Of a stretch of DNA of 64,000 nt, positions 1 through 64,000 are shown piece after piece. The DNA is taken from assembly GCA_964647025.1 (NCBI GenBank), contig CAZYFU010000001.1, positions 293 through 64,292 on the forward strand. The letters run 5' to 3'. Source of the stretch: an uncultured Myxococcales bacterium. GTDB taxonomy: Bacteria > Myxococcota_A > Polyangia > Fen-1088. How positions within the stretch are numbered: the first letter of the stretch is position 1; each line of letters starts with the position of its first letter. The translations under genes and the position numbers were made by a program. The notes under the pieces were generated by a model. That model saw nothing but the letters and a program-made list of their open reading frames with translations. It was not told the origin of the DNA and did not search any database.

Positions 1-1784
1 GGGATCGCCAGGGGGCCGCCGTGGATCAGCAGGACCACGGTGGGACGCCCGCTGGCCAACACCGCACGCGCGAGCTCCATCTGCGCCCCAACCAGCTCGA
101 GACTGCTCCGATCGCCCAAGTGCGTGCTCGACCAGGCCTCGCGCGAAAGCTGCTCGTTCTGGCCGATGACCAAGATCGTCGCGTCTGCAAGAGCGGCGAC
201 CTGCTTCGCCTCCGCAATCAGCCCCCTGTCGCGCGCGGGATCCGACAACGTGACCTCGCTGTCGTTCCAACCGCGGTTTCCCTCCGTCAGGCCGCATCCC
301 TCGGCAGTCACGACTTTGACTCTGTCGCCCAGCCGCGCGCGGATCCCCTCGACGACCGACACGGTCTTGTCCGGGACGCCGCTGTAACCACCGAGGCGGC
401 AGACATCGGCGTTGGGACCAATCACGGCGAGCGACTTCAGCCGCGCGGGATCCAGGGGAAGCAAGTCGCGGTCATTCTTGAGCAGCACGATCGCCCTCTG
501 GGCAGCCCGGCGAGCGAGCGCTCGATCCGCGGCGCGTTCGGGTTCCGGGGTGACGTTCTCGACGTAGGGGTGCTCGAACAGGCCAAGCATCACTTTGAGC
601 CGGAGCACTCGCGACACGGCTTGGTCGACATCGGCCTCGGCGACCCGACCGGATTTCAGGTCCGCGAGCAGCGAGACGAACCCTTCGGGCTCGGGCAGCT
701 CGATGTCCACGCCCGCCGCGAGCGCCGAGCGCCCGGCCGACGGTAGATCCTCGACCACGTAGTGCTTGCGCGCGAGCTCGGCCACGCCGGAGTAGTCCGA
801 CACCACCACGCCCCGGAAGCCCCATTCGCCGCGCAGCAAGTCGGTGAGCATCCAACGGTTCGCGTGTGACGGCACACCGTCGATCTCGTTGTAGCTAGCC
901 ATGACTGACTCGGCCAGACCTTCGCTGAGCGCGGCCTCGAAAGGCGGCAGAAAGACCTCACGCAGGGCGCGCGGTCCGATCGCGGCAGGCGCCGTGTTGC
1001 GTCCGCCTTCGGGCTGCCCGTGGCCGGTCAGGTGCTTGGTGGTCGCGACGACGTGCTCGCCCGCGATGGCGGTGTCGTTGGACGCTCGCCGGCCTTGGAA
1101 TCCCAAGATGGCCGCCACCCCGATGCGACCGGTCAGGTAAGGATCCTCGCCGTACGTCTCCTCGATCCGCCCCCAGCGAGGATCACGAGCCACGTCGAGA
1201 ACCGGGGCCAGCACCTGCGAGACGCCACGGGCACGCATCTGTCGAGCGGCCACCTTGAAAACCTCCTCGACCAGGGACGGGTCGAACGTCGCGGCCAGCG
1301 CGATGGCTTGGGGGAAACTGGTCGCGCCCGGCGCGACGAAGCCATGCAGTCCCTCCTCGTGCAGGATCGCCGGAATCCCGAGCCGCGTCTTCTCGATCAT
1401 GAACCTCTGGAGGGCATTGGCGAACTCCACCGCTTGGCGAGGATCGTGACGATATCCAGGGCGGGTCACGTGACCAATGCCGAGAGGCATCAGCTTGCGC
1501 GCCCTCTCTTCGGAGAATTCACCGGTCCTGCGGTCGAACACGTGGGTGTTGTCCCAATTGACAGACTGCAATTGAGCGACCTTCTCGGCCTGGGTCATCC
1601 TGCCGAGGAGATCGCGGACCCGTTCGCTCAGGGGAAGGTTGGCATTTCGGTAAGCGAAGGCCGCGGCGTTCGCGGCCTTCGCGGTCGAGCTCTCTGCTCT
1701 CGTCAGGCCAGATTTGATAACCCAGCAACCGAATAGAGCAACGATCGTACCCACAATCAGTGTGGCGATCGGTCGTTTCTTCAT
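1..1784 (-). CDS. glycoside hydrolase family 3 (beta-glucosidase/BglX-like); start codon at 1784, C-terminus runs off the window start (not in ORF track because edge-truncated)
   Basis: Manual minus-strand translation from the ATG at 1784 gives MKKRPIATLIVG... with a signal peptide. GH3 hallmarks follow (KHLTGHG, GFRGVVVSDY, catalytic-Asp region). The frame stays open to position 1. Confidence 0.8.
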   Translation of the reverse strand, partial: MKKRPIATLIVGTIVALFGCWVIKSGLTRAESSTAKAANAAAFAYRNANLPLSERVRDLLGRMTQAEKVAQLQSVNWDNTHVFDRRTGEFSEERARKLMPLGIGHVTRPGYRHDPRQAVEFANALQRFMIEKTRLGIPAILHEEGLHGFVAPGATSFPQAIALAATFDPSLVEEVFKVAARQMRARGVSQVLAPVLDVARDPRWGRIEETYGEDPYLTGRIGVAAILGFQGRRASNDTAIAGEHVVATTKHLTGHGQPEGGRNTAPAAIGPRALREVFLPPFEAALSEGLAESVMASYNEIDGVPSHANRWMLTDLLRGEWGFRGVVVSDYSGVAELARKHYVVEDLPSAGRSALAAGVDIELPEPEGFVSLLADLKSGRVAEADVDQAVSRVLRLKVMLGLFEHPYVENVTPEPERAADRALARRAAQRAIVLLKNDRDLLPLDPARLKSLAVIGPNADVCRLGGYSGVPDKTVSVVEGIRARLGDRVKVVTAEGCGLTEGNRGWNDSEVTLSDPARDRGLIAEAKQVAALADATILVIGQNEQLSREAWSSTHLGDRSSLELVGAQMELARAVLASGRPTVVLLIHGGPLAI

Positions 1785-1869
1785 CGTCGCAAAATACACG
1801 ATTCGCCGCGGGTCTGCCGGCCGAAGACGCCGCCGGTGCACGCGCGAATCTAGGATCCCCACAAAATGC

Positions 1870-3186
1870 TCAGACGTCCGTCACTTGCTCGAAGCGCGGG
1901 GCCAACACATGGCCGATACCCCAGGCGAGAAGGTACGCAGAGCCGCACAAACCGAAGAGGATGGCGTAGCCGGCAGTGATGTTGCCGCTCGCCTGAAAAC
2001 GATCGAGAAGCTTGCCGCTGAAGATCGGGAAGACAATCCCGCCGACTGAGCCAGCCATCCCCCCGATGCCCACGACCGACGCGACGGCGCTCTTTGGAAA
2101 CATGTCGGACACGGTGGTGAACAGATTGGCCGACCAGGCCTGATGAGCCGCGCCGGCGATCCCGATGAGGACCACCGCGCCCCAGTCCCCCACTTGCGTG
2201 ACGAAGAGGACTGGCAACACGCTCGCAGCGAAGAGCAACATCGCGACCTTGCGCGCGCGATTGCTGGACCAGCCACGACGGATCAGGTACCCGGCCAGCC
2301 AGCCGCCAACGATGCTCAAGACCGTGACGATGGCGTAGATCGAGACCAAGTGAAGCCAGCTCTTCTCGATGTCGAGGCCACGGGTCTTCTTGAAGAAGTC
2401 GGGCAGCCAGATGAGGAAGAACCACCAAACAGGATCGGTGAGGAGCTTGCCGATGATGAACGCGTACGCCTGGCGGTAGCGAAGGATCTCGAGCCACCTC
2501 AGCGGTCGGCTCGAGCTTTGTTCGTCCCTGTCGGCGCGGATGTAGTCGAGCTCGCTCTGCCGGATGCGGGCGACGCGCTCCGGGACGTCGTAGAACGGCA
2601 ACCACACCACCAGCCATGCCAGCCCGGCGAGCCCGGCGATCACGAACGCGGATCGCCACCCCCACGTGGTGGCGATCAAAGGAATCACCGCTGGCGGCAC
2701 GATGGCGCCCACGTTCGCGCCCGAGTTGAAAAGCGCGGTGGCGAAGGCGCGCTCCTTGCGCGGGAACCACAGGGCGACGGCCTTCACTGCGGAGGGGAAG
2801 TTGCCCCCCTCGCCCACGCCGAGGGCGATGCGCGCGTGCATGAACCCGCCGATGCTGCCCACGAAGGCGTGGGCCACGGCCGCCAGGCTCCAAGCCGTGA
2901 CAGAGACCGCGTAGCCGACCTTGCTGCCCACGCGGTCGACGAATTTCCCGAACAGCAGAAGGCCGACCGCATACGCGGCCGCGAATGCCGCGTTGATGTT
3001 GCCGTACTGCTCGTTCGTCCAATGAAGCTGGTCGTCGAGGATAGGCTTGAGCAGCGCGAGGATCTGCCGGTCGATGTAGTTGATCGTCGTCGCGAGAAAC
3101 AGCAGCAGGCAAATGAGCCAACGGTAGCGACCGACGGACGCTTGCGGCGAGCTTGGGTTCACGGGGGCGACGGCGACGCTAGCCAC
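1870..3186 (-). CDS. MFS transporter, ACS family (hexuronate/sugar-acid transporter ExuT-like)
   Basis: 438 aa with 12 predicted TM segments. It carries the INYIDRQ motif typical of ACS-family MFS. It lies directly upstream of the GH3 gene on the same strand. Confidence 0.8.
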   Translation of the reverse strand: MASVAVAPVNPSSPQASVGRYRWLICLLLFLATTINYIDRQILALLKPILDDQLHWTNEQYGNINAAFAAAYAVGLLLFGKFVDRVGSKVGYAVSVTAWSLAAVAHAFVGSIGGFMHARIALGVGEGGNFPSAVKAVALWFPRKERAFATALFNSGANVGAIVPPAVIPLIATTWGWRSAFVIAGLAGLAWLVVWLPFYDVPERVARIRQSELDYIRADRDEQSSSRPLRWLEILRYRQAYAFIIGKLLTDPVWWFFLIWLPDFFKKTRGLDIEKSWLHLVSIYAIVTVLSIVGGWLAGYLIRRGWSSNRARKVAMLLFAASVLPVLFVTQVGDWGAVVLIGIAGAAHQAWSANLFTTVSDMFPKSAVASVVGIGGMAGSVGGIVFPIFSGKLLDRFQASGNITAGYAILFGLCGSAYLLAWGIGHVLAPRFEQVTDV

Positions 3187-3262
3187 AATCCCAAAGCAAG
3201 TAAAGGCGACGGTACGAATTCGCCAATCATGGCGGCCTCTGGACGCGGACGGTGTAACCTAC

Positions 3263-4345
3263 GTGCGCTTGGCCATCACCATCGAAGAACACGTCCCGCT
3301 CGCGCCGCTCACGACCCTGGGTCTTGGCGGACCCGCGCGCTTTTTCGTCAGGGCTCGAGATCGCGCGGAGATCGAGGCTGCTCTGCGCTGGGCAGCGCAG
3401 CGAGAGCTGCCGACGTTCATCCTGGGCGAAGGATCGAACTTGGTGGTCGGTGACGCCGGGTTCTCCGGCGTGGTCGTGCAGCCCGCCGCCCGGGGACAGA
3501 CGTGGACCGAGACGGAGGATGGGTTCGCAGTCCGGGTCGCAGCAGGCGAGCCATGGGATGACGTGGTGGCCGAGTCGGTACGACGAGGCATCGCGGGCAT
3601 CGAATGCCTGTCCGGGATTCCGGGCCACACCGGCGCAGCACCCGTGCAGAACATCGGCGCCTACGGGCACGAGGTCGCCGAGGTGGTCGAGGCGGTCGAG
3701 GTGATGGATCGCGACTCGCTCGCCGTCATGACCCTGGAGCGCTCGTCCTGCGGATTCGGCTACCGCGACAGCACCTTCAAACGCGAATCAAACCGCTTCG
3801 TGATCCTTTCCGTCACGCTGAAGCTTCGCCGAGACGCAGAGCCCGTGATCCGCTACGCCGAGTTGGCCAGGGCGCTGGCGCCCCAACCACGGCCAAGCCC
3901 GGCGCACGCCCGAGAGGTCGTGCTCGCCCTGCGGCGAAAGAAGGCCATGGTGCTCGACCCCGACGACGAGAACCGCCGGAGCGCGGGATCGTTCTTCACG
4001 AATCCCGTGGTCGACGAGCGGGTTGCGAACGACCTCGTGCAGAGAGCCCTCACCGACGGCATCGTGACCGCCGCCGAGCAGGTCCCCCGCTTCGCCACGT
4101 CCGATGGTCGCGTGAAGCTCGCGGCCGGCTGGCTCATCGAGCGCTCGGGCATCCACAAGGGCCTTCGCATGGGGCCGGTGGGAATATCGACCCGGCACGC
4201 CCTGGCCCTGGTTCACCATGGCGGCGGAACAACCGCCGACCTGCTGCGCCTGGCGACACACGTTCGACAGACCGTGCTTGAACGATTCGGCATTGCGCTC
4301 ACGCCCGAGCCGGTCTTCCTGGGCTTGGATTGGCCTAGCTGCTGA
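3263..4345 (+). CDS. murB: UDP-N-acetylenolpyruvoylglucosamine reductase
   Basis: 360 aa with a GTG start. The FAD-binding N-terminal domain (ILGEGSNLVV) and the MurB C-terminal domain are both conserved. Confidence 0.88.
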   Translation: MRLAITIEEHVPLAPLTTLGLGGPARFFVRARDRAEIEAALRWAAQRELPTFILGEGSNLVVGDAGFSGVVVQPAARGQTWTETEDGFAVRVAAGEPWDDVVAESVRRGIAGIECLSGIPGHTGAAPVQNIGAYGHEVAEVVEAVEVMDRDSLAVMTLERSSCGFGYRDSTFKRESNRFVILSVTLKLRRDAEPVIRYAELARALAPQPRPSPAHAREVVLALRRKKAMVLDPDDENRRSAGSFFTNPVVDERVANDLVQRALTDGIVTAAEQVPRFATSDGRVKLAAGWLIERSGIHKGLRMGPVGISTRHALALVHHGGGTTADLLRLATHVRQTVLERFGIALTPEPVFLGLDWPSC

Positions 4346-4349
4346 GCCA

Positions 4350-4376
4350 AGCCCCCGGCCTATCGGGGCCGGCAGC
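4350..4376. terminator. possible bidirectional stem-loop between convergent murB and the Pro-rich protein gene
   Basis: A GC-rich inverted repeat (ccggcc ... ggccgg) sits in the 32-bp gap between two convergent stop codons. It is weak, with no U-tract. Confidence 0.25.
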
Positions 4377-4377
4377 A

Positions 4378-5424
4378 TTACTGATACGTGGCGACGGCGG
4401 CGAGCCCGAACATCGGACCGCCGAGGGCCCGCAAACCTCCCACGCGATCGCTGCTCACCCGCGAATAGCAGGCGATGGCTTCCACCCCGATGCCCCAGTT
4501 CGGGCCGACCCACCACTCCTTGCCGAAGCCGCCGCGAACCAGCCACGCGGTATTGCTGGAACGCTCCTTCTCCGCGCCGGAGTTGCCGAGCACGTACTGT
4601 CCCAAACCGCCACGCAGCGACCCGAAGAGGTTGTGGTCGGTCATGTAGTACGTTGCACCGACAAGGCCACTGTAGAAGTTGAGCTCGCGATCCTTCGTAT
4701 CCATGGTATCCGAGCGCACGACGCCGCCGCTCTCGATGCGCGAGGAGAGCGTACCCGTGATGCCGGCACCGGCGTGAACCACGAGATTGCGCGCGACCGC
4801 TACGCCCAGGTCGAAGCTCATCGCCACGGCACCGCCCGATATCGACGCGCCCGCTTGCGACTTGGTGTAGGCGTAGCCGACGCCCATTCCCATACGAAAG
4901 AAGAATCCGTCGTGCTCGTGGTAGCCCGGCGGTGGCTGCCACGGCGCCTCTGGCATGGTCGCCACCGGCGCGCCTCCTGGCACCGCATAGGGCGGAGGAT
5001 ATCCATACGCGGGATACGCGCCCGGGGTCGGCACATAGCCGGGCGGCGGAGCGTAGGCAGGCGCCACCGGATAGACCGGCGCAGGCTGCACCGGGTACAC
5101 GGGCGCAGGCACCGGGTAGGCTGGCGCAGGCGCCCAAGTCGGAGCCGGTGCTTCGGCCGACGCCGGCGCAAACACGGGGGCCGGCGGCGGCACGGGTGCG
5201 TCGGGCGGCAGTGGGGCCGGCGGCGGCGCCCAGGCCGGCCCAGGGACAGTCGCGGGGCTCGGGCTCGGCGGCGGGGCTGGAGCGATATCGCTTGGCCCCG
5301 CGGAAGGCGTGCCAGGCGCACCCGGAGTCGCTGTGCCTGTCGCTGGCGCACCCGTGACTTGTGCGTACGCCGTGCTCGCCAACAAGAGGGCCGCCGCAAC
5401 AGCGGACTTCGCTACCACGAGCAT
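4378..5424 (-). CDS. secreted proline-rich protein with a C-terminal outer-membrane beta-barrel-like domain
   Basis: The internal Met MLVVAKSAVAAALLLASTAYAQ is a signal peptide. A roughly 150 aa low-complexity PAP/PVYPV repeat region follows, then a beta-strand-rich C-terminus. The upstream 150 codons of the long ORF 4378..5877 are R/W-rich junk. Confidence 0.6.
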   Translation of the reverse strand: MLVVAKSAVAAALLLASTAYAQVTGAPATGTATPGAPGTPSAGPSDIAPAPPPSPSPATVPGPAWAPPPAPLPPDAPVPPPAPVFAPASAEAPAPTWAPAPAYPVPAPVYPVQPAPVYPVAPAYAPPPGYVPTPGAYPAYGYPPPYAVPGGAPVATMPEAPWQPPPGYHEHDGFFFRMGMGVGYAYTKSQAGASISGGAVAMSFDLGVAVARNLVVHAGAGITGTLSSRIESGGVVRSDTMDTKDRELNFYSGLVGATYYMTDHNLFGSLRGGLGQYVLGNSGAEKERSSNTAWLVRGGFGKEWWVGPNWGIGVEAIACYSRVSSDRVGGLRALGGPMFGLAAVATYQ

Positions 5425-6077
5425 TGCGCGTCTCCACTTCCCGAGCACGAGCCGCTCGAGCCGGTGGCCTGGCAAGTGACCGAGCTGCCATTGCCGTAGG
5501 TCACGGTGGTGTTCCAGCCGACGAGGTTCCCGGAGCCGTCGTAGCGGTATTGGCTCGATGACTGCGATGAGCTCGACGCACAGGAATAGGTGAAGCCGTC
5601 CTTCGAACAGTTGGTGAGCTTGCACGACCGGCTCGTGTTGGATGACGAACCACCGGTGCCGCTGCGGCCACCAGAGCCGCCGAAGCTGCCACCGGAGCCA
5701 CCGCGGCCTCCCGCACCACCTGCCCAGCCCCAGAAGTCCGTCGGGTTGGCGGATGGGCATGAGGTGGGCCCGTAGTTGCCCTCGTAGAGCTGGCACACAC
5801 CGGCGCCACCTTCGTGGGCGCCAGACTCGACACACGTCGGGGCCTGGCTGCTCAGCAGGAGGTCGTAGAGTGGGCATTCCATCTTGTTAGGACAACCGGC
5901 GCCGCTCTGACAAAGGGGCGCGCAGTACTTCTCCGATGCCGAGACCGTCAGACACCCCCGCCCGCTTCCGCAGTCTGCATCGGTCGCACACAGCATGGGA
6001 ACCTTCGCCGACGATTCGCCATCGCATGCCACGCCGATCGCCACGCCTCCCAGCAGCAGGATCGGGACCAGCCGCAT
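5412..6077 (-). CDS. cysteine-rich secreted hypothetical protein (G/S-rich)
   Basis: Start taken at MRLVPILLLGGVAIGVAC (signal or lipobox-like). It has 20 or more Cys residues in CxxC/CxxxC spacing and a GGSGG low-complexity region. Confidence 0.5.
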   Translation of the reverse strand: MRLVPILLLGGVAIGVACDGESSAKVPMLCATDADCGSGRGCLTVSASEKYCAPLCQSGAGCPNKMECPLYDLLLSSQAPTCVESGAHEGGAGVCQLYEGNYGPTSCPSANPTDFWGWAGGAGGRGGSGGSFGGSGGRSGTGGSSSNTSRSCKLTNCSKDGFTYSCASSSSQSSSQYRYDGSGNLVGWNTTVTYGNGSSVTCQATGSSGSCSGSGDAQCSW

Positions 6078-6158
6078 CGCCTTCGTCGCGGGACACCGCA
6101 CAGCTTCCATGGGAAGGACCTAGCACGTGCGTCTCGACGGTTGCAACCGGCCCGGGTC

Positions 6159-6995
6159 TCAGCCCCCGACGGGGAGGAGCTCGCCCAGTGCCACGCCGGC
6201 CAGCGGACCGAGCACGATGGCCAGCCATTCCAACTTGCTCAAGCGCGGCCGCGCGCCGTGCAGAAGGGGCACGGTCACGCCGACCGCGGCCCCCATCACC
6301 GCACCGACCAGTACGTCCGAGTAGAAGTGCATGCCGGCGCGGGTTCGCAGATCCGCCGTGGCCGCCGCCAGCCCGAGCTCGGCAAACCACACCAGCGCCC
6401 GGGCGTTGGTGTCGGACGTGCTTTGCGCGAAGAGCAGCGCCCCCGACACCGACGCCGCGAAGGCCGTGCTCGAATGCCTCGAATAGAAGGACCGATACGC
6501 ATCCTTACCCTCCGACTGCGTGTGCGCGACCAGCGCTGGATCCGCGCCATACGTGTAAGGTCGCGGTCGGCCGACCAGCGGTTTCGCGAGAGAATCGAGC
6601 GCCAAGCTCACCACCAGGGCTTCGCAGTAGATGGCCACCCTGCGTGCCGTATCGGGGGTGAGCCCCTGACCTACGAGCAACGCGGCCGGGACCGCCGCAT
6701 CCACGGCCAGAAGCGCATCGCTGACGTTGGCGGCCTTGGCCGAATAGCGCCCTTCGAGGTGCCGGTCGAACGGTAGGAGCTGCGTGTTCCAGCGTGAGGT
6801 CTGGTCCACCGGAATGGCCAACGACAGCAGCATCGTCGCCCCGGACGCCGCAAACACGGCGCCGTCCCAAGACAGGCTGAGGCGAAGCCTTGTGGCGTCG
6901 CTGACCGCTCGATCCGATTCGGGCTGCGAAGGCTCCGCGCACAGCGGACTTGCCGCCAGACACGTGCTCAGGGCGAGGACGATTGAGAAGCGCAT
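6159..6995 (-). CDS. PAP2 superfamily phosphatase (membrane-associated)
   Basis: PAP2 motifs are present: KxxxxxxRP (KPLVGRPRP), SRHSS, and SRxxxxxHxxxD (RTRAGMHFYSDV). It also has an N-terminal signal. Confidence 0.75.
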   Translation of the reverse strand: MRFSIVLALSTCLAASPLCAEPSQPESDRAVSDATRLRLSLSWDGAVFAASGATMLLSLAIPVDQTSRWNTQLLPFDRHLEGRYSAKAANVSDALLAVDAAVPAALLVGQGLTPDTARRVAIYCEALVVSLALDSLAKPLVGRPRPYTYGADPALVAHTQSEGKDAYRSFYSRHSSTAFAASVSGALLFAQSTSDTNARALVWFAELGLAAATADLRTRAGMHFYSDVLVGAVMGAAVGVTVPLLHGARPRLSKLEWLAIVLGPLAGVALGELLPVGG

Positions 6996-7094
6996 GCGAC
7001 TTCACTCCTACCCGTTGCTCGCGGCACGCACAAGACCGACGGAATTCTCGTCAGGGCAGTTGACGGTGCTGGCCGCCTGTCGGATGCTCGGCCC

Positions 7095-8147
7095 ATGTCG
7101 ACCAGCAAAGCCAACGTGGTTCTCGAGGAAAAGCAGGGCGAGGCCGAAGTCTACCTCCTACGCAATTCGGCCGGGATGCAGGCGCGCATCACCAACTACG
7201 GCGGCACCGTCATGTCCCTCACCGCGCCCGATCGCAACGGCACCTTCGCGGACGTCGTGCTCGGCTACGACAAGGTCGCGGACTACGTCAAGGCCAGCCC
7301 GTACTTCGGCTGTCTCATCGGCCGCTACGGCAACCGGATCGCCAAGGCCAAGTTCTCTCTCGACGGTCAGGAATACGCCTTGGCCGCGAACGACGGACCG
7401 AACTGCCTGCACGGAGGAATCAAGGGTTTCGACAAGGTCCTGTGGAAGGCCCAGCCGGTGCAAAGCGACCTCGGCGCCGCGCTCGAGCTCCGCTACCTGA
7501 GCAAGCACCTCGACGAAGGCTTCCCTGGGAACCTCGACGTGGTGGCGCGCTACACCCTCACCGAGGACGGCAGCCTGCGCGTGGACTTCACGGCGACCAC
7601 CGACCGCAAGACCATCGCCAACTTCACCCACCACTCGTACTTCAACCTGGCCGGGAAGGGCGACATCCTCAGCCACAAGCTCCATCTCAACGCGGAGCGC
7701 TTCACCCCGGTCGACGCCACGCTGATCCCCACCGGCGAGCTGCGCGCCGTCGCAGGCACGCCGTTCGACTTCCGCCAGCCCGCCGCCATCGGCGCTCGCA
7801 TCGATGCCGACGACCAGCAGATCCGATTGGGCGGCGGCTACGATCACAACTGGGTGATCGACAAGCCGCAAGGTGCGCTCGGCCTCGTCGCGCGGGTGTT
7901 CGAGCCCGCATCGGGGCGCGCGCTGGAGGTGCTCTCCACCGAGCCCGCCACGCAGTTCTACACGGGCAACTTCCTCGACGGCACCATCGTCGGCAAGGGT
8001 GGATGGCGCTACCATAAACGCTCTGCCTTCTGCGTCGAGCCGCAACACTACCCGGACACGCCGAACCAACCGAGCTTCCCCAGCGTGCAGCTCTCGCCGG
8101 GCGAGACCTACCAGAGCACGATCGTCTATCGATTCTTCGTGTCGTAA
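7095..8147 (+). CDS. galM: aldose 1-epimerase (galactose mutarotase)
   Basis: 350 aa with conserved mutarotase blocks (NCLHGG, HHSYFNL, EPQHYPD). Confidence 0.85.
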   Translation: MSTSKANVVLEEKQGEAEVYLLRNSAGMQARITNYGGTVMSLTAPDRNGTFADVVLGYDKVADYVKASPYFGCLIGRYGNRIAKAKFSLDGQEYALAANDGPNCLHGGIKGFDKVLWKAQPVQSDLGAALELRYLSKHLDEGFPGNLDVVARYTLTEDGSLRVDFTATTDRKTIANFTHHSYFNLAGKGDILSHKLHLNAERFTPVDATLIPTGELRAVAGTPFDFRQPAAIGARIDADDQQIRLGGGYDHNWVIDKPQGALGLVARVFEPASGRALEVLSTEPATQFYTGNFLDGTIVGKGGWRYHKRSAFCVEPQHYPDTPNQPSFPSVQLSPGETYQSTIVYRFFVS

Positions 8148-8201
8148 CGAGCCCGACTCGAGGCCTGCGACCATGAGTCGCGCACGCTATAGTCCCAGGC
8201 C

Positions 8202-9806
8202 ATGATTCGACGCTTTGCAACTTTCATCTTGTTGTCTTGCTTGGGACTCGGCGCGGGAGCCTGCAGCATGGTGGCGCAGCTCCCGTCGACGCCACGGATG
8301 CAGAACCTGACCGAGGCCCAGGTCTTCTCGATGGCGCCGGCGCCCGAGTGGCCGGTGGTCCAACCCGATAGCCCTGCCACCGCGCCGGTAGACATCGCGT
8401 GCGGTGTGGGCCCCCTGCCCACGAGTGGCTATCTCTACGCGACAGTGGCGGTGCGCGGACGACCTCCGACCGCAACCCTCGCACCCCTCAACGTCGCCTT
8501 GGTGCTCGACCGCTCCGGGTCGATGTCCGGCGATCCCTTCCGCAACATGGTGGGCGCCGCGGAGACCTTCGTGAACCAACTCCGTGACGGCGATCGCGTC
8601 TCCGTGGTCGCCTTCTCGGACGGCGTGTACGAGGCGGTCCCGCCGGTGATCATCGATCCGAACACGCGCAACCTCGCGATCGCCGGCATCCGCGGCCTGC
8701 GAGACGGCGGCGGGACCAACTTCTCGGGCGGCCTCCTCGCCGGCCTCTTCCAGGTCTTCAGCGCCTTCCAGTACTGGCAAGTCAACCAGCTCATCCTCTT
8801 CTCCGACGGACAGCCCAACATCGGGATCACCTCTTCGAGCGAGCTGGCCCGCATCGCCGAGCGCGCAGCCGAGCACGGTGTCAGCGTGACCACCATCGGG
8901 TTCGGCATGGGCCACGACGAGCTGCTCATGCAGGGCATCGCCGATGCCTCGGGCGGCTACTACTACTACGTGGACAAGCCCGGTGACTTCGCCCAGATCT
9001 TCCAACGCGAGGCTGGGGCGATCCTGCGCACCGCCGCCCGCCGCGGCGAGGTCGCCTTCACCTTGCCGTCGACGGTTCAGCTCGACGACGTCCTCGGCTA
9101 CGACTACATCAAGGCAGGTGGCACGGTCTGGGTCCGCATGGGTAGCGTGCCCCACGGCGAGGAACGCTACGTGGTCTTCAAGATGCGCCCACTTGGCCAG
9201 GGCCACCTGCCCATCAACATCGTCTATGCCGATCTCGCCCGTCGCGGACGCTTCGGGGTCTCTTGCAACCCGAGCTTCGACGCCAAGCGCGGCGGCAGCG
9301 ACAACTGGGCGCTCGAGCTCGCCGGCCGAGCCGAGGCGGCCTGGGGCCTGCAGGAGGCCATGGCGTGGGCCGACTCCGGCAGCGAGGTATTCGTGATCTC
9401 GCAGCTCGGCTACACGCGCGGGATCATCGCGGCCATGCGCGATGTGCTGGGGGCGCAGGCCCTCACCGGAGAGGACAACATGCTGCTCGGCGCTCAGGTC
9501 GATCTGGGCCTCAACGTCGCCGAGGGCGCGAAGAGCTCCCTCATGGGCGGCGGTCTGCGCGGCCTGGTGAACTTCGGCGCCAAGCAGGCGGTCAGCAATG
9601 CCACGACGGCCGTCGTGTACAACGTGGACCAGTCCTTCCGCGTGCGGGTCCGTCCGACCGTGGCGGTGACCTTCCAGGGCGCGCCCGGCACACGGCACGT
9701 GGCCCACGGCACGCCGTACAAGCCGCGTGACCGCGACGCCAGCCTTCGCTTCAAGCGCGCCCGCTGGAAGAGCTACGAGATGATGCGTGTTCGACCGGCG
9801 CGGTAG
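8202..9806 (+). CDS. von Willebrand factor type A (VWA) domain lipoprotein
   Basis: Lipobox (LLSCLGLGAGAC) at the N-terminus. VWA MIDAS motif DRSGSMSG, plus the ...SDG... and ...LFSDGQPN blocks. 534 aa. Confidence 0.8.
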   Translation: MIRRFATFILLSCLGLGAGACSMVAQLPSTPRMQNLTEAQVFSMAPAPEWPVVQPDSPATAPVDIACGVGPLPTSGYLYATVAVRGRPPTATLAPLNVALVLDRSGSMSGDPFRNMVGAAETFVNQLRDGDRVSVVAFSDGVYEAVPPVIIDPNTRNLAIAGIRGLRDGGGTNFSGGLLAGLFQVFSAFQYWQVNQLILFSDGQPNIGITSSSELARIAERAAEHGVSVTTIGFGMGHDELLMQGIADASGGYYYYVDKPGDFAQIFQREAGAILRTAARRGEVAFTLPSTVQLDDVLGYDYIKAGGTVWVRMGSVPHGEERYVVFKMRPLGQGHLPINIVYADLARRGRFGVSCNPSFDAKRGGSDNWALELAGRAEAAWGLQEAMAWADSGSEVFVISQLGYTRGIIAAMRDVLGAQALTGEDNMLLGAQVDLGLNVAEGAKSSLMGGGLRGLVNFGAKQAVSNATTAVVYNVDQSFRVRVRPTVAVTFQGAPGTRHVAHGTPYKPRDRDASLRFKRARWKSYEMMRVRPAR

Positions 9807-9856
9807 TCCAACCGCGTTCAGGACGAAGGTGGGGAGACATTGATGTCTCCCCTGCC

Positions 9857-10984
9857 CTACCCGTTCTGGACTTTGCGGGCCGGGAACTCCATCGGCGGCA
9901 AGAAGGTGTCGTAGAAGAAGGCGCAATCGCGGCGGATCTGCTCCTCCGTGAGGCCGTACTTCTCCAGGTTGTACTTGTGCTCGGACTCGTACTTGCGCTG
10001 CTTCTCGCCGAGCTTCGCCACGGTCTCGCGCAACTTGGGGGTCATCTCGTGCCCGAGGAACGCGCACATCTCATCCATCAGGCCCTCGAAGTCCGCCATC
10101 ATGCGGTCGTAGCGGACGATGAACACGCGCTTCTTGTCGATCCTGCCGCTGGTCCAATCGTCGTGGAACCGCCGCAGCAGCGTGATCCAGGCCTGGTACA
10201 TGCGGTCCAGCCATCGCTTGCGGATCGGCTCGGGCAGCGACCAGAACCCGAACGCCTTGTCAAGCACGCCCAGCATGAGGCTGTTCGCGCTGGGAATGAT
10301 CGACAGCGGATCCCGGGCCATGTAGAGGACCTGCGCTTCGGGGCACCTATCGAGGAACTGTGGAAGCCGAATCGCGAGTGAGAACAGCTTCGCGATGTTT
10401 CGGTCTGCCTTGTGCAGAACCAGACTGCGCCGCCACAGCTTGTCGAGCCAGGCCAGATCCCGCTTCGTCGTGTCGCGCAGCTTGGGGTCGACCAACGGCA
10501 GGCGGTCCTGCTCGTCGAACGACAAGAAGAAGCCGTAGAGGAACAGACCATCGAGGTGGCGAAACAGCACGGCCACGTCGTCGGTCTCCACCGATGTGAG
10601 GCTGGTGTCGTGCGCCTTGGTGGCGTGAAACTTGGCCGGGCTGAACTTCTCGAGAAGCGGCAGGAACGGCTTGAACAGCTTCTGGATGATGAGCGACGGA
10701 TAGAGCATGAGGAACAGCTCCATGCCCGAGCCGAAGCCCTCGTCTGCCAGAAACCGCTGCAGGAACGTCGTGCCCGTGCGTGGATTCCCCACGAGGATGA
10801 TGGGGCGATTCGCGCGAACCTTGCGCAAGCTCGGGAACAACAAGTTGTCGAGCAGCATGCCGATACCAACCACCACGCGAACCACGCCAAAGACGATGGC
10901 GATGAAGATTGGCACGACCTTGACCCCGAACGTTCGGCGCAATACACCGTAGACGAGGCCCATCCTCGAAAGAATGCTGTCCAT
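9857..10984 (-). CDS. PAPS-dependent sulfotransferase, membrane-anchored
   Basis: N-terminal TM helix. 5'-PSB motif PRTGTTF and 3'-PB motif RDPLSIIPS are present. 375 aa. Confidence 0.8.
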   Translation of the reverse strand: MDSILSRMGLVYGVLRRTFGVKVVPIFIAIVFGVVRVVVGIGMLLDNLLFPSLRKVRANRPIILVGNPRTGTTFLQRFLADEGFGSGMELFLMLYPSLIIQKLFKPFLPLLEKFSPAKFHATKAHDTSLTSVETDDVAVLFRHLDGLFLYGFFLSFDEQDRLPLVDPKLRDTTKRDLAWLDKLWRRSLVLHKADRNIAKLFSLAIRLPQFLDRCPEAQVLYMARDPLSIIPSANSLMLGVLDKAFGFWSLPEPIRKRWLDRMYQAWITLLRRFHDDWTSGRIDKKRVFIVRYDRMMADFEGLMDEMCAFLGHEMTPKLRETVAKLGEKQRKYESEHKYNLEKYGLTEEQIRRDCAFFYDTFLPPMEFPARKVQNG

Positions 10985-11010
10985 AGCGAGCTCCTGACTT
11001 GTGCGCTGAC

Positions 11011-11985
11011 TTATGCGCCTTGGGCGCGGAACTGGTTCTCGAACGACAGCGCGAAGCCGTCTAGCTCCGCGCTGGGAAGATGGTTGATCCCCGCCGCGGT
11101 CTTGCGGCCGCCCCCCGTCGGAAAACGCCTGCAGAATTCCTCGGCCGATACCTTCGCGTCGCTCGGCACGCGAATGGAAATCAAGTAGCCGCCCTCTTTC
11201 TTCGGCGACACGATGGCGACTGCGCTGCCCTTGTGGGCCTTGGCCAGGTCATTGGCCAAGGTCCCGCTCGCGCGTCTGGCCCAAGCGGCGTCGGGCAGCA
11301 AGAACAGAATTGCACCGTCGACTCTTCGCAACGGCTCGAGCCTGCGTGCCAGCTCCATGTCCTCGTGGAAACCGTCGGCCAGACGGCGGAAGGTAGGCGA
11401 CGCAGCCACGAAGTCCAGCGGATTCGGGTACGGCAGCACCTCACGCGCGAGGTCGGCCGGCGGCACGTGCAGGTCCGCGATGCTCTCGCCGTAGGCGTTG
11501 TAGTTCACCGCCAACCCCAGCTCGCGCAACGACTCGGTGTCCGCATCGCCGAGGCCCGCCTCCTTGGCGGCGGCCCGCCCCTCGTCGGTCAGGCTGTCGC
11601 CGAACGCGCCGGCGGCGGCCCAGGCGCGAAAACGGCCGCCAAGGTGGCCATCGACGATGAGGCTCGTACACAACTTGGGGTTGGGATCGATGTGGATCTC
11701 CAGGTTGCCGTCTCGAGGAATCTCGCCGGCGAAGTGGTGATCGAAGTAGCGGACGCTGGCGCCGGTACCGAGCACCGCCAACAATCCCGCGCGATTGGTG
11801 TCGAGCGAGACATCGAGCACTGTGCACACGTCCCCCGCGCTGGCGCTGACCCTTGCGAGCAAGGCGATGTCGCGCTTCACGCCGGTGACGAGGACGTCCT
11901 CTCCGCCAGGCCCCGCGGCCAGCCGCAGCTGCTGCAAGGCGCACAGCCCGTCGGCGTCACCGTTGAACGCGTAGATACGCTTCAT
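11011..11985 (-). CDS. DHH/DHHA1-family phosphoesterase (NrnA-like; putative 3'-phosphoadenosine-5'-phosphate phosphatase)
   Basis: DHH motifs present: NGDADG, YFDHH, and a GGG-containing DHHA1-like C-terminus. Its stop overlaps the cysNC start by 4 bp. Confidence 0.72.
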
Positions 11986-13922
11986 GGCTCGAGGATTCCG
12001 TGCTCTCGCAGGTAGGCCACGATGGTGTCGGCCGCGGATTCTGGTGTGGTGGTCGTGGTGTCGAGCCAGATCTCGGGCTTCTCCGGGAACTCGTAGGGAG
12101 AATCGATTCCGGTGAAGTTCTTCAGGTCTCCACGTCGGGCCTTCTTGTAAAGCCCCTTCGGGTCGCGCTCCTCGGCCACGTTGATGGGCGTGTCGACGAA
12201 CACCTCGATGAACTCTCCTTCGGCCAGCAGTCCACGCGCCATTGCCCTCTCGGCCCGGAACGGTGAGATGAACGCGGTGCTGACGATGAGGCCGGCGTCG
12301 ACCATCAGCTTGGCAACTTCGGCGATGCGGCGGATGTTCTCCACGCGGTCGGCGTCGGTGAAGCCAAGGTTCTTGTTGAGGCCGTGGCGAACGTTGTCCC
12401 CGTCGAGGAGGTAGGTGTGGCGTCCCAGGCTATGCAGCTTCTTGTCGACCAGGTTGGCGATGGTCGACTTGCCCGCGCCCGAGAGGCCCGTGAACCACAT
12501 CACGCATGGCTTCTGCCCCTTCATCGAGGAGCGCGCGGCCTTGTTCACGTCGATGGCTTGCCACTGGACGTTGCTGGCCCGGCGAAGCGCGAAGTGCAGC
12601 ATACCCGCGCCGACGGTGTCGTTGGTGATGCGGTCGATCAGGATGAAGCCGCCGGTGTCGCGGTTGACCTGGTAGGGGTCGAAGGCGATGGGCCGGTCGA
12701 GCTCGAGATTGCACACGCCGATCTCATTCAGCTCGAGCTTGGCGGCCGGCATCTTCTGTAGGGTGTTGACGTTGATGCGACACTTGAGCGGCGCCACCGT
12801 GCCGGTGACGGTCTTGGTGCCGATCTTCATGAAATAGCTGCGCCCGGGCAGAAGCGGCGCCTCGTTCATCCACACCACGGTGGCCTCGAACTGATCCGCG
12901 ATCTCCGCTGGCTCGTCCGCCGCCACGATCAAGTCGCCCCGCGAGATGTCGATCTCGTCGGCGATGGTGATGGTGACCGACTGTCCCGCCACCGCCTCGT
13001 CCAGCTCGCCGTCGAAGGTCACGATGCGGGTCACCGTGCTCGTGCGCCCGGAGGGCTGGACGCGAATCGGCTGGCCCTTGCGAATGCGGCCACCCACGAT
13101 GGTGCCGGTGAAGCCGCGGAAATCCAGGTGCGGCCGGTTCACCCACTGCACCGGGAAGCGCAGCGGCTGCTCGCGCACGCGGGTCTCATCGACCTCCACC
13201 GTGTTGAGCAACTCCATCAACGTGGGGCCCGTGTACCACGTCATGGTCTTCGAACGGTCGATGATGTTGTCGCCCTTGATCGCCGAGATCGGAATGCAGT
13301 GGATGTCCTCGAGCCCGAGCTCCTTGGCAAAGGCCCGGTAGTCCGCCTCGATCTTCGAGAAGGTCTCCTGCGAATAGTCGACGAGGTCCATCTTGTTCAC
13401 CACGACCACCACGTGGTGAATGCCGAGCAACCGCACCAGGAAGCTGTGCCGCTTGGTCTGGGTGAGGACGCCCTTGCGCGCGTCGATGAGGATCGCGCTC
13501 AGATCGGCGGTCGACGCGCCGGTGACCATGTTGCGCGTGTACTGCTCGTGGCCGGGTGTGTCTGCCACGATGAAGTTGCGCGTCTCGGTCGAGAAGAATC
13601 GGTAGGCGACGTCGATGGTGATGCCCTGCTCGCGCTCGGCGGAGAGGCCGTCGAGCAACAAAGCGTAGTCGATCTCGCCTTGCCGCGTGCCGACCTTCTT
13701 CGAGTCGGCCTCGAGCACCGCCAGTTGATCCTCGAACAGCGACTTCGAATCGTAGAGCAGGCGGCCAATCAACGTGCTCTTGCCATCATCGACGCTGCCG
13801 CAGGTGTTGAAGCGCAGAAGGCTCTTGGCCACGCGCAAGCGAATGCCTGCGTCGGCCACTTCGACGCCCGGCGCGGCCTGTGGCCCCGTGGTGGCGGCGG
13901 TCGGTCTGTTCTCGTGGCTCAT
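11982..13922 (-). CDS. cysNC: bifunctional sulfate adenylyltransferase subunit 1 / adenylylsulfate kinase (CysN-CysC fusion, NodQ-like)
   Basis: 646 aa. GTPase G1-G4 motifs ([18 protein letters not shown]) in the N-terminal part. APS kinase P-loop GLSGAGKST in the C-terminal roughly 200 aa. Confidence 0.9.
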
Positions 13923-14854
13923 CAGAAATACCCTTCCTGCTTCTTGGCTTCCATCGACGAAGGCTGATCGTGATCGATCACGCGGCCTTCCCGTTCGGAC
14001 GTGCGCGCCGCCGCGATCTCGTGGATGACCTCGGCCAGCGTCTCGGCGTTCGACTCCACCGCGCCGGTAAGCGGATAGCAGCCAAGCGTACGGAACCGAA
14101 CCTTCTTCATCATCGGCGTCTCACCGGGCCGCAGCGGCATTCGTTCGTCGTCGACCATGATGAGCGCGCCGTCCCGCTCCACCACCGGACGGACCTTGCT
14201 GTAGTAGAGCGGCACGATGGGGACCTTTTCGAGGTAGAGATACTGCCAGATGTCGAGCTCGGTCCAGTTCGACAGGGGGAACACGCGGATCGATTCGCCG
14301 CGCTGCTTGCGCGCGTTGTACAGGCGCCACAGCTCGGGGCGCTGGTTCTTCGGATCCCAGCGGTGCAGCGAGGTGCGGAAGGAGAATACGCGCTCCTTCG
14401 CCCTGGACTTTTCCTCGTCCCTGCGGGCACCGCCGAAGGCCGCGTCGAAGCCGTACTTGTCGAGCGCCTGCTTGAGGCCCTGCGTCTTCCAGATGTCGGT
14501 GTGGACCGCCGAGCCGTGGGTGAACGGGTTGATGTTCTTCTCCACCGCCTCGGGATTCGTGTAGACCAGCAGCTCCATCCCGGATTCCTTGGCCATGCGC
14601 TCGCGCATCACGTACATGTCGCGGAACTTCCAGGTCGTGTCCACGTGCAGGAGGGGAAACGGCGGGACTGCCGGGTAGAAGGCCTTGCGGGCCAGGTGCA
14701 GCATGACCGAGCTGTCTTTCCCGATCGAGTAGAGCATCACGGGCTTCTCAGCCTCGGCGATGACCTCGCGGATGATGTGGATACTCTCGGCTTCGAGGCG
14801 CTGGAGATGGCTGAGTGTGCTCATAGGTGGCTCGATGGTGAAATTCTCTACCAC
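13922..14854 (-). CDS. cysD: sulfate adenylyltransferase subunit 2
   Basis: 310 aa. PAPS-reductase-like fold with the SIGKDS PP-loop motif. Strong CysD conservation throughout. Confidence 0.9.
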
Positions 14855-14887
14855 ACAAATCGGACCATGACTGTCGGAGATGTGGTG

Positions 14888-15697
14888 CTAACCACGCTCG
14901 ATGTAGTTCGTGGTGAAGTAGTCGTCCTTGGTATCGGGCGCGAAGTTCATCTTGGTCGACTCGAACACAGAACGGCGGCCGTTCTGCTTGTTGATCATCT
15001 CCATGCGCATGGTGCGGTAACGCTTGTTCTTCGCGTCGAGCAGCTTCACGTCCTTCGTGACCAGCTCCTTCAGAACCTTGCCATCGGGCGCATAGAAGAG
15101 CCCACGCATCACGACGTACTTGGTCTTGCTGACCCAGTAAGTCTTCTTCGAGTATCCGTCGCTGGCAGCCACTTCCTTGTTCTTGGGAAGAACATCGACG
15201 ACGTAGCAGGACTCCCCGCCAACCGTCTCGTCCTTGCCGACGCCGTAGGTGAAGTCGTCGAGCGCCGGGATGTTCAGGTCGGCATACGAGAACTCGCTGC
15301 CCATGAAGGCCTGCGAACCCTGCGAGCTCAGGATCCGCCTCGTCTTGCGTAGGGCCGGCATGAATATCCACATGTCGTCGGCCTTGCTCTCGTAGTCGAA
15401 GATGAGGATGCCGGTCCCCTTCACGTCGGCGGGCGACAAGAAGCGAAAGACGCGCTTCTCGGTCTTGCCGCCATCGAAGAGCTTGGTAGCCGACGCGATC
15501 TCGCGCTCGCGCACCTGGCCCTTGTCGTCGAAGATGCTCATCTTGATGGTCGACTCGGAGCCGTCGAGCTTACGCGTGACCGTGACCTTCTCCATGATGT
15601 CGCGGCCGGACTCACCGGCGCGCGCCAGGTCGGCGCCGAACAAACTCGAACCGCAGACCGCGGCGAACATCGACAGCAGGAATCCTCGCTTCGTCAT
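14888..15697 (-). CDS. LolA-like outer-membrane lipoprotein-sorting family protein (periplasmic)
   Basis: Signal peptide, about 250 aa mature. The family resemblance is to LolA_like/DUF1329-type proteins that accompany SSD/MMPL-type lipid exporters. Confidence 0.6.
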   Translation of the reverse strand: MTKRGFLLSMFAAVCGSSLFGADLARAGESGRDIMEKVTVTRKLDGSESTIKMSIFDDKGQVREREIASATKLFDGGKTEKRVFRFLSPADVKGTGILIFDYESKADDMWIFMPALRKTRRILSSQGSQAFMGSEFSYADLNIPALDDFTYGVGKDETVGGESCYVVDVLPKNKEVAASDGYSKKTYWVSKTKYVVMRGLFYAPDGKVLKELVTKDVKLLDAKNKRYRTMRMEMINKQNGRRSVFESTKMNFAPDTKDDYFTTNYIERG

Positions 15698-15709
15698 GTG
15701 CTTCCTTCC

Positions 15710-17206
15710 TCAGAACGTCGAGCGAAGCTCGACGTAACCTGCGCTCAGTTGTTGATCGACCAGACCGAAAAGCGTGCCGCTGGGGCCGGCCAGGACCTCA
15801 CCACCGACGTACGCGATCATGGAATCCGACAGCCTGTAGCCGACCTTCGGCGCCGCCATCCATTCCTTGGTCGAGAAGTTGTACATGCCCAGGGCCGACA
15901 GAGACAGGGTATCGTGCGCGGTCAACCACTCGACGCGCGCCGTGGCCAAGTGCTGGATCTTCTCGGTCTGCGAGAACAGCATCTGATTCGTCTTGCGAAG
16001 GTTCGCGTCCACGGCGCCGCCCGCGGTCCGCGAGTCGACCTGATCCGGCTTGGTCAGCATGGCGGTCGTCAGGCTGGTGTCGGCCGGACCTTTCTCCTTG
16101 GCCCAGTCGAAGGTATAGCGACCGAGGTATTGCACGATGAGGCTCACCGAGCCGAAGTTGTGGTCGCCGCCGATGGCGTACTGCAAGTCGGGTTTGGGCG
16201 CGTGCATCTGGCTTTGGTAGTCGTACGGCCTGCGGTACGCCACCTCGCCGCGAAGCGCGAGCAGGTCACCAATCGCGGTGGAGAAGTCGAAGCCCACCAC
16301 CTGCTGCTTGTATGCGGTCCGGGCGATGATGACGCTCGGGTTGGTTTCGCTGATGGTCACGCTGGAACGGGTCAACCCCGGCATGGGGGCGTATCCGTGC
16401 AGATAGGAGACCGACATCTCGACCGACGGCAGCTCCAGGTGGACACGTCCGGCCAGAAGGCCCTTGTCCAGCTCGGGCTTCGGATACTTCGGGTCGCCAT
16501 AGCTGACGTACTGCGGGAGATTGACGGGAGGCAGCTCGTTCGCGACATAGGACGGAAGCCACACGCCCTCGATGCGCACGGGCGACAGCCGCAGGACCGC
16601 GCGCGCGCCCACGTTGCCCATCCGACGGTCGTCCTCGATGGGCGAGCGCATGCGGAAGTTGACCGGGGTCAGGTTGTTGGTGGGATTGAGCAAGTCCGCC
16701 CGACCCCAGACGATAATCTGCTTGCCGAGGCGAAGATCCAGCGGCCCCAGGTACGTATTCACGTACGCCTCGCGCACGTCGACGGTCGTGCTCTGCTGGG
16801 ACTCGCCGAGCATGCCGTAGCGCAGGCGAACCTCCGCAAACGCATCGCCGAGGTCGTCCTTCTTCGCCCTGGCAATCAGAGCCAGCTCGCCGTATCCGGC
16901 CTTCAGGTTCGCCTGATCGCCGCCAGGGACCTTTCCCACGAAGACATCGCCACGGGTGTAACCGCTGATCTGCAGAGAGGACGAGCCGCCCGTCGGAGCC
17001 GCGGTCTCCGATGGAGTCTGGCTGGCGGAGACGCTCTGCTCGAAAAGGCCGCTTCCTGACTCGGACGAGGCCGGCTCGGCCTGGGCGCCGCCGTCGGAGC
17101 CCCCCGCCTCTGGCGAAGCGGTGGGCGTCTCGGCACGGGCCCCGCCCGCGAAGACGACCGACCCGCAACCGAGCAGGAGTGCCAGCTTCTTCGATCCGCT
17201 AAACAT
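15710..17206 (-). CDS. DUF1302-like outer-membrane beta-barrel protein
   Basis: The internal Met MFSGSKKLALLLGCGSVVFAGGARA is a signal peptide. Block LRLGKQIIVWGRADLLNPTN resembles the DUF1302 signature. Beta-strand-rich. Start 17206 was calculated from the ORF-track frame. Confidence 0.55.
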   Translation of the reverse strand: MFSGSKKLALLLGCGSVVFAGGARAETPTASPEAGGSDGGAQAEPASSESGSGLFEQSVSASQTPSETAAPTGGSSSLQISGYTRGDVFVGKVPGGDQANLKAGYGELALIARAKKDDLGDAFAEVRLRYGMLGESQQSTTVDVREAYVNTYLGPLDLRLGKQIIVWGRADLLNPTNNLTPVNFRMRSPIEDDRRMGNVGARAVLRLSPVRIEGVWLPSYVANELPPVNLPQYVSYGDPKYPKPELDKGLLAGRVHLELPSVEMSVSYLHGYAPMPGLTRSSVTISETNPSVIIARTAYKQQVVGFDFSTAIGDLLALRGEVAYRRPYDYQSQMHAPKPDLQYAIGGDHNFGSVSLIVQYLGRYTFDWAKEKGPADTSLTTAMLTKPDQVDSRTAGGAVDANLRKTNQMLFSQTEKIQHLATARVEWLTAHDTLSLSALGMYNFSTKEWMAAPKVGYRLSDSMIAYVGGEVLAGPSGTLFGLVDQQLSAGYVELRSTF

Positions 17207-18275
17207 GGTCACCGGGGTTCCTTTCCGTCCACTCGCCGGTGGCCAACACGATCGAGAAGCCCGCAGCCGCGCTGCCAAGGGCGATTCTGTCGCCCGGTCG
17301 GACGCTGCGCTCTTCGAGCAACTGATGGTAGGTCACGCCGACGCTCGCGCTGGCCGTGTTCCCGTACTTCGAGTGGGTGTACACGCCTTTCACCGGATCC
17401 ACGCCGGTGTCTTGCAGAATCTTGCGGACCATGATCTCGCTCGGTTGGTGGAAGACGTAGTGGTCGATGTCGCTCGGCTTGAGATTGATGGCGGCCAAGC
17501 GCTCCTTGATCCAAGGCGGAATCATCTTAGCCAAACGCATGAGCTCGACAGAAGACGAAAAAAGTGTTCCGTCGATAGGAACCTGGCACAGGTCCCAATG
17601 ATCCGGCGCCGTGATGGTATCGATGCTGGTGAGCCGAATGCCGCCGCCCGGGAACGGCCGCTTCCGCAACAGCACGCAGGTTGCTGCATTACCGACGGTC
17701 AGAGCGGCGGACTTCATGTGCAGGTCGCGCACCTTCTGGATGTCGTAGCTGAGGAAATGCCGGGATAGCTCCGACGTGCACACCAGGGCGGCCCGGTAGC
17801 TCGGCCGCATGTTGAGGTAGGCCGTAGCGACCTGGATCGCCTCCAGGTGCCCGACGCAGGCAGAGGTCACGTCGAACGCATGGGTCCGACGCAATCCCAG
17901 CTTGGCCGCGACCTCCATGGCCGTCGCCGGCTCGAAGTACTGGCGGGCAATGCCGCCGCAGATCACCAGGTCGACCTCTTCCAGGGAGGCGTCGTTTCGG
18001 CGCAAGCACTCCTTGGCGGCGGCCACCGCGAAGTCGGCCACGCGACCGCTGTCGTCGACCTCCAGGTAGCGCTGCTGGGTCTTGCACAAGCTGAAGATGT
18101 GCTCGATGGCAGACGCCAACCGCGCGAAGTCCTTGTCCGTGCCTTTGAACTTGGCCCGGACACGGCGAATGGTTTCGGCGTTATCGACTAGGGCGCCTGG
18201 GAAACAGACGCCCGGTTTGGAAAGATACAGCTCGGGTAGACTCACCAGCAAACTCCCTGGTTCGACATCATCCAA
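17199..18275 (-). CDS. 3-oxoacyl-ACP synthase III (KAS III/FabH-like)
   Basis: TTG start. Catalytic triad contexts are present: SACVG (Cys), VFHQPS (His), GNTASAS (Asn). 358 aa. Confidence 0.8.
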   Translation of the reverse strand: MDDVEPGSLLVSLPELYLSKPGVCFPGALVDNAETIRRVRAKFKGTDKDFARLASAIEHIFSLCKTQQRYLEVDDSGRVADFAVAAAKECLRRNDASLEEVDLVICGGIARQYFEPATAMEVAAKLGLRRTHAFDVTSACVGHLEAIQVATAYLNMRPSYRAALVCTSELSRHFLSYDIQKVRDLHMKSAALTVGNAATCVLLRKRPFPGGGIRLTSIDTITAPDHWDLCQVPIDGTLFSSSVELMRLAKMIPPWIKERLAAINLKPSDIDHYVFHQPSEIMVRKILQDTGVDPVKGVYTHSKYGNTASASVGVTYHQLLEERSVRPGDRIALGSAAAGFSIVLATGEWTERNPGDHV

Positions 18276-18310
18276 CCCTTTCTAGCCGTTTCAAAGCGCC
18301 AACAACATCG

Positions 18311-19027
18311 TCAGCGATTGTTTTCAAAGAGGGACCGCAGCAAGGGATCGCGAAAATCGCTGCCGGGCGCGAAGTAGCTGCACAGAACGACCTTACGCAC
18401 GCCAAGGTCCTGGTCCGTGCGGTCGACCAGCACCTGGCCGGCCCCGGACACGACCACGGTGCGAACCATGCCAGGCGCGACCTCGTAGATCAACCGGTCA
18501 TGCTTCTCGTACCCGCGCGACTTCAACGCGGCGAACGAATCTGGCAAGCCCTGCATGACCCGTTTTTCCAGACCGGCGTCGATGAGTCCAGCTTTGCGCG
18601 TCTGCTCGAGGTTCTCGCGCACCACCCCAAGCCACCGATCGAGCGAGACGTCGCGCTTGAACTTCATCTGCACGACCCCGCGCTCCGCACCGATTACGGC
18701 ATTGGTGAGCTGATTTGCGAGACCGTCCGAGAACGTCTTTCCGGTCGCCAAGCCGGACAGCTTCGTCTGCGTCGGCTTGTCGATCCGCACCTCGATGGTC
18801 GCCACGTTGATCCTGAGGAAGGTCTTCTGCAGGAGCATATGCATGTACGCATACGCCCCTTGGGCAAGCTCCTTCGACTCCAGCGAGGGAAGATTCGTTT
18901 CGGCCGTCGCGACCAGAGCGCAGCTGGCCAGCAGCCCGGACGCAGCAGCAGCCCAGCGTAGTTTCGTGAGTGACATCGATACTCCCAGTTGCCGATCGTG
19001 AGGTGCGCGGCTCAGGTTCTGCCTCAA
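18311..19027 (-). CDS. secreted hypothetical protein (possible chalcone-isomerase-like fold)
   Basis: Signal peptide (MSLTKLRWAAAASGLLASCALVATA) after a short leader. The start overlaps the upstream gene's stop by 4 bp. The fold assignment is speculative. Confidence 0.45.
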   Translation of the reverse strand: MRQNLSRAPHDRQLGVSMSLTKLRWAAAASGLLASCALVATAETNLPSLESKELAQGAYAYMHMLLQKTFLRINVATIEVRIDKPTQTKLSGLATGKTFSDGLANQLTNAVIGAERGVVQMKFKRDVSLDRWLGVVRENLEQTRKAGLIDAGLEKRVMQGLPDSFAALKSRGYEKHDRLIYEVAPGMVRTVVVSGAGQVLVDRTDQDLGVRKVVLCSYFAPGSDFRDPLLRSLFENNR

Positions 19028-20499
19028 TTTCGATAGAGAACGTCGATGGCCAGGATATGCGATGCCGCGCTGTAACTACCGGCGTTGACCGCCGGCGAGG
19101 GCTGGCCGAGGAAATTGGCGTTGCATTCAGAGGTGCTGGTGTAGGGCGCCTTGCAGGGGCTGCCTGGTACCTGCTGGTAGCCACGGGCGTTCTTCTCGGA
19201 GACATAGACGCTGGGCTGGACTCGCAGGTGGTAGGCCAGGGCCAGCTCCAGCGGGCCGAGGAACATCGAAGCCCCGAGGCCGCCGCCCACTTGGGGACCG
19301 CTCGGAAAATCCACGCTGGCGTAGGCCGGATCCGCAACGGCGGTTTCGTAGTAGCCGCCCGCCCGCAGGGTCAGAAGCGACGGAAGCACGGCATAGTCGC
19401 CGCCCAAGCGCACGGCGATGGTGTCCTTCCAATTCTTGTTGATGTTGATGGTCCCGAGTTCGATGCGGTCGCTCTGGCTCTTGGCCTGCAGACCGCGCGT
19501 ATCGATGGTGAACTTGTTCACACGCGACCAGGTCTGGTACTCGACGTTGAGCTCGAGGTCGAAGAGCTCGCGACTGCCCACGAGGCCTCGGTAACGAACG
19601 CCCGCGCGGAAGAGCATGGGCAGGGGCATGGTGACCTGCACGTCGTTGGCCAGGCTGTTGTTGCGCAGCAGGCTCACGCGCCCGATCTCATCGCCGATGG
19701 GGGTCACGTTCAGGTTGGCGTTGGCGACGATGTTCGCCGGCACCACTTGGCCTGACAGCGCGAACTCGAGGAAGGGGGTTGGCCTCACCCACGTGCCAAG
19801 CACGGCGTTGAACGTGAAGAGCGACGAGCCCCGCATGTCGGCCACGATGTCGTAGCCGCTGGACACGGGATTGGCCGGCTGGGAGAAGACCGTGCCGTCG
19901 ATGACCAACGAGTAGCGCAATCTCGGCATGTGGATCCACTGGAGGCTGGCACCAATCCCGAACACGTCTTGGTAGTTCCAAGCCACGCTGCCCACGTACT
20001 TCAGGAAGATGACCTCGCGACTGACCATCTGGTAGCGTTGCCCACCACCTTCGGGGAAGGCCAGCTTCCCGATGCCAGGAGGCGCATACACGGCCGCGCC
20101 GAAGGTGAAGTCGCGCAGGCCGAGCTTCGACGCGACCCCGAGAAAGGGATCGAGCGCCTGCCAGGGCTGCCCGTTGTTTACGGTATTGAAGGATACGACC
20201 TTGGGCTGGCCGGTGTTCTGGTCGATGTCGCCCCAGTCCTTCGTGGTGTCCCGCGCGTACGAGTATGCGTTGCGAGAGAAGATGTTCCCGAGCTGAAACG
20301 TCGTGCCGGTCGCCTTGGCCAGCCCCGCCGGGTTGATGTCCACCGCGGTCACGTCGTTCGTGGAGGCGACCACCGCCCCGCCCCGCCCGGCCGCTCGCGC
20401 ACCCAGGGTGCCCGAGTAGTAGCCGCCCTCCGCCAGCGCGGGGAGAGCGAAATGAAACACACCCGCGAGGGCGACAGCGCCAACAGCGATCTTCTTCAT
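19024..20499 (-). CDS. FadL/TodX-family outer-membrane hydrophobic-compound channel
   Basis: Signal peptide MKKIAVGAVALAGVFHFALPALA. The N-terminal hatch-domain pattern G..G.agAa......d.....NPAGLA is conserved. About 490 aa, a size consistent with a beta-barrel. Confidence 0.65.
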   Translation of the reverse strand: MKKIAVGAVALAGVFHFALPALAEGGYYSGTLGARAAGRGGAVVASTNDVTAVDINPAGLAKATGTTFQLGNIFSRNAYSYARDTTKDWGDIDQNTGQPKVVSFNTVNNGQPWQALDPFLGVASKLGLRDFTFGAAVYAPPGIGKLAFPEGGGQRYQMVSREVIFLKYVGSVAWNYQDVFGIGASLQWIHMPRLRYSLVIDGTVFSQPANPVSSGYDIVADMRGSSLFTFNAVLGTWVRPTPFLEFALSGQVVPANIVANANLNVTPIGDEIGRVSLLRNNSLANDVQVTMPLPMLFRAGVRYRGLVGSRELFDLELNVEYQTWSRVNKFTIDTRGLQAKSQSDRIELGTININKNWKDTIAVRLGGDYAVLPSLLTLRAGGYYETAVADPAYASVDFPSGPQVGGGLGASMFLGPLELALAYHLRVQPSVYVSEKNARGYQQVPGSPCKAPYTSTSECNANFLGQPSPAVNAGSYSAASHILAIDVLYRN

Positions 20500-20541
20500 G
20501 CGAAAAACCGAGGGCAAAGGGGTGACTCCGATGTCCGGCTG

Positions 20542-21561
20542 CTACGATGGATTCAAGACCACCACGGCAATTGGGGTGGGCACTTGGCACCTCGTGCAGC
20601 GCAAGGCGACCGCCCAGATCCCGTTGCTCTTGGAGAATCCGGTGAACTTGCCGTCTAACGAGGAGCTGGCCGAGGTGAGGTCGGCGCTCTTGACGGGATT
20701 GTCATCGGACTGACTGATCGCCAGCTCGTAGAGTGGCGAAGCCAATCCTGCCACGTCGAGGTCGAGGAACCTCTCCTCCAACTGGCTGACCGTGAGGTCC
20801 GGGTAGAAACCAAGCTGCAGCCTGTCGACGTCGGCAAAGAGAAACTCATTCTGCAGGCCGTCCTTCGTGAGCTTGCTCCAATCGAGCACGTACGGCCCCC
20901 CCGCGGCCACGTCTACTGTGGATGCGGTAAGGTCGGCGGTGAAGTCGAGAATGCTGCAGCTGTCAGTCTGCGCCTTTACCTCAGTGACGCTCGAGCCGTC
21001 GTTTGGTTCAAGAAAAAGCATGGTCCGGCTGCCGCTGCCCAGCTTCGTGCCCCGAGCAAAGAGAAGCATGTAGGTCTTCGTCGACGACACCGTATAGTCG
21101 GTCGTCGGGTTGACCACCGTCGTATCGAGCGAGAACTGCGAAAGCTTGGCGCATGTCGAAGACGCCGTCGTCCTGAACGTACGGGAAATGACCTTCGAGC
21201 TGTCGAGTTGACCGGCGGTGAGCTGCTGTTCGATCTTCGATTCGTCGAGGTTGTTGATCTGCAGGAAGGTCACGCTGTTGATGTCGGAGGACGAGGCATC
21301 GTGACAGAGAAAGTCTTTCGTGATTCCCGTCCAGCAAATGTCCAAGTCGGCTTGCGGCTTGGTCTGAATGCGCGGAATGCTGAGGGCGCTCGTGGCCCTG
21401 TAATTGTTCTGGTCGGTGATGACGATGTTGCCCGTCGAGTCGCTGCTCGTCGCGTTACTGCCACAAGCGGCCGAGAGCAATAGCGAGCCAGCCAACACCG
21501 TCGCCCACCCGCCTCGTCGAGACGAAATCGAGAACCTGCAACCGAGTTTCATGAGGGGCAT
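20542..21561 (-). CDS. lipoprotein, hypothetical (paralog of 24514..25620)
   Basis: Lipobox LLLSAACGS. S/T/N-rich. The C-terminus ALRCTRCQVPTPIAVVVLNPS aligns with the paralog's LALQCGGCRNPSPLYLTIFKPCN. Shared LDWSKLTKDG / LDWGKMTKTS block. Confidence 0.6.
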   Translation of the reverse strand: MPLMKLGCRFSISSRRGGWATVLAGSLLLSAACGSNATSSDSTGNIVITDQNNYRATSALSIPRIQTKPQADLDICWTGITKDFLCHDASSSDINSVTFLQINNLDESKIEQQLTAGQLDSSKVISRTFRTTASSTCAKLSQFSLDTTVVNPTTDYTVSSTKTYMLLFARGTKLGSGSRTMLFLEPNDGSSVTEVKAQTDSCSILDFTADLTASTVDVAAGGPYVLDWSKLTKDGLQNEFLFADVDRLQLGFYPDLTVSQLEERFLDLDVAGLASPLYELAISQSDDNPVKSADLTSASSSLDGKFTGFSKSNGIWAVALRCTRCQVPTPIAVVVLNPS

Positions 21562-21947
21562 TTAAGCTGAAAGCCCCAAACGATTCCAGCGCTAACCGGC
21601 GTCTCCGACGAGATCCAATCCGACGTCGTCCGAAGACACGATCCGGGATCAAAAAAGATCGACTTCCGAAAAGAAAAAATCGCAGAGACCTGCGCGCATG
21701 AAAATACCGGACCGCAGGAAGCTTCTTTCGGAGCAAATGCCGAGGCTGAACAAGGGTGTCAGACTGAATCGTCCGTGAAATCGAAGCCCGTGATCCGCAT
21801 GATGACGTCGTTAGCCATGCGTTGCCGCTTGGCACAGCCGCGAAATATGTCTATCGTTTGCTCCTCGCTTGTATTGTTCCGTCTGCGTGCGCCTTGATGT
21901 CGTTTGAAGAGTGCCCAGCGTTCCCCTTGCCGTAGGAGTCTACTGTC

Positions 21948-22652
21948 GTGCGATTGATCTTTGATCGAGCTGCAACATTGGTCTTGGCCGCCGCGGGTTT
22001 GGTCGGGTGCGGGAGCAATCAATCGGAAAGCTCACATTGGGCCGGGAAGACTTTTCTCCTCGAGTTTCCTGCCAAGCACTGGAACCAACCCTCCAACAAA
22101 AGCGTCGCGCAAGCCGTTGGTGACTTCGTTCCGCAGTTTTTGATCTCCGTCTCCCAATCGGGTGGCAGCGAGAGCGTGACGATCGCCACGGCAGAGAACG
22201 GCGTCCAGGACAAGTCGAACGGCACGCAGCAGACCACGCTGTCGAAATCGAGCTTCCCAGACAGCGAGTTCGTCATCGCGGAGTTCCCCATCAACTTCGA
22301 ACGGACCGACGAGAACACCGGAGAGATCGCCAAGGTTTGCGCGACCATTCGCAACATGACCTTCACGAACATCCTGCCTGGCGAGGACGACACGGCTCGC
22401 ACCGACGGAAAGTTCAAGGCCACGGGAGACATGGGCGCGCTCGCCCCCCTGTTCTTCCTACAGAAGGATCCCACCGCCGAGAGCATCTGCACCATGCTCG
22501 GCGGCGAGCAATACGAAACGCCCTGCGAGACCTGCTCCTTCAACAACAAGCAACAGTGCCTGACAATCGGCGCCATCCAAATCGGCGCAGAGTCGACAAC
22601 CGCATCGGTCGAGCAGCTTTCCTTGAACGATACCGCCGCATCCTGTCTCTAA
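21948..22652 (+). CDS. lipoprotein, hypothetical
   Basis: GTG start with an AGGAG RBS 8 nt upstream. Lipobox LVGCGS. Cys-containing C-terminal half. Confidence 0.55.
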   Translation: MRLIFDRAATLVLAAAGLVGCGSNQSESSHWAGKTFLLEFPAKHWNQPSNKSVAQAVGDFVPQFLISVSQSGGSESVTIATAENGVQDKSNGTQQTTLSKSSFPDSEFVIAEFPINFERTDENTGEIAKVCATIRNMTFTNILPGEDDTARTDGKFKATGDMGALAPLFFLQKDPTAESICTMLGGEQYETPCETCSFNNKQQCLTIGAIQIGAESTTASVEQLSLNDTAASCL

Positions 22653-22712
22653 CGTCAGAGTAAGCCACAGTCACGAAACGTCAGAGCAAGCGACAATCAG
22701 GAGTATACCGCG

Positions 22713-24470
22713 ATGCAACGTATGACAACCGCGCTGGTGATTCTGGGGGGCCTTTGCCTCGGTAGTTATGGCTGCAATCCGACTGGTGACGACCAGGGGG
22801 CAGCTTCGGGAGGAACGAACCAAACCGGGGGAAAGGCCAATGGCGGCTCCTCGGGCAGCGGCGGCAAAGCCGGCGCTGGTGGGTCTTCCACAAATAGCGG
22901 CGGCTCCGCAGGCAGCGGCGGCAAGGCCGGTAGCGGCGGCTCCGCCGGCAGCGGTGGCTCCGCAGGCAACGGCGGCAGCAGCAAAGGTGGAGCGGCAGGC
23001 AGCAGTAGCACCGCAGGCGCGGGCGGCCGAGGTGGAGCTGCGGGCAGCAGTAGCACCGCAGGCACAGGCGGCAGGGGAGGCGCGGCAGGCAGCAGTAGCA
23101 CCGCAGGCGCGGGCGGCCGAGGAGGGGCGGCGGGCAGCAGTAGCACCGCAGGCGCAGGCGGCAGCGCGGGCGGCCCGGGCGGAAACAGCGGCGACTGCAC
23201 CGTCAAGCAGATCTCCGGGACCACCAGCACCGCCATCCAGACGGTTGGGATCGTGACCTGGTCCACCACGCTCTCGAAGGTCAAGACAGCCAAGATCGAC
23301 TTCGGCCTCACCACGTCGTACGGCCAAACCGCGCCGGTGGATCTCACGCAGAAGGACTACCGGACGTTGCTGCTGGGGATGAAGCCGAACAAGACCTACC
23401 ACTACAAGATAACCGCCAGTGACGACTCGAGCAGCTGCTCCAGCGAGGACTACACCATCACCACCGGCGCTCTGATGAGCGGCCTGCCAACCATCAAAGC
23501 CACGACCAAAGACGCGACGAAGCTGGCCGGCGGCTTCCTGATCACCGGCCAATTCGTCCAGTTCTCGTCCGGTAAGGCGCCCGCCTACATCCTCGACGGC
23601 GACAACGAGTTCGTCTGGGCGTTCGCACCCTACACGGCCGACGTGACCTGCGCTCGCATGAACTACGCGGGTACGCACATGTGGCTCAACTCGGCCAACG
23701 TGCCGAATGGCTCCACCCACGTGCACCGCGTGACGATGGACGGCCTCACGAACGAGAACCTGTCCGACAAGTTCACGGGGTTGAACCATTCGCTGACCGT
23801 TCTCCCTGACGAATCGGTGGCGTTCTACGCGTATGGATCGAACAACTGCGACGACATCAAGGAATACAACCCGACCACCAAGACCACGAGGACCATCGTC
23901 AACTCCGGCAAGGCGCAGGGCGGGATCAGCCCCTGCCACGTCAACAACATCCAGTACTCCGAAGAGGACGACACGATCGTGTTCTCGGACCTCGACAGCC
24001 AGGCCGTGGTGAAGGTCAAGCGCAGCGACGGCTCGACCGTGTGGATCGCGAACAGCCCCAAGTCGACCTTCACGGGCGACAGCTGGGCAGGCAGCCAGCA
24101 CGGCGTCCACCTCCTCGATCTCGATCGCTTCCTGGTGTTCAACAACAACAGCAGGATGTCGATGGGCACCATGGGCTCCGCCGGCGGTGACGGCTCGGGC
24201 TCGATCGCCATGGAGTTCACCCTCGACCTGACCGGCAAGAAGATGTCCAGGGTCTGGCAGTACAAGGCGAATCCCGGCATCGACAACGGCGTCATGGGTG
24301 ACCTTCAGCGGCTGCCCAACGGAAACACCATCGTCGGCTACTCGACGAGCGGCATCGTTCACGAGGTGGACTCGAAAGGCACGCTTTTGCAGTCTCTCGA
24401 ATGGCAGAAGCTGACTCAATTTGGCTATATTGAAAAGCGAGCTACGCTCTACGGACCACCCCCGCGCTAG
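22713..24470 (+). CDS. lipoprotein with G/S-rich repeat linker and a large beta-rich C-terminal domain (possible beta-propeller)
   Basis: AGGAG RBS. Lipobox LGSYGC. About 130 aa G/S-rich linker including 4 tandem 15-aa repeats (AAGSSSTAGAGGRGG). The 400-aa C-terminal domain contains an LPNGNT motif. Confidence 0.6.
   Translation: MQRMTTALVILGGLCLGSYGCNPTGDDQGAASGGTNQTGGKANGGSSGSGGKAGAGGSSTNSGGSAGSGGKAGSGGSAGSGGSAGNGGSSKGGAAGSSSTAGAGGRGGAAGSSSTAGTGGRGGAAGSSSTAGAGGRGGAAGSSSTAGAGGSAGGPGGNSGDCTVKQISGTTSTAIQTVGIVTWSTTLSKVKTAKIDFGLTTSYGQTAPVDLTQKDYRTLLLGMKPNKTYHYKITASDDSSSCSSEDYTITTGALMSGLPTIKATTKDATKLAGGFLITGQFVQFSSGKAPAYILDGDNEFVWAFAPYTADVTCARMNYAGTHMWLNSANVPNGSTHVHRVTMDGLTNENLSDKFTGLNHSLTVLPDESVAFYAYGSNNCDDIKEYNPTTKTTRTIVNSGKAQGGISPCHVNNIQYSEEDDTIVFSDLDSQAVVKVKRSDGSTVWIANSPKSTFTGDSWAGSQHGVHLLDLDRFLVFNNNSRMSMGTMGSAGGDGSGSIAMEFTLDLTGKKMSRVWQYKANPGIDNGVMGDLQRLPNGNTIVGYSTSGIVHEVDSKGTLLQSLEWQKLTQFGYIEKRATLYGPPPR
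22991..23170. repeat. in-frame tandem repeat, 4 x 45 bp (encodes AAGSSSTAGAGGRGG x4) inside lipoprotein gene
   Basis: Near-identical 45-bp units are visible directly in the sequence at 22991, 23036, 23081 and 23126. Confidence 0.85.
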
Positions 24471-24513
24471 CAGCAACTGACCGTCTATCACCCATCTCAC
24501 CGGAGGCCTCTGA

Positions 24514-25620
24514 ATGAACCGCAAAGCATCGACGATTGTCGCAGCACTCTTGACCGTTGCCGCGGCTGCCTGTGGCAGCAACGGAAGCAGCGGCGGCGGC
24601 GCTGGCGGCAACGCCAACAATGGAGGCTCCGGTGGAGGCGGTGGAAGTGGTGGAAGTGCAGGAGGTGGGAACGGAGGCAGCGGAGTAACGTGCAGCGGCA
24701 CAACCCTGACGGCCACGGAAGCCAGCAACTTCAAGTTCGAGAGCACCATTTCGCTGCCGCTCACCAAGGTCAAGCCCAACACAGCGCTCGATTTCGACTG
24801 GAGCGAGGCGACGGCCGACCTCCTCGGTCATCCCGTGGACCCCAAGAAGGACCTCAACAGCATCATCGTGATCGAGTGGAAGCTCGACATCAACACTCTG
24901 CAAGACAAGCTCAACTCTGACGAGCTGCAATCGAAGTACATGGTGGGAAACCTGCCCATTCTGTACACGACCGATGGGGCAACGACGTCGGCCAATCTCC
25001 TCAACTTCACCGTCAATGGCGGGCCGATTGGGGTCGATGGCGGCCTCGTTACTGTCGAGACGGTCATGCAGTTCTTCGACCCGAAGGAGCACGATCCTGC
25101 CACGAACACCTTCACGCTCATGGCTGCCACCGGGAAGATCCTCGGACAAGGTACCAAGGCCATCCAGGCCTTCCAGCTCGACCCTGCCTCGGACAACACC
25201 AAGGTGGCCCTGACCAAGGATTCCATCAAGCTCGACTACAAGGCCGACCTGCAGTCCCTGTCGCCGATTGGCATTCCCGCCGGAAAGGCGAACATCAGCT
25301 TGGACTGGGGCAAGATGACCAAGACCTCGATGGGGCAGGACTTCATCGTCACCGACATCACGCGCGTCATCCTGGCCAACTACTCCGAAACGCCGGCAGA
25401 GCTCGAAAAGAAGTTCCTCGACATCGAGCTCATTGCCAAGAAGCTCTACCAGGGCAACATCGAGATCGGCACGAAGGTCGACTTCTCGACCCTGGAAGAC
25501 AGCTCGGGCAACAAGTTCTCCGGCATCGACGGCGATGGCACGTGGCTGCTTGCTCTCCAGTGCGGGGGCTGCCGCAACCCCTCCCCGCTCTACCTGACCA
25601 TCTTCAAGCCCTGCAACTAG
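24514..25620 (+). CDS. lipoprotein, hypothetical (paralog of 20542..21561)
   Basis: GGAGG RBS. Lipobox AAAACGS. G/S/N linker. The C-terminus aligns with the 20542..21561 product. Confidence 0.6.
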   Translation: MNRKASTIVAALLTVAAAACGSNGSSGGGAGGNANNGGSGGGGGSGGSAGGGNGGSGVTCSGTTLTATEASNFKFESTISLPLTKVKPNTALDFDWSEATADLLGHPVDPKKDLNSIIVIEWKLDINTLQDKLNSDELQSKYMVGNLPILYTTDGATTSANLLNFTVNGGPIGVDGGLVTVETVMQFFDPKEHDPATNTFTLMAATGKILGQGTKAIQAFQLDPASDNTKVALTKDSIKLDYKADLQSLSPIGIPAGKANISLDWGKMTKTSMGQDFIVTDITRVILANYSETPAELEKKFLDIELIAKKLYQGNIEIGTKVDFSTLEDSSGNKFSGIDGDGTWLLALQCGGCRNPSPLYLTIFKPCN

Positions 25621-26036
25621 CAGCGGCCCAAGCCGCCACGTCGCCGTTCCGGCAGTCCATGGCCCTCGTGCGGCGTGACGCTTGGGAATCCACGAAACAG
25701 CGTGAACGATGAAGCACACGCTGCGGTAGCAGAGCACTGAGAACCGTCGCCGTGGCAAGGGGAGACGAGTTTGGCCACGGCGGGTGCCAGGGACACGGGC
25801 GTCCACCAGCCGCCACGGGGTGCAGCCGGACGGAACCCGGGAGAAGGCCGCAAGTGAACGGCCAGCCAGCTACCACCGTAGCCGGAGCACACGGCGAGAG
25901 CGGGCCCGAGCGGAAGCAGCTCCTCCGCACCTCTGCTCGTGCAAAGCCTCGCCGCACCTAGGGCCTTGACCCAGGCGCAATGCTTGCGGCTGGCGAGGCC
26001 TAGCGGAGGGAGCACCAGCTACACGGTCGCGCGCCC

Positions 26037-28397
26037 TTACGCGGCCTTGGCGCTATCGGACTTCGAGCGCTGCAGGAACTTGGGGGTAACCCACAGGACC
26101 ACCGACGGGAGGAACGCTACCGTCGCGGCGCTGCTCACGACCATGGTCAGGGCGACCAGCAACCCCAAGAGCACGTGGACCTTGAAGAACGACAGTGCCA
26201 AGCACAGGTAGCCACCGGCCACGGCGCTTGCGACGTACGCGATTGCTTTGCCTGAGGTCGTCAGAGCGGTCGCGGTGGCGATGCGCAGGTCGCCGCTGCG
26301 TTGGAACTCTTCTCGAACGCGGAAGAGGAAATACACGGCGTAGTCGGCGCCGATGCCGACCGCCATCGCGGAGATCGCTGCCGTGCCCATCGCGAGGGGA
26401 ATGCCGGTCCACCCCATCAGACCGAGATTGACCAACGCCGAGGTGGCGAGCGGCAAGAGCACGAGCAGCCCGCCCGCCAGCGAGCGGAGAAGCAACGACG
26501 TGATGACGACGACGAGCAGCGAGATCTGAATCAGGTTGATGGTCTTGCCACGCACCATGGTTTCGTTGAGTGCAATCGCGTTGGTCACCCCGCCGCCAAC
26601 ACGCGCCTTGATCGACGTACCGGCGAACAGCCGGTTGGCCTCGGCGGCCACGGCATCCGTGAGCCCCTTCATGGCACGGTTGTCGTCGGTCTTGAGATAC
26701 ATGGTGATGACCGCGCTCTTGTAATCCCGATCCACGAGTCGGCTCAGGTCCTCCTCGTTGCCGCCCATCCCGTAGAGCAGCAGATACTGGGCGACCGCCT
26801 CAGGCGTCTCGGGAAGCTTGCCCACCGCCGAGTTGTCCATGGCGCGGCTCATCTGCTTGAGCAGGTCGACGATCGACATGACCTTGCCGATGGGGATGGG
26901 CTGGCGGTTGATGAAGGTCGTAAGCTCATCCATGCGCCGCAGGACGTCTGGATTCTTGATGGCATCCGAGGCCTCGCCCTCGACCAGGACCTGAATCACG
27001 CGGGTGCCAGTCAAACGGGAGTCAGCCATCCGGAAACCGTGGATGGGCGCATTGGCCTCGAAGAACTGCGCCGCGAGGCTGTTGTTGGTCTCGAGCCGGG
27101 TGAGACCGACCAGGGCGAGCGCGATGACGCCGGCGAAGACCCAGAGGATGGGCCGCTCACGGCTATTGCGGACGATCGCCGCCAGCTTCTCGAGGATCGG
27201 ATCGAAGTACTCCTCGCGCTTCTCACGCTCGGTCTGCCGCTCCGTGGGCGGCGACATCAGCACCCGGATGGCCGGGATGAAGGTCATCTCGACGGTCAAC
27301 GCAGCCAGGATGCCGAAGGCCGTGCACAGGCCGAAGTTCTTGATCGACGGCAAGCCGAACGCCGCCAACGAGCCGAAGCTCAGCGACGCGATGGTCCCGG
27401 CCGCGAGCATGACGACGCCGACCTTGACGGTCGCCTCGATGACCGCCAGCCGGTTGTGCTCCACCGACGACAGCTCGGGCCGATCCTTCCGGACCCGTGC
27501 GTATTCCTCGTAGTAGCGCTTCAGGATCTGGACCGAGTGCCCTGCCCCTATGGCCAGCAGCAAGATCGGCGTCATGATGTTCCACGGATCCATGGGCGCG
27601 CCGATGAGCCCCATCAGCCCGAGGGCCCACACCACGCCCATGATGGCCGTAACGAGCGGCACGATCATGCCCTGCAGGGTTCGGAAGGCGCGGTAGTGCA
27701 AGTAGCCGATCATGGCCAGCGCCAAGATGAACAGCAGCGACACCCGCTTGGTGTACTGGAGCAACCAGTAAAGCGTGCTCGCCGCGCCGGCCGGGACGAT
27801 CTCGAGATCGGGCTCGCGCTCGGGGTTCACGATCTCTTCGAGCTTGGGAAACAGCCCCTTGGCGCCACCAGCCATTTCGAAGTCCTCGAAGTCGACCACC
27901 ACGGAGGTGGCACGCCCATCGTCGCTCACGAACAGGCTGGTCAAGAATGAATTGGCTTTGACCTTCTCCCGGAAGGCCGCCATCTCGGCGTCGGTCTGCG
28001 GGACCTTGTCCGCTAACGCCGTGATCTCGAGGGCCTCGTCGGTGCTGCGGATGTCCTTCACCCGCGGCGACATGAGCGAAAGGACCGTGCCCTTCTTCAC
28101 CCCGGGCATCGCTTCGACGGCCTCGGTCACGCGCTTGACCTTGGCCAGGATCTTGGGCGTGTAGATCGTGCCCGACGTCGGGTAGAAACCGATGACCGTA
28201 ATGAACTTGCCGCCGAACAGCTTCTCGACGCGTTGGCCGACGACAACCAGGGGGTGCCCCGGCGGAATCTGCGAATCGACGTCCAGCAGCACGCGCAGAC
28301 GGCTGATGAAGAAGCCCAAGGTCAGGGTCACGGCCACTACAACTGCGATTACTGTCTTTGGCCGGCCAACCAACGCGGTTACATATCGGCGTAGCAT
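26037..28397 (-). CDS. MMPL/RND-superfamily transporter with SSD-type 12-TM architecture (HpnN/MmpL-like lipid exporter)
   Basis: Two 6-TM bundles, each preceded by a large periplasmic loop. Start taken at the internal Met MLRRYVTALVG (the upstream 39 codons look non-coding). 786 aa. Confidence 0.75.
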   Translation of the reverse strand: MLRRYVTALVGRPKTVIAVVVAVTLTLGFFISRLRVLLDVDSQIPPGHPLVVVGQRVEKLFGGKFITVIGFYPTSGTIYTPKILAKVKRVTEAVEAMPGVKKGTVLSLMSPRVKDIRSTDEALEITALADKVPQTDAEMAAFREKVKANSFLTSLFVSDDGRATSVVVDFEDFEMAGGAKGLFPKLEEIVNPEREPDLEIVPAGAASTLYWLLQYTKRVSLLFILALAMIGYLHYRAFRTLQGMIVPLVTAIMGVVWALGLMGLIGAPMDPWNIMTPILLLAIGAGHSVQILKRYYEEYARVRKDRPELSSVEHNRLAVIEATVKVGVVMLAAGTIASLSFGSLAAFGLPSIKNFGLCTAFGILAALTVEMTFIPAIRVLMSPPTERQTEREKREEYFDPILEKLAAIVRNSRERPILWVFAGVIALALVGLTRLETNNSLAAQFFEANAPIHGFRMADSRLTGTRVIQVLVEGEASDAIKNPDVLRRMDELTTFINRQPIPIGKVMSIVDLLKQMSRAMDNSAVGKLPETPEAVAQYLLLYGMGGNEEDLSRLVDRDYKSAVITMYLKTDDNRAMKGLTDAVAAEANRLFAGTSIKARVGGGVTNAIALNETMVRGKTINLIQISLLVVVITSLLLRSLAGGLLVLLPLATSALVNLGLMGWTGIPLAMGTAAISAMAVGIGADYAVYFLFRVREEFQRSGDLRIATATALTTSGKAIAYVASAVAGGYLCLALSFFKVHVLLGLLVALTMVVSSAATVAFLPSVVLWVTPKFLQRSKSDSAKAA

Positions 28398-28467
28398 GTG
28401 CAGCACATGCAAGTTGTCATGGTTGCCACTCGGGTGGCAAGAAGTAATGGGCTCGATCTGGCTGCGG

Positions 28468-30150
28468 TCACTGCAACGAATAACTCGACAAAAGTGATCC
28501 GCCCAGAGCCACAAAATCGACTACCACTTGTGTCGGGCTAACTGTGACACGCGCGTGACCAGCGTCCGACCAGTACTGCTCATAACCAGTCGTTGAAGTG
28601 TCGAATTTCCAGGGCGCGCCCGAGCTGCCGGGCAGCGTGTAGTGGATGCCGTCGACAACCATGTCCGTGAAGACATGGTCGTGTCCGTAGAAGAATATCT
28701 GGACACCGTACGTGAGCAGCATCTGGTGAATCACGGCCTGCTCGCCGACATTGGCCGCACGACCGCCGCCGCGGCCATAGGCGGAATTCGAGCTGTCGCC
28801 TGCGTTGCCGCCAACGGCGTGGTGAATGAAAGTGAAGCGCCACTTCGAGGTCGCGTTGGCCAGCGTGGATTCCAACCACGCCAGCTGCGCCTGCCCGAGG
28901 GTCCAGTCGTCTGGCAGCCCCACCGGCCCGCTCAACAAATGGCACGTGGGCGTGTAGGTCATGACGTTGAGAACCACGAAGAGGGCGTCGCCCCACGTGA
29001 AAGCATAATAATCCTCGTTCGGGCTGCCGCCCTCGGGGTACGTGTCGGCCTTGGGGCCCGGCAAGTACAACTTGCGTTGGCTCGAAGAGCGCTCGATCGC
29101 CTCGCTCGGATTGCAGCCGCTCTCCCCCTCCCAATTGCCGATGGTGAGGAAATGCGCCGCGACGCCCAGGGTGTCCACCATCAAGCGTCGGTAGTTGAGG
29201 TAGGCCAGCCGGGCCCAGTGGCTGTCTGGTGGCGGCTCGTTGAAACCGAAGCGATGGTAGTCGAGCATGTCGCCCAGGTGGATGACGAAGTCGGGCTGGT
29301 CCTTGCGGATCCCGGCGGAAACGTCGAGCAGCGTGGTCTGGGCCTCCGACAAGTAGTCGTCGCCGCAGATGCTGGTACCTTCCGCGAGCGAGTCACACGG
29401 CTGGATGTGCGAGTCCGCCAGAATGTCGAAGGTGAACGATGCTCCAGCGGCGCGTTTGGTCATCGCGGAGCCAGTCGACAAGACGAGGGTCGCCCCGCCG
29501 TCCACGCCGTCTACGGCGAACACCTCGTACTGGTAGAGCCGACCACCGGCCAGGCCGGTGACTGCCCATTCGGCCACATCGGAGGCGGGCGTCGAAGGCG
29601 GCCCCAGCTCGGTCCACGGGGTGGTCCCCGCCTGGCGTACGCGTGCTCGAATCTCGCGAGGGTCGCCGAAGCGTAACACCGCGTTCAGTCCGAAGCCTTC
29701 GCTCGTGGGTGCCGACACCAGCGCCGCACCCACCAAGGTCGGGGCCGGCGAGCCGTCGACCGCGCCCGCGTCCGGGTCCGGGACCTCAGGCGTGCCCATC
29801 GGCACGTCGACGCCTTCGTCGACGGTCTGCTCGGTGTCGATCACGGTGGCATCCACGTCGAGAGGCGACGAATCCAATGGGGCCGCGTCCGTCTGTCGGG
29901 GCAGATCCGCGGCGTCCATCGCGGGCAACGACCGGGCCTCGCTCGAGGCTGCGTCAGGATGGGGCGGAGCCGTGCTGTCGACGCCAACGCCAAGGTCAAC
30001 GGCAGGCGCGGGAGCGTCCTCGCCACCGGTGCTCGGCAAGCTGTGGTCCCCGGGCGTCCTGGCGTCCACTCCCGACCGACGAGACATCCCCCCACAGGCG
30101 ACGAACAAGACGGACGAGACAATCCAGGTCACGACTCGGACTGCTTTCAT
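28468..30150 (-). CDS. calcineurin-like metallophosphoesterase lipoprotein (purple-acid-phosphatase-like)
   Basis: Start at MKAVRVVTWIVSSVLFVACGG (lipobox). Metallophosphatase motifs present: GDMLDYH, GNWE, GHDH. The upstream 417 codons of the 977-aa ORF are R/D/G-rich ghost sequence overlapping the opposite-strand regulator gene. Confidence 0.7.
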   Translation of the reverse strand: MKAVRVVTWIVSSVLFVACGGMSRRSGVDARTPGDHSLPSTGGEDAPAPAVDLGVGVDSTAPPHPDAASSEARSLPAMDAADLPRQTDAAPLDSSPLDVDATVIDTEQTVDEGVDVPMGTPEVPDPDAGAVDGSPAPTLVGAALVSAPTSEGFGLNAVLRFGDPREIRARVRQAGTTPWTELGPPSTPASDVAEWAVTGLAGGRLYQYEVFAVDGVDGGATLVLSTGSAMTKRAAGASFTFDILADSHIQPCDSLAEGTSICGDDYLSEAQTTLLDVSAGIRKDQPDFVIHLGDMLDYHRFGFNEPPPDSHWARLAYLNYRRLMVDTLGVAAHFLTIGNWEGESGCNPSEAIERSSSQRKLYLPGPKADTYPEGGSPNEDYYAFTWGDALFVVLNVMTYTPTCHLLSGPVGLPDDWTLGQAQLAWLESTLANATSKWRFTFIHHAVGGNAGDSSNSAYGRGGGRAANVGEQAVIHQMLLTYGVQIFFYGHDHVFTDMVVDGIHYTLPGSSGAPWKFDTSTTGYEQYWSDAGHARVTVSPTQVVVDFVALGGSLLSSYSLQ

Positions 30151-30267
30151 GCAACCTCCGGACGGCAATCGAGATTGTAGCGACGTGACCGCAGCGACGC
30201 CACGCCCATGTCGATAGACGGCCGTTAATTCCATTCCATCGCACGTCGGGATCGTTATAGTGGCGAT

Positions 30268-31800
<1,533 letters not shown>

Positions 31801-31855
31801 CCCTCCGTCTTTCCATTTGACACACTGGTGGAAAGCCGACTAGCACTGGCAGGCC

Positions 31856-33118
31856 ATGGACGCATTGACCCTCGGGGAAGCGCGCTTCCCGTCTCCTATT
31901 CCGAACCCTGTTGACGACCGCATCCGGATCCCGATCCAAATCGCGACGGTCCCCGGCGAGTCGGTGAAAGACGCTGGATCGTTCGAGCTGGCGGGCCCGC
32001 GTGCCCGACTGTTCTTCGATCCCAAAGCGACCCGCGCCGGCATCGTCACCTGCGGCGGCCTTTGCCCGGGTCTCAACAACGTCATTCGCTCGCTCTACCT
32101 CGAGCTGCACCACATCTACCAGGCCAAGGAGGTGCTGGGGTTCCGCAACGGGTACCAGGGGCTCGATCCCGCGGTCGGCGCCGCCCCCATCGTCCTCACC
32201 GACGACTTCGTCGAGGACATCCACAAGGAAGGCGGGACGGTGCTGGGAACGTCGCGCGGGCCCGCCAACGTAGAGAAGGCGGTGGACAACCTGATTCGCC
32301 TGGGCGTCGATATCCTGTTCACGGTCGGAGGCGATGGCACCCAGCGCGGAGCCAACGCCCTCTTTCAGGAGGCGCGCAGGCGAGGACACGCGCTCGCCGT
32401 GGTCGGCATCCCCAAGACCATCGACAACGACGTGGCGTTCGTCTCCCAGAGCTTCGGCTACCTGACCGCGGTCGAGGAAGCGGCCGAGGTCATCGAGCGC
32501 GCCCACACCGAGGCCCACAGCGTGCACAACGGAGTCTCGCTGGTGAAGCTGATGGGCCGCGACGCCGGCTTCGTCGCCGCCGGCGCCACCATCGCCAGCC
32601 AGGACGTGAACTTCACCCTGATCCCCGAGCAGCCGTTCAAGTTGGAGGGCGAGCACGGCTTGCTGGTGGCACTCGAGCGCCGCCTGCAGAAGCGCGCCCA
32701 CGCTGTCATCGTCGTCGCCGAGGGTGCCGGCCAAGACCTGTTCCCGTCGGCCAGCAGCGATCGGGATGCGTCGGGCAACCTCAAGATCAAGGACATCGGG
32801 TTGCTGCTCAAGGAGAAGATCGAGGCCTACTTCAAGGCGGAGAAGATGCCGATGGTTCTCCGCTACTTCGATCCCAGCTACTTCGTGCGCAGCAGCCGCG
32901 CGGACTCCGAAGACTCGATTCTGTGCGATCGCTTCGCCCGCAACGCGGTACACGCCGCCATGGCCGGCAAGACGGGCGTCGTCATCGGCCACATGCACGA
33001 TCACTTCGTGCACGTCCCCATCGAACGGCTCACCAGCACGAAGAAGCGGCTCGATCTGAATAGCAGCCAGTGGCGCGCGGTGCTGTCCTCGACGGGGCAG
33101 CCGCACGCCTTCACGTAG
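31856..33118 (+). CDS. pfk: 6-phosphofructokinase (PfkA family, long/PPi-type-like)
   Basis: Motifs GGLCPGLN, GGDGT and PKTIDND are present. 420 aa. Confidence 0.85.
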   Translation: MDALTLGEARFPSPIPNPVDDRIRIPIQIATVPGESVKDAGSFELAGPRARLFFDPKATRAGIVTCGGLCPGLNNVIRSLYLELHHIYQAKEVLGFRNGYQGLDPAVGAAPIVLTDDFVEDIHKEGGTVLGTSRGPANVEKAVDNLIRLGVDILFTVGGDGTQRGANALFQEARRRGHALAVVGIPKTIDNDVAFVSQSFGYLTAVEEAAEVIERAHTEAHSVHNGVSLVKLMGRDAGFVAAGATIASQDVNFTLIPEQPFKLEGEHGLLVALERRLQKRAHAVIVVAEGAGQDLFPSASSDRDASGNLKIKDIGLLLKEKIEAYFKAEKMPMVLRYFDPSYFVRSSRADSEDSILCDRFARNAVHAAMAGKTGVVIGHMHDHFVHVPIERLTSTKKRLDLNSSQWRAVLSSTGQPHAFT

Positions 33119-33135
33119 AACGAAGACCGGGCGCT

Positions 33136-34548
33136 CTAGACGGCGATCCGCTCCGACTCGACCAGCTTGGCCTTCTCGACGATAGCGGCCCGGAGGCGCG
33201 CCAGCTCGCGCACCATGAACACCGCGCCGACTACCGCGAAGGGCAGATCCGCCAGCGGCGCCGCAAGGTACATGCCGTAGAACCCGAACAAGTGCGGGAG
33301 CCCGAGGAAGAGCGGAATGGCGAGGACCTGGCGACCGAGCAACAGGATCGAGGCCTTGCGCGGCTCGTGCACGCTCAGGAAGTAATGGGCCATGCCTCCC
33401 GCCAGGCTGAACAGGGAGATGGGAACCACGAACCACGGGAGCCCGCGAGCGACCATCTCGATGAGCTCGGGGTCGGACTTGCTGAACAGCCCGGCCACGG
33501 GCCCAGGAAAGGCCGCGATCATGACCGAGAACAGCACTCCCATCCCGGCGCAGCTGAGCAAGACCCGAATCAGGATGGCGCGGACCCGGTCGAGGCGGTC
33601 GGCACCTTTGTTGAATCCAACGAGCGGCATCATCGCCTGCATCACGCCCAGCGAGGGATAGATGAGCAACATGGCGACCGTGTTGAGCACCCCGAGCGTG
33701 GCCAAGCCGCGACTGCCCGCCTGGCTGGCGGCGCCGTGATTCGCGGCCAGGAAGACCGCGGTGGCCAGAATCTGCATGAGCCCGAAGGGCGCGCCCAGCG
33801 TGATGATGGCGCGAGCGGTGGCGCGGTCGGAGCGCAGCAAGTGCCCGCGAATGGCGAGCACGCTATGCCGACTCTGCACGAACGCCACGACCAACGCGCA
33901 GCCGACGACCTGGGACACCGCTGTCGCCAGCGCGGTGCCGATCACCCCCCAGTGCAGGACGAAGACCGCGACCAGCGCAAGGCACACGTTCAGCACGTTG
34001 CTACCCAGCATGAAGCCGAGACCGAGCATGGGGCGCCCCTGCACGCGCAGGATGTTGCCCATCGCGATGAGCACGATCACGAAGATCTGTCCGACCGCCA
34101 GGACGCGCGCGAAGGGAACCGCCATGGGCAGGAGCCGGACCTCGCACCCGCAAGCCAAGAGCAAAGGCCGCGTGAACGCGAACGTGACCAGCGCGAGCAC
34201 GACGCCGAAAATCAGCGCGAGACGCACGCTTTGCCCGAGCACACGCTCGGCGCCGTCGCGATCCTTCTGTCCCAGCAGAACCGAGATCCGATTGCCGGTG
34301 CCCGTGCCGAGCAGCAGCGCGGCCGCCATCCCGACGATGGATAGCGGAAATGCGGCGGTGACGGCGGCCATCGCGTCGGTACCGACGCCCCGACCCACGA
34401 TAATCCGATCCGCGAACTGGTAGAGGGCGTTCGCGAGGAAGCCAGCGATGGCGGGCAGCGAATAGCGGGCGAGCAACCGACCGACTGGCTGTTCGCCCAT
34501 GTGTCGTACTTGTTCCATAGGACTGCGAGTGGCTAGCACGCCTGCCAA
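33136..34548 (-). CDS. MATE-family efflux transporter
   Basis: 12 TM segments with MATE-like N-terminal conservation (LPAIAGFLANALYQFADRIIVGR). The true start is possibly an internal Met around 34500. Confidence 0.75.
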   Translation of the reverse strand: MAGVLATRSPMEQVRHMGEQPVGRLLARYSLPAIAGFLANALYQFADRIIVGRGVGTDAMAAVTAAFPLSIVGMAAALLLGTGTGNRISVLLGQKDRDGAERVLGQSVRLALIFGVVLALVTFAFTRPLLLACGCEVRLLPMAVPFARVLAVGQIFVIVLIAMGNILRVQGRPMLGLGFMLGSNVLNVCLALVAVFVLHWGVIGTALATAVSQVVGCALVVAFVQSRHSVLAIRGHLLRSDRATARAIITLGAPFGLMQILATAVFLAANHGAASQAGSRGLATLGVLNTVAMLLIYPSLGVMQAMMPLVGFNKGADRLDRVRAILIRVLLSCAGMGVLFSVMIAAFPGPVAGLFSKSDPELIEMVARGLPWFVVPISLFSLAGGMAHYFLSVHEPRKASILLLGRQVLAIPLFLGLPHLFGFYGMYLAAPLADLPFAVVGAVFMVRELARLRAAIVEKAKLVESERIAV

Positions 34549-34768
34549 AGATTCCGCAAGCCTGGCTCGACGGTTCGTTACGGCAAGAGCCCCCCGAAGA
34601 CGTAGCCTCCAGGCAGCCCGGCGCGGCTTTGCGGGAACACCTCGTTACCATCTCGAACGATCGGCACGACTCGAAGGCGGCGCCCGACGCCGTTCCCCTG
34701 GCGCTTTCTCTTTCCACGCCAGCCCACTTGGCCCCTCGGCGCCGCCTGAACAAGCGACAATCCCATGA

Positions 34769-36034
34769 TTGTCCTGTCCCGCTCCGAGTACGGTGGCATA
34801 TTTGCATGGTGACTGGGTTCAGGCATTCATGACTATCCAGGCCAACACATCGCCTCGTGAGACCACGGACCGCGGCAGACTCCACGACGAGATCCTGCAC
34901 ACCGAGGAACGCTTCCGTCTGCTCGTGAATAGCGTGCAGGACTACGCGATCTTCATGCTCGACGCCGAGGGCATCGTGGCGACATGGAACAGTGGCGCCG
35001 AGCGGATCAAGGGCTACAAGGCAGAAGAGATCATCGGTCGCCACTTCTCGCTGTTTCGGACGCCCGAGGAGGCCCGCTCGGGGGTTTGCGAGCGCGAGCT
35101 CGCCGTTGCCGCGCGCGACGGCAAGCTGGAGGAGGAAGGCTGGCGCCTCCGCAAGGACGGCTCCCGGTTCTGGGCCAACGTGGTGCTTACCGCGATCCGC
35201 GGGCGTGACGGCGAGCTCATCGGTTTCGCGAAGGTGACGCGAGATCTGACTCAACGACAGCTGCTCGACAGCGAGCGGCTGCAACGTGCCCGGGCGGAGG
35301 AGGCGGTGCGCTTGCGGGACGAGTTCCTCCTCATTGCCGCACACGAGCTGCGGACCCCGTTGACCTCCCTGCGCCTCGATCTCTACGGCATCGAGCAGGA
35401 GGTCTCCCGGCCGCAATCGACCGATTCCTCCAAGGCCCCCGCGAAGATCGCCAAGAAGGTCGAACGGGCCGTACGGAACTCGGAGCGGCTGGCCGCCCTC
35501 ATCGACTCGCTGCTCAACGTGTCCCGCTTGGCGCACGGCAAGCTCGTCCTCAAGCCCGTTCGGCTCGACTTGGTCCAGGTCGTCGCACACTCGGTCGAGG
35601 GCATTCGAAGCCAGGCGGCGAAGGCCGGCTGCGAGATCGTCTCCTCGTCGGCGGAGCAGCTTCTCGGGGTCTGGGATCCGCTGCGTATGGAACAGGTCTT
35701 CATGAACCTTCTGTCCAATGCCCTGAAGTACGGCGCCGGTTCACCTGTGGAGATTCGCGTCTTCGCCGAAGGCGAGGACGCCGCCGTGGAGATCAGTGAC
35801 CGCGGCCCCGGCATTCCCGAGACCGACCTCGATCGGATCTTCGATCGATTCGAGAGAGGGTCTGCGGCAGGCAGCCAAGGCGGCCTCGGCCTCGGCTTGT
35901 TCATCTCGCGCGAGATCATACGCGCCCACGCAGGCTCCATTCGCGCCTCCAACCGCGCAGGCGGGGGAGCGACGTTCATGGTTCGGTTGCCCATGCAGAG
36001 ACACGGCGTGCCGCCCACACTCGGGGAACCGTGA
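34769..36034 (+). CDS. PAS-domain sensor histidine kinase
   Basis: PAS domain (VATWNSGAERIKGY). HisKA H-box HELRTPLTSL. HATPase_c G-boxes (DRGPGIP, GLGLGL). Confidence 0.85.
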   Translation: MSCPAPSTVAYLHGDWVQAFMTIQANTSPRETTDRGRLHDEILHTEERFRLLVNSVQDYAIFMLDAEGIVATWNSGAERIKGYKAEEIIGRHFSLFRTPEEARSGVCERELAVAARDGKLEEEGWRLRKDGSRFWANVVLTAIRGRDGELIGFAKVTRDLTQRQLLDSERLQRARAEEAVRLRDEFLLIAAHELRTPLTSLRLDLYGIEQEVSRPQSTDSSKAPAKIAKKVERAVRNSERLAALIDSLLNVSRLAHGKLVLKPVRLDLVQVVAHSVEGIRSQAAKAGCEIVSSSAEQLLGVWDPLRMEQVFMNLLSNALKYGAGSPVEIRVFAEGEDAAVEISDRGPGIPETDLDRIFDRFERGSAAGSQGGLGLGLFISREIIRAHAGSIRASNRAGGGATFMVRLPMQRHGVPPTLGEP

Positions 36035-36435
36035 TGTCGGCACCGCGCCAGGCCGATCGGGCTGTGTTGGTCGTTGATGACGACGACGACATCCGCGAGA
36101 GCCTGATAGGGTTCCTGGAGGCGGAGGGCTATTGTCCGATCGGCGCGCCCAACGGAAAACGAGCGCTCGAGCTGCTCGCCGCCCTCGAATCACCCCCGCG
36201 CCTCATCGTCCTGGATCTGATGATGCCGGTCATGGATGGTCGCGTCTTCAGAAAGGAACAGCAGCGTTCCCCGACGCTGGCAAAGATACCGGTCGTGCTC
36301 ATCTCTGCTTATGCGCCCGATCCTGCCGAGGTTGCCCGGGAGCTTCGAATCCCCGACTTCTTGTCGAAGCCCGTCGATCCGGTCGTGTTGCTGCAGTTGA
36401 TTGGCGACAGATTCGACAAGGCTGGCTGCTCGTAG
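36031..36435 (+). CDS. single-domain response regulator (CheY-like receiver)
   Basis: VLVVDDDDDIRE ... LDLMMPVMDG ... K in the SKP block. Its start overlaps the kinase stop by 4 bp. Confidence 0.85.
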   Translation: MMSAPRQADRAVLVVDDDDDIRESLIGFLEAEGYCPIGAPNGKRALELLAALESPPRLIVLDLMMPVMDGRVFRKEQQRSPTLAKIPVVLISAYAPDPAEVARELRIPDFLSKPVDPVVLLQLIGDRFDKAGCS

Positions 36436-36438
36436 CCG

Positions 36439-36834
36439 CTATGGCGAGGCCGTCGACGCCGGAGCCGAAACGCCGGCGTCGATCGGAGGCGAGATTCCGT
36501 GCTGGGCTTCGGCCGCGCCCCTTCGCAGCTCGGCCGCCGATGCGTCCACGGATCGGCTGGCCTTGGCCAGGGCCTTGATACCCAGGACCACCCCCAAGGC
36601 GAGAACGGCGCCAAATACCGCCAGCGCGATGCTCGCGCCTCGTTGGTGAGGGACCTTGTCGAAATCGCCGGTGCGCAATCTGCGCGCGCGCAGCTCGTCT
36701 TCGGCCAAATCGGGGACGTCTTGCCACGCCGAGGCTTCGTGCTTTTCCCCCTCACTGAAGAAGCGCAGGGTCGTGTGGCCAAACGGTTGGCTCCTTCGCC
36801 TGGGTGGCTCGACGCGCTTGTTGTCGAATGGCAT
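36439..36834 (-). CDS. hypothetical membrane protein
   Basis: 131 aa with one TM helix (IALAVFGAVLALGVVLGI). GC3-rich codon usage. No family assigned. Confidence 0.35.
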   Translation of the reverse strand: MPFDNKRVEPPRRRSQPFGHTTLRFFSEGEKHEASAWQDVPDLAEDELRARRLRTGDFDKVPHQRGASIALAVFGAVLALGVVLGIKALAKASRSVDASAAELRRGAAEAQHGISPPIDAGVSAPASTASP

Positions 36835-36861
36835 GCGACTACTTCTCCCCTCGCCGACCCG

Positions 36862-37164
36862 TCACGGATTCAGTTGTCGCTTGGCCATCTCCTCCATCGC
36901 GTGGGCCAACTTCGCGTCCAAAGACGAAATGCCCCCGAGGTCGTGCGTGGAGAGCGCGATGCGCACCATGTTCCAACTGTTGGACCAGTCCGGGTGGTGG
37001 CCCATCTCCTGTGCAACCAAGGCCACACTCGTCATGAAGCTGAAGGCCGCGATGAAGTTCATGAACTGGTACTCGCGGCACAGCTTCCCACCGTCCAGGC
37101 GCCAATTGGGCAGCTTGGCCAAGACGCCAGACAACTCCGCTTCGCTCAGCTTGTTTGCAGTCAT
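36862..37164 (-). CDS. phhB: 4a-hydroxytetrahydrobiopterin dehydratase (pterin-4-alpha-carbinolamine dehydratase)
   Basis: C-terminal 100 aa (MTANKLSEAELSGVLAKLPNWRL ... HHPDWSNSWN ... STHD) matches the PCD family. The upstream part of the 177-aa ORF is not PCD-like. Confidence 0.7.
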   Translation of the reverse strand: MTANKLSEAELSGVLAKLPNWRLDGGKLCREYQFMNFIAAFSFMTSVALVAQEMGHHPDWSNSWNMVRIALSTHDLGGISSLDAKLAHAMEEMAKRQLNP

Positions 37165-37276
37165 GTCCGGAACGAGGGGCAAGTCCAATGCCATCGGGTT
37201 CTCTTGCCCGCGATCGGCGCGAATACCGCCGTCATCGGCACGGCCGAGCCCAAGCCTTCGCTTCAGCATCGTAGGG

Positions 37277-37822
37277 GGCATGTCAAGCGCGGCGAGGCCG
37301 AGGGAGGTGGCGGTAACCGGATTGGGCGTGATCAGCGCGCCTGGCTCGACCCCGGCGCAGTACTGGGAACGGGTGCGAGGTGCCACCACGAGCATGCAGA
37401 CCGTGGCGCCCGCAGCGGCGGATTCGTCAATCGCGCCGTATCAGGCCGCGGTCGACGATCTCGTGTTGAATCAGGAGCTCGACAGGTTACGCATTCGTGC
37501 GCCCGGGCGCGTGGTTCAGCTGGCCGCCGCGCTCCGTGACGCCGGCTGCGAGCCGTCGCAGGTCGGGTACGTCAACGCCCACGGCACCGCGACGAGAGAG
37601 AACGACCTGGCCGAGGCCAAGGCCATGCATCGGGTATTCGGCGAGCGCCAACAACAGCCGCCCATCTCGTCGATCAAGCCGGTCACGGGGCGCACGCTTG
37701 GCGCATCGGGTGCCCTGGAAGCGGTCGCCATCATCAAGGCACTGGAGGCCGGCATCATGCCGCCCAATGCGAATCTGTCAGCGCCCGACCCGGCCTGTGC
37801 TGTCCATGCCCTGCGCGAGCCT
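37277..37822 (+). pseudogene. beta-ketoacyl synthase (KAS I/II-type) remnant with internal deletion
   Basis: KS N-terminus (REVAVTGLGVISAPG) is joined directly to the KS C-terminal roughly 110 aa (GYVNAHGTATRENDLAEAKA...SSIKPVTGRTLGASGA). The central roughly 250 aa including the active-site Cys are absent. The frame then degenerates. Confidence 0.6.
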
Positions 37823-37824
37823 TC

Positions 37825-38043
37825 GTGCTGCTCGAATCCACGCGCCTCCGAGAGGACCTGGGGCTCGATTCGTTCGCCGCCGTGGAGTTGGTCTTCGAAG
37901 TGGAGGACCTGTTCGACGTCCGCATTCCGCAGGCCACCGCGATGACCTTCCAGACGGTCGCGGACGTGATCTCCTACCTGTCCGTCGAGCTGGCGCCGCC
38001 GCGCCCGAGTGTCCCCCTTCCGAGCGGTGCCGGTGCTCCCTGA
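37825..38043 (+). pseudogene. acyl carrier protein remnant (N-terminally truncated)
   Basis: The LGLDSFAAVEL phosphopantetheine-site motif lies only 16 aa from a GTG start, so helix I is missing. It is in a different frame from the KS remnant. Confidence 0.5.
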
Positions 38044-38760
38044 CCACGAGGTCCTCGTCCTCGGCGGGGGGCCCGCCGGCAGCATGGCCGCGCTCACCCT
38101 CGCCAGCGCTGGTGTTGCGTGCCGGCTGGTCGAACGCAACGACGAGATCCCGCCCAGGGCCTGCGGCGACTTCCTGTCGGCCGAGGCGGTGCAGCGCTTG
38201 CGAGTGCTGGGGTTCCCCTGGGCCGAGGCTCAGGCGAGCAGCGTGCGCGCGATCCAGCTTCAGGCCCAGGGGCGTGCGGTGACGGCGAAGCTTCCGTTCG
38301 AAGGGCGCACCGTGGGCCGGGGATTTCTCGATGCTTGGCTCGGGCAAGTACGGACGCGCACGCTGATCCTGGCGTGCGGCAAGCACGGGCTCGGGCCGTT
38401 CCACGAACGACGCGTCGACCGCGGCCAGATCCTCGTGGGGTGGAAGATGAGCTTCACTCACCTCGGTCGCGCGGTGTCGCGGGCGCTCGACGAAACACTC
38501 TGCCTCTTCGCCTTCGCCGGTGGGTATGGAGGCATCGTCCGAAGAGACCCCGCTCCTTGCGCTGCTTCTGGCCGAGTCCGAGCCCACGTGGGATCGACCG
38601 AAGACCGTCGCCAACCTGCCCTACGGTTACTGCGAGGACCGCAGCCAGCCCGGGCTATTTCCCGTCGGCGACCAGTTTGCGGTCTTGCCCTCGTTCACCG
38701 GCACGGGCGTCTCTTTCGCCATGGCCAGCGGCGTAGCGGCGGCGAGAGCCATCCTTCGCT
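38009..38760 (+). pseudogene. FAD-dependent oxidoreductase (geranylgeranyl-reductase/flavin monooxygenase-like), frameshifted
   Basis: The N-terminal GxGxxG (VLVLGGGPAGSMAA) is in frame A. The C-terminal GD..AV.PSFTGTGVSFAM.SG motif is in frame B starting around 38520. A frameshift lies between 38500 and 38590. Confidence 0.55.
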
Positions 38761-38849
38761 CACCGGGTCCCGAGGCGGCGAGCCGCTACTTCCGCGATGG
38801 CCAGCGGATGGCCCGGCCCGTGCTGCGCAGGGCGCTGCCGCTTCACCGG

Positions 38850-39230
38850 CTGCTGCAAGACCCTGGCTTCGTGCGATTGGGGATGCACCTCGTCGACTGG
38901 GTGCCGAGCTTGATCTCGGCCCTTCCCCCCGTGTTCTCGGCGCTGCTCGACTCGCTTGCTGTCGACCGGGGCGACATTCGACATTGGGCCGTTCATCCCG
39001 GCGGCCCGGCCATCTTGGACCAAGCAAAGGCAGCGCTGGGAATCGATGAAGGTGCCGTGGCGACGGCCCGACAGCTCCTCGCCGAGCACGGCAACATGAG
39101 CTCGGCCACGATTTGGTTTCTCCTCGACCGTATTCGCCGGCAAGCACAGACGGGGCTGGTCTACGCCTGCGGCTTCGGTCCCGGACTGACGCTGGAGTCC
39201 GCGGTGCTCTCACATCGAGGCGTGGGCTGA
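38850..39230 (+). pseudogene. type III polyketide synthase (chalcone/stilbene synthase family) C-terminal fragment, fused in frame to the oxidoreductase remnant
   Basis: WAVHPGGPAILDQ ... GNMSSATIWFLLD ... GFGPGLTLESAVL aligns with the last roughly 130 aa of type III PKS. The N-terminal roughly 250 aa including the catalytic Cys are absent. Confidence 0.6.
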
Positions 39231-39951
39231 TGCTCGCCTTCGAAGAGCGTGCCTTCCTGCCCGAAGCGATGGACGCGCACGATGCCGACCGACGCAAGCT
39301 CGAGCGCAGCTACCAGCAGCTCGCCACCATCAATCGCTACCTCTCTCGCATGCGTGGGCTGCTTTGGCGCAACGTGGTTGCGCCGGCACGGCGCTCGGGC
39401 AACTCGCCCACGGTGCTGGAGGTGGACTGCGGCGGTGGCGACGTTCTCGGCTGGCTCGAGTTGGCAGGACGGAAGGCGGGCGTCCGGCTGCGCCTGCTGG
39501 GGATCGATCCCGATCCAAGGCGGTCGCACACGCGCGCACGACCGTCGCGGCATTTCCCGAGGTGACGGTGCAGCAGGGCGACATCACCGACCTCGGGGGC
39601 GATGGCATGGTCGCGGACTACGTGTTCTGCAATCACGTCCTTCATCACATCCCGCCGCCTGCGATCGCAGCCGCCCTGCGTTCGCTGCGACGGGCTGCCA
39701 AACGCCGCCTGCTGGTGAACGACCTCGAACGCTCCGTCGCCGCCTACGCCGCGTTCTCGGTGTTGGCCCGGGTCGCCTTTCACGACAGCTTCGTCCGTGA
39801 TGACGGGCGACTATCCATTCGCAAGGGATTTCGAGTTTCCGAGCTTTGGGCCGCGTGCAGGCAGGCGGAGTTCCCGCGCAACTCGCGGGTCTTTCGCCTT
39901 CCGCCGTGGCGGGTGGTGATCGCGGCCCCGGGCGGCTACGGGGATGACTGA
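39230..39951 (+). pseudogene. class I SAM-dependent methyltransferase, frameshifted near 39525
   Basis: Motif I VLEVDCGGGDVLGWL is in frame 1, which ends ...LGIDPDPR. The continuation ...AVAHARTTVAAFPEVTVQQGDITD... and motifs II/III (DYVFCNHVLHHIP) are in frame 2. Confidence 0.6.
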
Positions 39952-40018
39952 GGGTCAGGGCAGATCTCGGCCCTCGGCAGACTGCCGCACGACCTGCCCG
40001 CACCGCAGGAAACCGCGG

Positions 40019-40237
40019 TCAGACGTCTTCGTGAGCGGACGCCGCCAACATCGCCCCCAGCGGCGCCCCCACGCTGGCGCCCAGGACAGCCATCACGACG
40101 GCGACGACATCACCTTGAGCAGCGCCCAGCACGCCACAAATCGCCGCCGCCGTCAGCCCGCCTGCGGCGGTGCCCAAGGGGTGGTTGGATATCCGCTCCG
40201 CCAGACTGTGCTTCTTCAGGTTGATGCTATTTGCCAT
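40019..40237 (-). CDS. small glycine-zipper membrane protein
   Basis: Start at MANSINLKK. Two Gly/Ala-zipper TM segments (GTAAGGLTAAAICGVLGAAQG; AVLGASVGAPLGAMLAA). Confidence 0.45.
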   Translation of the reverse strand: MANSINLKKHSLAERISNHPLGTAAGGLTAAAICGVLGAAQGDVVAVVMAVLGASVGAPLGAMLAASAHEDV

Positions 40238-40426
40238 CACAGACCTCCATCCATCCAAGCAAAGCAACCGAACGACCCGACTTCCTGATGCACGAGCCGA
40301 CCTACCGCCGGCCGACTCACAACCCTGTCAATTCCAATACCCCCGACGCAGCCCGGATGCAAACCATTCCGCTTCGTGCCGAGCAAACACGAATCGCTGC
40401 GCGGCTTTCTGCTATTCTCCTTCGTC

Positions 40427-41398
40427 ATGCATAGCAGCTCGAAAGCCCGCGCGTTCCTTGGACTGTTCGTCTCGGCGGTGATGACGACCGCGGTCGCCTG
40501 TGGCAGCGACAGTGAGCAGACCGGCCCCGCCGACGCGAGCATTGGTGTGCCCGACGCCCCCATGAACGACCGCGACGCGCATGTCTCCGAGGCGCACGCC
40601 GCCGTCGATCTTTCGGAGGCCGGGCCAGCAGGGATCCCCGTGGCGGGATACTGCACCAGCAAGCCAGCGATTCCCACGGTCACGAGCATCTCGGGCACCT
40701 GGGTGATCCGCGCCGTCGCCACGCAACTGGTGAGCGTCCTCGGAGGCACGCTGCGCCCGCAGACCCTGTTCTACATGGTCACCACCATGTCCCAGGCGGG
40801 CGACAAGGTCACGGCCAGCGGCTTCTACTGCGATCGCGCGCAAATCGATCAACCGGGTTCGATGGTCGCCGTGATCATGCCCGACAAGTGGGCGCACACC
40901 GAGAAGGTGGTGAATCGCTCGGGCACGCTCACGGTGGGCGCGGACCACGTTCCGCTGCTCCAGTTCGCCCCGTTGGTCGAGCTGGCAGGCGCCGTGCCCG
41001 GGCCCGACACCGATGCAGTGCCCACGACCCTCGACGATCCGCGCGTGATTGACGAGGACCAAGACGGCCATCCCGGCATCACGATCAACGTCACCGGCCT
41101 GGCCACCGGCAGCCTCTATGCCGTGCAACGGCAGGTGACCGCCATCGCGGCGATCCCCGTGGCGACGGATCGTTTCGAGGGCACCTTGACCTTCAGCTCT
41201 GAACAGAAGGTCCTCGACAGCAACCCGGCTGGACTCACCGTCATATATGCCACGGCGCAAGCCACCACCGACAGCACCCCATGTGCCAGCAACTTCAGCA
41301 TGGTCAAGGTCGCGGAGTCAGCCACTTCGATCGACGCAGGCCCGGCGGTCAGCTGCGCGTGGGTACGCGACAACGAGGGCGTCCTCTTTCCCAAGTAG
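40427..41398 (+). CDS. lipoprotein, hypothetical
   Basis: Internal Met followed by signal plus lipobox (AVMTTAVACGS). No family assigned. Confidence 0.5.
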   Translation: MHSSSKARAFLGLFVSAVMTTAVACGSDSEQTGPADASIGVPDAPMNDRDAHVSEAHAAVDLSEAGPAGIPVAGYCTSKPAIPTVTSISGTWVIRAVATQLVSVLGGTLRPQTLFYMVTTMSQAGDKVTASGFYCDRAQIDQPGSMVAVIMPDKWAHTEKVVNRSGTLTVGADHVPLLQFAPLVELAGAVPGPDTDAVPTTLDDPRVIDEDQDGHPGITINVTGLATGSLYAVQRQVTAIAAIPVATDRFEGTLTFSSEQKVLDSNPAGLTVIYATAQATTDSTPCASNFSMVKVAESATSIDAGPAVSCAWVRDNEGVLFPK

Positions 41399-41400
41399 CT

Positions 41401-42882
41401 CTATCTGGCGATACGAAAGGTCGCGCCTGCCCCGACCATGTATCCGGTGCTCTTCCAGCCTGGATATCCCGGATTGTTGGTCTGCAGGCCCGCCGTCCCT
41501 TCCGCCGCGAGGCCCGTGCGGAGGTCGATCGCCGTATCTGGGTGTTCGTCCACAACCGGATTGGCGGCGTTCGGGTCCTTGGTGACGTCCCGTGGAAGGA
41601 AGAGGGAGCCAAACACGCTGATGCCGGCTTCAAGGTCCTTGCCAAGAAACCTGACCGGCGCCTCGATGCCCAGGCTGGCGAGTAGGCGGGCGTTGTCGAC
41701 ATAGTTGGTGCGGCCGGTCTGGGCCGGCACGGGCGACGGGACGTAGCCGAGGTCCATGGTGATGTGTCGCTCCCGCCACAGGAAACCTCCCCCTACCGCG
41801 TAGCTGATGGTGTTGGTCCAGCTATCGAGGGGCTGAGCGCCCTGACGATTGCGATAGTCGGTCCACTGCTGCCACAGAAGCTGGCCCCCGATCTCCCAGG
41901 ATGCCCGGCCGTCCTCGCGAAGCGCCCCCCGATAGCTGCCGCCCAGCCCCACCCGCAGGGGGAGGCTGCCTTGCGTGAAGGTGTAGGTCTGCTTCACGTA
42001 GCTCTGCCCTTCGGGGTAACTGTAGTTCCAGAAACGCAGATCGTTCTCGCCCTGGGTCTCGTTCGCCGCCGGCAAGTGCACCGTCGCCACCACCGAGCTC
42101 GACGGGCGCGGTCGCACGGTGACCCCGAAATAGGGGTTGAATCGACTGTCGGTGTGAATGTCCTGCGCGATGAAGATCTTGGTTTGGTTCGCGGCGTTCG
42201 GCAGGTAGGCGGTCATCTTGGTTTGCGTGAAGATCGAAATGTCGATGCCCGCGCCCAGCGAGATCCACTCGGCGAGCTGCGAGCCCACCGCGAAGCTGAT
42301 GGACGTGGCCGCCAAGCGATCGCCGAGCAGCTCGAAGTGCAGTTGGTTCGAGAAGTACTGCTCGCGCTCGTCGGGCCAGAAGCCCTTCTGGTCGACGAAG
42401 GCCCGCACGGGCAGAAGCGCATGGAAGCCGAAGACCAAGGCCCTGCCCGCCAGCGGGCGAACCATCCCGAGGGACGCGTAGGTGACGCTCTGGTCGGCAT
42501 TGGTATTCGCGCGGCGGTTGGGCAGCTGCGAGGTAGGCAGTGGCCGCAAGTCGTCCGCGTTCGCCCCCGGGATCAGCGTGGAGTAGATGCTGTCCGGCAC
42601 GTCGACGCCCTCTGGCCGTTCCCTGAGGCGAATCTTGCCTTGCACGCCGACGGCGAAGAGCCCGATCTCTAGCTTCGGCATGGCTTCGGGCAGTAGCGAA
42701 GGGTTGAAGTACGTGACCGCCGAGCCGCGCGAGAGAACACGAGCCGTGAGCTGATTTCCGCCGGTCGTGGCGCCCAAGGTCTCGAGCACGCTGGACGCGC
42801 GCGCGACAGCGGCCCAACCTGGTGCGAGCGCGAGACAGGCCAGCAAGGCAAGGCGGCGGACTGAACGGCGGGACGTATGCAT
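41401..42882 (-). CDS. secreted outer-membrane-type hypothetical protein
   Basis: Signal peptide (RRLALLACLALAPGWAAVARA). Beta-rich, with an aromatic C-terminal residue pattern typical of OM barrels. Confidence 0.5.
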   Translation of the reverse strand: MHTSRRSVRRLALLACLALAPGWAAVARASSVLETLGATTGGNQLTARVLSRGSAVTYFNPSLLPEAMPKLEIGLFAVGVQGKIRLRERPEGVDVPDSIYSTLIPGANADDLRPLPTSQLPNRRANTNADQSVTYASLGMVRPLAGRALVFGFHALLPVRAFVDQKGFWPDEREQYFSNQLHFELLGDRLAATSISFAVGSQLAEWISLGAGIDISIFTQTKMTAYLPNAANQTKIFIAQDIHTDSRFNPYFGVTVRPRPSSSVVATVHLPAANETQGENDLRFWNYSYPEGQSYVKQTYTFTQGSLPLRVGLGGSYRGALREDGRASWEIGGQLLWQQWTDYRNRQGAQPLDSWTNTISYAVGGGFLWRERHITMDLGYVPSPVPAQTGRTNYVDNARLLASLGIEAPVRFLGKDLEAGISVFGSLFLPRDVTKDPNAANPVVDEHPDTAIDLRTGLAAEGTAGLQTNNPGYPGWKSTGYMVGAGATFRIAR

Positions 42883-42988
42883 GGTGGCCTTGATGCTACG
42901 GGATCTGGCCTACCCCGGCAGACGAAATTTGCCGCTCGAGCAGGACGCACACAGGCGGTCTATCGAGAGAGAGCCTCTCCTCCGCAGG

Positions 42989-43441
42989 TCATGAAGGCTT
43001 GCTAGCAGGAGGAAGGACCAGGACTGGACAGGGGGCCGATGAGAGCAAGGCGTCGCGCACGCTACCGAACATGGTGTGGAAGAGCCGTCCGTGGTGGTGC
43101 GATCCCAGCACGATGAGATCGGCGTGGATCCTCTCGGCCGTCTCGCGGATCTGCTCGGCGGCCGAACCACGTCGGCACATGCAATCTACGTCGGGAACAC
43201 CGCTTGCTTCGGCCATCGCGTGCAGCTTGCCGAGCGACGACCGGAGCTCGTACCGGTCGACCTCCATGATGGCGGGCGAATACGCGCCACCGCTCCAGGC
43301 CATTCCGGCCATGGGTGCCGACGGCGGCATGGTGTGGAGAATGGCCAGGTCGGCCCGCTCCGTGCGAGCCATTTCGGCGGAAGCCGCAAGCACCTGCGGC
43401 GTGGAGTCGGAAAAATCCACAGCGGCCAAAATGCGATGCAT
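42989..43441 (-). CDS. universal stress protein (UspA family)
   Basis: Start at MHRILAAVDFSD. C-terminal ATP-binding motif ...LIVLGSHHHG...GSV... Confidence 0.75.
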   Translation of the reverse strand: MHRILAAVDFSDSTPQVLAASAEMARTERADLAILHTMPPSAPMAGMAWSGGAYSPAIMEVDRYELRSSLGKLHAMAEASGVPDVDCMCRRGSAAEQIRETAERIHADLIVLGSHHHGRLFHTMFGSVRDALLSSAPCPVLVLPPASKPS

Positions 43442-43607
43442 GACGAATCCCCCTTTCCCAACACGAGCGCTCACGGCGAGCGCACCATCCAATCGTGCCT
43501 GCCGTAAGTATGCAACCTTCGAGGCTCGTGTTCCCCTCCCAGGTTGTCACGCAGGGAAGCCCCGGAATCCAAACAGCATTCCCCGAGCCGCTTCGCGCGA
43601 TCCCGGA

Positions 43608-44177
43608 CTACCTCCAGCCCAAGTACCGCGCGGTTCGCTCGCAGTAGGCGGCGTAGGCGTCGCCGTACCGTCTGGCGCAGGCGCGCTCCTCGGCCAGGAT
43701 CATCGGATGTTGGACGACCAGCATCGCGAGCAGCGTAGCCGACAGCAGTGGGTTGCCTGTGGCGATGCACGCCCCGAGAAATACGAGCGTGGCCGACACG
43801 TAGAGCGGGTTGCGCGAGAAACGGTACGGTCCAGACAGAATCGGCTGGTCGAGGGGCGTCTTGCTGAACACGCCGAGCGTCGCGAGAAAGCCAGCGGTCC
43901 CCAGCGAGGAAACGAGAACGCCCGCGACGAGCCACGCTCCGAACGAGGCAAGAGGAGCCAACGTCGATATCGCGACGAAGACGTAGGGCAGGAGGGAAGC
44001 CGTCACGGTGAAGAGCTTCTCCCGGATTCCATAACCCGTCATGTCCGACAAACGCTTGGCGACCTGCTTGTGTGGTAGCACGGCGAGCATGCCGATGATC
44101 AGCATGGGCGCGCAGAGCAGCCAAGCATTCCAGAAACCGAGGACGAGCGTCGGCGTAGCGTTCACAACGGCGAGCAT
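43608..44177 (-). CDS. isoprenylcysteine carboxyl methyltransferase (ICMT/PEMT)-family membrane methyltransferase
   Basis: Signature ILSGPYRFSRNPLYVS is present, in a multi-TM protein. The start is uncertain (Met at 44177 chosen). Confidence 0.6.
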   Translation of the reverse strand: MLAVVNATPTLVLGFWNAWLLCAPMLIIGMLAVLPHKQVAKRLSDMTGYGIREKLFTVTASLLPYVFVAISTLAPLASFGAWLVAGVLVSSLGTAGFLATLGVFSKTPLDQPILSGPYRFSRNPLYVSATLVFLGACIATGNPLLSATLLAMLVVQHPMILAEERACARRYGDAYAAYCERTARYLGWR

Positions 44178-44236
44178 ACATCGCGGTGGGATATGGGAGA
44201 GGTCGCCTCGGTCACAGTCCGCCCCGCTTTGGCAGA

Positions 44237-44587
44237 TCAGTACGCGTGGCAGCCGAAACAATCCGGGGTCACGCCAGCTTGTTCATGGCAGCGATCGCAG
44301 AACTGCTGCCGGTTGGCGTGACAGCCCTGGCACGAAGAGATCCCTTGAGCCTGCGCGCTCCGGTCGCCGCTCCTCACCACGCGATCACGCATCGCCTTGA
44401 GGTGGGTCATGTGCTGGTAGCGCATCTCTGCTCTCGGCAGGACGCAACGGGTGCCCGCGCGTGCAGGCTCGAGCCATGGCGAGGATGGCGAGGGGCGCGC
44501 CGCGAAGCCAACCAGCGCCACCAGCAGCGGTACCACCAGCGCGGCGAGGCCAAGAACGACAACCCGCCGAGACCGCCTGGCGCTCAT
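44237..44587 (-). CDS. DsrJ-like triheme cytochrome c (second copy), translationally coupled to qmoC
   Basis: 116 aa. Signal anchor MSARRSRRVVVLGLAALVVPLLVALVG. Three CxxCH motifs (CQGCH, CDRCH, CFGCH). ATGA overlap with the qmoC stop and a GGAGG RBS. Paralogous to dsrJ at 62817. Confidence 0.75.
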   Translation of the reverse strand: MSARRSRRVVVLGLAALVVPLLVALVGFAARPSPSSPWLEPARAGTRCVLPRAEMRYQHMTHLKAMRDRVVRSGDRSAQAQGISSCQGCHANRQQFCDRCHEQAGVTPDCFGCHAY

Positions 44588-45813
44588 ACCTTGCCTCCGT
44601 CTCGGGACGGCTGCTCGGCCCGCTCGCGATGGAAGCCGCGACGACCGGTGTGCTCGGCATAGACCATCGCCACGGTCCGGTACACCACGTGCGCGAGCTT
44701 GCTGTAGGGCACAAGCAGGATCAACGCGAACACCAACGCGAGGTGAACCAGGTAAACCGCGTGGCGAAGGGGCTCGACGCGCAGCCAGTGCAGGCCCTCG
44801 GAGGCAAAGCCTGACAGACCAATCAGAAGCAGAAGCGCCAGCAAGATCCAATCCGAGCTGCGCGTGGCGCCCGAGCTCTCCGGCCTTCGCCAGCGTTCCC
44901 ACAGCATGAGAGACGTCCCGAGCAAGAGTGACGCCCCTCCCAGGTTCGCCAGGATCTTCCAGGGACTCCACAAGGCGAACGGATACACGGTGCCGGCGAG
45001 CAGCGGATTCCAGCGCGCCGTCACGGCCCAGAAGCTCGTCAGCACGAGCGCGCCGCAGCCGAAGACGACGAAGAGGTGATGTCTGCGCCGGACTTGGTTG
45101 GTCGCACACGCGGCGAAGTCGTCGTGGAACACGATACGCGACAGGACCGCGCGCAGGCTCGAACCGATCGGCCGTCCGCGTGGTCTTCCGTCGGCGGCGG
45201 ACATGCTTCGCCAGAACGTGCTCGCGCCGCGCACCAGCACCGCCATGTCGAACGCCAACAGCGCACCGAACAGGCTGCCCAGCAGCCAGTGGGGCAAGCC
45301 ATTCCAAAAAGGAAACACCGCCCGGGGACCAGTCAGCGACAGCTCGAACGAAGTCGCGCCCAGCGCCTGCCACATGCTCGAAGCACCCAGCAACACGACG
45401 AGCGCGCCCGCCACGATCACGAGCACGTTGACCGGTCGGTTCGCCCACCGGCCGAACCAACGTGGCGACGAGTGATGGATGATGTGCTCACGCCTGAGCG
45501 CGGCCATCACGTCGCTCGGCCGAGCGCCCCGAGGGCAACGCCGCGTGCAGTCTCCGCACTGGTGACAAAGCCACGGGTCGGGGTCGCTCATCAAGCGATC
45601 CCGCAGGCCCCATTGCGCCCAGAGCATCTCCTTGCGGGGCCCCGGCGACTCGGCAGCGAGGATCTCGCACACGCTGGAGCAGGTCGCGCACTGCATGCAC
45701 TTACGCAAGTCCTCACCGCCGCTTGCCAGCACGCCCGCGAGCAAGTCCCGGTCCGGCCGCAGGCGCTGCCTGCGACCTTCGACCTGACGCTCGCTTGGAC
45801 TTCCGTCGGACAT
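44584..45813 (-). CDS. qmoC: quinone-interacting membrane-bound oxidoreductase subunit C (HdrC-like FeS domain fused to HdrE-like membrane cytochrome b)
   Basis: Two CxxCxxCxxxC ferredoxin motifs (CMQCATCSSVC, CHQCGDCTRRCP) followed by 5-6 TM helices with conserved His residues. Start taken at the Met just after the qmoB stop. Confidence 0.8.
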   Translation of the reverse strand: MSDGSPSERQVEGRRQRLRPDRDLLAGVLASGGEDLRKCMQCATCSSVCEILAAESPGPRKEMLWAQWGLRDRLMSDPDPWLCHQCGDCTRRCPRGARPSDVMAALRREHIIHHSSPRWFGRWANRPVNVLVIVAGALVVLLGASSMWQALGATSFELSLTGPRAVFPFWNGLPHWLLGSLFGALLAFDMAVLVRGASTFWRSMSAADGRPRGRPIGSSLRAVLSRIVFHDDFAACATNQVRRRHHLFVVFGCGALVLTSFWAVTARWNPLLAGTVYPFALWSPWKILANLGGASLLLGTSLMLWERWRRPESSGATRSSDWILLALLLLIGLSGFASEGLHWLRVEPLRHAVYLVHLALVFALILLVPYSKLAHVVYRTVAMVYAEHTGRRGFHRERAEQPSRDGGKV

Positions 45814-45817
45814 GGGG

Positions 45818-48055
45818 CTACGAATCCTTGAAGGGATTGGGACCCAGGGCATCCAGGTGCTTGACGAAGTCGTCGATCAGCTTGGGCAAGGTCAGGTAGT
45901 CCGCGAGGGTCACGTGATCCACGCGCACCCGCTGGTCTTCGAGAGCCATCTGCTTGAGCTTCTGCTTGATGTTTTCGCTGCGCGTGGCCAGGAGCTCACT
46001 GCCTCGGGTGTAGTGACACTGGGTCTGCTCGCCAGGTTTGCAGCCCAGCATGAGCACGCCGTCGAAGCCGCGCGCGAACGCATCCGCCAGCCACACCACG
46101 TTGATGGCACCCAAGCATCGAACGGGGATCGCCCTGACGAAGGCGCTCCAACGCTGCCCATGGAAGCCCGCCAGCTCGAGCGCGGGGAAGGCGTCGTTCT
46201 CGCACAGAAGCATCAGGATGCGCGGCTTCTCGTCGAACTCGCCCGGAACCTCGATGGACTTGATCATCCGCGAGACCAGATCGATCGAATAGTCGGCGTA
46301 CGAGATGATGCGCTCGGGGCAGGCGCCCAGGCAGATACCGCAGCGTCGACAACGGCCGGGATTCGGCTTCGGCGTGCCCTTTTCGTCTTCGTCGAGCGTA
46401 CCGAACGGACACTCCTCCGTGCAACGCTTGCACTGGGTGCAACGCTGGAGATTGAAGGCGGGGGGCGAGATGTCACCCCAGCGCGGGTGCATGGCCTCGC
46501 CGAGCGCGCAGTGCTCGATGGCCTGGATGGCCTTGAGCGCCGCTCCCTCGCCATCGACGATGCAGCCCGCCAGGTCGCCTGGCGCCCGCAAACAGCCCGC
46601 GGCATAGATGCCGGTCCGCCGGGTCTCGTACGGGAAACAGATGAAGTGCGAATCCGGAAAGCCGTACTCGAGCGCCGGCAAATCCGGGCCCTGACGGTAG
46701 GTGAGCCCGAGAATCTCGGTGCCCTCGATGGGCGACAGTCGGTCGACGGTGGCCTGCAAGACCTCGACGTTGCCCTCGCCCTTCGCGAGGTTCTTGCGCG
46801 CATCCTTCAGCTCGCGCAGGGCCAGCCCGTCCGCCGCCGCCGGCACCATGCCCACTGCGAGCACCACCAGATCGGCCTCTAGATCGATCGCGTCGCCGAG
46901 CTGGCTCTTGCCGAGTTGGACGAGCAATCCGTCGGCAGAGGGCTCCACGCCGGTCACGTCACCCTTGCAGATAAAGATGCCCCGATCCTCTTGCGCCCGT
47001 CGGTAGAAATCCTCGTGCAGCCCCGGCGTGCGAATCTCCTTCGCGACCACGTAGGCCTCGCAACTCGGCTCCAGCTCGCGCAGCCACAGGGCCTGCTTGA
47101 GCGTCACGCGACAGCACACGTTCGAGCAGTACGGCAGGTGCTGGGGATCACGCGAACCGGCGCATTGGATGAAGGCGATGCGCGTGGGTTTCTTGCCGTC
47201 GGATGGACGACGAACCTTCCCCTCGCCCAGCATACGCTCGAGCTCGACGCTGGTGACGACGTCCGGCGATTTGCCGTAGCCCAAGTGCGGAAGCTTGTGC
47301 GCGTCGTACGGCCGAAAACCGGTCGCCTGCACGATGGCGCCGACGCGGGTCGAGACCTCTCGCTCGCCCACGCTCAGCACGACCTCGAACTGCCCCGGCT
47401 GCCCCGAGATCGACTTCACCGTCGCGCCGCAGTGAACCTCGATGTTGGGATCGGCCGCGATCGCCTCGCAGCGGTTCGCCAGATCCGGTTCCTGCAGGTC
47501 CCGACACGGCGCGCAGCTCGGGAGCACGCGCTTCCAGGTGCGCAACCAGCCGCCCAAGGACTCCGCCTTCTCGACCACGACGACCTTGTACCCGGCCCGC
47601 GCGGCACCGGACGCCGCCGCCATCCCCGTGGGACCGCCGCCGACCACCAGCACGGTCCGCTCGGCTGGCAATGGCTGTGCCTGCGGAAGCTCGACGCGCG
47701 AGGCCCGGATGGTGCCCATGCGAATGACGTCCTCGGCCAGCATCTGCGTGTCTTCGTGCTTCGGCTCGTGGCTCGCCACCACCAGCTCGCGCAGACTGAC
47801 ACGCTCGACGTGACAGCCCGGGCGCGCGAAGGCATCGGCATGAAACCGCGCCGAGCACGCCGCGACCACCAGCGCGCCCGCCCCACCGGCCAGCGCCTCG
47901 TCGATGACTGGGGTCGCGGCCTGTCCGCACAGAAGCGGTACGGACTTCACCAGCGCGACGCCCTCTAATTTCGCGGCGGTCTTCTCCAGCTTCGGCAGGT
48001 CGAGCGACTCGCCGATCTTGCAGCTCTGGCAGATGAGGACGGCAGCCTTGGCCAT
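45818..48055 (-). CDS. qmoB: Qmo subunit B (HdrA-like flavoprotein with ferredoxin and MvhD-like domains)
   Basis: 745 aa. FAD-binding VLVVGGGPTGMAAA. Multiple 4Fe-4S Cys clusters (CTQCKRCTEECP, CRRCGICLGACP). Typical QmoB length and domain order. Confidence 0.85.
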   Translation of the reverse strand: MAKAAVLICQSCKIGESLDLPKLEKTAAKLEGVALVKSVPLLCGQAATPVIDEALAGGAGALVVAACSARFHADAFARPGCHVERVSLRELVVASHEPKHEDTQMLAEDVIRMGTIRASRVELPQAQPLPAERTVLVVGGGPTGMAAASGAARAGYKVVVVEKAESLGGWLRTWKRVLPSCAPCRDLQEPDLANRCEAIAADPNIEVHCGATVKSISGQPGQFEVVLSVGEREVSTRVGAIVQATGFRPYDAHKLPHLGYGKSPDVVTSVELERMLGEGKVRRPSDGKKPTRIAFIQCAGSRDPQHLPYCSNVCCRVTLKQALWLRELEPSCEAYVVAKEIRTPGLHEDFYRRAQEDRGIFICKGDVTGVEPSADGLLVQLGKSQLGDAIDLEADLVVLAVGMVPAAADGLALRELKDARKNLAKGEGNVEVLQATVDRLSPIEGTEILGLTYRQGPDLPALEYGFPDSHFICFPYETRRTGIYAAGCLRAPGDLAGCIVDGEGAALKAIQAIEHCALGEAMHPRWGDISPPAFNLQRCTQCKRCTEECPFGTLDEDEKGTPKPNPGRCRRCGICLGACPERIISYADYSIDLVSRMIKSIEVPGEFDEKPRILMLLCENDAFPALELAGFHGQRWSAFVRAIPVRCLGAINVVWLADAFARGFDGVLMLGCKPGEQTQCHYTRGSELLATRSENIKQKLKQMALEDQRVRVDHVTLADYLTLPKLIDDFVKHLDALGPNPFKDS

Positions 48056-48058
48056 GCC

Positions 48059-49330
48059 CTACCCTCCCCCCGCCGAGCAGACGGCCAGGGCCCGCAGGAC
48101 CGCGGCGGTCGCATCGCGGACCGCACAGGCGACGTCCATCGGTTCACGCGCACAGCCGGCGACCAGCTGGCCTGCCGATGGCTGCATCTGGCTGAGGAAA
48201 CCGTAGCGGTCGCGCGCCAGATCTGGCTTGGCTGGGGACGAGACTATGCCCGTGGCCAGCACCACCAGATCGACACGGTGGCGAAGACGCTTGCCCTGGT
48301 TCGTGTCCTCGACGTCGAGGATCGGTTTGCCTGCGTCCACCGTCACTTTCGACACCTTGCCCGGAACGAAGTGGATCTTGGGATCCCGCTCCGTCTCGGC
48401 CAGGAAGGTCTCCTGCCGGCCAGTGGCTCGTCGGTCGATGTAGTAGATGGAGATCTCGGCATCCGGGAGCTGCGCGCGCACGTAGCGCGCATGCTTGATC
48501 GAGGCCATGCAACAAAGTCCCGAGCAGTAGGGCAAATGGGCATCGTCGCGGGAGCCCGCACACTGGACGAAGGCCACGCTGGCAGGCGCACCACCGTCGG
48601 ACGGGCACACAACGCGGCCCGCGGTCGGGCCGTGAGGCGACGCCAGCCTTTCCATCATCATGTTGGTGATGATGTCCGGGTGCGCGCCGATGCCGAGGTC
48701 GGTGAGGTTCGAGGCCTCGTACGGTTGCCATCCCGTGGCCCAGATGACGGCCGCCACATCCAGGTCGAAAGGCCGTGGTTGCATGGACAAGTCAATGGCC
48801 TGCGAGGGACACGCGGAAGCGCACTTTGCGCAGCTTGCGCCGGTGCACGCCTCGCCGTCGATGGTGTAGCGGGTGGGGAAGGCCCCTGGGTACGTCAGGT
48901 ACGCCGCCTTGCTCTTGCCGAGCCCGAAGTCGAAAGCGCTGGGCCGCTCGACCGGACACACGGACGCGCAGGTTCCGCACGCCGAACAGTGCTCGGCGAT
49001 GAAGCGCGGCTCCTGCCGAAGCGAGACCCGGTACTTCCCCGGCGCTCCCGACACGGCCAACACCTCGGTCAATGTGTGAACCGTGATGCGTGGGCTGGTG
49101 CGGATGCGACGCAGGTTGATCTCCAAGCCGCACACCGGCGGGCACAGCTTGGGGAAGTACTGGTACATCTGGGCCACGCGGCCGCCGAGGTTCGGCTCGC
49201 GCTCGACCAGCACGACGTCGCACCCGGCCTCCGCCGCCTCGACGGCGGCGGAGATCCCGGCAATGCCTCCGCCGACGACGAGCAGCTTGCCGCGCGTCCG
49301 GCCGGGTGCTGTGGTGCTTGGGGTGGTCAC
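48059..49330 (-). CDS. qmoA: Qmo subunit A (HdrA-like flavoprotein)
   Basis: FAD-binding LLVVGGGIAGISAA. HdrA-like Cys motifs (CSACGTCASVCP, CAKCASACP). A GTG start at 49330 overlaps the aprA stop (GTGA). The ORF-track ATG at 49381 would overlap aprA by 55 nt. Confidence 0.8.
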   Translation of the reverse strand: MTTPSTTAPGRTRGKLLVVGGGIAGISAAVEAAEAGCDVVLVEREPNLGGRVAQMYQYFPKLCPPVCGLEINLRRIRTSPRITVHTLTEVLAVSGAPGKYRVSLRQEPRFIAEHCSACGTCASVCPVERPSAFDFGLGKSKAAYLTYPGAFPTRYTIDGEACTGASCAKCASACPSQAIDLSMQPRPFDLDVAAVIWATGWQPYEASNLTDLGIGAHPDIITNMMMERLASPHGPTAGRVVCPSDGGAPASVAFVQCAGSRDDAHLPYCSGLCCMASIKHARYVRAQLPDAEISIYYIDRRATGRQETFLAETERDPKIHFVPGKVSKVTVDAGKPILDVEDTNQGKRLRHRVDLVVLATGIVSSPAKPDLARDRYGFLSQMQPSAGQLVAGCAREPMDVACAVRDATAAVLRALAVCSAGGG

Positions 49331-51231
49331 CGCTCGGAGTCGCGCGTGAGGTACTTCACCGGGCGCTTGATCATCGTCCATTCGCCCGTCTGCGGATCCC
49401 GTTTGGTGTTGCAGAACGCCAGCCAGTTGGCCTGGTCCAGCGTCGGCTTGTCAGAGCGCACGTAGTAGCCGGGCCACCGGGTCTCGTCCCGGAACAGCAT
49501 GGACCGCATGTGCGCCTCGGCTTGCAGCAGGCGGTGCCGGTTCTCCCAGCAGCGCATCAGCTCGTGCAGGGTCTCGGCGCCCAGCTTGTCTGCGTCCTCG
49601 CGCAGGAAGGCCAGCATCTCCAGGCCCTTTTCGAGCTGGGTCTTGCTGGTGGCGAGCTGGGTGGACACGCCGCCCGCGTACTCGTCCATGATCTTCTGCA
49701 AGCGAGCCATCATCTGCTTCGGGCGCAGGTAGGCGGGGTTGATGTCCGGATCCGTGGTCTCCTCCTTGTGCTGCTCGAAGTTCGAGAGGGGCTTGAGCAT
49801 CTCGCCGATCATCCCCTGAACCTGAGCGTCAGAGACCGGCGCCCCCGCGCCCTTGTCGACGATGAACTGCAGCGCCGCTTTGCCGGCGATGCGCCCCTCG
49901 GTGAACGAACCCGACGAGAACTTGTGGCTGGAGGCGCCGCTGGCGTCCCCCGCCGCGAACAGCCCCTGCACGGTGGTCATGTTCGCGTAGCCCCAGAAGT
50001 ACTCGTTCTCGGTGTCGCCGGTCTGCAGATCCTTCGGCCCCGACACCCACGCGCCCGAGGCGCCCGAGTGCGATCCGATGAAGTAGGGCTCGCAGGCCAT
50101 GATCTCCGACGGCTTCTTGTCGGGCTCGACGTTGGTGGACGCCCACAAGAGCGCCTGGGCGATGGTCATGTCCAGGAAGTCCTCCCACGCCTCGCTCTCC
50201 AGCTCCTTCAGCTTCTTCTTGGCTGCCTTCTCGTCGGGCATCGACTGGCTGATCTTCTTGATCGCCTCTTCGGTGCGCATGTAGATGGGGCCCTTGCCCT
50301 TCTGGATGTCGAGCATCATGAGCCAATTGCGCAGGTTGGCCGGGGTCGGCTTGGCCTGGCCGTACGGCCCCCACTTGGTCAGCTCGGCGGCGTTGGTGGT
50401 CATGTAGTCTTCGCCGAGGGCGTTGGTGGCGAGCGACTTGAACAGCAGGAACCACGCGCCCACGGGGCCGTATGCATCCTTGAAGCGCACGGGGACGAAG
50501 CGGACTTCCTGGCAGGTCATCTCGGCACCCGCCGAGATGGTGAACGCGGCGCTGCCGGCCGAGTTGAAGGGCGGATACCACGAGCGGCCGAGGCCCTCGC
50601 CGGTGGAGCGCGGGCGGAACACGTGCACCGCGCCGCCCATGGTGGCCAGCACGGCCTTGGCCTTGAAGATATAGACCGTGTTCTCGCGGTTCGAGAAGCC
50701 GACGGCGCCCACGCAACGGCCTTCGGACATCAGCGGGTGCGTGATGAACACGCGCTCGAAGTACTGGCCACCACACTCGGCCAGCGCCTTCTTGGCGGCC
50801 TCGGCGACGATGACCTTGTACGACTCGCCGCTGATCATGACCTGCCAGCGCCCCTCGTGGACGTAGTTGCCGGCGTCATCCTTCCAGATGGGCAGGCCCC
50901 ACTTCTCGAACATGTGCACCGTGGAATCCACGTGGCGGGCGATGTTGGCCACGAGGTCCTCGCGGGTGATGCCCATCAGGTCGTTGCGCACGTAGTCGAC
51001 ATAGTCGCGCAGGGTGTTCTTCCCGCCGTTCGAGTCGAGATAGAGATTGATGGCGGACAGGCCCATGGCGACGGCACCAGATCTGTCCATGGCGGCCTTG
51101 TCCACCAAGGTGACCTTGAGCCCGTGCTTCTTCGCCCAGTGGGCGGTCTCGACCGCGGCTCCGCAAGCGGCCATACCGCCGCCGCAGATGAGGAGGTCGG
51201 TTTCGACCACGACTGTTTTGAAATCCGACAT
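49327..51231 (-). CDS. aprA: adenylylsulfate (APS) reductase alpha subunit
   Basis: Start at MSDFKTVVVETDLLICGGGMAACGAA (FAD fold) with a GGAGGA RBS. 634 aa. AprA-specific blocks conserved throughout. The upstream 121 codons of the long ORF are junk. Confidence 0.9.
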   Translation of the reverse strand: MSDFKTVVVETDLLICGGGMAACGAAVETAHWAKKHGLKVTLVDKAAMDRSGAVAMGLSAINLYLDSNGGKNTLRDYVDYVRNDLMGITREDLVANIARHVDSTVHMFEKWGLPIWKDDAGNYVHEGRWQVMISGESYKVIVAEAAKKALAECGGQYFERVFITHPLMSEGRCVGAVGFSNRENTVYIFKAKAVLATMGGAVHVFRPRSTGEGLGRSWYPPFNSAGSAAFTISAGAEMTCQEVRFVPVRFKDAYGPVGAWFLLFKSLATNALGEDYMTTNAAELTKWGPYGQAKPTPANLRNWLMMLDIQKGKGPIYMRTEEAIKKISQSMPDEKAAKKKLKELESEAWEDFLDMTIAQALLWASTNVEPDKKPSEIMACEPYFIGSHSGASGAWVSGPKDLQTGDTENEYFWGYANMTTVQGLFAAGDASGASSHKFSSGSFTEGRIAGKAALQFIVDKGAGAPVSDAQVQGMIGEMLKPLSNFEQHKEETTDPDINPAYLRPKQMMARLQKIMDEYAGGVSTQLATSKTQLEKGLEMLAFLREDADKLGAETLHELMRCWENRHRLLQAEAHMRSMLFRDETRWPGYYVRSDKPTLDQANWLAFCNTKRDPQTGEWTMIKRPVKYLTRDSER

Positions 51232-51233
51232 GA

Positions 51234-51731
51234 CTACTTTCCTCCGTTCTGCGATCGGGTCAGGGCAAGCTCCGGAAGGCCGGCGTGCTTGACGGGTCCT
51301 TGTTCCGTGTTGAGGGCCGCGGGCTCTCCGACCAAAAGCGGGCTCGACAGCTCCTCGGATGCCGTGGGGAAGTGGCCGTACGGCTCCACCTGGCCTTCGG
51401 ACACGCCCCGTCGGATGGGGAACTTGAAACGCTTGGGTCTGATCTCGGGATTGCGGAACTGCACGGTCCACATGATCTCCTCCGTGCTGCGCATGGCGCT
51501 CACGCTGGCGCCCATGGGGACGAAGTCCGAGTAGCCGCGCACCTCGATGGCCTGGTTCGGACAGAGCTTCACGCAATTGAAGCACTCCCAGCACATCACG
51601 GGGTCTCGGTTGTACGCCTTCATCTTCTGACGATCCAAGGTCATCAGATCATTGGGGCAGATGTACTGACAGGCCGTCTTGTCCAAGGCCTTGCACCCAT
51701 CACACTTGCTGGCGATGACATAACTTGGCAT
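51234..51731 (-). CDS. aprB: APS reductase beta subunit (2x[4Fe-4S])
   Basis: Start at MPSYVIASKCDGCK. Cys clusters CDGC...C...CP and CWECFNCVKLCP. 165 aa. Stop/start overlap (TGATG) with the upstream dsrP-like gene. Confidence 0.88.
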   Translation of the reverse strand: MPSYVIASKCDGCKALDKTACQYICPNDLMTLDRQKMKAYNRDPVMCWECFNCVKLCPNQAIEVRGYSDFVPMGASVSAMRSTEEIMWTVQFRNPEIRPKRFKFPIRRGVSEGQVEPYGHFPTASEELSSPLLVGEPAALNTEQGPVKHAGLPELALTRSQNGGK

Positions 51732-52963
51732 CAGGTCTCCATTGGCGCGGCCCCTGCCATGCCCGGTTGGCGCGCGGTTGAGGGTGGTTGTTGTTCTGCA
51801 TGGACTGAAACAGGCACGCTTGCCTGGGCGATCGCGAAGATGGGACGGGCGAGCAGGAACGCCAAAGCACCGCCGGCGTAGATGCCGACGACGATGGCGA
51901 CCTCGGGCAAACTCGGCCGGTAGTCGCTGACATAGCCGAGCGGCGACGGAACGAAACCGGAGGTGACCAGGCAAAGTCCTTTGTCGACGAGGACCGAGAC
52001 GAGAATCGAAGCCGTGGCGACGGTCGCGAGCGCCGGACGGCGCCGAAGGGCCGGCACCAACAGCACGACCAGCGCGAACAGAAGCAGACCCCAGGAGAGG
52101 TAGTTGAAGGCGAGAAGTCCGTTGTGGCCGTCGAGCCCCAAGAAGAGGTATGCGAGGTGCTCCCGCGCATCCGGAACTCCGGAGTACAGCGCGGTGAACG
52201 CCTCCAGCCCTGCCAACAGCAGGCTCAGGACGGCGGCGTAGGTCATGACCACCGAGAGCCGCACGATGGCCTCACGGCCGACATCGAACACCTTGGCGCG
52301 TGCCAAGGCCCCGGCGAGCAGGATCAACAAGGCCGGCCCCGATGCGAAGGCCGTTGCCAAAAAGCGCGGCGCCAGCACCGCCGTCATCCACGCGGGCCGG
52401 GCCGACAGCCCCGCGTAGAGCAGCGCCGTCACCACGTGGATACCAATGGCCCAAGGAATGGTGGCGAGCGCCAAGCCTCGTGCCCACTTCGCCGACGAGG
52501 GCCCGCGCGAGAACAGGGCCAGGAAGAGACCGACGACCGACAGCCCGAGATAGCCCGTCAACGTCAGACAGTCCCAGAACATCAAGGACGACGGCGACGG
52601 GTAGAGCAGGATGTTGAGCAGCCGCCGCGGCTGACCGAGATCCACGAAGATGCACGACAGCGCCTGGCAGAGCGCGATGATGGCGACCACCTCTCCCAAA
52701 ATCAGCGCCCGAGCGAACACCTTCTGGCGGTGCACGTAGTACGGCAGCAGCACCGTGACCGCCGACGCCCCGATGCCCACCAGGAAGGTGAACTGCGCGA
52801 TGTAGAGCCCCCAGGGTACGTCGCGCGAGAGGCCCGTCACGCCGAGGCCATCGCGGCTCTGCACGGCGTACGCGACCGCGCCAAGCAGGGCCAGAAGGAA
52901 CAGCACCGCCATCGCGACTCGACCGAACGTGCGGGTAGGCGTTTGTTGCGGCATCGGCGTCAC
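51731..52963 (-). CDS. NrfD/PsrC-family integral membrane protein (DsrP-like quinone-interacting subunit)
   Basis: 410 aa, about 10 TM helices, NrfD-family architecture. It is coupled (ATGA) to the upstream FeS subunit gene. Confidence 0.75.
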   Translation of the reverse strand: MTPMPQQTPTRTFGRVAMAVLFLLALLGAVAYAVQSRDGLGVTGLSRDVPWGLYIAQFTFLVGIGASAVTVLLPYYVHRQKVFARALILGEVVAIIALCQALSCIFVDLGQPRRLLNILLYPSPSSLMFWDCLTLTGYLGLSVVGLFLALFSRGPSSAKWARGLALATIPWAIGIHVVTALLYAGLSARPAWMTAVLAPRFLATAFASGPALLILLAGALARAKVFDVGREAIVRLSVVMTYAAVLSLLLAGLEAFTALYSGVPDAREHLAYLFLGLDGHNGLLAFNYLSWGLLLFALVVLLVPALRRRPALATVATASILVSVLVDKGLCLVTSGFVPSPLGYVSDYRPSLPEVAIVVGIYAGGALAFLLARPIFAIAQASVPVSVHAEQQPPSTARQPGMAGAAPMET

Positions 52964-53745
52964 AGCAGATAGAAGATGCTCGGTTCGGTGCCGAGCCCGG
53001 GCTTACGGCGCAGCACCTGACGGGACGCCAAGAGCTGCCTGAGCGGTGAGCTGGCGTCCTCCAGATTGCCGAAGGTCAGCGCCGCCGTTCCACGCACGCG
53101 ACAAGTGTCCACGCACAAGGGGATCTGCCCTGCGTCCAGCCGCTCCACGCACAGGTTGCACTTCTCGACCACTCCCGCGGTTCGCGCGGGATAGTTGTTC
53201 GCGGTCTGTTCGGGCTTCGGATTCTCCCAATTGAAGCTGCGGGCACCGAAGGGGCACGCGGTCATGCAGTAGCGGCAACCGATGCAACGATGCGCATCCA
53301 TCGCCACCACGCCATCGCTGCGGCGCCAAGTCGCTTGCGTGGGGCACACCCGGGTGCAAGGGGCGTTCGTGCAGTGGTTGCACAGCACCAGCACGGGCAT
53401 CTGCCGACGAGCATCGCTGTCGTAGGGATGGGCTTGCTCGGGGAAGACACGAGCATAGTGCTCCTTCCATAACCACTTGATCTCGTGTTTGGGATCCGCC
53501 ATCACCGGCACCCGGTGGGCAGCGTGGCAGGCGTCGATACAGGCCCGACACCCCGACTGGCTGGCGCAGCGACCGAGGTCGACGGCCATTCCCCAGCGCG
53601 GGATCGCCCGCCCCGCGACGCTTGCCAGCCCCGTGCGCGACGAGACCCCCGTGACCGCCGCCGCCCCCAGCGCGGCCCCACCTGCGGTCAGCAGAGCCCG
53701 CCGGCTGAGCTCGCACGTCTCGAGCGGTCCTTGGGCCCGCTTCAT
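52960..53745 (-). CDS. periplasmic 4x[4Fe-4S] ferredoxin subunit with Tat signal (DsrO/PsrB/HmcB-like)
   Basis: Twin-arginine motif SRRALLTAGGAALGAAAV. Four Cys clusters: CASQSGCRACIDAC, CNHCTNAPCTRVCP, CIGCRYCMTACP, CNLCVE...CVDTC. Start taken at MKRAQGPL. Confidence 0.75.
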   Translation of the reverse strand: MKRAQGPLETCELSRRALLTAGGAALGAAAVTGVSSRTGLASVAGRAIPRWGMAVDLGRCASQSGCRACIDACHAAHRVPVMADPKHEIKWLWKEHYARVFPEQAHPYDSDARRQMPVLVLCNHCTNAPCTRVCPTQATWRRSDGVVAMDAHRCIGCRYCMTACPFGARSFNWENPKPEQTANNYPARTAGVVEKCNLCVERLDAGQIPLCVDTCRVRGTAALTFGNLEDASSPLRQLLASRQVLRRKPGLGTEPSIFYLL

Positions 53746-53801
53746 CGCTTGCGCTCCAGCGCTCGTCGGCATCGGCACACGTGCACGCCCGCTGGCACAG
53801 C

Positions 53802-53817
53802 ACAAACCGTGCCGATC
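53802..53817 (-). promoter_or_regulatory. candidate sigma-54 (-24/-12) promoter for the dsrO-like..qmo operon
   Basis: The minus strand reads cGGCACG-gttt-gTGCt, close to the TGGCACG-N4-TTGCW consensus, with -12 GC and -24 GG at the correct spacing. It lies about 60 nt upstream of the start at 53745. Confidence 0.3.
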
Positions 53818-54189
53818 TCACGCCCTGCTTGGATGCGGCGAATTCGCGCGATTTGGCACCGTCCGAAAAGGCCGAACGGCCCGTCCCATCATATTTACTG
53901 GGCCGCTCCCATCAAATAGCCTGGCTCGCCGAAGACCGCCGTTCAGGGCGAGACGGGGTCGATGATCGCGAACAGCGATCCCGTCGCGAGCAAGACGTAC
54001 TCGACCAGATTGCGCATGATTCTCCCAAGTATGGATTGCCTTCGGCGCTCGTCCTGGAACGCCACACCAGCAAATGTCACGGGCTCATCCGTGGTCCTCG
54101 GGCCGGGCTCGGCGAAGCGCGCGCAGCAGGGTACGCGTTTTCCAGCGTTCCAATGCCGAATTGCGCTTTTCCCCTTCTCGCTGGATATG

Positions 54190-54205
54190 CGGCACGGCGT
54201 TTGCT
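54190..54205 (+). promoter_or_regulatory. candidate sigma-54 (-24/-12) promoter upstream of dsrA
   Basis: cGGCACG-GCGT-TTGCT matches TGGCACG-N4-TTGCW except for the first T. It lies about 25 nt upstream of the dsrA GTG at 54230. Confidence 0.35.
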
Positions 54206-54229
54206 GTGCGCAGGTAGCCGAGAAATCCC

Positions 54230-55408
54230 GTGAGCAAAGACAGCAAGACTCCCAAGGTCGATGAGCTCGAGTCCGGTCCCTGGCCGAGCTTCGTCAGAGA
54301 GATCAGAAGAAGCGCCGACAACCCGATGTCGGCTGACCTGTTGGGCGTCCTCGAACGCTCCTACAACGAGAAGATCGGGCACTGGAAACACGGCGGCCTG
54401 GTTGGCGTGAAAGGCTACGGCGGCGGCGTGATCGGCCGGTACAACGACCTCAGCGCCGAGTTCCCCGAGGCGGCCGAGTTCCACACCGTGCGAATCAATC
54501 CCCCGGCCGGCTGGTTCTACACCTCGGACGTGATCCGCAAGCTGTGCGACATCTGGGAAAGGCACGGCTCGGGCCTGACCAATTTCCACGGCGCCACGGG
54601 GGATGCCGTCTTCCTCGGCGCCAAGACCAGCGAGCTCGAACCGCTCTTCGACGAACTGCTGGCGGCCGGCTTCGATCTCGGCGGCTCCGGGTCGGCGCTT
54701 CGCACGCCGAGCTGCTGCGCCGGCAAGGCCCGTTGCGAGTGGGCCTGCTTCGACACGATGGACGTCACGCAGGAGATGACCCAGTCGTTCCAAGACGAGA
54801 TGCACCGCCCGGCGTTCCCATACAAGTTCAAGATCAAGGCGTCGGGGTGCCCCAACGATTGCGTGGGCGCCATCGCGCGCTCGGATCTCTCCATCATCGG
54901 GACCTGGCGTGACGACATCCAGATCGACCAAGCGGCCTTCGCCAAGTACGTCGCCGACGACAAGATCGACATTCAGCGCGACGTGATCGATCGATGCCCC
55001 ACCCGATGCATGAAGCTCGCCGGGGCCGAGCTTGCCATCGACAACGATGAGTGCGCCAAGTGCATGCATTGTATCAACGCCCTGCCGAACGCCCTCTCGC
55101 CCGGCAAGGACCGTGGCGCCATGCTGCTCGTCGGAGGGAAAGCCCCCATCCTCGGCGGTGCGCTGCTCTCGTCGGTGCTGGTTCCGTTCATCAAGCTCGA
55201 GGCCCCGTACGATGACATCAAGGAGCTCCTGACCGCGGTCTGGGACCTCTGGGCCGAGCACGGCAAACACCGCGAGCGGGTCGGCGAGTTCATCCAACGC
55301 ATTGGCCTGGCCAACTTCCTCGAACAAATCGGTCTCGACCCGCAGCCCGAGATGGTGGCGCACCCGAGAACCAACCCGTACATCGCCCACCGCGAGGACA
55401 AACCATGA
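54230..55408 (+). CDS. dsrA: dissimilatory sulfite reductase alpha subunit
   Basis: 392 aa. Siroheme/FeS-binding blocks ([17 protein letters not shown]; CP.RC...C) and a ferredoxin insert ([12 protein letters not shown]). Confidence 0.88.
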
Positions 55409-56511
55409 GCGCTTCCCCCACCGGCAAACGCAAGACCGACATCGGCGCCCCCGACTACCGCAAGTTCCTTCCGCCCGTGATCGCGCGCAACTATGGACAG
55501 TGGGTTCGCCACGAGATCCCGCGCCCCGGCGTCCTGGTCCACACGGCCGAGTCCGGCGAGAAGCTCTTCACGGTGCGCGCCGGCTCGCCACGTCTGCTCA
55601 GCACGAAGACACTGCGCCTGTTCGCCGACCTGGCCGACCAGTTCTCGCAGGGCTTCTTCCGCTTCACCAGCCGCAACAACGTCGAGTTCCTCCTGGCTGA
55701 CGAAAGCAAGGTCGAGCCGCTGATCGCGCGCCTCGCGGCCGAGGGCTATCCCGTCGGCGGCACCGGCCCCTCGATCACCAGCATCGTGCACACGCAGGGC
55801 TGGGTTCACTGCCATTCGGCGGCGTCCGACGCGTCCGGCGTGGTCAAGTCGGTGATGGACGAGCTGTTCCCGTATTTCGGCAGCATGAAGCTTCCGGCCC
55901 GCATCCGCATCGCGTTCGCCTGCTGCCTGAACATGTGCGGCGCGGTTCACTGCTCTGACATCGCCATCCTGGGCCTGCACCGCAAGCCGCCCAAGATCAA
56001 CCACGGAACCCTGTTCAAGACCTGCGAGATCCCGACCACGGTCGCATCGTGCCCCACCGGCGCAGTTCGCCCGGTCACCGTCGACGGCAAGCCCTCGCTA
56101 GAGGTCATCGAAGGCCAGTGCGTGTTCTGCGGCAACTGCTACACCGTGTGCCCGTCCATGCCGCTCAACGATCCCGAAGACGGGGTGTCGATCTGGGTCG
56201 GCGGCAAGGTCTCGAACGCCCGCAGCGAGCCCATGTTCTCCAAGCTCGCCATTCCGTTCATACCCAACAATCCGCCGCGCTGGCCCGAGGTGACCGCTGC
56301 GGTCAGGGCCATCGTCGAGCTGTACGCCGCCCACGCGCGGCCATTCGAGCGCATGGGCGAGTGGATCGGCCGTATCGGCTGGCCGCGCTTCTTCCGCATG
56401 GCCGACATTCCTTTCACCCGCGACCACATCGACGACTTCACGCACGCCGGAGAGACCTACAAGCGGTCGACCCAGCTTCGGCGTTCACCTGCCTGGAACG
56501 GTGGAGGCTAG
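55405..56511 (+). CDS. dsrB: dissimilatory sulfite reductase beta subunit
   Basis: 368 aa. The [13 protein letters not shown] and CPTGA...[10 protein letters not shown] motifs are present. ATGA overlap with dsrA. Confidence 0.88.
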
Positions 56512-56514
56512 CCC

Positions 56515-56748
56515 ATGGAGAACCTGACCGCAGAAGCACTCGCCGACGCCATGTACGCCATGGTCAAGGACTGCCACGGCAAGCGCCAGCTCAAGCCTCT
56601 CGATCTGACCAAGGCCATGATGGAACGCTTCGGCGAGGGCTGCGACAAGAGCCTGTGCAAAGAGGCCATCCGGCTGCTCATCGACGACGAGCGCTGCACC
56701 TATTCCTACGCGGGCGGCAGCTACATCGTTCTTCCTCCGGAGAAGTAG
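56515..56748 (+). CDS. dsrD: DsrD (small winged-helix protein of reductive-type dsr operons)
   Basis: 77 aa, located immediately after dsrB. The C-terminal pattern LLIDDERCTYSYAGGSYIVL resembles DsrD's ...L..DevleYwSSGSTtmY. Confidence 0.7.
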   Translation: MENLTAEALADAMYAMVKDCHGKRQLKPLDLTKAMMERFGEGCDKSLCKEAIRLLIDDERCTYSYAGGSYIVLPPEK

Positions 56749-56751
56749 GCT

Positions 56752-58434
56752 ATGGCGCTGCTGCGAAAGAAGGAGGGCACGAAGCCGCTGCAGTTTCGCA
56801 CCAGCGCGCCGTCCAGCAGCGCGGTCTCCACGCTGCGCCCCCGGCGCACCCCCAAGTCGAGCCCCTGCCAGTCCTCTTGCCTGGCCGGGACCGACGTGCG
56901 CGGCGTGGTGGCTCTGCTCGCGCAGCGAGAGAAGCTGGGGCTGACGGTCGACCAGGCCTGCGAGCGCGCGTTCGCCCTGATCGCCGAGACCAATCCCTTC
57001 CCCGCCACGACGGGCCGCATCTGCCCCCATCGCTGCGAGGAGAACTGCAGTCGCCATCAGAAGGACGGCGGCGTTGCCGTCGGCACCATCGAGCGCTTCA
57101 TCGGAGACTTTGCCCTAGAGCATGGTCTAGCCTTGCCCGGCGGCCCGGCCTCCCCGACCCAGACCGAGAGAGTAGCGATCATCGGAGCCGGACCAGCCGG
57201 GCTTTCTTGCGCCTACCAGCTCGTGCGTCGCGGGTACGCATGCACGTTGTTCGAGGGCATGCCACAGCCCGGCGGCATGCTCCGGTACGGCATCCCGTCG
57301 TACAGACTTCCCGCGCACGTCTTCGAGGGTGAGATCGACCGCATCCTTCAGCTCGGGGTCGAGCTGCGAACGCGAACCATGATCGGTCGTGACGTCAGCT
57401 TGGACGAGCTTCGCCAGCAGTTCGCCGCCGTGTTCGTCGCCCCCGGTGCGGCGGTCAGCCGCGCAGTCGACATCCCGGGCGCGAAAGGCGCCTGTGTCTT
57501 CAGGGCCGTGGATTTCCTGCGCGACGTCGCCAGGCATGCCCCTCCAGGCCTCGGTCGTCACGTGGTCGTGGTGGGCGGGGGAAACACCGCCATCGACGCG
57601 GCCCGGGTGTCCGCACGCCTGCTCGGAGGGCACGGTGAGATCACCCTGCTTCGGCAGGAGAACGAAACCGTAGACGAGGATCTTCGCGACGCCATGGAGG
57701 AGGGCGTCTCGGTGGAGTTCCTGTCGACGTTGGACTCGGTGGTCCGCGACGCCATGGGCGGCATCGATCACGTCGTCATCCAGCGCATCGAGTTGGGAGA
57801 GAAGGACGGAAATGGCTTCCCGACGCTGATCCCCTTGGCTGGCAAGAGCTACGAGCTGCGCGCCGATGCCGTCATCCTGGCGCTGGGACAGAAGCCCAAC
57901 GTGAGCCCGATCTTCCACGAGAACCCCGACCAGTACGAGCCCGACGCCACGGGGAAGACCAAGGCGGCGCGGGTGTGGCGTGGCGGCGACGCGGTCACTC
58001 CCAGCTTCGCCGCGGTGGTCATCGGCCAGGGTCGCCAGGTTGCGTTGTCCATCGACGCCGAGCTGCGAGGCCGTCCGCTCGAAGAACCGGCCAAGCTGCC
58101 CGACCTGGCCACGAGCCGGCTCAAGCTCGAGTGCTACGATCGGATGCCGAGGCTCGGCCGGCGGCTCATTCCGGTGCGAGAGCGCCTCGCGGATCTGCAA
58201 AGCGAGATCGAGCCCGGCTACGAGCCCACCGCGGTGTTGCGAGAAGCCGCTCGCTGTCTGTCGTGCGGCAACTGCTTCGGCTGCGAGCGCTGCTGGATGT
58301 ACTGCACGCCCGGCTGCTTCTCGAAGGTCGCAAAGACGGAACCAGGAACCTACTTCACCATCAACCTCGAGAAATGCGACGGCTGCCGCAAGTGCGCCGA
58401 AGAGTGTCCGTCGAGCTTCTTGGAAATGGGCTGA
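56752..58434 (+). CDS. dsrL: GltD-family NAD(P)H:acceptor oxidoreductase with C-terminal ferredoxin domain (DsrL-like)
   Basis: FAD fold (VAIIGAGPAGLSCA) and NAD(P) fold (VVVVGGGNTAIDAA) are present. N-terminal Cys cluster (CPHRCEENC) and C-terminal 2x4Fe-4S (CLSCGNCFGCERC; CDGCRKCAEECP). Position within the dsr operon supports the call. Confidence 0.7.
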   Translation: MALLRKKEGTKPLQFRTSAPSSSAVSTLRPRRTPKSSPCQSSCLAGTDVRGVVALLAQREKLGLTVDQACERAFALIAETNPFPATTGRICPHRCEENCSRHQKDGGVAVGTIERFIGDFALEHGLALPGGPASPTQTERVAIIGAGPAGLSCAYQLVRRGYACTLFEGMPQPGGMLRYGIPSYRLPAHVFEGEIDRILQLGVELRTRTMIGRDVSLDELRQQFAAVFVAPGAAVSRAVDIPGAKGACVFRAVDFLRDVARHAPPGLGRHVVVVGGGNTAIDAARVSARLLGGHGEITLLRQENETVDEDLRDAMEEGVSVEFLSTLDSVVRDAMGGIDHVVIQRIELGEKDGNGFPTLIPLAGKSYELRADAVILALGQKPNVSPIFHENPDQYEPDATGKTKAARVWRGGDAVTPSFAAVVIGQGRQVALSIDAELRGRPLEEPAKLPDLATSRLKLECYDRMPRLGRRLIPVRERLADLQSEIEPGYEPTAVLREAARCLSCGNCFGCERCWMYCTPGCFSKVAKTEPGTYFTINLEKCDGCRKCAEECPSSFLEMG

Positions 58435-58437
58435 CCC

Positions 58438-59889
58438 GTGCAAGCCCGGACCATCGCCATCCCCAGGATCGTCATCGCGGGCCTCGCAGGGGACTCCGGC
58501 AAGACCCTGGTGGCGGCCGGGCTCGTTCGGGCGCTCGCCAGGCGAGGCGTCCGGGTTGCACCGTACAAGAAAGGCCCTGACTACATCGATCCCGCCTGGC
58601 TCGCCGCTGCCGCCGGTCGTCCAGCCCGGACCCTCGACACGTATTTGATGTCCAGCTCGGCGTTGCGCGAATCCCTCGCCAGCGCTGGCGATGCCGATCT
58701 GGTCGTCATCGAAGGGAACCGAGGACTCTTCGATGGCATGGATGTGCAGGGCAGACATTCCACGGCCGAGCTGGCAAAGACTCTTCACGCCTCGGTCGTC
58801 CTGGTAGTCGACGTCAGCAAGGCGACCCGCACCGTCGCCGCGTTGGTGCTTGGCTGTCTGGCGTTGGATCCCTCGCTCCCTCTGGCTGGCGTGATTCTCA
58901 ATCGCGTGGGGACCCGGCGACAAGAGCAGCTGATCCGCGACGTCCTGGCCGCCACCACCTCGGTGCCAGTCCTGGGTGCGATCCCCAGGCTGAGATCAGA
59001 GCTGCTGCCTGCCCGGCACCTCGGACTCCTCATGCCCAGCGAACGGCCAGATTGCAGACAGGCTCTCGATCAGATGGCGGATGCCGTCGACGCGGGCGTC
59101 GACTGCGAGGCCATCGTCCACTTCGCCAGCGCCGCACCGCCCTTGCCGTGTGCCGAGGTCCCAGCGGCGCAGGGGCACGGAGACGCAACGGTCACCGTCG
59201 GGTACCTCAAGGACGAAGCCTTCTGTTTCTACTACTCGGAAAATCTCGCCGCCTTGGAGGCCGCCGGTGCCAAGCTGGTGCCGGTATCGCCGATTCGAGA
59301 CCGCTCGCTGCCCGCGCTCGATGCGCTATACGCCGGTGGCGGCTATCCCGAGGAGCACGCGGCTGCTCTGTCGGCGAACGGAGACTTCCGGGGCGCCCTC
59401 GCCGGCCGCATCGCCTCGGGCTTGCCGGTCTGGGCCGAGTGCGGTGGCCTCATGTACCTGGCATCGACGTTGATCACGAAGGGCAATGCCTTCCCCATGG
59501 TGGGCGCCTTGCCGTTGACTGTCGAGCAGACCAATCGGGTCCAGGCGCATGGCTACGTGGAGGCCACCGTCGACACGCCCAATCCGTTTCTTTCGGTGGG
59601 AACCAAGCTCCGAGGCCACGAGTTCCACTACTCGAAGTTGGCAGAGCCGACGGCTCCGTTGACCAGCGCACTGTTCCTCGATCGCGGCGTCGGCGTGGGC
59701 GCCGGTCGCGACGGAATCGTCCAGGGCCGGGTCTTTGCCAGCTACGCACACGTCTTCGCGCCTGGTACGCCGACGTGGGCGCCCGCACTGGTGCGCGCGG
59801 CGCACGAAGCGCGACGACAGACTTGCCCCAACCCCATCGCAATAGGAGACCGCTGTGGCATCAATAACAGTCCAGAACCTGCAAATTGA
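58438..59889 (+). CDS. dsrN: cobyrinic acid a,c-diamide synthase homolog (siroheme amidase DsrN)
   Basis: CbiA/CobB family: N-terminal ATPase (AGLAGDSGKT) plus C-terminal glutamine amidotransferase domain (GLPVWAECGGLMYL). GTG start. Located in the dsr operon. Confidence 0.8.
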   Translation: MQARTIAIPRIVIAGLAGDSGKTLVAAGLVRALARRGVRVAPYKKGPDYIDPAWLAAAAGRPARTLDTYLMSSSALRESLASAGDADLVVIEGNRGLFDGMDVQGRHSTAELAKTLHASVVLVVDVSKATRTVAALVLGCLALDPSLPLAGVILNRVGTRRQEQLIRDVLAATTSVPVLGAIPRLRSELLPARHLGLLMPSERPDCRQALDQMADAVDAGVDCEAIVHFASAAPPLPCAEVPAAQGHGDATVTVGYLKDEAFCFYYSENLAALEAAGAKLVPVSPIRDRSLPALDALYAGGGYPEEHAAALSANGDFRGALAGRIASGLPVWAECGGLMYLASTLITKGNAFPMVGALPLTVEQTNRVQAHGYVEATVDTPNPFLSVGTKLRGHEFHYSKLAEPTAPLTSALFLDRGVGVGAGRDGIVQGRVFASYAHVFAPGTPTWAPALVRAAHEARRQTCPNPIAIGDRCGINNSPEPAN

Positions 59890-60172
59890 AATCGACGAGG
59901 ACGGTTTCATTCAAGAGCCCGACAAGTGGAGCGAGGCCGTCGCCGCCGCATTGGCTGCCACCGAGGGCGTGGGTGAGCTTGGCGAAAGACACTGGGTGCT
60001 GATCAACTATCTGCGCGACTACTACAAGAAGTTCGGCATGGCCCCCATGATTCGAAAGATGTGCAAGGAGGTGAACATGAAGCTTACCGAGGTCTACGAG
60101 CTGTTCCCGACCGGCCCGGCCAAGGGCGCCTGCAAAGCCGCGGGCCTGCCCAAGCCCACGGGTTGCGTTTGA
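59855..60172 (+). CDS. dsrC: DsrC (TusE/DsrC family sulfur carrier)
   Basis: 105 aa. N-terminal VDEDGF motif. C-terminal arm ...CKAAGLPKPTGCV carries the two conserved Cys. Confidence 0.9.
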   Translation: MASITVQNLQIEIDEDGFIQEPDKWSEAVAAALAATEGVGELGERHWVLINYLRDYYKKFGMAPMIRKMCKEVNMKLTEVYELFPTGPAKGACKAAGLPKPTGCV

Positions 60173-60182
60173 GGCTCGCCAC

Positions 60183-61193
60183 ATGGGCAGACACCTGACG
60201 ATGCACCTGGGCGGCGCGCTCGGCGCCGTGCTCATCGCTTGCGGTCTGCCCATGTTGGCCGTCGCCGTCACTGGACGCGGCTGGCTGGTGGCGCTCTCGG
60301 TGGCGGTTCTTGCCGTACCGTTCCTCGTCGTGGGCTTCGTCGCGAAGCTTCTCCGGTGGATTCGCGTTCCCATCCCCTTCCGCATTCCACTCACGGTCGG
60401 GCAGCAGCGCTCGTTGCGCACGGTCGGCCATCAGCGAACCCTCACACCTCACACCGCGCCCCAGGCCGTCGCCCGAGCAGTCCTCGACATCGGCCTCTTT
60501 CGTCCCCTGACCCGAACCACGCCCAGCGCCCGCTCGCTCGGCGACGGCTTGGACCACGGCGCCACGCGGACACTCTGGCTCGCGGCCGGACTGCTCCACC
60601 TTTCCCTGGCCGTGATCCTCGTTCGCCACGCGCGCATGTTCCTCGAGCCCGTGCCGAGCTTCGTCGTCTGGCTGGAGGACATCGACTCGGTGGGTGAGGT
60701 CACGCTGCCGAGACTTCACGCGAGCAGCCTGGTGTTCGGTTTCGCGCTCCTGTTCCTGCTTGGCAGGCGGCTCTGGCTGGCCAGACTGCGCTACATCTCC
60801 CTGGCTGCCGACTACTTCCCGCTGCTGTTGCTCTTGGCTATCGCCACCTTCGGCCTGCTCACCAGGCACGTGACCGGCTCCGACGTTCCGGCGCTGAAGC
60901 AAGCGCTCGTCGGCCTGACCGGGGGATCGCTCGCGCTCCCCGCGACGATGGATCTCTTCCTGGTCGTGCATGTGTTCCTGATTGGTGTGCTCCTGGTCTA
61001 CTTCCCACTGAGCAAGCTCATGCACGCCCCCGGGGCTTGGCTGAGCCCGACGCTGACCATGGCGAACACGAACCGCGAGCGGCGCCACGAGAACCCCAAC
61101 AATGCTTCCGTCGAGGTCCTCCACTACGCCGACTACGAGGACGCCTTTCGTGGCCCGATGATCGCCGCGGGTCTGCCAGTCGAGAAGGAGTGA
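60183..61193 (+). CDS. dsrM: DsrM (NarI/HdrE-like membrane cytochrome b)
   Basis: 336 aa with 5-6 TM helices and conserved His in TM2/TM5. Located immediately upstream of dsrK. Confidence 0.8.
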   Translation: MGRHLTMHLGGALGAVLIACGLPMLAVAVTGRGWLVALSVAVLAVPFLVVGFVAKLLRWIRVPIPFRIPLTVGQQRSLRTVGHQRTLTPHTAPQAVARAVLDIGLFRPLTRTTPSARSLGDGLDHGATRTLWLAAGLLHLSLAVILVRHARMFLEPVPSFVVWLEDIDSVGEVTLPRLHASSLVFGFALLFLLGRRLWLARLRYISLAADYFPLLLLLAIATFGLLTRHVTGSDVPALKQALVGLTGGSLALPATMDLFLVVHVFLIGVLLVYFPLSKLMHAPGAWLSPTLTMANTNRERRHENPNNASVEVLHYADYEDAFRGPMIAAGLPVEKE

Positions 61194-61194
61194 C

Positions 61195-62817
61195 ATGGCG
61201 GCCAAACCCGACAGCCCCGACTACTACGACAAGGCCCGGCTGGAACGGGTCGATCACCGCCCACCACACGCGCCGTGGCGAGACCTGGCGACGACCTTCC
61301 AGCCCGGCAATTTCCTTCACCCCGCGAAACCCAAGAACCTCGAGGCCATGGGGTTGCCGTCCGCGCACGCGTGGTCCCCGCTCGATGAGGACTGGAAGCT
61401 GCCCGACAACTGGAAGCAGATAGTCATCGATGGCATGCGCGAGCGGCTGGCCGCCTCGCGAACCCTGCGCCTGTTCATGGACACCTGCGTGCGTTGCGGT
61501 GCCTGCGCCGAGAAGTGTCCTATCTTCATCGGGACCGGCGATCCAAAGAACATGCCGGTGTTGAGGGCCGAGCTTCTACGCTCGGTCTACCGAAGGTACT
61601 TCACCACGGCTGGCCGTATCATGGGCGAGCTGGCAGGCGCCCGCGAGCTCGACGAGGCGGTCATCAAGGAATGGTTCAAGTACTTCTTCCAATGCACCGA
61701 GTGCCGACGCTGCGCCGTCTTCTGCCCCTACGGCATCGACACCGCCGAGATCACCATGCTGGGCCGCGATCTGCTGCTGCGACTGGGCCTGTCGGCCAAC
61801 TGGGTCATGGAGCCGGTCGCGAACTCATACCGCACCGGCAATCACCTGGGCATCCAGCCCCAAGGGGTGAAGGACTCGCTGGAGTTCCTGGCCGATGAGC
61901 TGGAAGAGGTGACCGGCATCCGCGTCGACGTACCCATCAACCGAAAGGGCGCCGACATCCTGTTCGTCACACCGTCGGGAGACTTGATTGCCGATCCCGG
62001 AACCTACACGGCGATGGGGTACCTGGCCCTGTTTCACGAGCTGGGGCTCAACTACACCTTCAGCACTTACGCTTCCGAGGGCGGCAACTTCGGGCTGTTC
62101 GCGTCGCCCGAGCTGATGAAACGTCTGAACGCGAAGATCTACGCCGAGGCCAAGCGGCTGGGCGTGAAATGGATCCTGGGTGGCGAGTGCGGACACATGT
62201 GGCGCGTGGTCCACCAGTACATGGACACCATGAACGGCCAGGCGAGCTTCCTCGAGGTGCCGACCTCACCCATCACCGGCACGCGCTTCGAGCACGCCCG
62301 CGGGACCAAGATGGTCCACATCGCGGAGTTCACCGCCGACCTCATCGCGCACGGCAAGCTCAGGCTCGACCCGAGCCGCAACGCCGCGGTGCGAGCCACG
62401 TTTCACGACTCCTGCAACCCTGCCCGGGCCATGGGGCTTCTGGAAGAGCCGCGCGACATCTTGCGTGCCGTCTGCAGCGAGTTCCACGAGATGGCAGCGG
62501 ACACCATCCGCGAGCGCACCCTGTGCTGCGGGGGCGGTGCCGGCCTGGCCGCCGACGAGAACATGGAGGTCCGTTTGCGCGCCGGCATGGGGCGGGGCAA
62601 GGCGGTGCAGCAGGTTCGCGATGCGCACGGCGTGAACACCCTGGTCACCATCTGCGCCATCGACCGAGCCACCTTGACCACGGTGTGCGACTACTGGTCC
62701 CCCGGCGTCCGCGTGGCGGGGCTTCACGAGCTGGTTGCCAATGCCCTGGTGATGAAGGGCGAGAAGCCGCGCGAATTGAACCTCCGCCAGGAACCCATCG
62801 CCGCGAGGCAAGCGTGA
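61195..62817 (+). CDS. dsrK: DsrK (HdrD-like, CCG-domain FeS protein)
   Basis: 540 aa. 2x4Fe-4S motifs (CVRCGACAEKCP, CTECRRCAVFCP). CCG-domain Cys (CCGGGAG, C..C). AAGGAG RBS. Confidence 0.88.
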   Translation: MAAKPDSPDYYDKARLERVDHRPPHAPWRDLATTFQPGNFLHPAKPKNLEAMGLPSAHAWSPLDEDWKLPDNWKQIVIDGMRERLAASRTLRLFMDTCVRCGACAEKCPIFIGTGDPKNMPVLRAELLRSVYRRYFTTAGRIMGELAGARELDEAVIKEWFKYFFQCTECRRCAVFCPYGIDTAEITMLGRDLLLRLGLSANWVMEPVANSYRTGNHLGIQPQGVKDSLEFLADELEEVTGIRVDVPINRKGADILFVTPSGDLIADPGTYTAMGYLALFHELGLNYTFSTYASEGGNFGLFASPELMKRLNAKIYAEAKRLGVKWILGGECGHMWRVVHQYMDTMNGQASFLEVPTSPITGTRFEHARGTKMVHIAEFTADLIAHGKLRLDPSRNAAVRATFHDSCNPARAMGLLEEPRDILRAVCSEFHEMAADTIRERTLCCGGGAGLAADENMEVRLRAGMGRGKAVQQVRDAHGVNTLVTICAIDRATLTTVCDYWSPGVRVAGLHELVANALVMKGEKPRELNLRQEPIAARQA

Positions 62818-63194
62818 TGGACGTCGGGAAGATCGTCGGCGGAGCCGTCATCGCGGCCGTGATCGCCGCCGGCCCGCTGTGGGTCGCCACCGTGCGCGGC
62901 GCGAAGACCGAACCACTTGCGCAGCCCATCGGGACTGGGCCATGCATCGAGGCCGCGGACGCCATGCGCACGCGCCACCCGGCCCTGCTCTCCACATGGC
63001 GCGAACAGGTGGTTCGCGAAGGCCAGCGCGCCTATCACACCACCGATGGACGCGACGTACGCATCGGCCTCGGCGAGACCTGCCTCGGCTGCCACGGCGA
63101 GGCCAGCAAGTTCTGCGACCGCTGCCACGCCCAGAATGCCGTCACGCTCTCTTGCTGGCAGTGCCATGCACAGTCGCCGATCGCGCGACCTTAG
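62817..63194 (+). CDS. dsrJ: DsrJ (periplasmic triheme cytochrome c)
   Basis: 125 aa. TM/signal anchor at the N-terminus. Three CxxCH motifs (CLGCH, CDRCH, CWQCH). Start overlaps the dsrK stop (ATGA-type). Confidence 0.8.
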   Translation: MDVGKIVGGAVIAAVIAAGPLWVATVRGAKTEPLAQPIGTGPCIEAADAMRTRHPALLSTWREQVVREGQRAYHTTDGRDVRIGLGETCLGCHGEASKFCDRCHAQNAVTLSCWQCHAQSPIARP

Positions 63195-63254
63195 GGTCCC
63201 TCGAGCTGCTATGAGTAAGAGCTAGTCCGGAAGAAACAAGGAAGAGAAGACCGC

Positions 63255-64000
63255 ATGTACCCCATCATGCTCGATCTGCGCGGGCGGCCCTGTCTGCTCG
63301 TCGGCGCAGGCCCCATCGCGCATCGCAAGCTAATGTCTTTGCTGGCCGAAGACGCGCGCGTGACGGTGGTCGCGCCGACCGCGATAGAACCGATCGCGCA
63401 GCTAGCCGCAGCCGGAGCCATCGCACTGCACAAGCGGCCTTTCGCCGACGACGATGTGTCCGGCGCCGCGCTGGTGTTCGTCGCCACCGGCAAGCCCGAG
63501 GTCGACGAAAAGGTCGCGCAGGCCGCGCGGACTCGCGGTGTCTGGATCAACGTCGCGGACGTGCCTGCGCTTTGCGACTTTCACCTGCCGTCGCGCATTC
63601 AGCGCGGCGACCTCCAGATGGCCATCGCGTCGGGGGGGAACGCCCCGTTCGCGGTGCGCAGGTTGCGACAACTGCTCGACGCGAGGCTGGGTCCGGCGTG
63701 GATCGGGTGGATAGCCGCGGCCAAGAGATTCCGTCAGCGCGTGCAAGCAGCCAAGCTTCCTCCGGCTGCGGCCGACGGGGCGTTCGACCGCTTCGTGGCC
63801 AAGACCGTGGATCCGTCGACGCTCGCGGTGCGCGCCCCCACGGCCGATGAAGAGACCGCGTGGCTTTCCGACGACGCCCCCGCGAAGCCAGGACGCGTCG
63901 CCCTGGTCGGCGCGGGGCCGGGCAACCCCGGGCTGCTCACGGTGCGAGGCCTGCAGCTCCTGCGCACGGCCGACGCCGTCGTGTACGACCGACTGGCGAT
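63255..64000 (+). CDS. cysG: siroheme synthase (CysG: precorrin-2 dehydrogenase/ferrochelatase N-domain + uroporphyrinogen-III C-methyltransferase); runs off window end
   Basis: Manual translation from the ATG at 63255 gives [26 protein letters not shown]... (NAD-binding CysG-N). The methyltransferase motif [19 protein letters not shown]...ADAVVYDRL appears near the window end. Confidence 0.8.

What the first reader, a model, noticed from the sequence alone, without database searches (positions are those of the whole stretch)
1..64000. Lineage context: very high GC with Myxococcota-like gene content, combined with complete dissimilatory sulfate reduction
The window has 68-70% GC, pervasive antisense ghost ORFs, abundant lipoproteins, DUF1302/LolA-like/MMPL, sigma54-EBPs, and type III PKS remnants. 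These point to a myxobacteria-like or similarly GC-rich lineage rather than classical Desulfobacterota, whose GC is usually much lower. Dissimilatory sulfate reduction in such a background would extend the known phylogenetic range of the pathway. The organism also appears to invest in sulfated lipids.
Basis: inference. Interest (0 to 1): 0.55.

Follow-up and report, generated by a model that had tools for sequence, protein, structure and literature searches.

The report
Sulfate-respiration genes in uncultured myxobacterium
This 64-kb stretch comes from an uncultured anaerobic relative of the myxobacteria (class Polyangia) that carries nearly the whole gene set for breathing sulfate or sulfite, but such myxobacterial genomes have been described since 2018-2023, so it adds a member to a known group and does not widen the known range.

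Summary
GC is 65.3%, not 68-70%. The listed gene content is real. The window holds aprBA, qmoABC, dsrOP, dsrAB, a DsrD-position gene, dsrL, dsrN, dsrC, dsrMKJ and cysG. It holds no dissimilatory ATP sulfurylase (Sat), so "complete" sulfate reduction is not shown here. The only sulfate-activating genes, cysD and cysN/C, sit in a separate sulfation cluster.

The lineage guess is right. The apr/qmo/dsr locus is colinear with a Stordalen Mire MAG, "Myxococcales bacterium fen_1138", at 59-89% amino-acid identity. DsrAB clusters with MAGs labelled Polyangiaceae, one of which GTDB places in Polyangiaceae, genus FEN-1139. The only named MurB relatives are Polyangia.

The novelty claim is out of date. 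Dsr-pathway Myxococcota, with DsrD and DsrL-2, are in Diao et al. 2023, Murphy et al. 2021 and a 2026 Danish MAG survey.

Side findings:
- The DsrL of this clade lacks the YRR NADP(H) motif.
- The DsrD-position protein is not recognised by the Pfam or NCBIfam searches.
- An 11-gene sulfation/export module is conserved in many metagenome contigs, mostly from JGI.
- A type III PKS cluster is decayed.

Overall: a new member of a known kind, of low to moderate interest.

The parts
3263..4345 (+). murB, a housekeeping marker
   Evidence: Pfam MurB_C + FAD_binding_4. A 100% identical protein is held in NCBI and Logan. The only named relatives among the top 120 are Polyangia.
9857..10984 (-). Membrane-anchored PAPS-type sulfotransferase; first gene of the sulfation/export module
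   Evidence: Pfam Sulfotransfer_3/_1. It has an N-terminal hydrophobic helix and a GNPRTGTTF motif. 205 relatives in metagenome contigs, the top 80 at 70-92% identity.
11011..11985 (-). DHH/DHHA1 phosphoesterase (candidate pAp phosphatase, inferred)
   Evidence: Pfam DHHA1. A DHH motif is visible in the sequence. It lies next to the sulfotransferase in 60 of 80 related loci.
11982..13922 (-). cysN/cysC fusion (GTP-dependent ATP sulfurylase large subunit + APS kinase)
   Evidence: NCBIfam NF004035, 1037 bits against a cut-off of 715.
13922..14854 (-). cysD (ATP sulfurylase small subunit)
   Evidence: NCBIfam NF009214, 546 bits against a cut-off of 413.
14888..15697 (-). LolA-like periplasmic protein
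   Evidence: Pfam LolA_like 6.7e-52, with a weak DUF1329 hit.
15710..17278 (-). DUF1302 outer-membrane protein
   Evidence: Pfam DUF1302. Resembles AmeA.
17199..18275 (-). KAS III-like condensing enzyme
   Evidence: Pfam ACP_syn_III_C/ACP_syn_III. All NCBIfam FabH-type hits are below their cut-offs.
19024..20517 (-). FadL/TodX-like outer-membrane channel
   Evidence: Pfam Toluene_X.
22713..24470 (+). Arylsulfate sulfotransferase (ASST)-like protein, inside a lower-GC insert
   Evidence: Pfam Arylsulfotrans. GC is 61-63% here. In related loci the best matches to it are only 24-43% identical, much lower than for the other module genes.
26037..28514 (-). MMPL / HAE3-type RND transporter; last gene of the module
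   Evidence: Pfam MMPL. Best NCBIfam match TIGR00921 HAE3, below cut-off.
30268..31800 (+). sigma54 enhancer-binding protein (the only one found)
   Evidence: Pfam Sigma54_activat + HTH_8. A 67% identical homologue lies directly upstream of dsrA in L003.
31856..33118 (+). ATP-dependent phosphofructokinase
   Evidence: NCBIfam NF005301, 583 bits. Not informative for taxonomy.
36656..39951 (+). Decayed type III PKS cluster: internally deleted KS, ACP, frameshifted FAD oxidoreductase, C-terminal half of a type III PKS, and a broken methyltransferase
   Evidence: Three-frame translation. Pfam fragments only.
44584..45852 (-). qmoC
   Evidence: NCBIfam NF038018, 318.6 bits against a cut-off of 300.
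45818..48055 (-). qmoB (HdrA-like with a FlpD/MvhD domain)
   Evidence: Pfam FlpD + Pyr_redox_2 + Fer4. Position is between qmoA and qmoC.
48059..49381 (-). qmoA (HdrA-like flavoprotein)
   Evidence: Pfam and NCBIfam HdrA-like hits. It lies immediately downstream of aprA.
49327..51231 (-). aprA
   Evidence: NCBIfam TIGR02061, 864 bits against a cut-off of 642.
51234..51731 (-). aprB
   Evidence: NCBIfam TIGR02060, 188 bits against a cut-off of 136. Pfam APS-reductase_C.
51731..52963 (-). dsrP (NrfD family)
   Evidence: NCBIfam NF045798, 317 bits, just below the cut-off of 350. Pfam NrfD.
52960..53745 (-). dsrO (Tat-exported FeS protein)
   Evidence: NCBIfam NF045797, 275 bits against a cut-off of 200. 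An SRRALL twin-arginine motif is present.
54230..55408 (+). dsrA
   Evidence: NCBIfam TIGR02064, 550 bits against a cut-off of 393. 465-508 bits to solved DsrA chains of sulfate reducers.
55405..56511 (+). dsrB
   Evidence: NCBIfam TIGR02066, 485 bits against a cut-off of 341.5.
56515..56748 (+). 77-aa winged-helix protein in the DsrD position
   Evidence: Follows dsrB in 70 of 80 loci. AF2 model pLDDT 91.8, winged helix. No Pfam DsrD hit at E <= 1 and no NCBIfam hit at E <= 1e-5. hhalign against 1UCR is not significant.
56752..58434 (+). dsrL-type NAD(P)H oxidoreductase, a variant without the YRR motif
   Evidence: Domain architecture. All FeS cysteines are conserved, and it scores 380-550 bits to the YRR-type DsrLs. 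The YRR..EMPA stretch is replaced by LLR--QENE.
58438..59889 (+). dsrN (CobB-like amidase, siroheme amidation)
   Evidence: NCBIfam NF002204, 432 bits. Position is between dsrL and dsrC.
59855..60172 (+). dsrC
   Evidence: Pfam DsrC 1e-36. The C-terminus ...CKAAGLPKPTGCV carries both conserved cysteines.
60183..61193 (+). dsrM
   Evidence: NCBIfam NF038037, 309.6 bits against a cut-off of 300.
61195..62817 (+). dsrK
   Evidence: NCBIfam NF045796, 680 bits against a cut-off of 400.
62817..63194 (+). dsrJ (three CxxCH haem sites)
   Evidence: NCBIfam NF038038, 115 bits against a cut-off of 100. Sequence.
63255..63998 (+). cysG (sirohaem synthase), cut by the window end
   Evidence: Pfam NAD_binding_7 + Sirohm_synth_M + start of TP_methylase.

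Best explanation
The window is a chromosomal segment of an uncultured, probably anaerobic member of the phylum Myxococcota, class Polyangia. Its nearest public relative for the sulfur locus is the Stordalen Mire MAG "Myxococcales bacterium fen_1138". The same organism, or a very close one, is present in metagenomes of full-scale anaerobic digesters.

It carries two divergent operons. One is dsrO-dsrP-aprB-aprA-qmoA-qmoB-qmoC. The other is dsrA-dsrB-(DsrD-position gene)-dsrL-dsrN-dsrC-dsrM-dsrK-dsrJ-cysG.

Inferred mechanism, from established knowledge of these families:
- APS is reduced to sulfite by AprBA, with electrons from the membrane QmoABC complex.
- Sulfite is reduced by sirohaem DsrAB together with DsrC.
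- The DsrC trisulfide is reduced by DsrMKJOP, releasing sulfide and coupling to the quinone pool.
- DsrL feeds pyridine-nucleotide electrons to DsrAB.
- DsrN and CysG make the amidated sirohaem.

The step sulfate -> APS is not accounted for in the window, since there is no Sat. The cysD-cysN/C genes belong to a separate, conserved PAPS-dependent sulfation/export module. The pathway is of the reductive bacterial DsrAB + DsrD-position + DsrL type already described in Myxococcota, Acidobacteriota and other phyla. The window therefore adds a member to a known group and does not extend the phylogenetic range.
For: Shown:
- Gene identities at equivalog level.
- Colinearity with L007 (fen_1138): DsrA 85%, DsrB 89%, DsrC 87%, DsrK 85%, AprA 82%, DsrO/P 76%, DsrL 71%.
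- The best full-length DsrA hits among the GTDB species representatives are Polyangiaceae-labelled MAGs and MFD01476.bin.3.99 at 76-78%, then Anaeromyxobacteraceae at 71-75%. MAGs labelled as other phyla start at 62-72%.
- A neighbour-joining DsrAB tree puts the window in a clade with L001-L005.
- L003 is GTDB Myxococcota; Polyangiia; Polyangiales; Polyangiaceae; g__FEN-1139.
- MurB: an identical protein is in NCBI, and the three named relatives are all Polyangia.
- The left arm is syntenic in contigs whose MurB is 78-84% identical.
- Composition and GC3 are uniform across both arms.
- The exact MurB is found in run SRR8925738, a biogas-plant digestate metagenome from PRJNA533495. It is also found in SRR8925774. 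That run is not itself listed in either paper, but its neighbours in the same numbering series are anaerobic-digester runs.
- Prior publication of Dsr-pathway Myxococcota.
Against: - The window has no rRNA, tRNA or ribosomal-protein marker, so phylum placement rests on MurB, on dsr/apr/qmo neighbours and on MAG labels supplied by submitters or derived from GTDB.
- PFK is uninformative. About 70% identity hits are everywhere, and its one named hit is Verrucomicrobiota.
- DsrAB in Myxococcota is polyphyletic (L014, L037, L039 and L046 scatter; lateral transfer is stated). Affiliation based on dsr alone could mislead.
- Sat is absent from the window.
- DsrL lacks the NADP(H) motif.
- The DsrD-position protein cannot be tied to DsrD by sequence.
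- The direction of the pathway (reduction, disproportionation or oxidation) cannot be read from sequence (Loffler et al. 2020).
Confidence: 0.8

Rival explanations
1. The contig belongs to a classical high-GC sulfate reducer (Desulfobacterota), or to another dsr-bearing phylum such as Acidobacteriota, and only looks myxobacterial.
For: 65% GC is, from my own knowledge, compatible with some Desulfobacterota. DsrA hits in Acidobacteriota, Planctomycetota and Gemmatimonadota reach 62-72%. PFK has a Verrucomicrobiota-named hit.
Against: No MAG labelled as a classical sulfate-reducing genus appears among the 80 best DsrA loci. The closest loci for every dsr/apr/qmo gene are Myxococcota MAGs with conserved gene order. 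The named MurB relatives are only Polyangia.
Confidence: 0.05
2. The lineage is myxobacterial, but the Dsr/Apr system does not serve sulfate respiration. It works in sulfite, thiosulfate or organosulfonate reduction, in sulfur disproportionation, or in reverse (sulfide/sulfur oxidation).
For: There is no Sat in 64 kb, whereas 14 of 80 related loci carry sat within 10 kb of dsrA. DsrL is present, and DsrL-2 organisms may reduce, oxidise or switch. DsrL here lacks YRR, the motif tied to NADPH-driven sulfite reduction. The DsrD-position protein is not demonstrably DsrD. The Fen-1118 Polyangia MAG is scored sat=0, cysD=1, cysN=1 in Diao's Table S1.
Against: AprBA and QmoABC are present, which makes sense only if APS is an intermediate. 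No dsrEFH is present. DsrAB sits among lineages the literature calls reductive. The organism occurs in anoxic digesters. The dsrA-positive Myxococcota MAG columns visible in the Danish survey table all have sat, so sat is probably elsewhere in the genome.
Confidence: 0.25
3. The dsr/apr/qmo region is a recent lateral acquisition or an assembly/binning chimera, so it says nothing about the lineage of the rest of the contig.
For: Diao et al. list Myxococcota among the taxa that acquired dsrAB by lateral transfer. Myxococcota DsrAB sequences are scattered in the tree.
Against: GC and GC3 of the dsr arm (65.9-66.7%; GC3 0.77-0.89) match the rest of the window. The window's DsrAB forms a coherent clade with the Polyangiaceae-labelled MAG loci L001-L005, which points to inheritance within the group. 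fen_1138 (L007) was left out of that tree because its DsrA match is partial, but it is the closest locus by identity and gene order. The source contig is 131,880 bp long. Independent Logan assemblies reproduce the MurB neighbourhood, about 9 kb of the left arm.
Confidence: 0.07

Closest known systems
Dsr-pathway Myxococcota MAGs (Diao et al. 2023, PMC10591310; Murphy et al. 2021 preprint 10.1101/2021.07.06.451402; Danish MAG preprint 10.64898/2026.07.10.737566)
   Same: Same phylum. They carry reductive bacterial-type dsrAB with a dsrD-position gene and dsrL, plus aprBA, qmoABC and dsrMKJOP. They are uncultured and come from anoxic or wetland habitats.
   Different: The families named in those papers are Anaeromyxobacteraceae, Fen-1088/Blaeremorphaceae, UBA5297, UBA6930, JAFGIB01 and others. 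No Polyangiaceae appears in Diao's Table S1. The window's DsrA is at most 85% identical to any GTDB species representative.
apr-qmo-dsr locus of "Myxococcales bacterium fen_1138" (PNBO01000393.1, locus L007)
   Same: Identical gene order: qmoA-aprA-aprB-dsrP-dsrO, then divergently dsrA-B-D-L-N-C-M-K. Identity is 59-89%. The DsrL has the same variant motif (TLLRQENE). GC is similar, 66.4% against 65.3%.
   Different: It is a different species-level lineage. The dsrA match in L007 covers only residues 7-343.
dsrABDL-N-C-MK clusters of Acidobacteriota such as Ca. Sulfopaludibacter (L064) and of other DsrL-2C lineages
   Same: Same operon logic and the same small winged-helix gene after dsrB. DsrA is 62-72% identical.
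   Different: Their DsrL keeps YRR(T/S)xxEMPA, in 58 of 58 cases. The window's clade has lost it, in 6 of 6 cases.
Canonical Desulfovibrio-type pathway (Sat, AprBA, QmoABC, DsrAB, DsrD, DsrC, DsrMKJOP)
   Same: All parts except Sat are present. DsrA scores 465-508 bits to solved DsrA chains of sulfate reducers.
   Different: The window adds DsrL. The DsrD-position protein does not match Pfam DsrD or the D. vulgaris DsrD structure sequence. No Sat is present in the window.
AmeABCD HAE3-RND cassette of Castellaniella defragrans (PMC6394551). By analogy from my own knowledge, also the NodPQ-NodH and mycobacterial CysDNC-Stf-MmpL8 sulfation systems.
   Same: A DUF1302 outer-membrane protein, a LolA-superfamily periplasmic protein and an HAE3-type RND transporter are clustered. 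A CysD-CysN/C PAPS supply lies next to a sulfotransferase.
   Different: No AmeC (COG4447) homologue was seen. The window adds a KAS III-like enzyme, a FadL-like channel, a DHH/DHHA1 protein and lipoproteins. The acceptor molecule is unknown.

Membership tests
Myxococcota, class Polyangia (lineage of the contig) | Phylogenomic placement with conserved single-copy markers (GTDB-Tk) or 16S rRNA | not testable with these tools
   The window has no rRNA, tRNA or ribosomal proteins, and the rest of the genome is not available.
Myxococcota, class Polyangia (lineage of the contig) | The closest relatives of a housekeeping gene (MurB) belong to the taxon | tested here: met
   All three named proteins among the top 120 MurB hits are "Polyangia bacterium", at 58-61% identity.
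Myxococcota, class Polyangia (lineage of the contig) | A second housekeeping gene (PFK) agrees | tested here: inconclusive
   There is a plateau of about 70% identity hits. The only named one is Verrucomicrobiota.
Myxococcota, class Polyangia (lineage of the contig) | Synteny and best hits of the sulfur locus lie in genomes classified in the taxon | tested here: met
   L007, L001-L005 and L003 (GTDB Polyangiaceae g__FEN-1139).
Reductive bacterial-type DsrAB | DsrA and DsrB are full length and above curated cut-offs | tested here: met
   TIGR02064 550 bits (cut-off 393) and TIGR02066 485 bits (cut-off 341.5).
Reductive bacterial-type DsrAB | Placement in the reductive clade, not the oxidative clade, of a reference DsrAB tree | not tested
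Relatives in the same neighbourhood are called reductive in the literature.
Reductive bacterial-type DsrAB | No dsrEFH next to dsrAB | tested here: met
   No DsrE/F/H family hit among the window genes.
DsrD (allosteric activator of DsrAB) | Sequence match to Pfam DsrD (PF08679) or to D. vulgaris DsrD (PDB 1UCR) | tested here: not met
   No Pfam hit at E <= 1. A profile of 66 homologues finds no DsrD chain in the PDB at E <= 10. hhalign against the verified 1UCR sequence gives E 0.26 and probability 0.24%.
DsrD (allosteric activator of DsrAB) | Small (about 78 aa) winged-helix protein encoded directly downstream of dsrB | tested here: met
   77 aa. The AF2 model has pLDDT 91.8 with three helices and a beta-hairpin. 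Foldseek returns winged-helix domains, including Z-alpha domains. It occupies this position in 70 of 80 loci.
DsrL-2 (NADP(H):DsrAB oxidoreductase) | N-terminal two-cluster domain, FAD/NAD(P) domains and a C-terminal two-cluster ferredoxin domain; encoded next to dsrAB | tested here: met
   Fer4_20 + Pyr_redox_2 + Fer4_21. All cluster cysteines are 100% conserved, and it scores 380-550 bits to the dsrABD-linked DsrLs against 298 bits for the best non-DsrL PDB chain.
DsrL-2 (NADP(H):DsrAB oxidoreductase) | YRR motif in the NAD(P)-binding domain (Loffler et al. 2020) | tested here: not met
   The window reads ...EITLLR--QENETV.... The same loss occurs in L007, L002, L003, L004 and L005, while 58 of 58 other DsrLs have YRR.
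DsrMKJOP complex | All five subunits are present | tested here: met
   DsrM 309.6 (cut-off 300), DsrK 680 (400), DsrJ 115 (100), DsrO 275 (200). DsrP scores 317, just under its cut-off of 350. The genes are split between two divergent operons.
Complete canonical dissimilatory sulfate reduction (Sat-AprBA-QmoABC-DsrAB-DsrC-DsrMKJOP) | Homo-oligomeric ATP sulfurylase Sat | tested here: not met
   Absent from the window. It may lie elsewhere in the genome, because the dsrA-positive Myxococcota MAG columns visible in the cut table all carry sat.
Complete canonical dissimilatory sulfate reduction (Sat-AprBA-QmoABC-DsrAB-DsrC-DsrMKJOP) | AprBA and QmoABC | tested here: met
   aprA 864 (cut-off 642), aprB 188 (136), qmoC 318.6 (300), and HdrA-like qmoA and qmoB in the expected order.
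AmeABCD-type HAE3 RND export cassette | DUF1302 outer-membrane protein + LolA-superfamily periplasmic protein + HAE3 RND transporter + COG4447 periplasmic protein | tested here: inconclusive
   The first three are present, with the HAE3 match below cut-off. No AmeC-like protein was identified.

The most novel reading that the evidence does not exclude
The Polyangia clade to which this window belongs runs a modified Dsr pathway. Its DsrL has lost the YRR 2'-phosphate site, which would mean a changed NADH/NADPH preference, or a changed role, for the enzyme that feeds DsrAB. It may also lack Sat altogether, so that APS would come from the GTP-driven CysDN. In addition, the neighbouring 11-gene sulfotransferase/CysDNC/LolA-DUF1302-MMPL module, conserved in many metagenome contigs (mostly from JGI), may make a so far undescribed sulfated envelope lipid.
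Probability: 0.15. Interest if true: 0.55.

Novelty: new member of a known kind. Interest (0 to 1): 0.27.

Why it matters
The main point, sulfate/sulfite respiration genes in a myxobacterial background, matters for who drives sulfur cycling in wetlands, sediments and digesters, but it is already in the literature. This window adds one more genome. It is possibly Polyangiaceae-affiliated, a family not listed in the 2023 census, and it is seen in biogas-plant metagenomes.

Three by-products could be of more use:
- Published surveys read DsrL-2C and DsrD as pointers to the direction of the pathway. Here the DsrL lacks the YRR motif, and the Pfam and NCBIfam searches do not find the DsrD-position protein. 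A related Polyangia MAG is scored dsrL=0 in Diao's Table S1, though whether its dsrL is absent or was missed is not known.
- Sat is not linked to the locus in this clade, so pathway completeness has to be checked on whole genomes.
- A conserved, uncharacterised sulfation/export module is a concrete target for lipid chemistry.

Tried and rejected
- Exact look-ups of two window proteins failed because my start codons differed from the gene caller's. They became unnecessary once the MurB search returned the identical protein.
- PFK as a taxonomic marker was uninformative.
- I first read 28.5-30.2 kb as an unannotated gap or pseudogene. Re-translation shows an intact Metallophos lipoprotein gene on the minus strand.
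- A sigma54 promoter scan gave 27 matches, equal to the chance expectation. The one good site 25 nt upstream of dsrA is not conserved in L007 or L003, so it is left as a note.
- DsrD membership was tested with Pfam, NCBIfam, a PDB profile search, hhalign and a fold search. Only fold class and position agree.
- Rfam and tRNA scans found nothing.
- Literature searches for the sulfation module found nothing relevant.
- I considered a Fen-1088/Blaeremorphaceae affiliation, because those MAGs have GC 0.64-0.65, against a Polyangiaceae affiliation suggested by the DsrAB clade. The family cannot be decided from the window.
- I considered whether the YRR loss is unique. It is not. Other DsrL-like cluster representatives also deviate: P0367, P0372, P0374, P0376 and P0377.

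Full report
**Observation**

The window is 65.3% GC overall. The 4-kb windows span 61.3-67.8%. The 1-kb windows span 56-69.9% with a median of 65.9%, and only 6 of 64 reach 68%. There are 157 ORFs of at least 150 aa against about 52 real genes. I called those genes by third-position GC (mean GC3 0.83). The "ghost ORFs" are real but are the normal consequence of this composition.

Pfam and NCBIfam scans confirm the named gene content:
- GH3, MFS, MurB, PAP2, aldose epimerase and VWA.
- A sulfotransferase, a DHH/DHHA1 protein, a CysN/CysC fusion and CysD.
- LolA_like, DUF1302, a KAS III-like enzyme and a FadL-like channel.
- An ASST-like protein, an MMPL/HAE3 transporter and a Metallophos lipoprotein.
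- One sigma54 enhancer-binding protein, PFK, MatE and a histidine kinase/response regulator pair.
- A decayed polyketide cluster, Usp and PEMT, followed by the sulfur locus.

About five proteins have a lipobox.

**The sulfur locus**

On the minus strand lie:
- dsrO (52960-53745, Tat signal)
- dsrP (51731-52963)
- aprB (51234-51731)
- aprA (49327-51231)
- qmoA, qmoB and qmoC (48059-49381, 45818-48055, 44584-45852)

Divergently, on the plus strand, lie:
- dsrA (54230-55408)
- dsrB (55405-56511)
- a 77-aa gene (56515-56748)
- dsrL (56752-58434)
- dsrN (58438-59889)
- dsrC (59855-60172)
- dsrM (60183-61193)
- dsrK (61195-62817)
- dsrJ (62817-63194, three CxxCH sites)
- the start of cysG (63255 to the window end)

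DsrA, DsrB, DsrM, DsrK, DsrJ, DsrO, AprA, AprB and QmoC all exceed the NCBIfam equivalog cut-offs. DsrP is just under its cut-off, at 317 against 350 bits. DsrC has both C-terminal cysteines. DsrA scores 465-508 bits to solved DsrA chains of sulfate reducers.

What is missing is Sat. No called gene has an ATP-sulfurylase domain. No RNPxHxxH or GRDHAG motif occurs in any frame. A Sat taken from locus L040 finds nothing in the window. By contrast, 14 of the 80 related loci carry sat within 10 kb of dsrA. So "complete dissimilatory sulfate reduction" is not shown in the window. The only sulfate-activating genes present, cysD and cysN/C, lie 30 kb away in a different functional context.

**Lineage**

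The best hits were:
- Polyangiaceae-labelled MAGs and MFD01476.bin.3.99, at 76-78%.
- A partial match at 85% to "Myxococcales bacterium fen_1138".
- Anaeromyxobacteraceae, at 71-75%.
- MAGs labelled as other phyla (Acidobacteriota, Planctomycetota, Gemmatimonadota, Ignavibacteria, Zixibacteria and others), at 62-72%.

tblastn of all window proteins against these loci shows that the whole arrangement is colinear with fen_1138 at 59-89% identity. That arrangement is qmoA-aprA-aprB-dsrP-dsrO, then divergently dsrABD-L-N-C-M-K. A neighbour-joining tree of concatenated DsrAB puts the window in one clade with L001-L005. Other Myxococcota-labelled sequences are scattered, which agrees with the multiple lateral transfers proposed by Diao et al..

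L003, which is MFD01476.bin.3.99, is classified by GTDB as Myxococcota; Polyangiia; Polyangiales; Polyangiaceae; g__FEN-1139.

Independently of the sulfur genes, MurB has a 100% identical entry in NCBI on a contig of 131,880 bp. Its only named relatives among the top 120 are three "Polyangia bacterium" proteins. PFK is not informative. The left arm is syntenic in metagenome contigs whose MurB is 78-84% identical.

The class-level assignment to Polyangia is therefore well supported. The family (Polyangiaceae or Fen-1088/Blaeremorphaceae) is open.

The identical MurB is found in run SRR8925738, which belongs to the digestate metagenomes of full-scale biogas plants in PRJNA533495. It is also found in SRR8925774. 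That run is not listed in either paper, but neighbouring runs in the same numbering series are anaerobic-digester runs. This fits an anaerobic way of life.

**Comparison with what is known**

Diao et al. [quoted passage not shown] They list Myxococcota among the taxa that obtained dsrAB laterally. Their Table S1 includes Anaeromyxobacteraceae R267, Myxococcaceae FEN-1143, Polyangia Fen-1088/Fen-1118, B64-G9 and XYA12-FULL-58-9.

Murphy et al. [quoted passage not shown]

A 2026 preprint on Danish MAGs reports the pathway in 6 of 90 Myxococcota MAGs.

The GC argument is also weak, because, from my own knowledge, several classical sulfate reducers have 63-66% GC. The window is a new member: its DsrA is at most 85% identical to any species representative, and the family Polyangiaceae is absent from the 2023 census.

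**How it most likely works**

What is shown: the genes, their order and their family memberships.

What is inferred from established knowledge of these families:
- AprBA reduces APS with electrons from QmoABC.
- DsrAB and DsrC reduce sulfite.
- DsrMKJOP re-reduces DsrC and links the process to the quinone pool.
- DsrN and CysG supply amidated sirohaem.
- DsrL passes pyridine-nucleotide electrons to DsrAB.

The direction of the pathway cannot be proved from sequence. Several points favour reduction: the DsrD-position gene, the absence of dsrEFH, the presence of AprBA and QmoABC, and the anoxic habitat. Sat is probably elsewhere in the genome, because the dsrA-positive Myxococcota MAG columns visible in the Danish table all have sat. 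The Fen-1118 MAG is scored sat=0 with cysD and cysN present, but that MAG is incomplete.

**Two family-level deviations**

(1) DsrL. Loffler et al. 2020 give a YRR motif as the hallmark of all DsrL-2 enzymes and relate it to strict NADP(H) use. In an alignment of 64 dsrABD-linked DsrLs from the fetched loci plus the window's own, 58 have ...LYRR(T/S)xxEMPA.... The window and the five loci of its clade (L007, L002, L003, L004 and L005) have ...LLR--QENE... or ...VLR--RRNP.... Solved NfnB-like homologues also carry YRR where the window has a deletion. All iron-sulfur cysteines are conserved, and the protein is much closer to the other DsrLs (380-550 bits) than to any solved non-DsrL homologue (298 bits). 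So it is a divergent DsrL, not a different paralogue. L001, in the same clade, has no dsrL at all. A full-library search shows only one close cluster representative, at 62% identity and also without YRR. It also shows that a few other DsrL-like representatives deviate at this site. The loss is therefore clade-specific but not unique.

(2) The 77-aa protein after dsrB. It is conserved in 70 of 80 loci and is predicted with high confidence to be a winged helix. Beyond that, no sequence test ties it to DsrD:
- It gets no Pfam DsrD hit at E <= 1 and no NCBIfam hit at E <= 1e-5.
- The sources name its database homologues "hypothetical protein" or, in a few cases, MurR/RpiR-family regulator. None carries a Pfam domain.
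- A 66-sequence profile does not find D. vulgaris DsrD in the PDB.
- hhalign to the verified 1UCR sequence is not significant.

Published surveys call this gene dsrD with custom models. Here, only position, size and fold class agree.

**The sulfation remark**

Between 9857 and 28514 lie these genes:
- a membrane-anchored sulfotransferase
- a DHH/DHHA1 protein
- CysN/C and CysD
- LolA_like and DUF1302
- a KAS III-like enzyme
- lipoproteins
- a FadL-like channel
- an HAE3-type MMPL transporter

The sulfotransferase has 205 relatives in metagenome contigs, mostly from JGI, and the top 80 are 70-92% identical. In every long contig the other genes of the set are present. In three of the four contigs examined in detail the operons are arranged differently. 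That is good evidence for a functional module. The MurB/VWA side is not conserved, so the module starts at the sulfotransferase.

The LolA/DUF1302/HAE3 trio resembles the AmeABCD exporter of apolar compounds. The nearest solved sulfotransferases are 2Z6V and 2ZQ5, followed by weak matches to hydroxysteroid and bile-salt sulfotransferases. The PDB annotates both top chains as uncharacterised. From memory, not verified here, they are mycobacterial Stf-family enzymes.

A sulfated hydrophobic envelope molecule is thus a fair inference, but the acceptor is unknown, and I found no paper on the module.

**Other items**

The type III PKS region (36.6-40 kb) is truly decayed. It holds:
- a ketosynthase missing its middle
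- an ACP
- a frameshifted FAD oxidoreductase
- only the C-terminal half of the type III PKS
- a broken methyltransferase

**Verdict**

The lineage inference is correct. The novelty claim is already covered by the literature. The window is a new member of a known kind. The DsrL variant and the sulfation module are the items most worth a further look.

Noticed in passing
window 56752-58434 (residues about 300-312); also L007, L002, L003, L004, L005: The DsrL of this Polyangia DsrAB clade lacks the YRR(T/S)xxEMPA stretch and reads LLR--QENE or VLR--RRNP instead. That stretch is regarded as diagnostic for NADP(H)-specific DsrL-2. The other 58 dsrABD-linked DsrLs all keep it. All FeS cysteines are conserved. 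Some other DsrL-like cluster representatives also deviate at this site.
   Followed up: yes
window 56515-56748: The 77-aa winged-helix protein that follows dsrB (in 70 of 80 loci) is not recognised by the Pfam DsrD or NCBIfam searches, and a profile of it does not reach D. vulgaris DsrD (1UCR). The sources name its database homologues "hypothetical protein" or, in a few cases, MurR/RpiR-family regulator. Position, size and fold class match DsrD.
   Followed up: yes
window 9857-28514; loci L085-L164: An 11-gene module is kept together through rearrangements in many metagenome contigs, mostly from JGI. It comprises a sulfotransferase, DHH/DHHA1, CysN/C, CysD, LolA_like, DUF1302, KAS III-like, lipoproteins, FadL-like and HAE3/MMPL. 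The sulfotransferase is 70-92% identical across these contigs. The product is unknown and no literature was found.
   Followed up: partly
window 20500-26000: A lower-GC stretch (61-63%) inside the module holds three lipobox proteins without Pfam hits and an ASST-like arylsulfate sulfotransferase. In related loci the best matches to the ASST-like protein are only 24-43% identical, so this looks like an insertion.
   Followed up: partly
window 36656-39951: A pseudogenised type III PKS cluster: a KS with an internal deletion, an ACP, a frameshifted FAD oxidoreductase, half of a chalcone-synthase-like PKS, and a broken methyltransferase. From my own knowledge, its layout recalls alkylresorcinol (Srs/Ars-type) clusters.
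   Followed up: partly
window 54190-54205 (+) and 53799-53814 (-): Sigma54-type -24/-12 elements occur in the dsrO/dsrA intergenic region: CGGCAC-N5-TTGCT, 25 nt upstream of the dsrA start, and CGGCAC-N5-GTGCT facing dsrO. In L003 a sigma54 activator, 67% identical to the window's, sits directly upstream of dsrA. However, the number of matches in the window equals chance, and the site is not conserved in L007 or L003.
   Followed up: partly
L001 (CAYRKE010000162.1): This member of the same DsrAB clade has dsrABD followed directly by dsrN, with no dsrL. DsrL therefore appears dispensable or unstable in this clade.
   Followed up: no
L004 and L005 (CAYVRP010000011.1 and CAYVRP010000025.1): One Polyangiaceae MAG carries two contigs with almost identical dsr loci. 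This is either a true duplication or two strains binned together.
   Followed up: no
L084 11903-14103: In a relative whose MurB is 84% identical, an IS66-family element (TnpB plus a DDE transposase) is inserted between the VWA gene and the sulfotransferase. That is exactly the boundary of the conserved module.
   Followed up: no
Logan contigs L081-L083 (runs SRR8925774, SRR8925738, SRR24540823): The identical MurB neighbourhood was assembled independently from SRR8925738, which is a biogas-plant digestate metagenome (PRJNA533495). SRR8925774 is not itself listed in the papers read, but neighbouring runs in the same numbering series are anaerobic-digester runs. SRR24540823 was not identified. 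This points to an anaerobic habitat for this Polyangia lineage.
   Followed up: partly
window 28468-30150 (-): An intact Metallophos/PhoD-like lipoprotein gene is hidden under a 977-aa ORF whose upstream extension overlaps the sigma54 activator gene on the opposite strand. My GC3-based gene call missed it.
   Followed up: yes

Follow-up and report, generated by a model that had tools for sequence, protein, structure and literature searches.

A conserved gene cluster of uncultured soil myxobacteria as a candidate two-step, envelope-spanning sulfation system

In mycobacteria the logic of sulfolipid-1 production pairs a sulfotransferase with an MMPL exporter, and a Bacteroides gene cluster brings together PAPS synthesis, a 3'-phosphoadenosine-5'-phosphate (pAp) phosphatase and a cholesterol sulfotransferase. 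In the curacin and OLS pathways olefin formation is activated by a sulfotransferase. A two-step sulfation is found in the caprazamycin system: by the account of Tang et al. 2013 given in PMC4257720, the PAPS-dependent Cpz8 puts sulfate on the pyrones of Cpz6, and these in turn become donors to the ASST-type Cpz4. Likewise, AdpPKS and AdpST act with a dedicated PAPS cassette to yield sulfated alkylresorcinols (PMC12135136), and PpyS/PyrS, which are single KAS III-like enzymes, convert two acyl thioesters to dialkyl-hydroxypyrones (PMC4578411). On the transport side, a DUF1302 protein, a LolA-superfamily protein and an HAE3 pump constitute a transporter of hydrophobic molecules in the cell envelope (PMC6394551; 10.1101/072470), with HAE3 systems of the AmeABCD type conferring tolerance to monoterpenes (PMC6394551).

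Here we describe a cluster of 15 genes, spanning about 20 kb (9857 to about 30063) of a 64-kb stretch of DNA that was analysed as a whole (the window), which is kept in uncultured soil myxobacteria and, in a simpler form, in marine Marinimicrobia. All loci compared are metagenome assemblies. An earlier note on this DNA knew of no described system of such composition; our literature search agrees in finding no description of such a cluster, though each of its sub-modules has a described precedent. We tentatively favour, at somewhat below an even chance, the reading that the locus encodes a two-step sulfation system akin to that of caprazamycin, here in an envelope-spanning version.

PAPS supply, sulfate transfer and pAp removal

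The PAPS-dependent sulfotransferase (ST; 9857..10984, minus strand; Pfam Sulfotransfer_3 4e-18, Sulfotransfer_1 7e-9) is a 375-aa protein with a hydrophobic N-terminal membrane anchor at residues about 14-52, though the N-terminus alone does not fix the membrane side of its catalytic domain. Its best solved relatives are the mycobacterial Stf1 (2zq5) and Stf9 (2z6v). The earlier note had let its proposal stand or fall with the PAPS-binding residues. An alignment of 20 sequences extending down to 30% identity shows no variation in either the 5'-PSB loop (G66-x-P68-R69-x-G71-T72-T73-F74) or the 3'-PB motif (R224-D-P226...S232). On the same strand are encoded CysD, the small subunit of sulfate adenylyltransferase (13922..14854; NF009214 546 bits, cutoff 413), and a fused CysN-CysC uniting the large subunit with APS kinase (11982..13922; NF004035 1037 bits, cutoff 715; APS_kinase 3.5e-68).

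A 324-aa protein (11011..11985, minus strand), assigned as a DHH-type pAp phosphatase, gives a weak DHHA1 match (4e-6), and its residues D10, D12, D58, D62, D82-H83-H84, D130 and GGGR291-294 are invariant across 22 homologues. Its AlphaFold2 (AF2) model (pLDDT 93.6) best matches 8a8k (E 1.3e-13, TM 0.61), the pAp phosphatase of M. thermolithotrophicus (MtPAPP), the one DHH-type pAp phosphatase to have been characterised biochemically, which has a similar fold. The metal ligands of MtPAPP are D8, D10, D57, H76, H77 and D127 (PMC10322725), and their spacing is the same in the cluster's protein. The DHH gene is tied to cysNC and the ST gene in 21 loci, nearly always lying between them.

That common housekeeping genes, as cysDN(C) are, merely happen to adjoin an unrelated lipid-transport operon is scarcely credible to us: promoter and terminator scans at chance level are in keeping with it, but in many genomes the lipid modules have remained linked to the cysNC-DHH-ST triplet through several rearrangements. 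The window also contains the apr, qmo and dsr genes of the dissimilatory sulfur pathway, which makes no use of PAPS; their presence fits a dedicated purpose for the PAPS made here.

Condensing enzyme and lipid-trafficking proteins

The KAS III-like condensing enzyme (17199..18275, minus strand; ACP_syn_III_C 2e-19) is of the head-to-head OleA/PpyS type, with Xanthomonas campestris OleA (3ROW, 6e-20) as its best solved relative. It retains C140, H276 and N306, and its Glu115 occupies the position of the OleA base Glu117 and of E. coli FabH Phe87. No ACP, reductase or OleBCD genes were found near its gene. A closeness to OleA, with the Glu base kept, might suggest that sulfate serves as a leaving group: OleA-type condensation, beta-hydroxy sulfation and decarboxylative elimination in the style of CurM/OLS would yield a long-chain olefin or ketone for MMPL export, and the sulfotransferase-activated olefins of the curacin and OLS pathways are a precedent. 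We consider this highly unlikely, given that the locus has no ketoreductase, thioesterase or OleBCD genes, that the Marinimicrobia version has a different class of KAS III and that the ASST is left without explanation.

A set of envelope proteins surrounds this enzyme. A secreted LolA-like/TP_0789-like periplasmic lipid carrier with an N-terminal signal sequence (14888..15697, minus strand; PF17131 6.7e-52, weak DUF1329 match) adjoins a DUF1302-like outer-membrane beta-barrel (15710..17206, minus strand) with a signal/lipobox N-terminus, which matches PF06980 partially yet above the gathering score (1.9e-10) and is homologous to the Marinimicrobia barrel that adjoins KAS III. A secreted 221-aa protein with a signal or lipobox N-terminus (18311..18976, minus strand) has no match in a Pfam search; the top structural matches to its AF2 model (pLDDT 86) are all chalcone isomerase (CHI), CHI-like or plant fatty-acid-binding-protein (FAP) folds (8dld 7.7e-8; AtFAP3 4dol), and in related loci its gene adjoins FadL or MMPL. 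The FadL/TodX-family outer-membrane channel for hydrophobic molecules (19024..20499, minus strand; 491 aa in the gene call; FadL/Toluene_X PF03349 3.2e-18) has a signal peptide. Further away lie the MMPL/HAE3-family RND inner-membrane exporter (26037..28394, longest ORF to 28514, minus strand; MMPL 1.4e-44), with 12 hydrophobic segments and HAE3 TIGR00921 as its best NCBIfam match (6.6e-60, under its cutoff), and, upstream of it, a purple-acid-phosphatase-like metallophosphoesterase lipoprotein (28468..30063, minus strand; Metallophos 1.2e-9) with a lipobox and the probable start MKAVRVV.

These parts could also be put together as a conjugation, detoxification or scavenging route, in which FadL admits exogenous hydrophobic phenolics or sterol-like compounds, ST sulfates them from PAPS in the manner of phase-II conjugation, MMPL expels the conjugates and the ASST swaps sulfate between phenolics outside the cell. 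Hydrophobic compounds are indeed imported by channels of the FadL family, AmeABCD-type systems confer monoterpene tolerance, the MMPL protein has weak sterol-sensing-domain and BstA/HpnN similarity, and the Bacteroides cluster includes a cholesterol sulfotransferase. We nevertheless regard it as improbable, as it has no role for the KAS III-like enzyme, which is the most conserved partner of ST, and no xenobiotic catabolic or regulatory genes occur at the locus.

Extent of the cluster and its conservation across genomes

Profile searches bore out the families of the nine minus-strand genes from ST to FadL that the earlier note had listed, and the third-codon-position GC test backs their reading frames. 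The note also had them packed with 4-bp overlaps, for which coordinates and gene calls leave a firm case only at DHH/cysNC. The overlap is 1 bp at cysD/cysNC and 8 bp at KAS III/DUF1302; at the CHI-fold/FadL junction 4 bp requires a TTG start, the ATG of the gene callers leaving a 47-nt gap; and gaps of 12-63 nt separate all the other genes. Such spacing, judged from coordinates, would be compatible with a single operon. The boundary drawn in the note was too narrow, for it misses six conserved genes: those of the lipoproteins h339, h234 and h368, the ASST, the metallophosphoesterase and the MMPL pump, the last of which the note had mentioned as an exporter 6 kb away. The tenth gene, h339 (20542..21498 or 21561, minus strand; 318-339 aa), lies 24-42 nt upstream of FadL in the same run and is its first gene. 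It defines a new lipoprotein family without a match in Pfam or NCBIfam, is a paralogue of h368 (28% identity, 1e-32) and is found ahead of FadL in 13 class A loci.

Dozens of independent contigs have this gene set around their ST homologues, an arrangement far beyond chance; conservation in relatives, which the note had proposed to check, extends to gene order or at least to the gene set. Polyangia-like genomes have it either in window order (L008, L085/L090, L087) or as three shuffled modules (L001, L004, L005, L007, L011, L020). Fifteen loci are complete, each with 8 kb or more of flanking sequence to either side of ST; the complete class A loci contain LolA in 14/15, FadL in 11/15 and KAS III in 10/15. 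The KAS III-like gene is directly upstream of ST in L018, L039, L045, L051, L052, L060, L067, L068, L073, L077 and L080. In L001, L005, L007 and L020 the genes of FadL and the CHI-fold protein are directly followed by an MMPL orthologue (75-79% identity), and membership of the distant MMPL gene in the system is supported. In Marinimicrobia the ST family is accompanied by an ASST, a KAS III-like enzyme, a LolA-like protein, a DUF1302-like barrel and an MMPL pump. The evidence supports a coupling of dedicated PAPS synthesis, ST and pAp removal with a KAS III-like enzyme and lipid-trafficking proteins, which sustains that part of the earlier proposal of a sulfated lipid; its standing as the product is what the ASST calls into question.

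The ASST and the fate of the sulfated lipid

Within the unit a plus-strand trio encodes the small lipoprotein h234 (21948..22652; canonical lipobox LVGC), which heads the operon, as do its equivalents in L085/L090, L088 and L105; a PAPS-independent, ASST-type aryl sulfotransferase-like lipoprotein (22713..24470; PF05935 5.4e-16, PF14269 5e-9); and its constant partner h368 (24514..25620), with a C-terminal CxxC motif. The ASST comprises a signal, a Gly/Ser/Ala linker of about 130 aa, an FN3-like domain and a beta-propeller, its best solved relative being 9kf4 (1.4e-10), named 'Sulfotransferase'. The roles of H252, H356, N358 and the sulfated H436 in E. coli ASST (EcAST) have been described (PMC13426309), and equivalents are retained in the window ASST and in nearly all cluster ASSTs. 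The lipoprotein signal and long linker of the former, and a type IX secretion (T9SS) sorting tail in Marinimicrobia, predict that these enzymes are extracytoplasmic. A sigma-54-dependent activator (30268..31800, plus strand; Sigma54_activat 2.4e-68), the same neighbour in L085 and L087, is a possible regulator of uncertain membership, with no -24/-12 consensus in the divergent promoter region.

ASST immediately follows ST in L004, L009, L011 and L016, the ASST trio is directly divergent from cysD-cysNC-DHH-ST in L105, and in Marinimicrobia-type loci ASST is divergent from ST and present in 21/23, with all seven complete ones having both ASST and KAS III. A reciprocal search from ASST (31 loci of at least 9 kb) recovered h368 adjoining it in 25, MMPL in 14, FadL in 12, the CHI-fold protein in 11, KAS III in 10 and the metallophosphoesterase adjoining ASST or MMPL in 11. 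Given this linkage across phyla, the sulfated lipid likely donates or carries the sulfuryl group for a sulfation outside the cytoplasm, and it may not be the end product.

In the two-step reading, CysD and CysN-CysC would make PAPS in the cytoplasm, and the condensing enzyme would join fatty-acyl thioesters to give a carrier lipid with a hydroxy or enol group, possibly a dialkyl-hydroxypyrone or a beta-keto/enol lipid. ST would probably act on this product, sulfating it at the inner membrane, with the inhibitory by-product pAp being destroyed by the DHH-type phosphatase. The MMPL pump, LolA-like carrier and DUF1302-like barrel, maybe helped by the CHI-fold protein, would move the sulfated lipid outward as far as the outer membrane or the surface of the cell, where the tethered ASST could take its sulfuryl group onto the catalytic histidine and pass it to an acceptor beyond the reach of PAPS; the FadL-type channel may return the spent carrier.

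Several observations count against this. R374 and T501 of EcAST are replaced by Leu and Met in the window ASST, and the chemistry may therefore differ; ASST lies within 10 kb of ST in only 5/15 complete Polyangia-type loci, though limited flanks account for part of this; of the ASST-h368 pairs, about half occur outside the cluster; and a third, high-GC subfamily of ST (49-61% identity) is mostly alone. The condensing enzyme is KAS III-like rather than a type III PKS. The Marinimicrobia enzyme is of a different, FabH-like class (21-27% identical, with Ile/Val where OleA has Glu117), and neither an acceptor nor genes that would make one were identified. A strong rival, which is the reading of the earlier note and which we hold possible if rather doubtful, lets the pathway end with the sulfated lipid, which would have a structural or signalling part in the outer membrane; the ASST, partner lipoproteins and metallophosphoesterase would then do no more than remodel it, turn it over or put it to secondary use. 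This rival shares the PAPS, ST, KAS III and export evidence with the two-step reading and draws on the mycobacterial Stf relatives of ST and JGI's naming of some homologues after the lipid-sulfating Stf3, and on the sulfolipid-1 pairing of ST with MMPL, besides the missing R374 and T501 equivalents and the absence of ASST from some loci. However, it gives no reason for an ASST whose catalytic histidine set is intact to track ST from phylum to phylum, often right beside it, or for a channel of an uptake family, as FadL is known to be, to accompany an exporter. If the two-step reading is true, aryl sulfotransferases would gain a natural sulfate donor.

Gene layout and neighborhood of the cluster

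The earlier note read nine minus-strand genes at 9857-20517 as one operon for a sulfated lipid, packed with 4-bp stop/start overlaps. At the window's GC content of 65%, we chose reading frames by a third-codon-position GC test, which gave one clear coding frame per region; long antisense ORFs (8187-10067 and 22671-24782, both on the minus strand, and others), with Arg/Ala-rich translations and the wrong third-position GC, were discarded as high-GC artefacts rather than genes. Ten genes then run head to tail on the minus strand at 9857-21561, and profile matches bear out every family assignment proposed for the nine. The 4-bp overlaps hold firmly only at the junction of the DHH and cysNC genes, whereas most other junctions have none: cysD and cysNC overlap by 1 bp, the KAS III and DUF1302 genes overlap by 8 bp, the 4-bp overlap between the secreted hypothetical protein and FadL requires a TTG start not chosen by gene callers, and the remaining junctions in the ten-gene run are gaps of 12-63 nt. 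This spacing is compatible with one operon. In a scan of 9500-29000 for consensus promoters and terminators, counts equaled those in shuffled sequence, i.e. chance level.

The tenth gene (20542-21498/21561), at the head of the run, encodes a lipoprotein without a known domain, h339. The cluster extends past the nine genes first noted, with a plus-strand trio lying between the ten-gene run and the gene for an MMPL-type pump: a small lipoprotein, h234 (21948-22652), a protein of the PAPS-independent aryl sulfotransferase (ASST) type (22713-24470) and a second lipoprotein, h368 (24514-25620). The pump gene (26037-28394) is on the minus strand, as is the gene upstream of it, which encodes a purple-acid-phosphatase-like metallophosphoesterase lipoprotein, probably at 28468-30063. 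The latter sits within a longer minus-strand ORF (28468-31401), whose 5' part is an artefact because the gene of a sigma-54 activator (30268-31800, plus strand), located beyond the metallophosphoesterase gene, overlaps it on the opposite strand. Such a sigma-54-dependent activator also flanks the cluster in two related metagenomic loci, L085 (1-555) and L087 (19266-20681); a search of the window's divergent promoter region (21562-21947) for the sigma-54 -24/-12 consensus gave no match. On the other side, a secreted von Willebrand-A-domain protein (8202-9806, plus strand) is encoded convergently with the sulfotransferase gene and a PAP2-family phosphatase (6159-6995, minus strand) farther out; these are probably unrelated neighbors, since neither recurs in related loci.

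Predicted sulfate activation, sulfuryl transfer and pAp recycling

CysD (13922-14854, minus strand) and the fused CysN-CysC (11982-13922, minus strand) match their families at the equivalog level, with 546 bits to NF009214 (cutoff 413) and 1037 bits to NF004035 (cutoff 715), as does the APS kinase domain, with 253 bits to TIGR00455 (cutoff 139). The cysNC of several related loci, e.g. L001 (6976-9015) and L002 (6868-9018), is called with an N-terminal extension, giving products of 679-716 aa, one with a faint PAPS_reduct match; a separate cysD was not detected near these genes, and CysD may there be fused, degraded or encoded elsewhere.

The PAPS-dependent sulfotransferase (ST; 9857-10984, minus strand) matches Sulfotransfer_3 (4e-18) and scores above the curated thresholds of both PF13469 (66.8 bits, gathering score 27) and PF00685 (35.9 bits, gathering score 22). 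The main test set by the earlier note was whether this protein keeps PAPS-binding residues, and both motifs are present and invariant in an alignment of 20 homologs reaching down to 30% identity: a PKxGTTW-like 5'-phosphosulfate loop, G66-N-P68-R69-T-G71-T72-T73-F74, which aligns with the equivalent loop of Stf1, and an RxxxDxxxS-like 3'-phosphate motif, R224-D-P226-x5-S232. H125 and E133-T-D135-D136 are conserved candidate catalytic residues, and the hydrophobic stretch at residues ~14-52 is consistent with a membrane-associated enzyme. The nearest solved relatives are mycobacterial Stf1 and Stf9, with weak E-values. Orthology to Stf3 of M. tuberculosis, the omega-hydroxy-beta-dihydromenaquinone-9 sulfotransferase, was not supported: its sole pointer is the automatic JGI naming of some homologs as Stf3-like, and no P450 comparable to its partner Cyp128 was found in the window locus or the annotated related loci.

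The DHH-like protein (11011-11985, minus strand) has a profile match to DHHA1 only (4e-6). Residues D10, D12, D58, D62, D82-H83-H84, D130 and G291-G-G-R294 are invariant in 22 homologs, and the protein thus holds DHH motifs I-IV and the GGG motif of DHHA1. Sequence and profile searches found no relative among solved structures, and we therefore turned to its predicted structure. The AlphaFold2 (AF2) model (pLDDT 93.6) has a two-domain DHH/DHHA1 fold, and its best structural match is the PAP phosphatase of Methanothermococcus thermolithotrophicus, MtPAPP (8a8k, E-value 1.3e-13), followed by RecJ, NrnA and Rv2837c. MtPAPP is a characterized, highly pAp-specific DHH protein whose gene adjoins sulfate-activation genes, and its metal ligands are D8, D10, D57, H76, H77 and D127 (PMC10322725); these correspond to D10, D12, D58, H83, H84 and D130 of the window protein. 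The two proteins are alike in this ligand pattern and in gene position next to sulfate activation, but share only ~13% sequence identity; the window protein is bacterial, whereas MtPAPP is described as archaeal, and its partner would be a sulfotransferase, not a PAPS reductase. The DHH gene accompanies cysNC and the ST gene in 21 related loci, nearly always lying between them, from which we infer pAp specificity. Fold, motifs and gene position together support the putative pAp-recycling role first suggested for this protein.

The window also carries, at 44584-62817, a full dissimilatory sulfur gene set: genes for QmoC-, QmoB- and QmoA-like proteins, AprA (TIGR02061, 1e-259), an NrfD/DsrP-like protein, DsrO, DsrA, DsrB, DsrL-like and DsrN-like (CobB family) proteins, DsrM and DsrK; a small ORF in this island may encode DsrC. 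An apr/qmo/dsr set is noteworthy by itself in a Polyangia-like genome, and implies a Polyangia-like organism that respires sulfate or sulfite, or that runs the Dsr pathway in reverse. The dissimilatory pathway runs via APS and sulfite. A dedicated purpose for the CysDNC of the cluster fits with this, since PAPS is not needed in that pathway.

Proposed lipid formation and envelope transport, and the aryl sulfotransferase-like protein

The KAS III-like protein (17199-18275, minus strand), assigned to its family by profile, has Xanthomonas campestris OleA as its closest solved relative (6e-20), barely ahead of FabH enzymes. The catalytic triad C140, H276 and N306 is present in the window protein and all Polyangia-type homologs. 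Its E115 aligns with Glu117 of OleA and Glu105 of PpyS, at the position of Phe87 in E. coli FabH (the FabH sequence in this alignment being verified only via known active-site positions); all Polyangia-type homologs have this glutamate, whereas the Marinimicrobia-type KAS III has Ile or Val and, as judged from its sequence, is a separate, more FabH-like class. Glu117 of OleA is the base for non-decarboxylative head-to-head condensation, and the same glutamate is essential in PpyS and PyrS, single KAS III-like enzymes that make dialkyl-hydroxypyrones from two acyl thioesters (PMC4578411). The window enzyme differs from these in its low similarity (75 bits to OleA) and in having no OleBCD partners nearby. 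Among the cluster genes we found no ACP, reductase or OleBCD, and for the OleB/OleC/OleD partners in particular no alpha/beta-hydrolase, AMP-ligase-like or reductase genes at the locus; because these are absent, the simplest reading is that the KAS III-like enzyme would build the scaffold alone. We reject the Ole olefin pathway because the locus has no OleBCD genes; a sulfate-activated formation of olefins, which would accord with the resemblance to OleA, is a very improbable reading of the cluster.

Next to this gene lies that of a secreted protein without a Pfam match (18311-18976, minus strand). Its AF2 model (pLDDT 86) has a best structural match of 7.7e-8 at a TM-score of ~0.6, and the top matches are all CHI, CHIL or FAP proteins. 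This protein with a chalcone-isomerase (CHI)/fatty-acid-binding-protein fold probably binds a hydrophobic ligand in the periplasm. The FadL/TodX protein (19024-20499, minus strand) carries a signal peptide and matches PF03349 near full length (3e-18; 65.9 bits, gathering score 29.7). With such a protein present, the cluster could be taken to conjugate imported hydrophobic compounds, which we regard as unlikely. The locus also encodes an envelope-transport set. This set comprises a DUF1302-like protein (15710-17206, minus strand; PF06980, 1.9e-10), a LolA_like/TP_0789-like protein (14888-15697, minus strand; PF17131, 6.7e-52) and the MMPL pump, an RND protein of the HAE3 type with twelve hydrophobic segments (TIGR00921, 6.6e-60, under the curated cutoff). 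A DUF1302 outer-membrane protein, a periplasmic protein of the LolA superfamily and an HAE3 RND pump together form a transport set for hydrophobic molecules in the envelope, e.g. AmeABCD (PMC6394551), and a DUF1302/DUF1329/BNR/HAE3 cofitness cluster has been proposed to export a cell-wall component (10.1101/072470). The window set has the same three components but differs in that the fourth, a BNR/COG4447 beta-propeller protein, was not found among the locus genes, in that its LolA-like protein is of the short TP_0789-like kind rather than a 450-aa DUF1329, and in being coupled to biosynthesis and sulfation. We found no support for a link to sterols or hopanoids, raised by a sterol-sensing match of the MMPL protein: matches to HpnN and BstA fall far under their cutoffs, and no cyclase or other isoprenoid-lipid genes occur among the annotated window ORFs, a subset of all ORFs.

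The ASST-type protein scores above the gathering thresholds of PF05935 (5.4e-16; 59 bits against 24.2) and PF14269 (5e-9; 36.3 bits against 27), and its best solved relative is PDB 9kf4, an entry named 'Sulfotransferase' (1.4e-10); our literature search found no paper associated with 9KF4 or 9KF6. It consists of a lipoprotein-type signal, a ~130-residue Gly/Ser/Ala linker, an FN3-like domain and the propeller. The linker is encoded by tandem DNA repeats at 22896-23164 (18 bp x 4.5 and 45 bp x 4); a similar Gly/Ser-rich linker follows the lipobox of h368, and an acidic Pro-rich linker that of the metallophosphoesterase. The lipoprotein signal and linker of the window copy and the Por_Secre_tail of the copy in L079, a Marinimicrobia locus, indicate that these enzymes are predicted to be exported from the cytoplasm. 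The active site of the E. coli CFT073 enzyme, EcAST, comprises the catalytic histidine H436, which becomes sulfated, and the sulfuryl-coordinating residues H252, H356, N358, R374 and T501 (PMC13426309). When mapped onto its sequence, nearly all cluster ASSTs, the window copy included, keep H252, H356, N358 and H436; the window copy has Leu at the position of R374 and Met at that of T501; the copies from Marinimicrobia, L004 and L006 retain R374.

The lipoproteins h339 and h368 are paralogs (28% identity, 1e-32) with a common C-terminal motif, W..AL.C..C..P.P, that contains CxxC; h339 heads the ten-gene run, and the ASST is always followed by h368. Since a dedicated oxidase, DsbL/DsbI, is required by the E. 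coli ASST (PMC13426309), a redox or chaperone role is by analogy conceivable for the two lipoproteins.

Conservation across phyla and a candidate sulfuryl relay

Database relatives of the ST number more than 1200, the closest being 74-94% identical; all are metagenomic, and those with names are Polyangia or Myxococcales. A scan of species-representative genomes placed relatives in at least 479 genomes. All 80 ST loci that we fetched are from uncultured organisms (MAGs or single-cell assemblies), and they include Polyangia/Myxococcota with STs of 60-87% identity and, at ~50-55%, Marinimicrobia (Neomarinimicrobiota), Ignavibacteria and one Chitinispirillaceae bin. In 82 loci, ORFs were annotated by comparison with the proteins of the window, and we divided these loci into three classes: A (Polyangia-type, with an ST of 65% identity or more), B (high-GC, ST 49-61%) and C (low-GC).

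Class A is built of three modules in varying orientation, namely [cysD]-cysNC-DHH-ST, LolA-DUF1302-KAS III and h339-FadL-CHI fold-MMPL. The gene set is thus kept in relatives, and in some of them also the gene order, whose conservation the earlier note had set as a check: the exact order of the window is found in L008, L085/L090 and L087, with L085 matching over 15 genes, the sigma-54 activator included; L085, L087 and L090 come from peat and soil samples. Among the 15 class A loci that extend 8 kb or more to either side of the ST, LolA-like genes are present in 14, FadL in 11 and KAS III in 10. In class C, which is mostly Marinimicrobia, the ST gene is divergent from an adjoining ASST, followed by a gene for a secreted START-domain protein and often by two genes whose products bear type IX secretion tails, a second ASST and an LRR protein; these loci also have a barrel homologous to the DUF1302-like protein of the window, a KAS III gene and LolA-like/MMPL pairs, and all seven complete loci combine KAS III with an ASST. 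The START-domain protein has a signal sequence, and we accordingly rejected its reading as a cytoplasmic polyketide cyclase; it has no sequence similarity to the CHI-fold protein of the window, of which it is a possible functional analog. In L079 (37-5318) and the equivalent parts of L057, the Marinimicrobia cluster adjoins genes for an acyl-CoA dehydrogenase, a thiolase and a FadB-like protein, and these beta-oxidation genes could supply acyl-CoA or 3-oxoacyl-CoA to KAS III.

The class B ST, in contrast, is mostly alone or with KAS III only, and we do not count this subfamily as part of the system, the neighbors in L034 and L035 including no related genes; its function probably differs. The class B loci (L027-L043, L046, L061-L063 and L069; ST 49-61% identical, GC at least 0.5) usually have an unclustered ST, which in L035 is near a phage-baseplate-hub-like (Phage_GPD) gene.

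The ASST directly follows the ST in L004, L009, L011 and L016, while in most other class A loci, the window included, it lies beside the MMPL gene and thus outside the 10-kb flank of a locus anchored on the ST. A reciprocal ASST-anchored scan yielded 80 metagenome loci, 31 of them at least 9 kb long. In 25 of these 31, h368 adjoins the ASST; the other partners are MMPL (14 loci), FadL (12), the CHI-fold protein (11) and KAS III (10), and a metallophosphoesterase recurs beside the ASST or MMPL gene in 11. L105 has the ASST trio immediately beside cysD-cysNC-DHH-ST, in divergent orientation. The family also occurs elsewhere, since about half of all ASST-h368 pairs are located outside the cluster. 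The condensing enzyme, PAPS-dependent ST and ASST are all three found in the window and co-recur across phyla. We consider it extremely improbable that the sulfate-activation genes adjoin the lipid-transport genes by coincidence.

Each sub-module has a described precedent. Mycobacterial SL-1 involves Stf0, Pks2, PapA1/2 and MmpL8, and S881 involves Stf3 and Cyp128. The window cluster resembles these sulfolipid systems in a lipid-directed ST of the same broad family, an MMPL exporter and CysDNC-supplied PAPS, but a PKS, an acyltransferase and a P450 are absent from its locus, the envelope differs, and only the window cluster has an ASST and outer-membrane components. In the rhizobial NodPQ/NodH system, Nod enzymes make the acceptor, a lipo-chitooligosaccharide; dedicated PAPS supply of the CysDN(C) type is likewise paired with a specific ST, but KAS III, the ASST and the envelope lipid-transport set have no counterpart there.

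Closer in composition is the adp cassette of Streptomyces davaonensis (AdpPKS, AdpST, AdpP1-3), in which a type III PKS, an ST and PAPS genes make sulfated alkylresorcinols (PMC12135136). Both systems combine a condensing enzyme, an ST and dedicated PAPS genes in a single operon, but adp belongs to an actinomycete, uses a type III PKS and has no ASST, pAp phosphatase or export machinery. The adp products are sulfated phenolic lipids. The main rival to our interpretation is the simpler view of the earlier note that a sulfated lipid is the end product; we judge that view a real possibility, if on the improbable side.

In caprazamycin biosynthesis, as described by Tang et al. 2013 (pmid 23912167) and summarized in PMC4257720, the type III PKS Cpz6 makes pyrones, the PAPS-dependent Cpz8 sulfates them, and the ASST-type Cpz4 takes sulfate from the esters, so that the product of the ST is the sulfate donor of the ASST. 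Both systems co-cluster a thiolase-superfamily condensing enzyme, a PAPS-dependent ST and an ASST-type transferase. They differ in that the condensing enzyme of the window is KAS III/OleA-like and not a pyrone-making type III PKS, the host is diderm and the ASST extracytoplasmic (a lipoprotein or T9SS cargo), the cluster adds the HAE3 pump, LolA-like protein, DUF1302 barrel, FadL and CHI-fold protein, and it brings its own PAPS and pAp-phosphatase genes without an antibiotic pathway. What is new with respect to caprazamycin is the cell-envelope dimension, with a putatively membrane-bound cytoplasmic ST, an ASST outside and a full putative route of lipid export between them. The parts are consistent, by analogy, with the two-step sulfation of caprazamycin, and this fit together with the envelope-spanning layout leads us to favor, tentatively, a sulfuryl relay across the envelope, in which a putative lipid would carry sulfate outward and the ASST would pass it to an acceptor outside the cytoplasm. 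In full-text literature searches we found no description of this cluster.

A bolder and more doubtful version of the relay is a full cycle, in which a recyclable lipid would act as a membrane-crossing sulfuryl carrier in diderm bacteria of at least two phyla. The carrier would receive its sulfate from PAPS at the cytoplasmic face and leave through the HAE3/LolA-like/DUF1302 route, surface or periplasmic ASSTs would unload it onto extracellular acceptors, and FadL would take back the spent carrier. If real, such a cycle would add a new concept to extracytoplasmic sulfation and be the sulfate counterpart of polyprenyl-phosphate sugar carriers; it would provide the long-missing natural donor for ASSTs and explain sulfation where PAPS is absent.

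Outside caprazamycin biosynthesis, bacterial ASSTs are described as having unknown natural donors, acceptors and physiological function (PMC13426309); a 2026 review likewise excepts only Cpz4 when it calls their natural substrates and physiological role unknown. The cluster offers a concrete candidate donor pathway for the Gram-negative enzymes. It also extends, at the level of a structural model, the DHH-type pAp phosphatases recently described in archaea to bacteria, assigns a probable defined cargo to the little-understood DUF1302/LolA-like/HAE3 sets, and places two unannotated families, h339/h368 and the periplasmic CHI-fold protein, in a functional context. Its carriers belong to abundant uncultured lineages, the Polyangia of soil and peat and the marine Marinimicrobia/SAR406, for which it suggests a route for activated sulfate out of the cytoplasm that bears on sulfated surface polymers and organic sulfur cycling.

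Follow-up and report, generated by a model that had tools for sequence, protein, structure and literature searches.

When neighbouring genes keep the motifs of a biosynthetic pathway but not its reading frames, one has to ask whether a functional cluster was badly assembled or whether the pathway is truly being lost. The window analysed here (the whole stretch of 64,000 nucleotides) raises this question at 37280-39951, where the plus strand carries the remains of five genes, coding for a ketosynthase of the FabF type (KS), an acyl carrier protein (ACP), a FAD oxidoreductase (FAD), a type III PKS and a SAM methyltransferase (MT), each truncated or frameshifted. The preliminary description had singled out these five consecutive plus-strand elements as motif-bearing yet broken; Pfam matches and a frame plot of the GC content at third codon positions (GC3) agree with it at these coordinates, and changes of coding frame are seen near 37.8, 37.96, 38.5, 39.2 and 39.5 kb. 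Outside the relic stretch, the window is made of long, uninterrupted, high-GC3 ORFs, so that we are looking at an evident run of broken genes and not at a generally poor assembly. No second copy of the operon was found within the window, and no Rfam match between 35 and 44.5 kb.

Intact counterparts exist in relatives. The metagenomic contig L003 reads RR-hyp-PCD, then KS (421 aa)-ACP (102)-FAD (381)-PKS (375)-MT (262), then s72-p308-omp; L032/L033 carry an intact operon arranged as in L003 with the same flanking genes, and the five-gene order is also intact in at least eight further contigs (L018, L019, L020, L021, L023, L027, L028, and L029). The relic has the same neighbours: upstream, the intact PCD (pterin-4a-carbinolamine dehydratase, 36862..37164, minus strand; its counterparts in L003 and in L001, an assembly described below, match Pfam Pterin_4a; 73% identical to L003 over 100/100 aa), and downstream, as located by tblastn against L003 and L032, the small intact s72 (40019..40267, minus strand), followed by p308 (40376-41398, plus strand) and omp (41401-42882, minus strand). 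L026 was considered as a closer relative, with 83% in its best segment but only 69.6% nucleotide identity, and was rejected; a scan of genome contigs with the flanking omp gave no relative closer than 69% at the amino-acid level.

We ran the alignment to intact orthologous clusters that had been suggested as a check, and at each break the window lacks a piece of sequence that the orthologs have (tblastn, protein and DNA alignments against L003 and L032/L033). The damage amounts to five deletions, of about 630, 177, 99, 95, and 860-900 bp, and to the loss of a single base pair from the MT gene, leaving a locus of 2.7 kb versus 4.6 kb for the intact operon; the catalytic cysteines of KS and PKS are both gone through deletions. 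In a MAFFT global DNA alignment of the window with L003, the KS deletion was wrongly placed at the 5' end and the FAD/PKS deletion broke up into numerous small gaps; the mapping of the breaks rests instead on tblastn, protein alignments and the closer L032/L033 DNA matches. As one would expect of pseudogenes, disabling lesions are combined with homology to intact orthologs at a syntenic position.

The KS relic opens with an ATG at 37280, and its N-terminal part (37280..37516, plus strand) covers ortholog residues about 1-84 in the protein alignment, residues 9-94 of the L003 KS matching 37301-37546 in tblastn. The junction of the in-frame deletion of ~630 bp lies at 37517..37531 in the protein alignment: the window reads RVV/QLAAALRDAG where orthologs read RVVRMAAL, about 210 further residues, and AAMRAALGDAG. 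Ortholog residues about 85-292 are, thus, lost, including the active-site Cys (SACASS), whose region had rightly been reported missing. The C-terminal domain (37532..37825, plus strand; ortholog residues about 293-391) is 75% identical to L003 KS residues 292-391; Pfam recognizes Ketoacyl-synt_C alone (profile positions 31-118 of 119, E=2e-27) and detects no N-terminal ketoacyl-synt domain in the relic. The first catalytic His is retained, and the second is replaced by Arg (codon 37691-37693, KPVTGRTLG), a position held by His in 10/10 orthologs. The window copy has neither the Cys-His-His triad nor both KS domains of a FabF/KAS II enzyme; the L003 ortholog passes the NCBIfam PRK07314 cut-off (396.9 bits vs 387).

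At 37823..37833 (plus strand) lies the junction of the 177-bp deletion spanning the KS/ACP boundary, L003 positions 3330-3506 being missing after window position 37833. KS homology stops at 37825 and ACP homology begins at 37834 in a different frame. This one single deletion took the last ~28 KS codons with the stop as well as the ACP start and first ~32 codons (helix I), a correction to the preliminary description, which was right that the ACP lacks helix I. The remainder (37834..38043, plus strand) runs from ortholog residue 33 to the end, is 76% identical to the L003 ACP and matches Pfam PP-binding only over profile positions 21-67 of 67 (E=7e-9). It keeps the phosphopantetheine Ser (GLDSF, codon 37870-37872) but is not the full four-helix PP-binding domain with DSL serine of an ACP, as profile positions 1-20 and the start codon are deleted. 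A possible 72-aa ORF for the ACP fragment starts from GTG 37825.

The FAD gene is damaged in three ways: 33 aa are missing in frame, a 95-bp deletion shifts the reading frame, and the C-terminal ~26 aa are gone. Its N-terminal part (38045..38536, plus strand) retains the GGGPAG dinucleotide motif and matches Pfam FAD_binding_3 at the N-terminus only (E=1e-8). The in-frame deletion (99 bp, at about 38341-38350), which adds to what had been described, removes L003 positions 4030-4039 and 4065-4153 and reads FLDAWLGQ/VRTRTLILACGKHG in the protein alignment. The 95-bp deletion (junction at 38537..38549, plus strand; L003 positions 4315-4320 and 4338-4426 missing) moves the coding sequence from frame 2 to frame 3: GGYGGI is followed by ETPLLALLLAESEP in another frame of the protein alignment, and the GC3 maximum switches at about 38500, which accounts for the frame switch reported near 38.5 kb. 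Beyond it, the C-terminal part (38544..38906, plus strand; ortholog residues about 239-355), with the VGDQFA and TGTGVSFA motifs, is 62% identical to L003 FAD residues 239-361, and 38550-38906 matches L032/L033 continuously at 73% nucleotide identity. GGGPAG and VGDQFA are, thus, present, but the window has no unbroken ORF combining GxGxxG, substrate domain and GD motif as in a class A flavoprotein.

The largest deletion, of ~860-900 bp, has its junction at 38901..38910 (plus strand), where FAD residue ~355 is joined in frame to PKS residue ~264 (protein alignment, L033 DNA match); lost with it are the C-terminal end of the FAD protein and the N-terminal ~263 residues of the PKS, catalytic Cys included. 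At the DNA level, FAD homology extends to 38906 and PKS homology is picked up again at 38933 (L033 gap from 1983 to 2909); in the protein alignment, the junction reads LVDWVP/SLISALPPVFSALLDS, "VP" being present at both ortholog breakpoints. The ORF 38520-39230, accordingly, codes in its first half for the C-terminal part of the FAD enzyme and then for the PKS remnant. The in-frame fusion had been seen correctly in the preliminary description, but roughly 130 aa was too long an estimate for the PKS relic (38907..39230, plus strand), of which the last ~108 aa remain. It is 65% identical to L003 PKS residues 249-371 and matches Pfam Chal_sti_synt_C (positions 27-147 of 151, E=9e-20). Of the catalytic residues, it keeps the His (HPGG) and the Asn (GNMSS) but has lost the Cys region (TASCTGF in orthologs), whereas intact orthologs have the full triad; the window, therefore, holds neither a full-length type III PKS of ~350-400 aa with both domains (nothing remains of ortholog residues 1 to about 263) nor a complete Cys-His-Asn triad. 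The PKS stop (TGA, 39228-39230) overlaps the MT ATG by 1 nt, the same overlap as in L003.

The preliminary description had kept the alternative that the breaks are assembly errors in a functional cluster. Two Logan assemblies of other sequencing runs than that of the window bear on it: L001 (SRR24540823) aligns to window 34417-40256 at 99.62% identity with a single 1-bp gap, and L002 (SRR8925774) to window 37920-41226 at 99.85% identity with no gap. L001 shares five out of five large-deletion junctions with the window, without gaps, and L002 the three that lie downstream of its start at 37920. As both differ from the window by SNPs, three distinct haplotypes share each large-deletion junction covered by these alignments. 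The lesions are, thus, reproduced in independent data, and since the same breaks are seen in three separate assemblies, they represent genuine gene loss and not sequencing error. Deletions of 95 to about 900 bp are also too large for indel noise, and the other genes of the window are intact.

The MT lesions need closer scrutiny. The MT pseudogene (39230..39951, plus strand) is full length apart from point lesions; tblastn gives two HSPs in different frames, and the Pfam match, Methyltransf_25 (E=4e-7), lies in a frame other than that of the N-terminus, while a PDB sequence search with the MT gave no match. The frame switch noticed near 39.5 kb is due to a 1-bp deletion at 39514-39519, and an extra G after 39518 restores the frame in L001. 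Because this lesion adjoins a short G run (AAGG vs AAGGG) and is missing from L001, it could in principle, taken alone, be a consensus error of one assembly; however, L002 has it too, and each assembly carries at least one MT null lesion. Indeed, the Gly of SAM motif I is changed to Asp at codon 39425-39427 (LEVDCGGGD; GGC in L001, Gly in 9/9 orthologs), so that the window has no open frame with the motif I (E/D-x-G-x-G-x-G) of class I SAM-dependent methyltransferases, and codon 39571-39573 is CAG in the window and TAG in L001 and L002. The null allele of the window, thus, combines Gly-to-Asp with the 1-bp deletion, that of L002 both of these with the TAG codon, and that of L001 consists of the TAG at codon 115 alone in an otherwise open 240-codon frame with canonical motifs. 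A functional cluster disguised by assembly or sequencing errors is, in our opinion, extremely improbable. Strains differ in their MT lesions, one having a frameshift, another a nonsense codon and the third both, which supports a decay still under way, as was meant by a pathway "in the process of being lost".

Could some remnants still be used, in a new or residual role? The candidates would be the MT until very recently, the 234-aa FAD/PKS fusion ORF and the ACP fragment. The MT has kept its full length, and its L001 copy combines canonical motifs with just one nonsense codon, from which we conclude that this gene outlasted the other four; all three of its alleles are, however, null. The fusion ORF is uninterrupted in each of the three assemblies (P0001 in the two Logan assemblies), and its L001 and L002 translations are identical, but the window copy differs by a Thr-to-Pro change at 38547, and the fusion lacks the FAD-binding N-terminus, the PKS Cys and the dimer core. 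ORFs may also persist by chance in stop-poor DNA of 66% GC, where spurious long ORFs are many. Strain SNPs in the relics are mostly non-synonymous (9 non-synonymous or nonsense vs 3 synonymous) as opposed to 3 vs 7 in the flanking intact genes, a contrast that is marginal with 22 SNPs only (Fisher two-sided p=0.08, one-sided p=0.046). Altogether, we find a retained function of these remnants very unlikely.

Amino-acid branch lengths suggest that the decay is recent, the window branch in the relics being no longer than those of intact lineages; given this lack of excess, the substitution data do not by themselves demonstrate relaxed constraint, although they fit a recent loss. Synonymous sites are saturated against the orthologs, at about 70% nucleotide identity. 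Departures from invariant columns are not in excess in the window either (KS 6/62 vs 13/75 in the intact L003), a count confounded by near-duplicate orthologs, for which reason we used this test merely to flag the His-to-Arg and Gly-to-Asp changes.

Another possibility is that horizontal transfer or recombination brought in an already broken fragment, which never worked in this lineage. Operon presence at this site is patchy, since at ten loci of related Myxococcales MAGs the omp-p308 pair stands without an adjacent operon or relic, and for the same reason the loss cannot be bracketed more tightly. The relic is, however, placed and oriented exactly as the intact L003 and L032 operons, between PCD and s72; it has diverged from L003/L032 to the same extent (59-74% aa) as the flanking genes (53-73%), its GC content is not different from the surroundings, and we found no mobile-element-like repeats and no meaningful direct repeats flanking the junctions. 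We, thus, give next to no weight to an arrival in pieces.

The region is, very probably, a non-functional relic of a KS-ACP-FAD-PKS-MT operon; the decayed-cluster reading of the preliminary description is supported, and no product is expected from the locus. The operon once stood between PCD and s72-p308-omp, as it still does in relatives, and successive deletions put it out of action (about 630 bp in KS, 177 bp across KS/ACP, 99 and 95 bp in FAD, about 860-900 bp across FAD/PKS). The five large deletions appear fixed in the sampled population, and the MT, left without a pathway, is apparently being lost last, through null alleles that differ between strains.

What has been lost can be approached through the intact orthologs, whose operon most likely makes a long-chain phenolic lipid. 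We infer this from characterised operons with the same PKS, MT and FAD content, namely hidABC, the alkylresorcinol operon of planctomycetes, and SrsA/FtpA as cited in PMC10896814, and from the match of the PKS to the long-chain PKS18 of M. tuberculosis (1ted, E=6.5e-45); the PKS also gives a sub-threshold match to a DpgA model. In this scheme, a dedicated acyl starter would be provided or lengthened by the KS and ACP; from it and malonyl-CoA, the type III PKS would build an alkylresorcinol or alkylpyrone, whose ring the flavoprotein and the MT would then tailor. The nearest families of the flavoprotein are geranylgeranyl reductases and halogenases, matched far under the NCBIfam cut-off (TIGR02032, 87.1 bits vs 158.8) or with weak PDB E-values; it may act as a hydroxylase or a reductase.

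The type III PKS, MT and FAD oxidoreductase genes are adjacent and co-oriented in the relics as in the intact orthologs, which is the content of srs/hid-type operons; KS and ACP genes make the locus a five-gene variant of it. In hidABC of Cyanobium sp. LEGE 06113 (hierridin), a type III PKS, a SAM MT and a FAD-dependent oxidoreductase are adjacent on one strand (PMC6836626), and the MT / FAD oxidoreductase / type III PKS operons of Planctomycetota bring together the same three enzyme types (PMC10896814); both were experimentally tied to alkylresorcinol formation and methylation (PMC6836626; PMC10896814). Compared with these, the likeness is one of gene content, the gene order is a different one (FAD-PKS-MT here), the intact orthologs add a FabF-type KS and an ACP upstream, and the window copy is a dead relic. 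In srsABC of Streptomyces griseus and ftp of Myxococcus xanthus, a type III PKS makes a phenolic lipid that is then methylated and oxidised (alkylresorcinol to alkylquinone), as we propose here. The srs genes reportedly follow the order PKS-MT-hydroxylase, with no KS or ACP, and Ftp is said to employ a fatty acyl-AMP ligase and an ACP rather than a KS and an ACP. Unlike in srs/ftp, the best-scoring family for the present flavoprotein is that of the geranylgeranyl reductases, with a score far under the curated cut-off. The proposal that the oxidoreductase-PKS-MT order mirrors srsABC/ars, therefore, stands for the gene content of srsABC but not for its order, and ars is a poor analogue. Indeed, arsABCD of Azotobacter vinelandii comprises two multidomain type I FAS and two type III PKSs, with no MT or flavoprotein, a poor structural match to a five-gene operon. 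As for the starter, Ftp delivers it to the PKS via an ACP, as cited in PMC10896814, and a dedicated fatty-acid-building enzyme feeds the type III PKS for phenolic lipids in arsABCD (Funa 2006, as cited in PMC8776678). The KAS III-based lipid pathway described elsewhere in the window at 17199..18275 has an intact ORF (17199-18281, minus strand, among LolA-like, DUF1302, and FadL-like genes), but nothing links this KAS III to the relic pathway.

The locus resembles bacterial pseudogene clusters under deletional bias in its mixed-size deletions, intact flanks, predominance of non-synonymous changes in strain SNPs and strain-variable null alleles; slightly uncommon among them are the coexistence of five fixed deletions with a still-polymorphic last inactivation and the free-living, large-genome lineage. 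The case of cluster loss is, thus, ordinary though well resolved. No description of the exact five-gene operon was found in the literature searched (the myxobacterial type III PKS survey of Hug et al. 2019 lying outside its scope). We put forward two more speculative readings with reserve. The intact KS-ACP-FAD-PKS-MT operon may be an uncharacterised phenolic-lipid variant, in which the PKS would be primed by a dedicated KS/ACP pair in place of a type I FAS or a fatty acyl-AMP ligase. This locus and L022 may, in turn, show repeated operon loss in natural populations; the final gene would then have been captured here halfway through its inactivation, with null alleles still segregating.

For genome mining, one should be aware that tools keyed on Chal_sti_synt_C or KS_C would report a type III PKS cluster at a locus from which no product is possible. 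For the biology of these bacteria, the locus offers a clean, datable case of the dismantling of a secondary-metabolite operon in a large-genome soil bacterium, by several medium-sized deletions and not by one excision, at least two of them with breakpoints in similar short peptide motifs, the accessory tailoring gene being lost last by independent null alleles. The operon itself has been maintained across many uncultured, Myxococcota-like lineages of soils and fens, and its intact five-gene form (L003, L020, L021, L023, and L027) is a candidate for heterologous expression.

On the plus strand of the window, whose GC content is about 66%, coding signal extends over 37.28-39.95 kb, and the plot of third-codon-position GC (GC3) by frame switches at about 37.8, 37.96, 38.5, 39.2 and 39.5 kb. 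The preliminary description had assigned the pieces to a ketosynthase (KS), an acyl carrier protein (ACP), a flavoprotein oxidoreductase (FAD), a type III polyketide synthase (PKS) and a SAM methyltransferase (MT), and Pfam agrees: on this strand, the KS relic matches Ketoacyl-synt_C alone (E=2e-27), its N-terminal domain being absent; the ACP relic matches PP-binding from profile position 21 onward; the FAD relic matches the N-terminus of FAD_binding_3; a fusion ORF (38520-39230, +), in which the C-terminal part of the flavoprotein makes up the first half, matches Chal_sti_synt_C (27-147 of 151); and the MT relic matches Methyltransf_25 in another frame than the MT N-terminus. Since the remainder of the window consists of long unbroken ORFs with high GC3, the damage is local and not a general assembly problem.

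Used as a protein query, the fusion ORF retrieved P0001, a 234-aa protein that is all but identical to it and occurs in two Logan assemblies. Next in rank, at 60-69% identity, were full-length proteins, both flavoproteins of about 380 aa and type III PKSs of about 372 aa. One of these next-best matches lies on the metagenomic contig L003, in a neighbourhood exactly like that of the window: a histidine kinase, a response regulator, a hypothetical gene and pterin-4a-carbinolamine dehydratase (−); then KS (421 aa), ACP (102), FAD (381), PKS (375) and MT (262); then a 72-aa gene (−), a 308-aa gene (p308) and a 481-aa gene (omp, −). This intact operon measures 4612 bp, versus 2672 bp in the window. 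The arrangement recurs in contigs L032/L033, which are a little closer to the window (72-77% nucleotide identity), and the intact five-gene order is found again in L018, L019, L020, L021, L023, L027, L028 and L029. At ten related uncultured Myxococcales MAG loci (185,579 species representatives scanned), omp-p308 is present with neither an adjoining operon nor a detectable relic, and the window holds no second operon copy. In L028 (L028:7015-8102), tblastn finds the PKS in two pieces that differ in frame (residues 5-84 and 60-369), possibly through a frameshift or assembly error; the PKS is intact in L027, to which L028 is 98.9% identical. In L030:1-4016, FAD and PKS homologs stand as inverted duplicates; the assembly is chimeric or else the locus has been rearranged.

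Mapping the lesions against the intact orthologs by tblastn, DNA and protein alignments supported the pseudogene interpretation. The KS has lost residues ~85-292, including the active-site Cys, to an in-frame deletion of ~630 bp (junction 37517-37531) with breakpoints within two similar “AAL..DAG” stretches, and its second catalytic His, present in 10/10 orthologs, is Arg (37691-93). A 177-bp deletion (junction 37823-37833) cost the KS its C-terminus and stop, and the ACP its start and helix I; the ACP relic keeps its phosphopantetheine Ser. The flavoprotein has lost 99 bp in frame (~38341-38350) and 95 bp with a frame shift (38537-38549), and a deletion of ~860-900 bp (junction 38901-38910), with “VP” encoded at each ortholog breakpoint, places its residue ~355 in frame with PKS residue ~264. 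Of the PKS, just the final ~108 residues are left, with His and Asn retained and Cys gone. The MT carries a 1-bp deletion (39514-39519) and a Gly-to-Asp change in SAM motif I (39425-27).

Could these breaks be assembly errors in a functional cluster, as had alternatively been proposed? Over window 34417-40256, contig L001 (SRR24540823, 5.8 kb) matches at 99.62% with a single 1-bp gap, and over 37920-41226, L002 (SRR8925774, 3.3 kb) matches at 99.85% without gaps; as the three sequences mutually differ by SNPs, they are separate haplotypes. All five large deletions recur in L001, and L002, which starts at 37920, has the three downstream of its start. Junctions shared by separate haplotypes dispose of assembly error, except in principle for the single-base MT lesion, yet L002 carries that same lesion. 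The observation of a decayed cluster is confirmed.

The four genes upstream of the MT were already destroyed when the strains diverged, and the MT has since been inactivated in more than one way. The window MT combines Gly-to-Asp and the frameshift with CAG at codon 39571-73; L002 has both lesions plus TAG at that codon; in L001 the Gly is kept and an extra G restores the frame, leaving an open 240-codon frame broken only by this TAG. According to the orthologs, the ancestral state is Gly with the restored frame (D-x-R-A-V-A). Across sites 39426, 39518 and 39571, the three assemblies display three of four possible lesion combinations, and the missing one corresponds to the intact ancestor as inferred. 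Such a pattern implies that recombination took place between 39518 and 39571, that a C-to-T mutation recurred, or that the consensus sequences mix strains; since the sequences are metagenome consensuses, the allele combinations can be interpreted only so far.

Strain SNPs in the relics are non-synonymous or nonsense in 9 cases versus 3 synonymous, compared with 3 versus 7 in the flanking intact genes, a marginal contrast (Fisher two-sided p=0.08, 22 SNPs) in the direction expected for neutrality in the relics and purifying selection in the flanks. In three-taxon comparisons (window, L003, and L033 or L032), the window branch in the relics (0.12-0.18 aa substitutions per site) is not longer than those of the two intact lineages, and flanking genes are similar; it follows that the operon was under constraint along most of this branch and was lost recently by the same measure.

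A second lineage may be losing the operon. L022:1-1407 (ENA contig OCZT010214880.1) matches the intact operon of L023 (L023:5433-7352) at 98% identity, and its PKS lacks ~511 bp (residues ~85-256), shifting the frame, with 4 bp of microhomology at the junction and two more small gaps downstream; the contig is short and might be an assembly artefact.

Synteny with L003 ends past omp (window 42.9-63.2 kb; L003:9659-14790): between omp and CysG, L003 has EBP (sterol-isomerase-like), SDR, DUF1295, glycosyltransferase, DegT and MarC genes, EBP likewise following omp in L032, and the window has ~20 kb of other genes ahead of its CysG homolog at 63255. In a ~400-bp gap between intact genes (window 53943-54017, −), a MarC-family membrane protein is represented by just its first 23 codons and then a stop; this fragment, which shares 65% identity with the N-terminus of MarC in L003, may be a second gene relic. 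The KAS III-like ORF described as intact elsewhere in the window (17199-18281) is indeed so, on the minus strand; a link to the decayed operon is not evident. It belongs to a run (11982-21561, −) with LolA-like, DUF1302 and FadL/Toluene_X-type outer-membrane genes, adjoining CysN/CysC and CysD/PAPS-reductase-type sulfate-activation genes; the whole may serve the export of lipids or sulfolipids as one module.

As for the likely ancestral function, the L003 KS scores above the NCBIfam cut-off for the beta-ketoacyl-ACP synthase II subfamily. The PKS is a genuine type III enzyme, whose best solved relatives include the long-chain PKS18 of M. tuberculosis. The flavoprotein belongs to class A, and its nearest families are geranylgeranyl reductases and halogenases, though it scores far below the family cut-off or has weak E-values; the sole NCBIfam match of the MT is an uncharacterised family, below cut-off, and a PDB sequence search found no solved relative. 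Operons uniting type III PKS, methyltransferase and FAD oxidoreductase produce alkylresorcinols, which then undergo methylation and hydroxylation or oxidation; hidABC (PMC6836626), a planctomycete operon and SrsA/FtpA (both PMC10896814) are examples, and Acetobacteraceae have also been noted to carry this trio (PMC8776678). The KS/ACP pair would most plausibly provide or extend the acyl starter. Our literature search found no description of the five-gene form. As an example of biosynthetic-cluster decay the locus is ordinary, though well documented; in practice it serves to caution genome mining, and it points to an uncharacterised intact operon in relatives.
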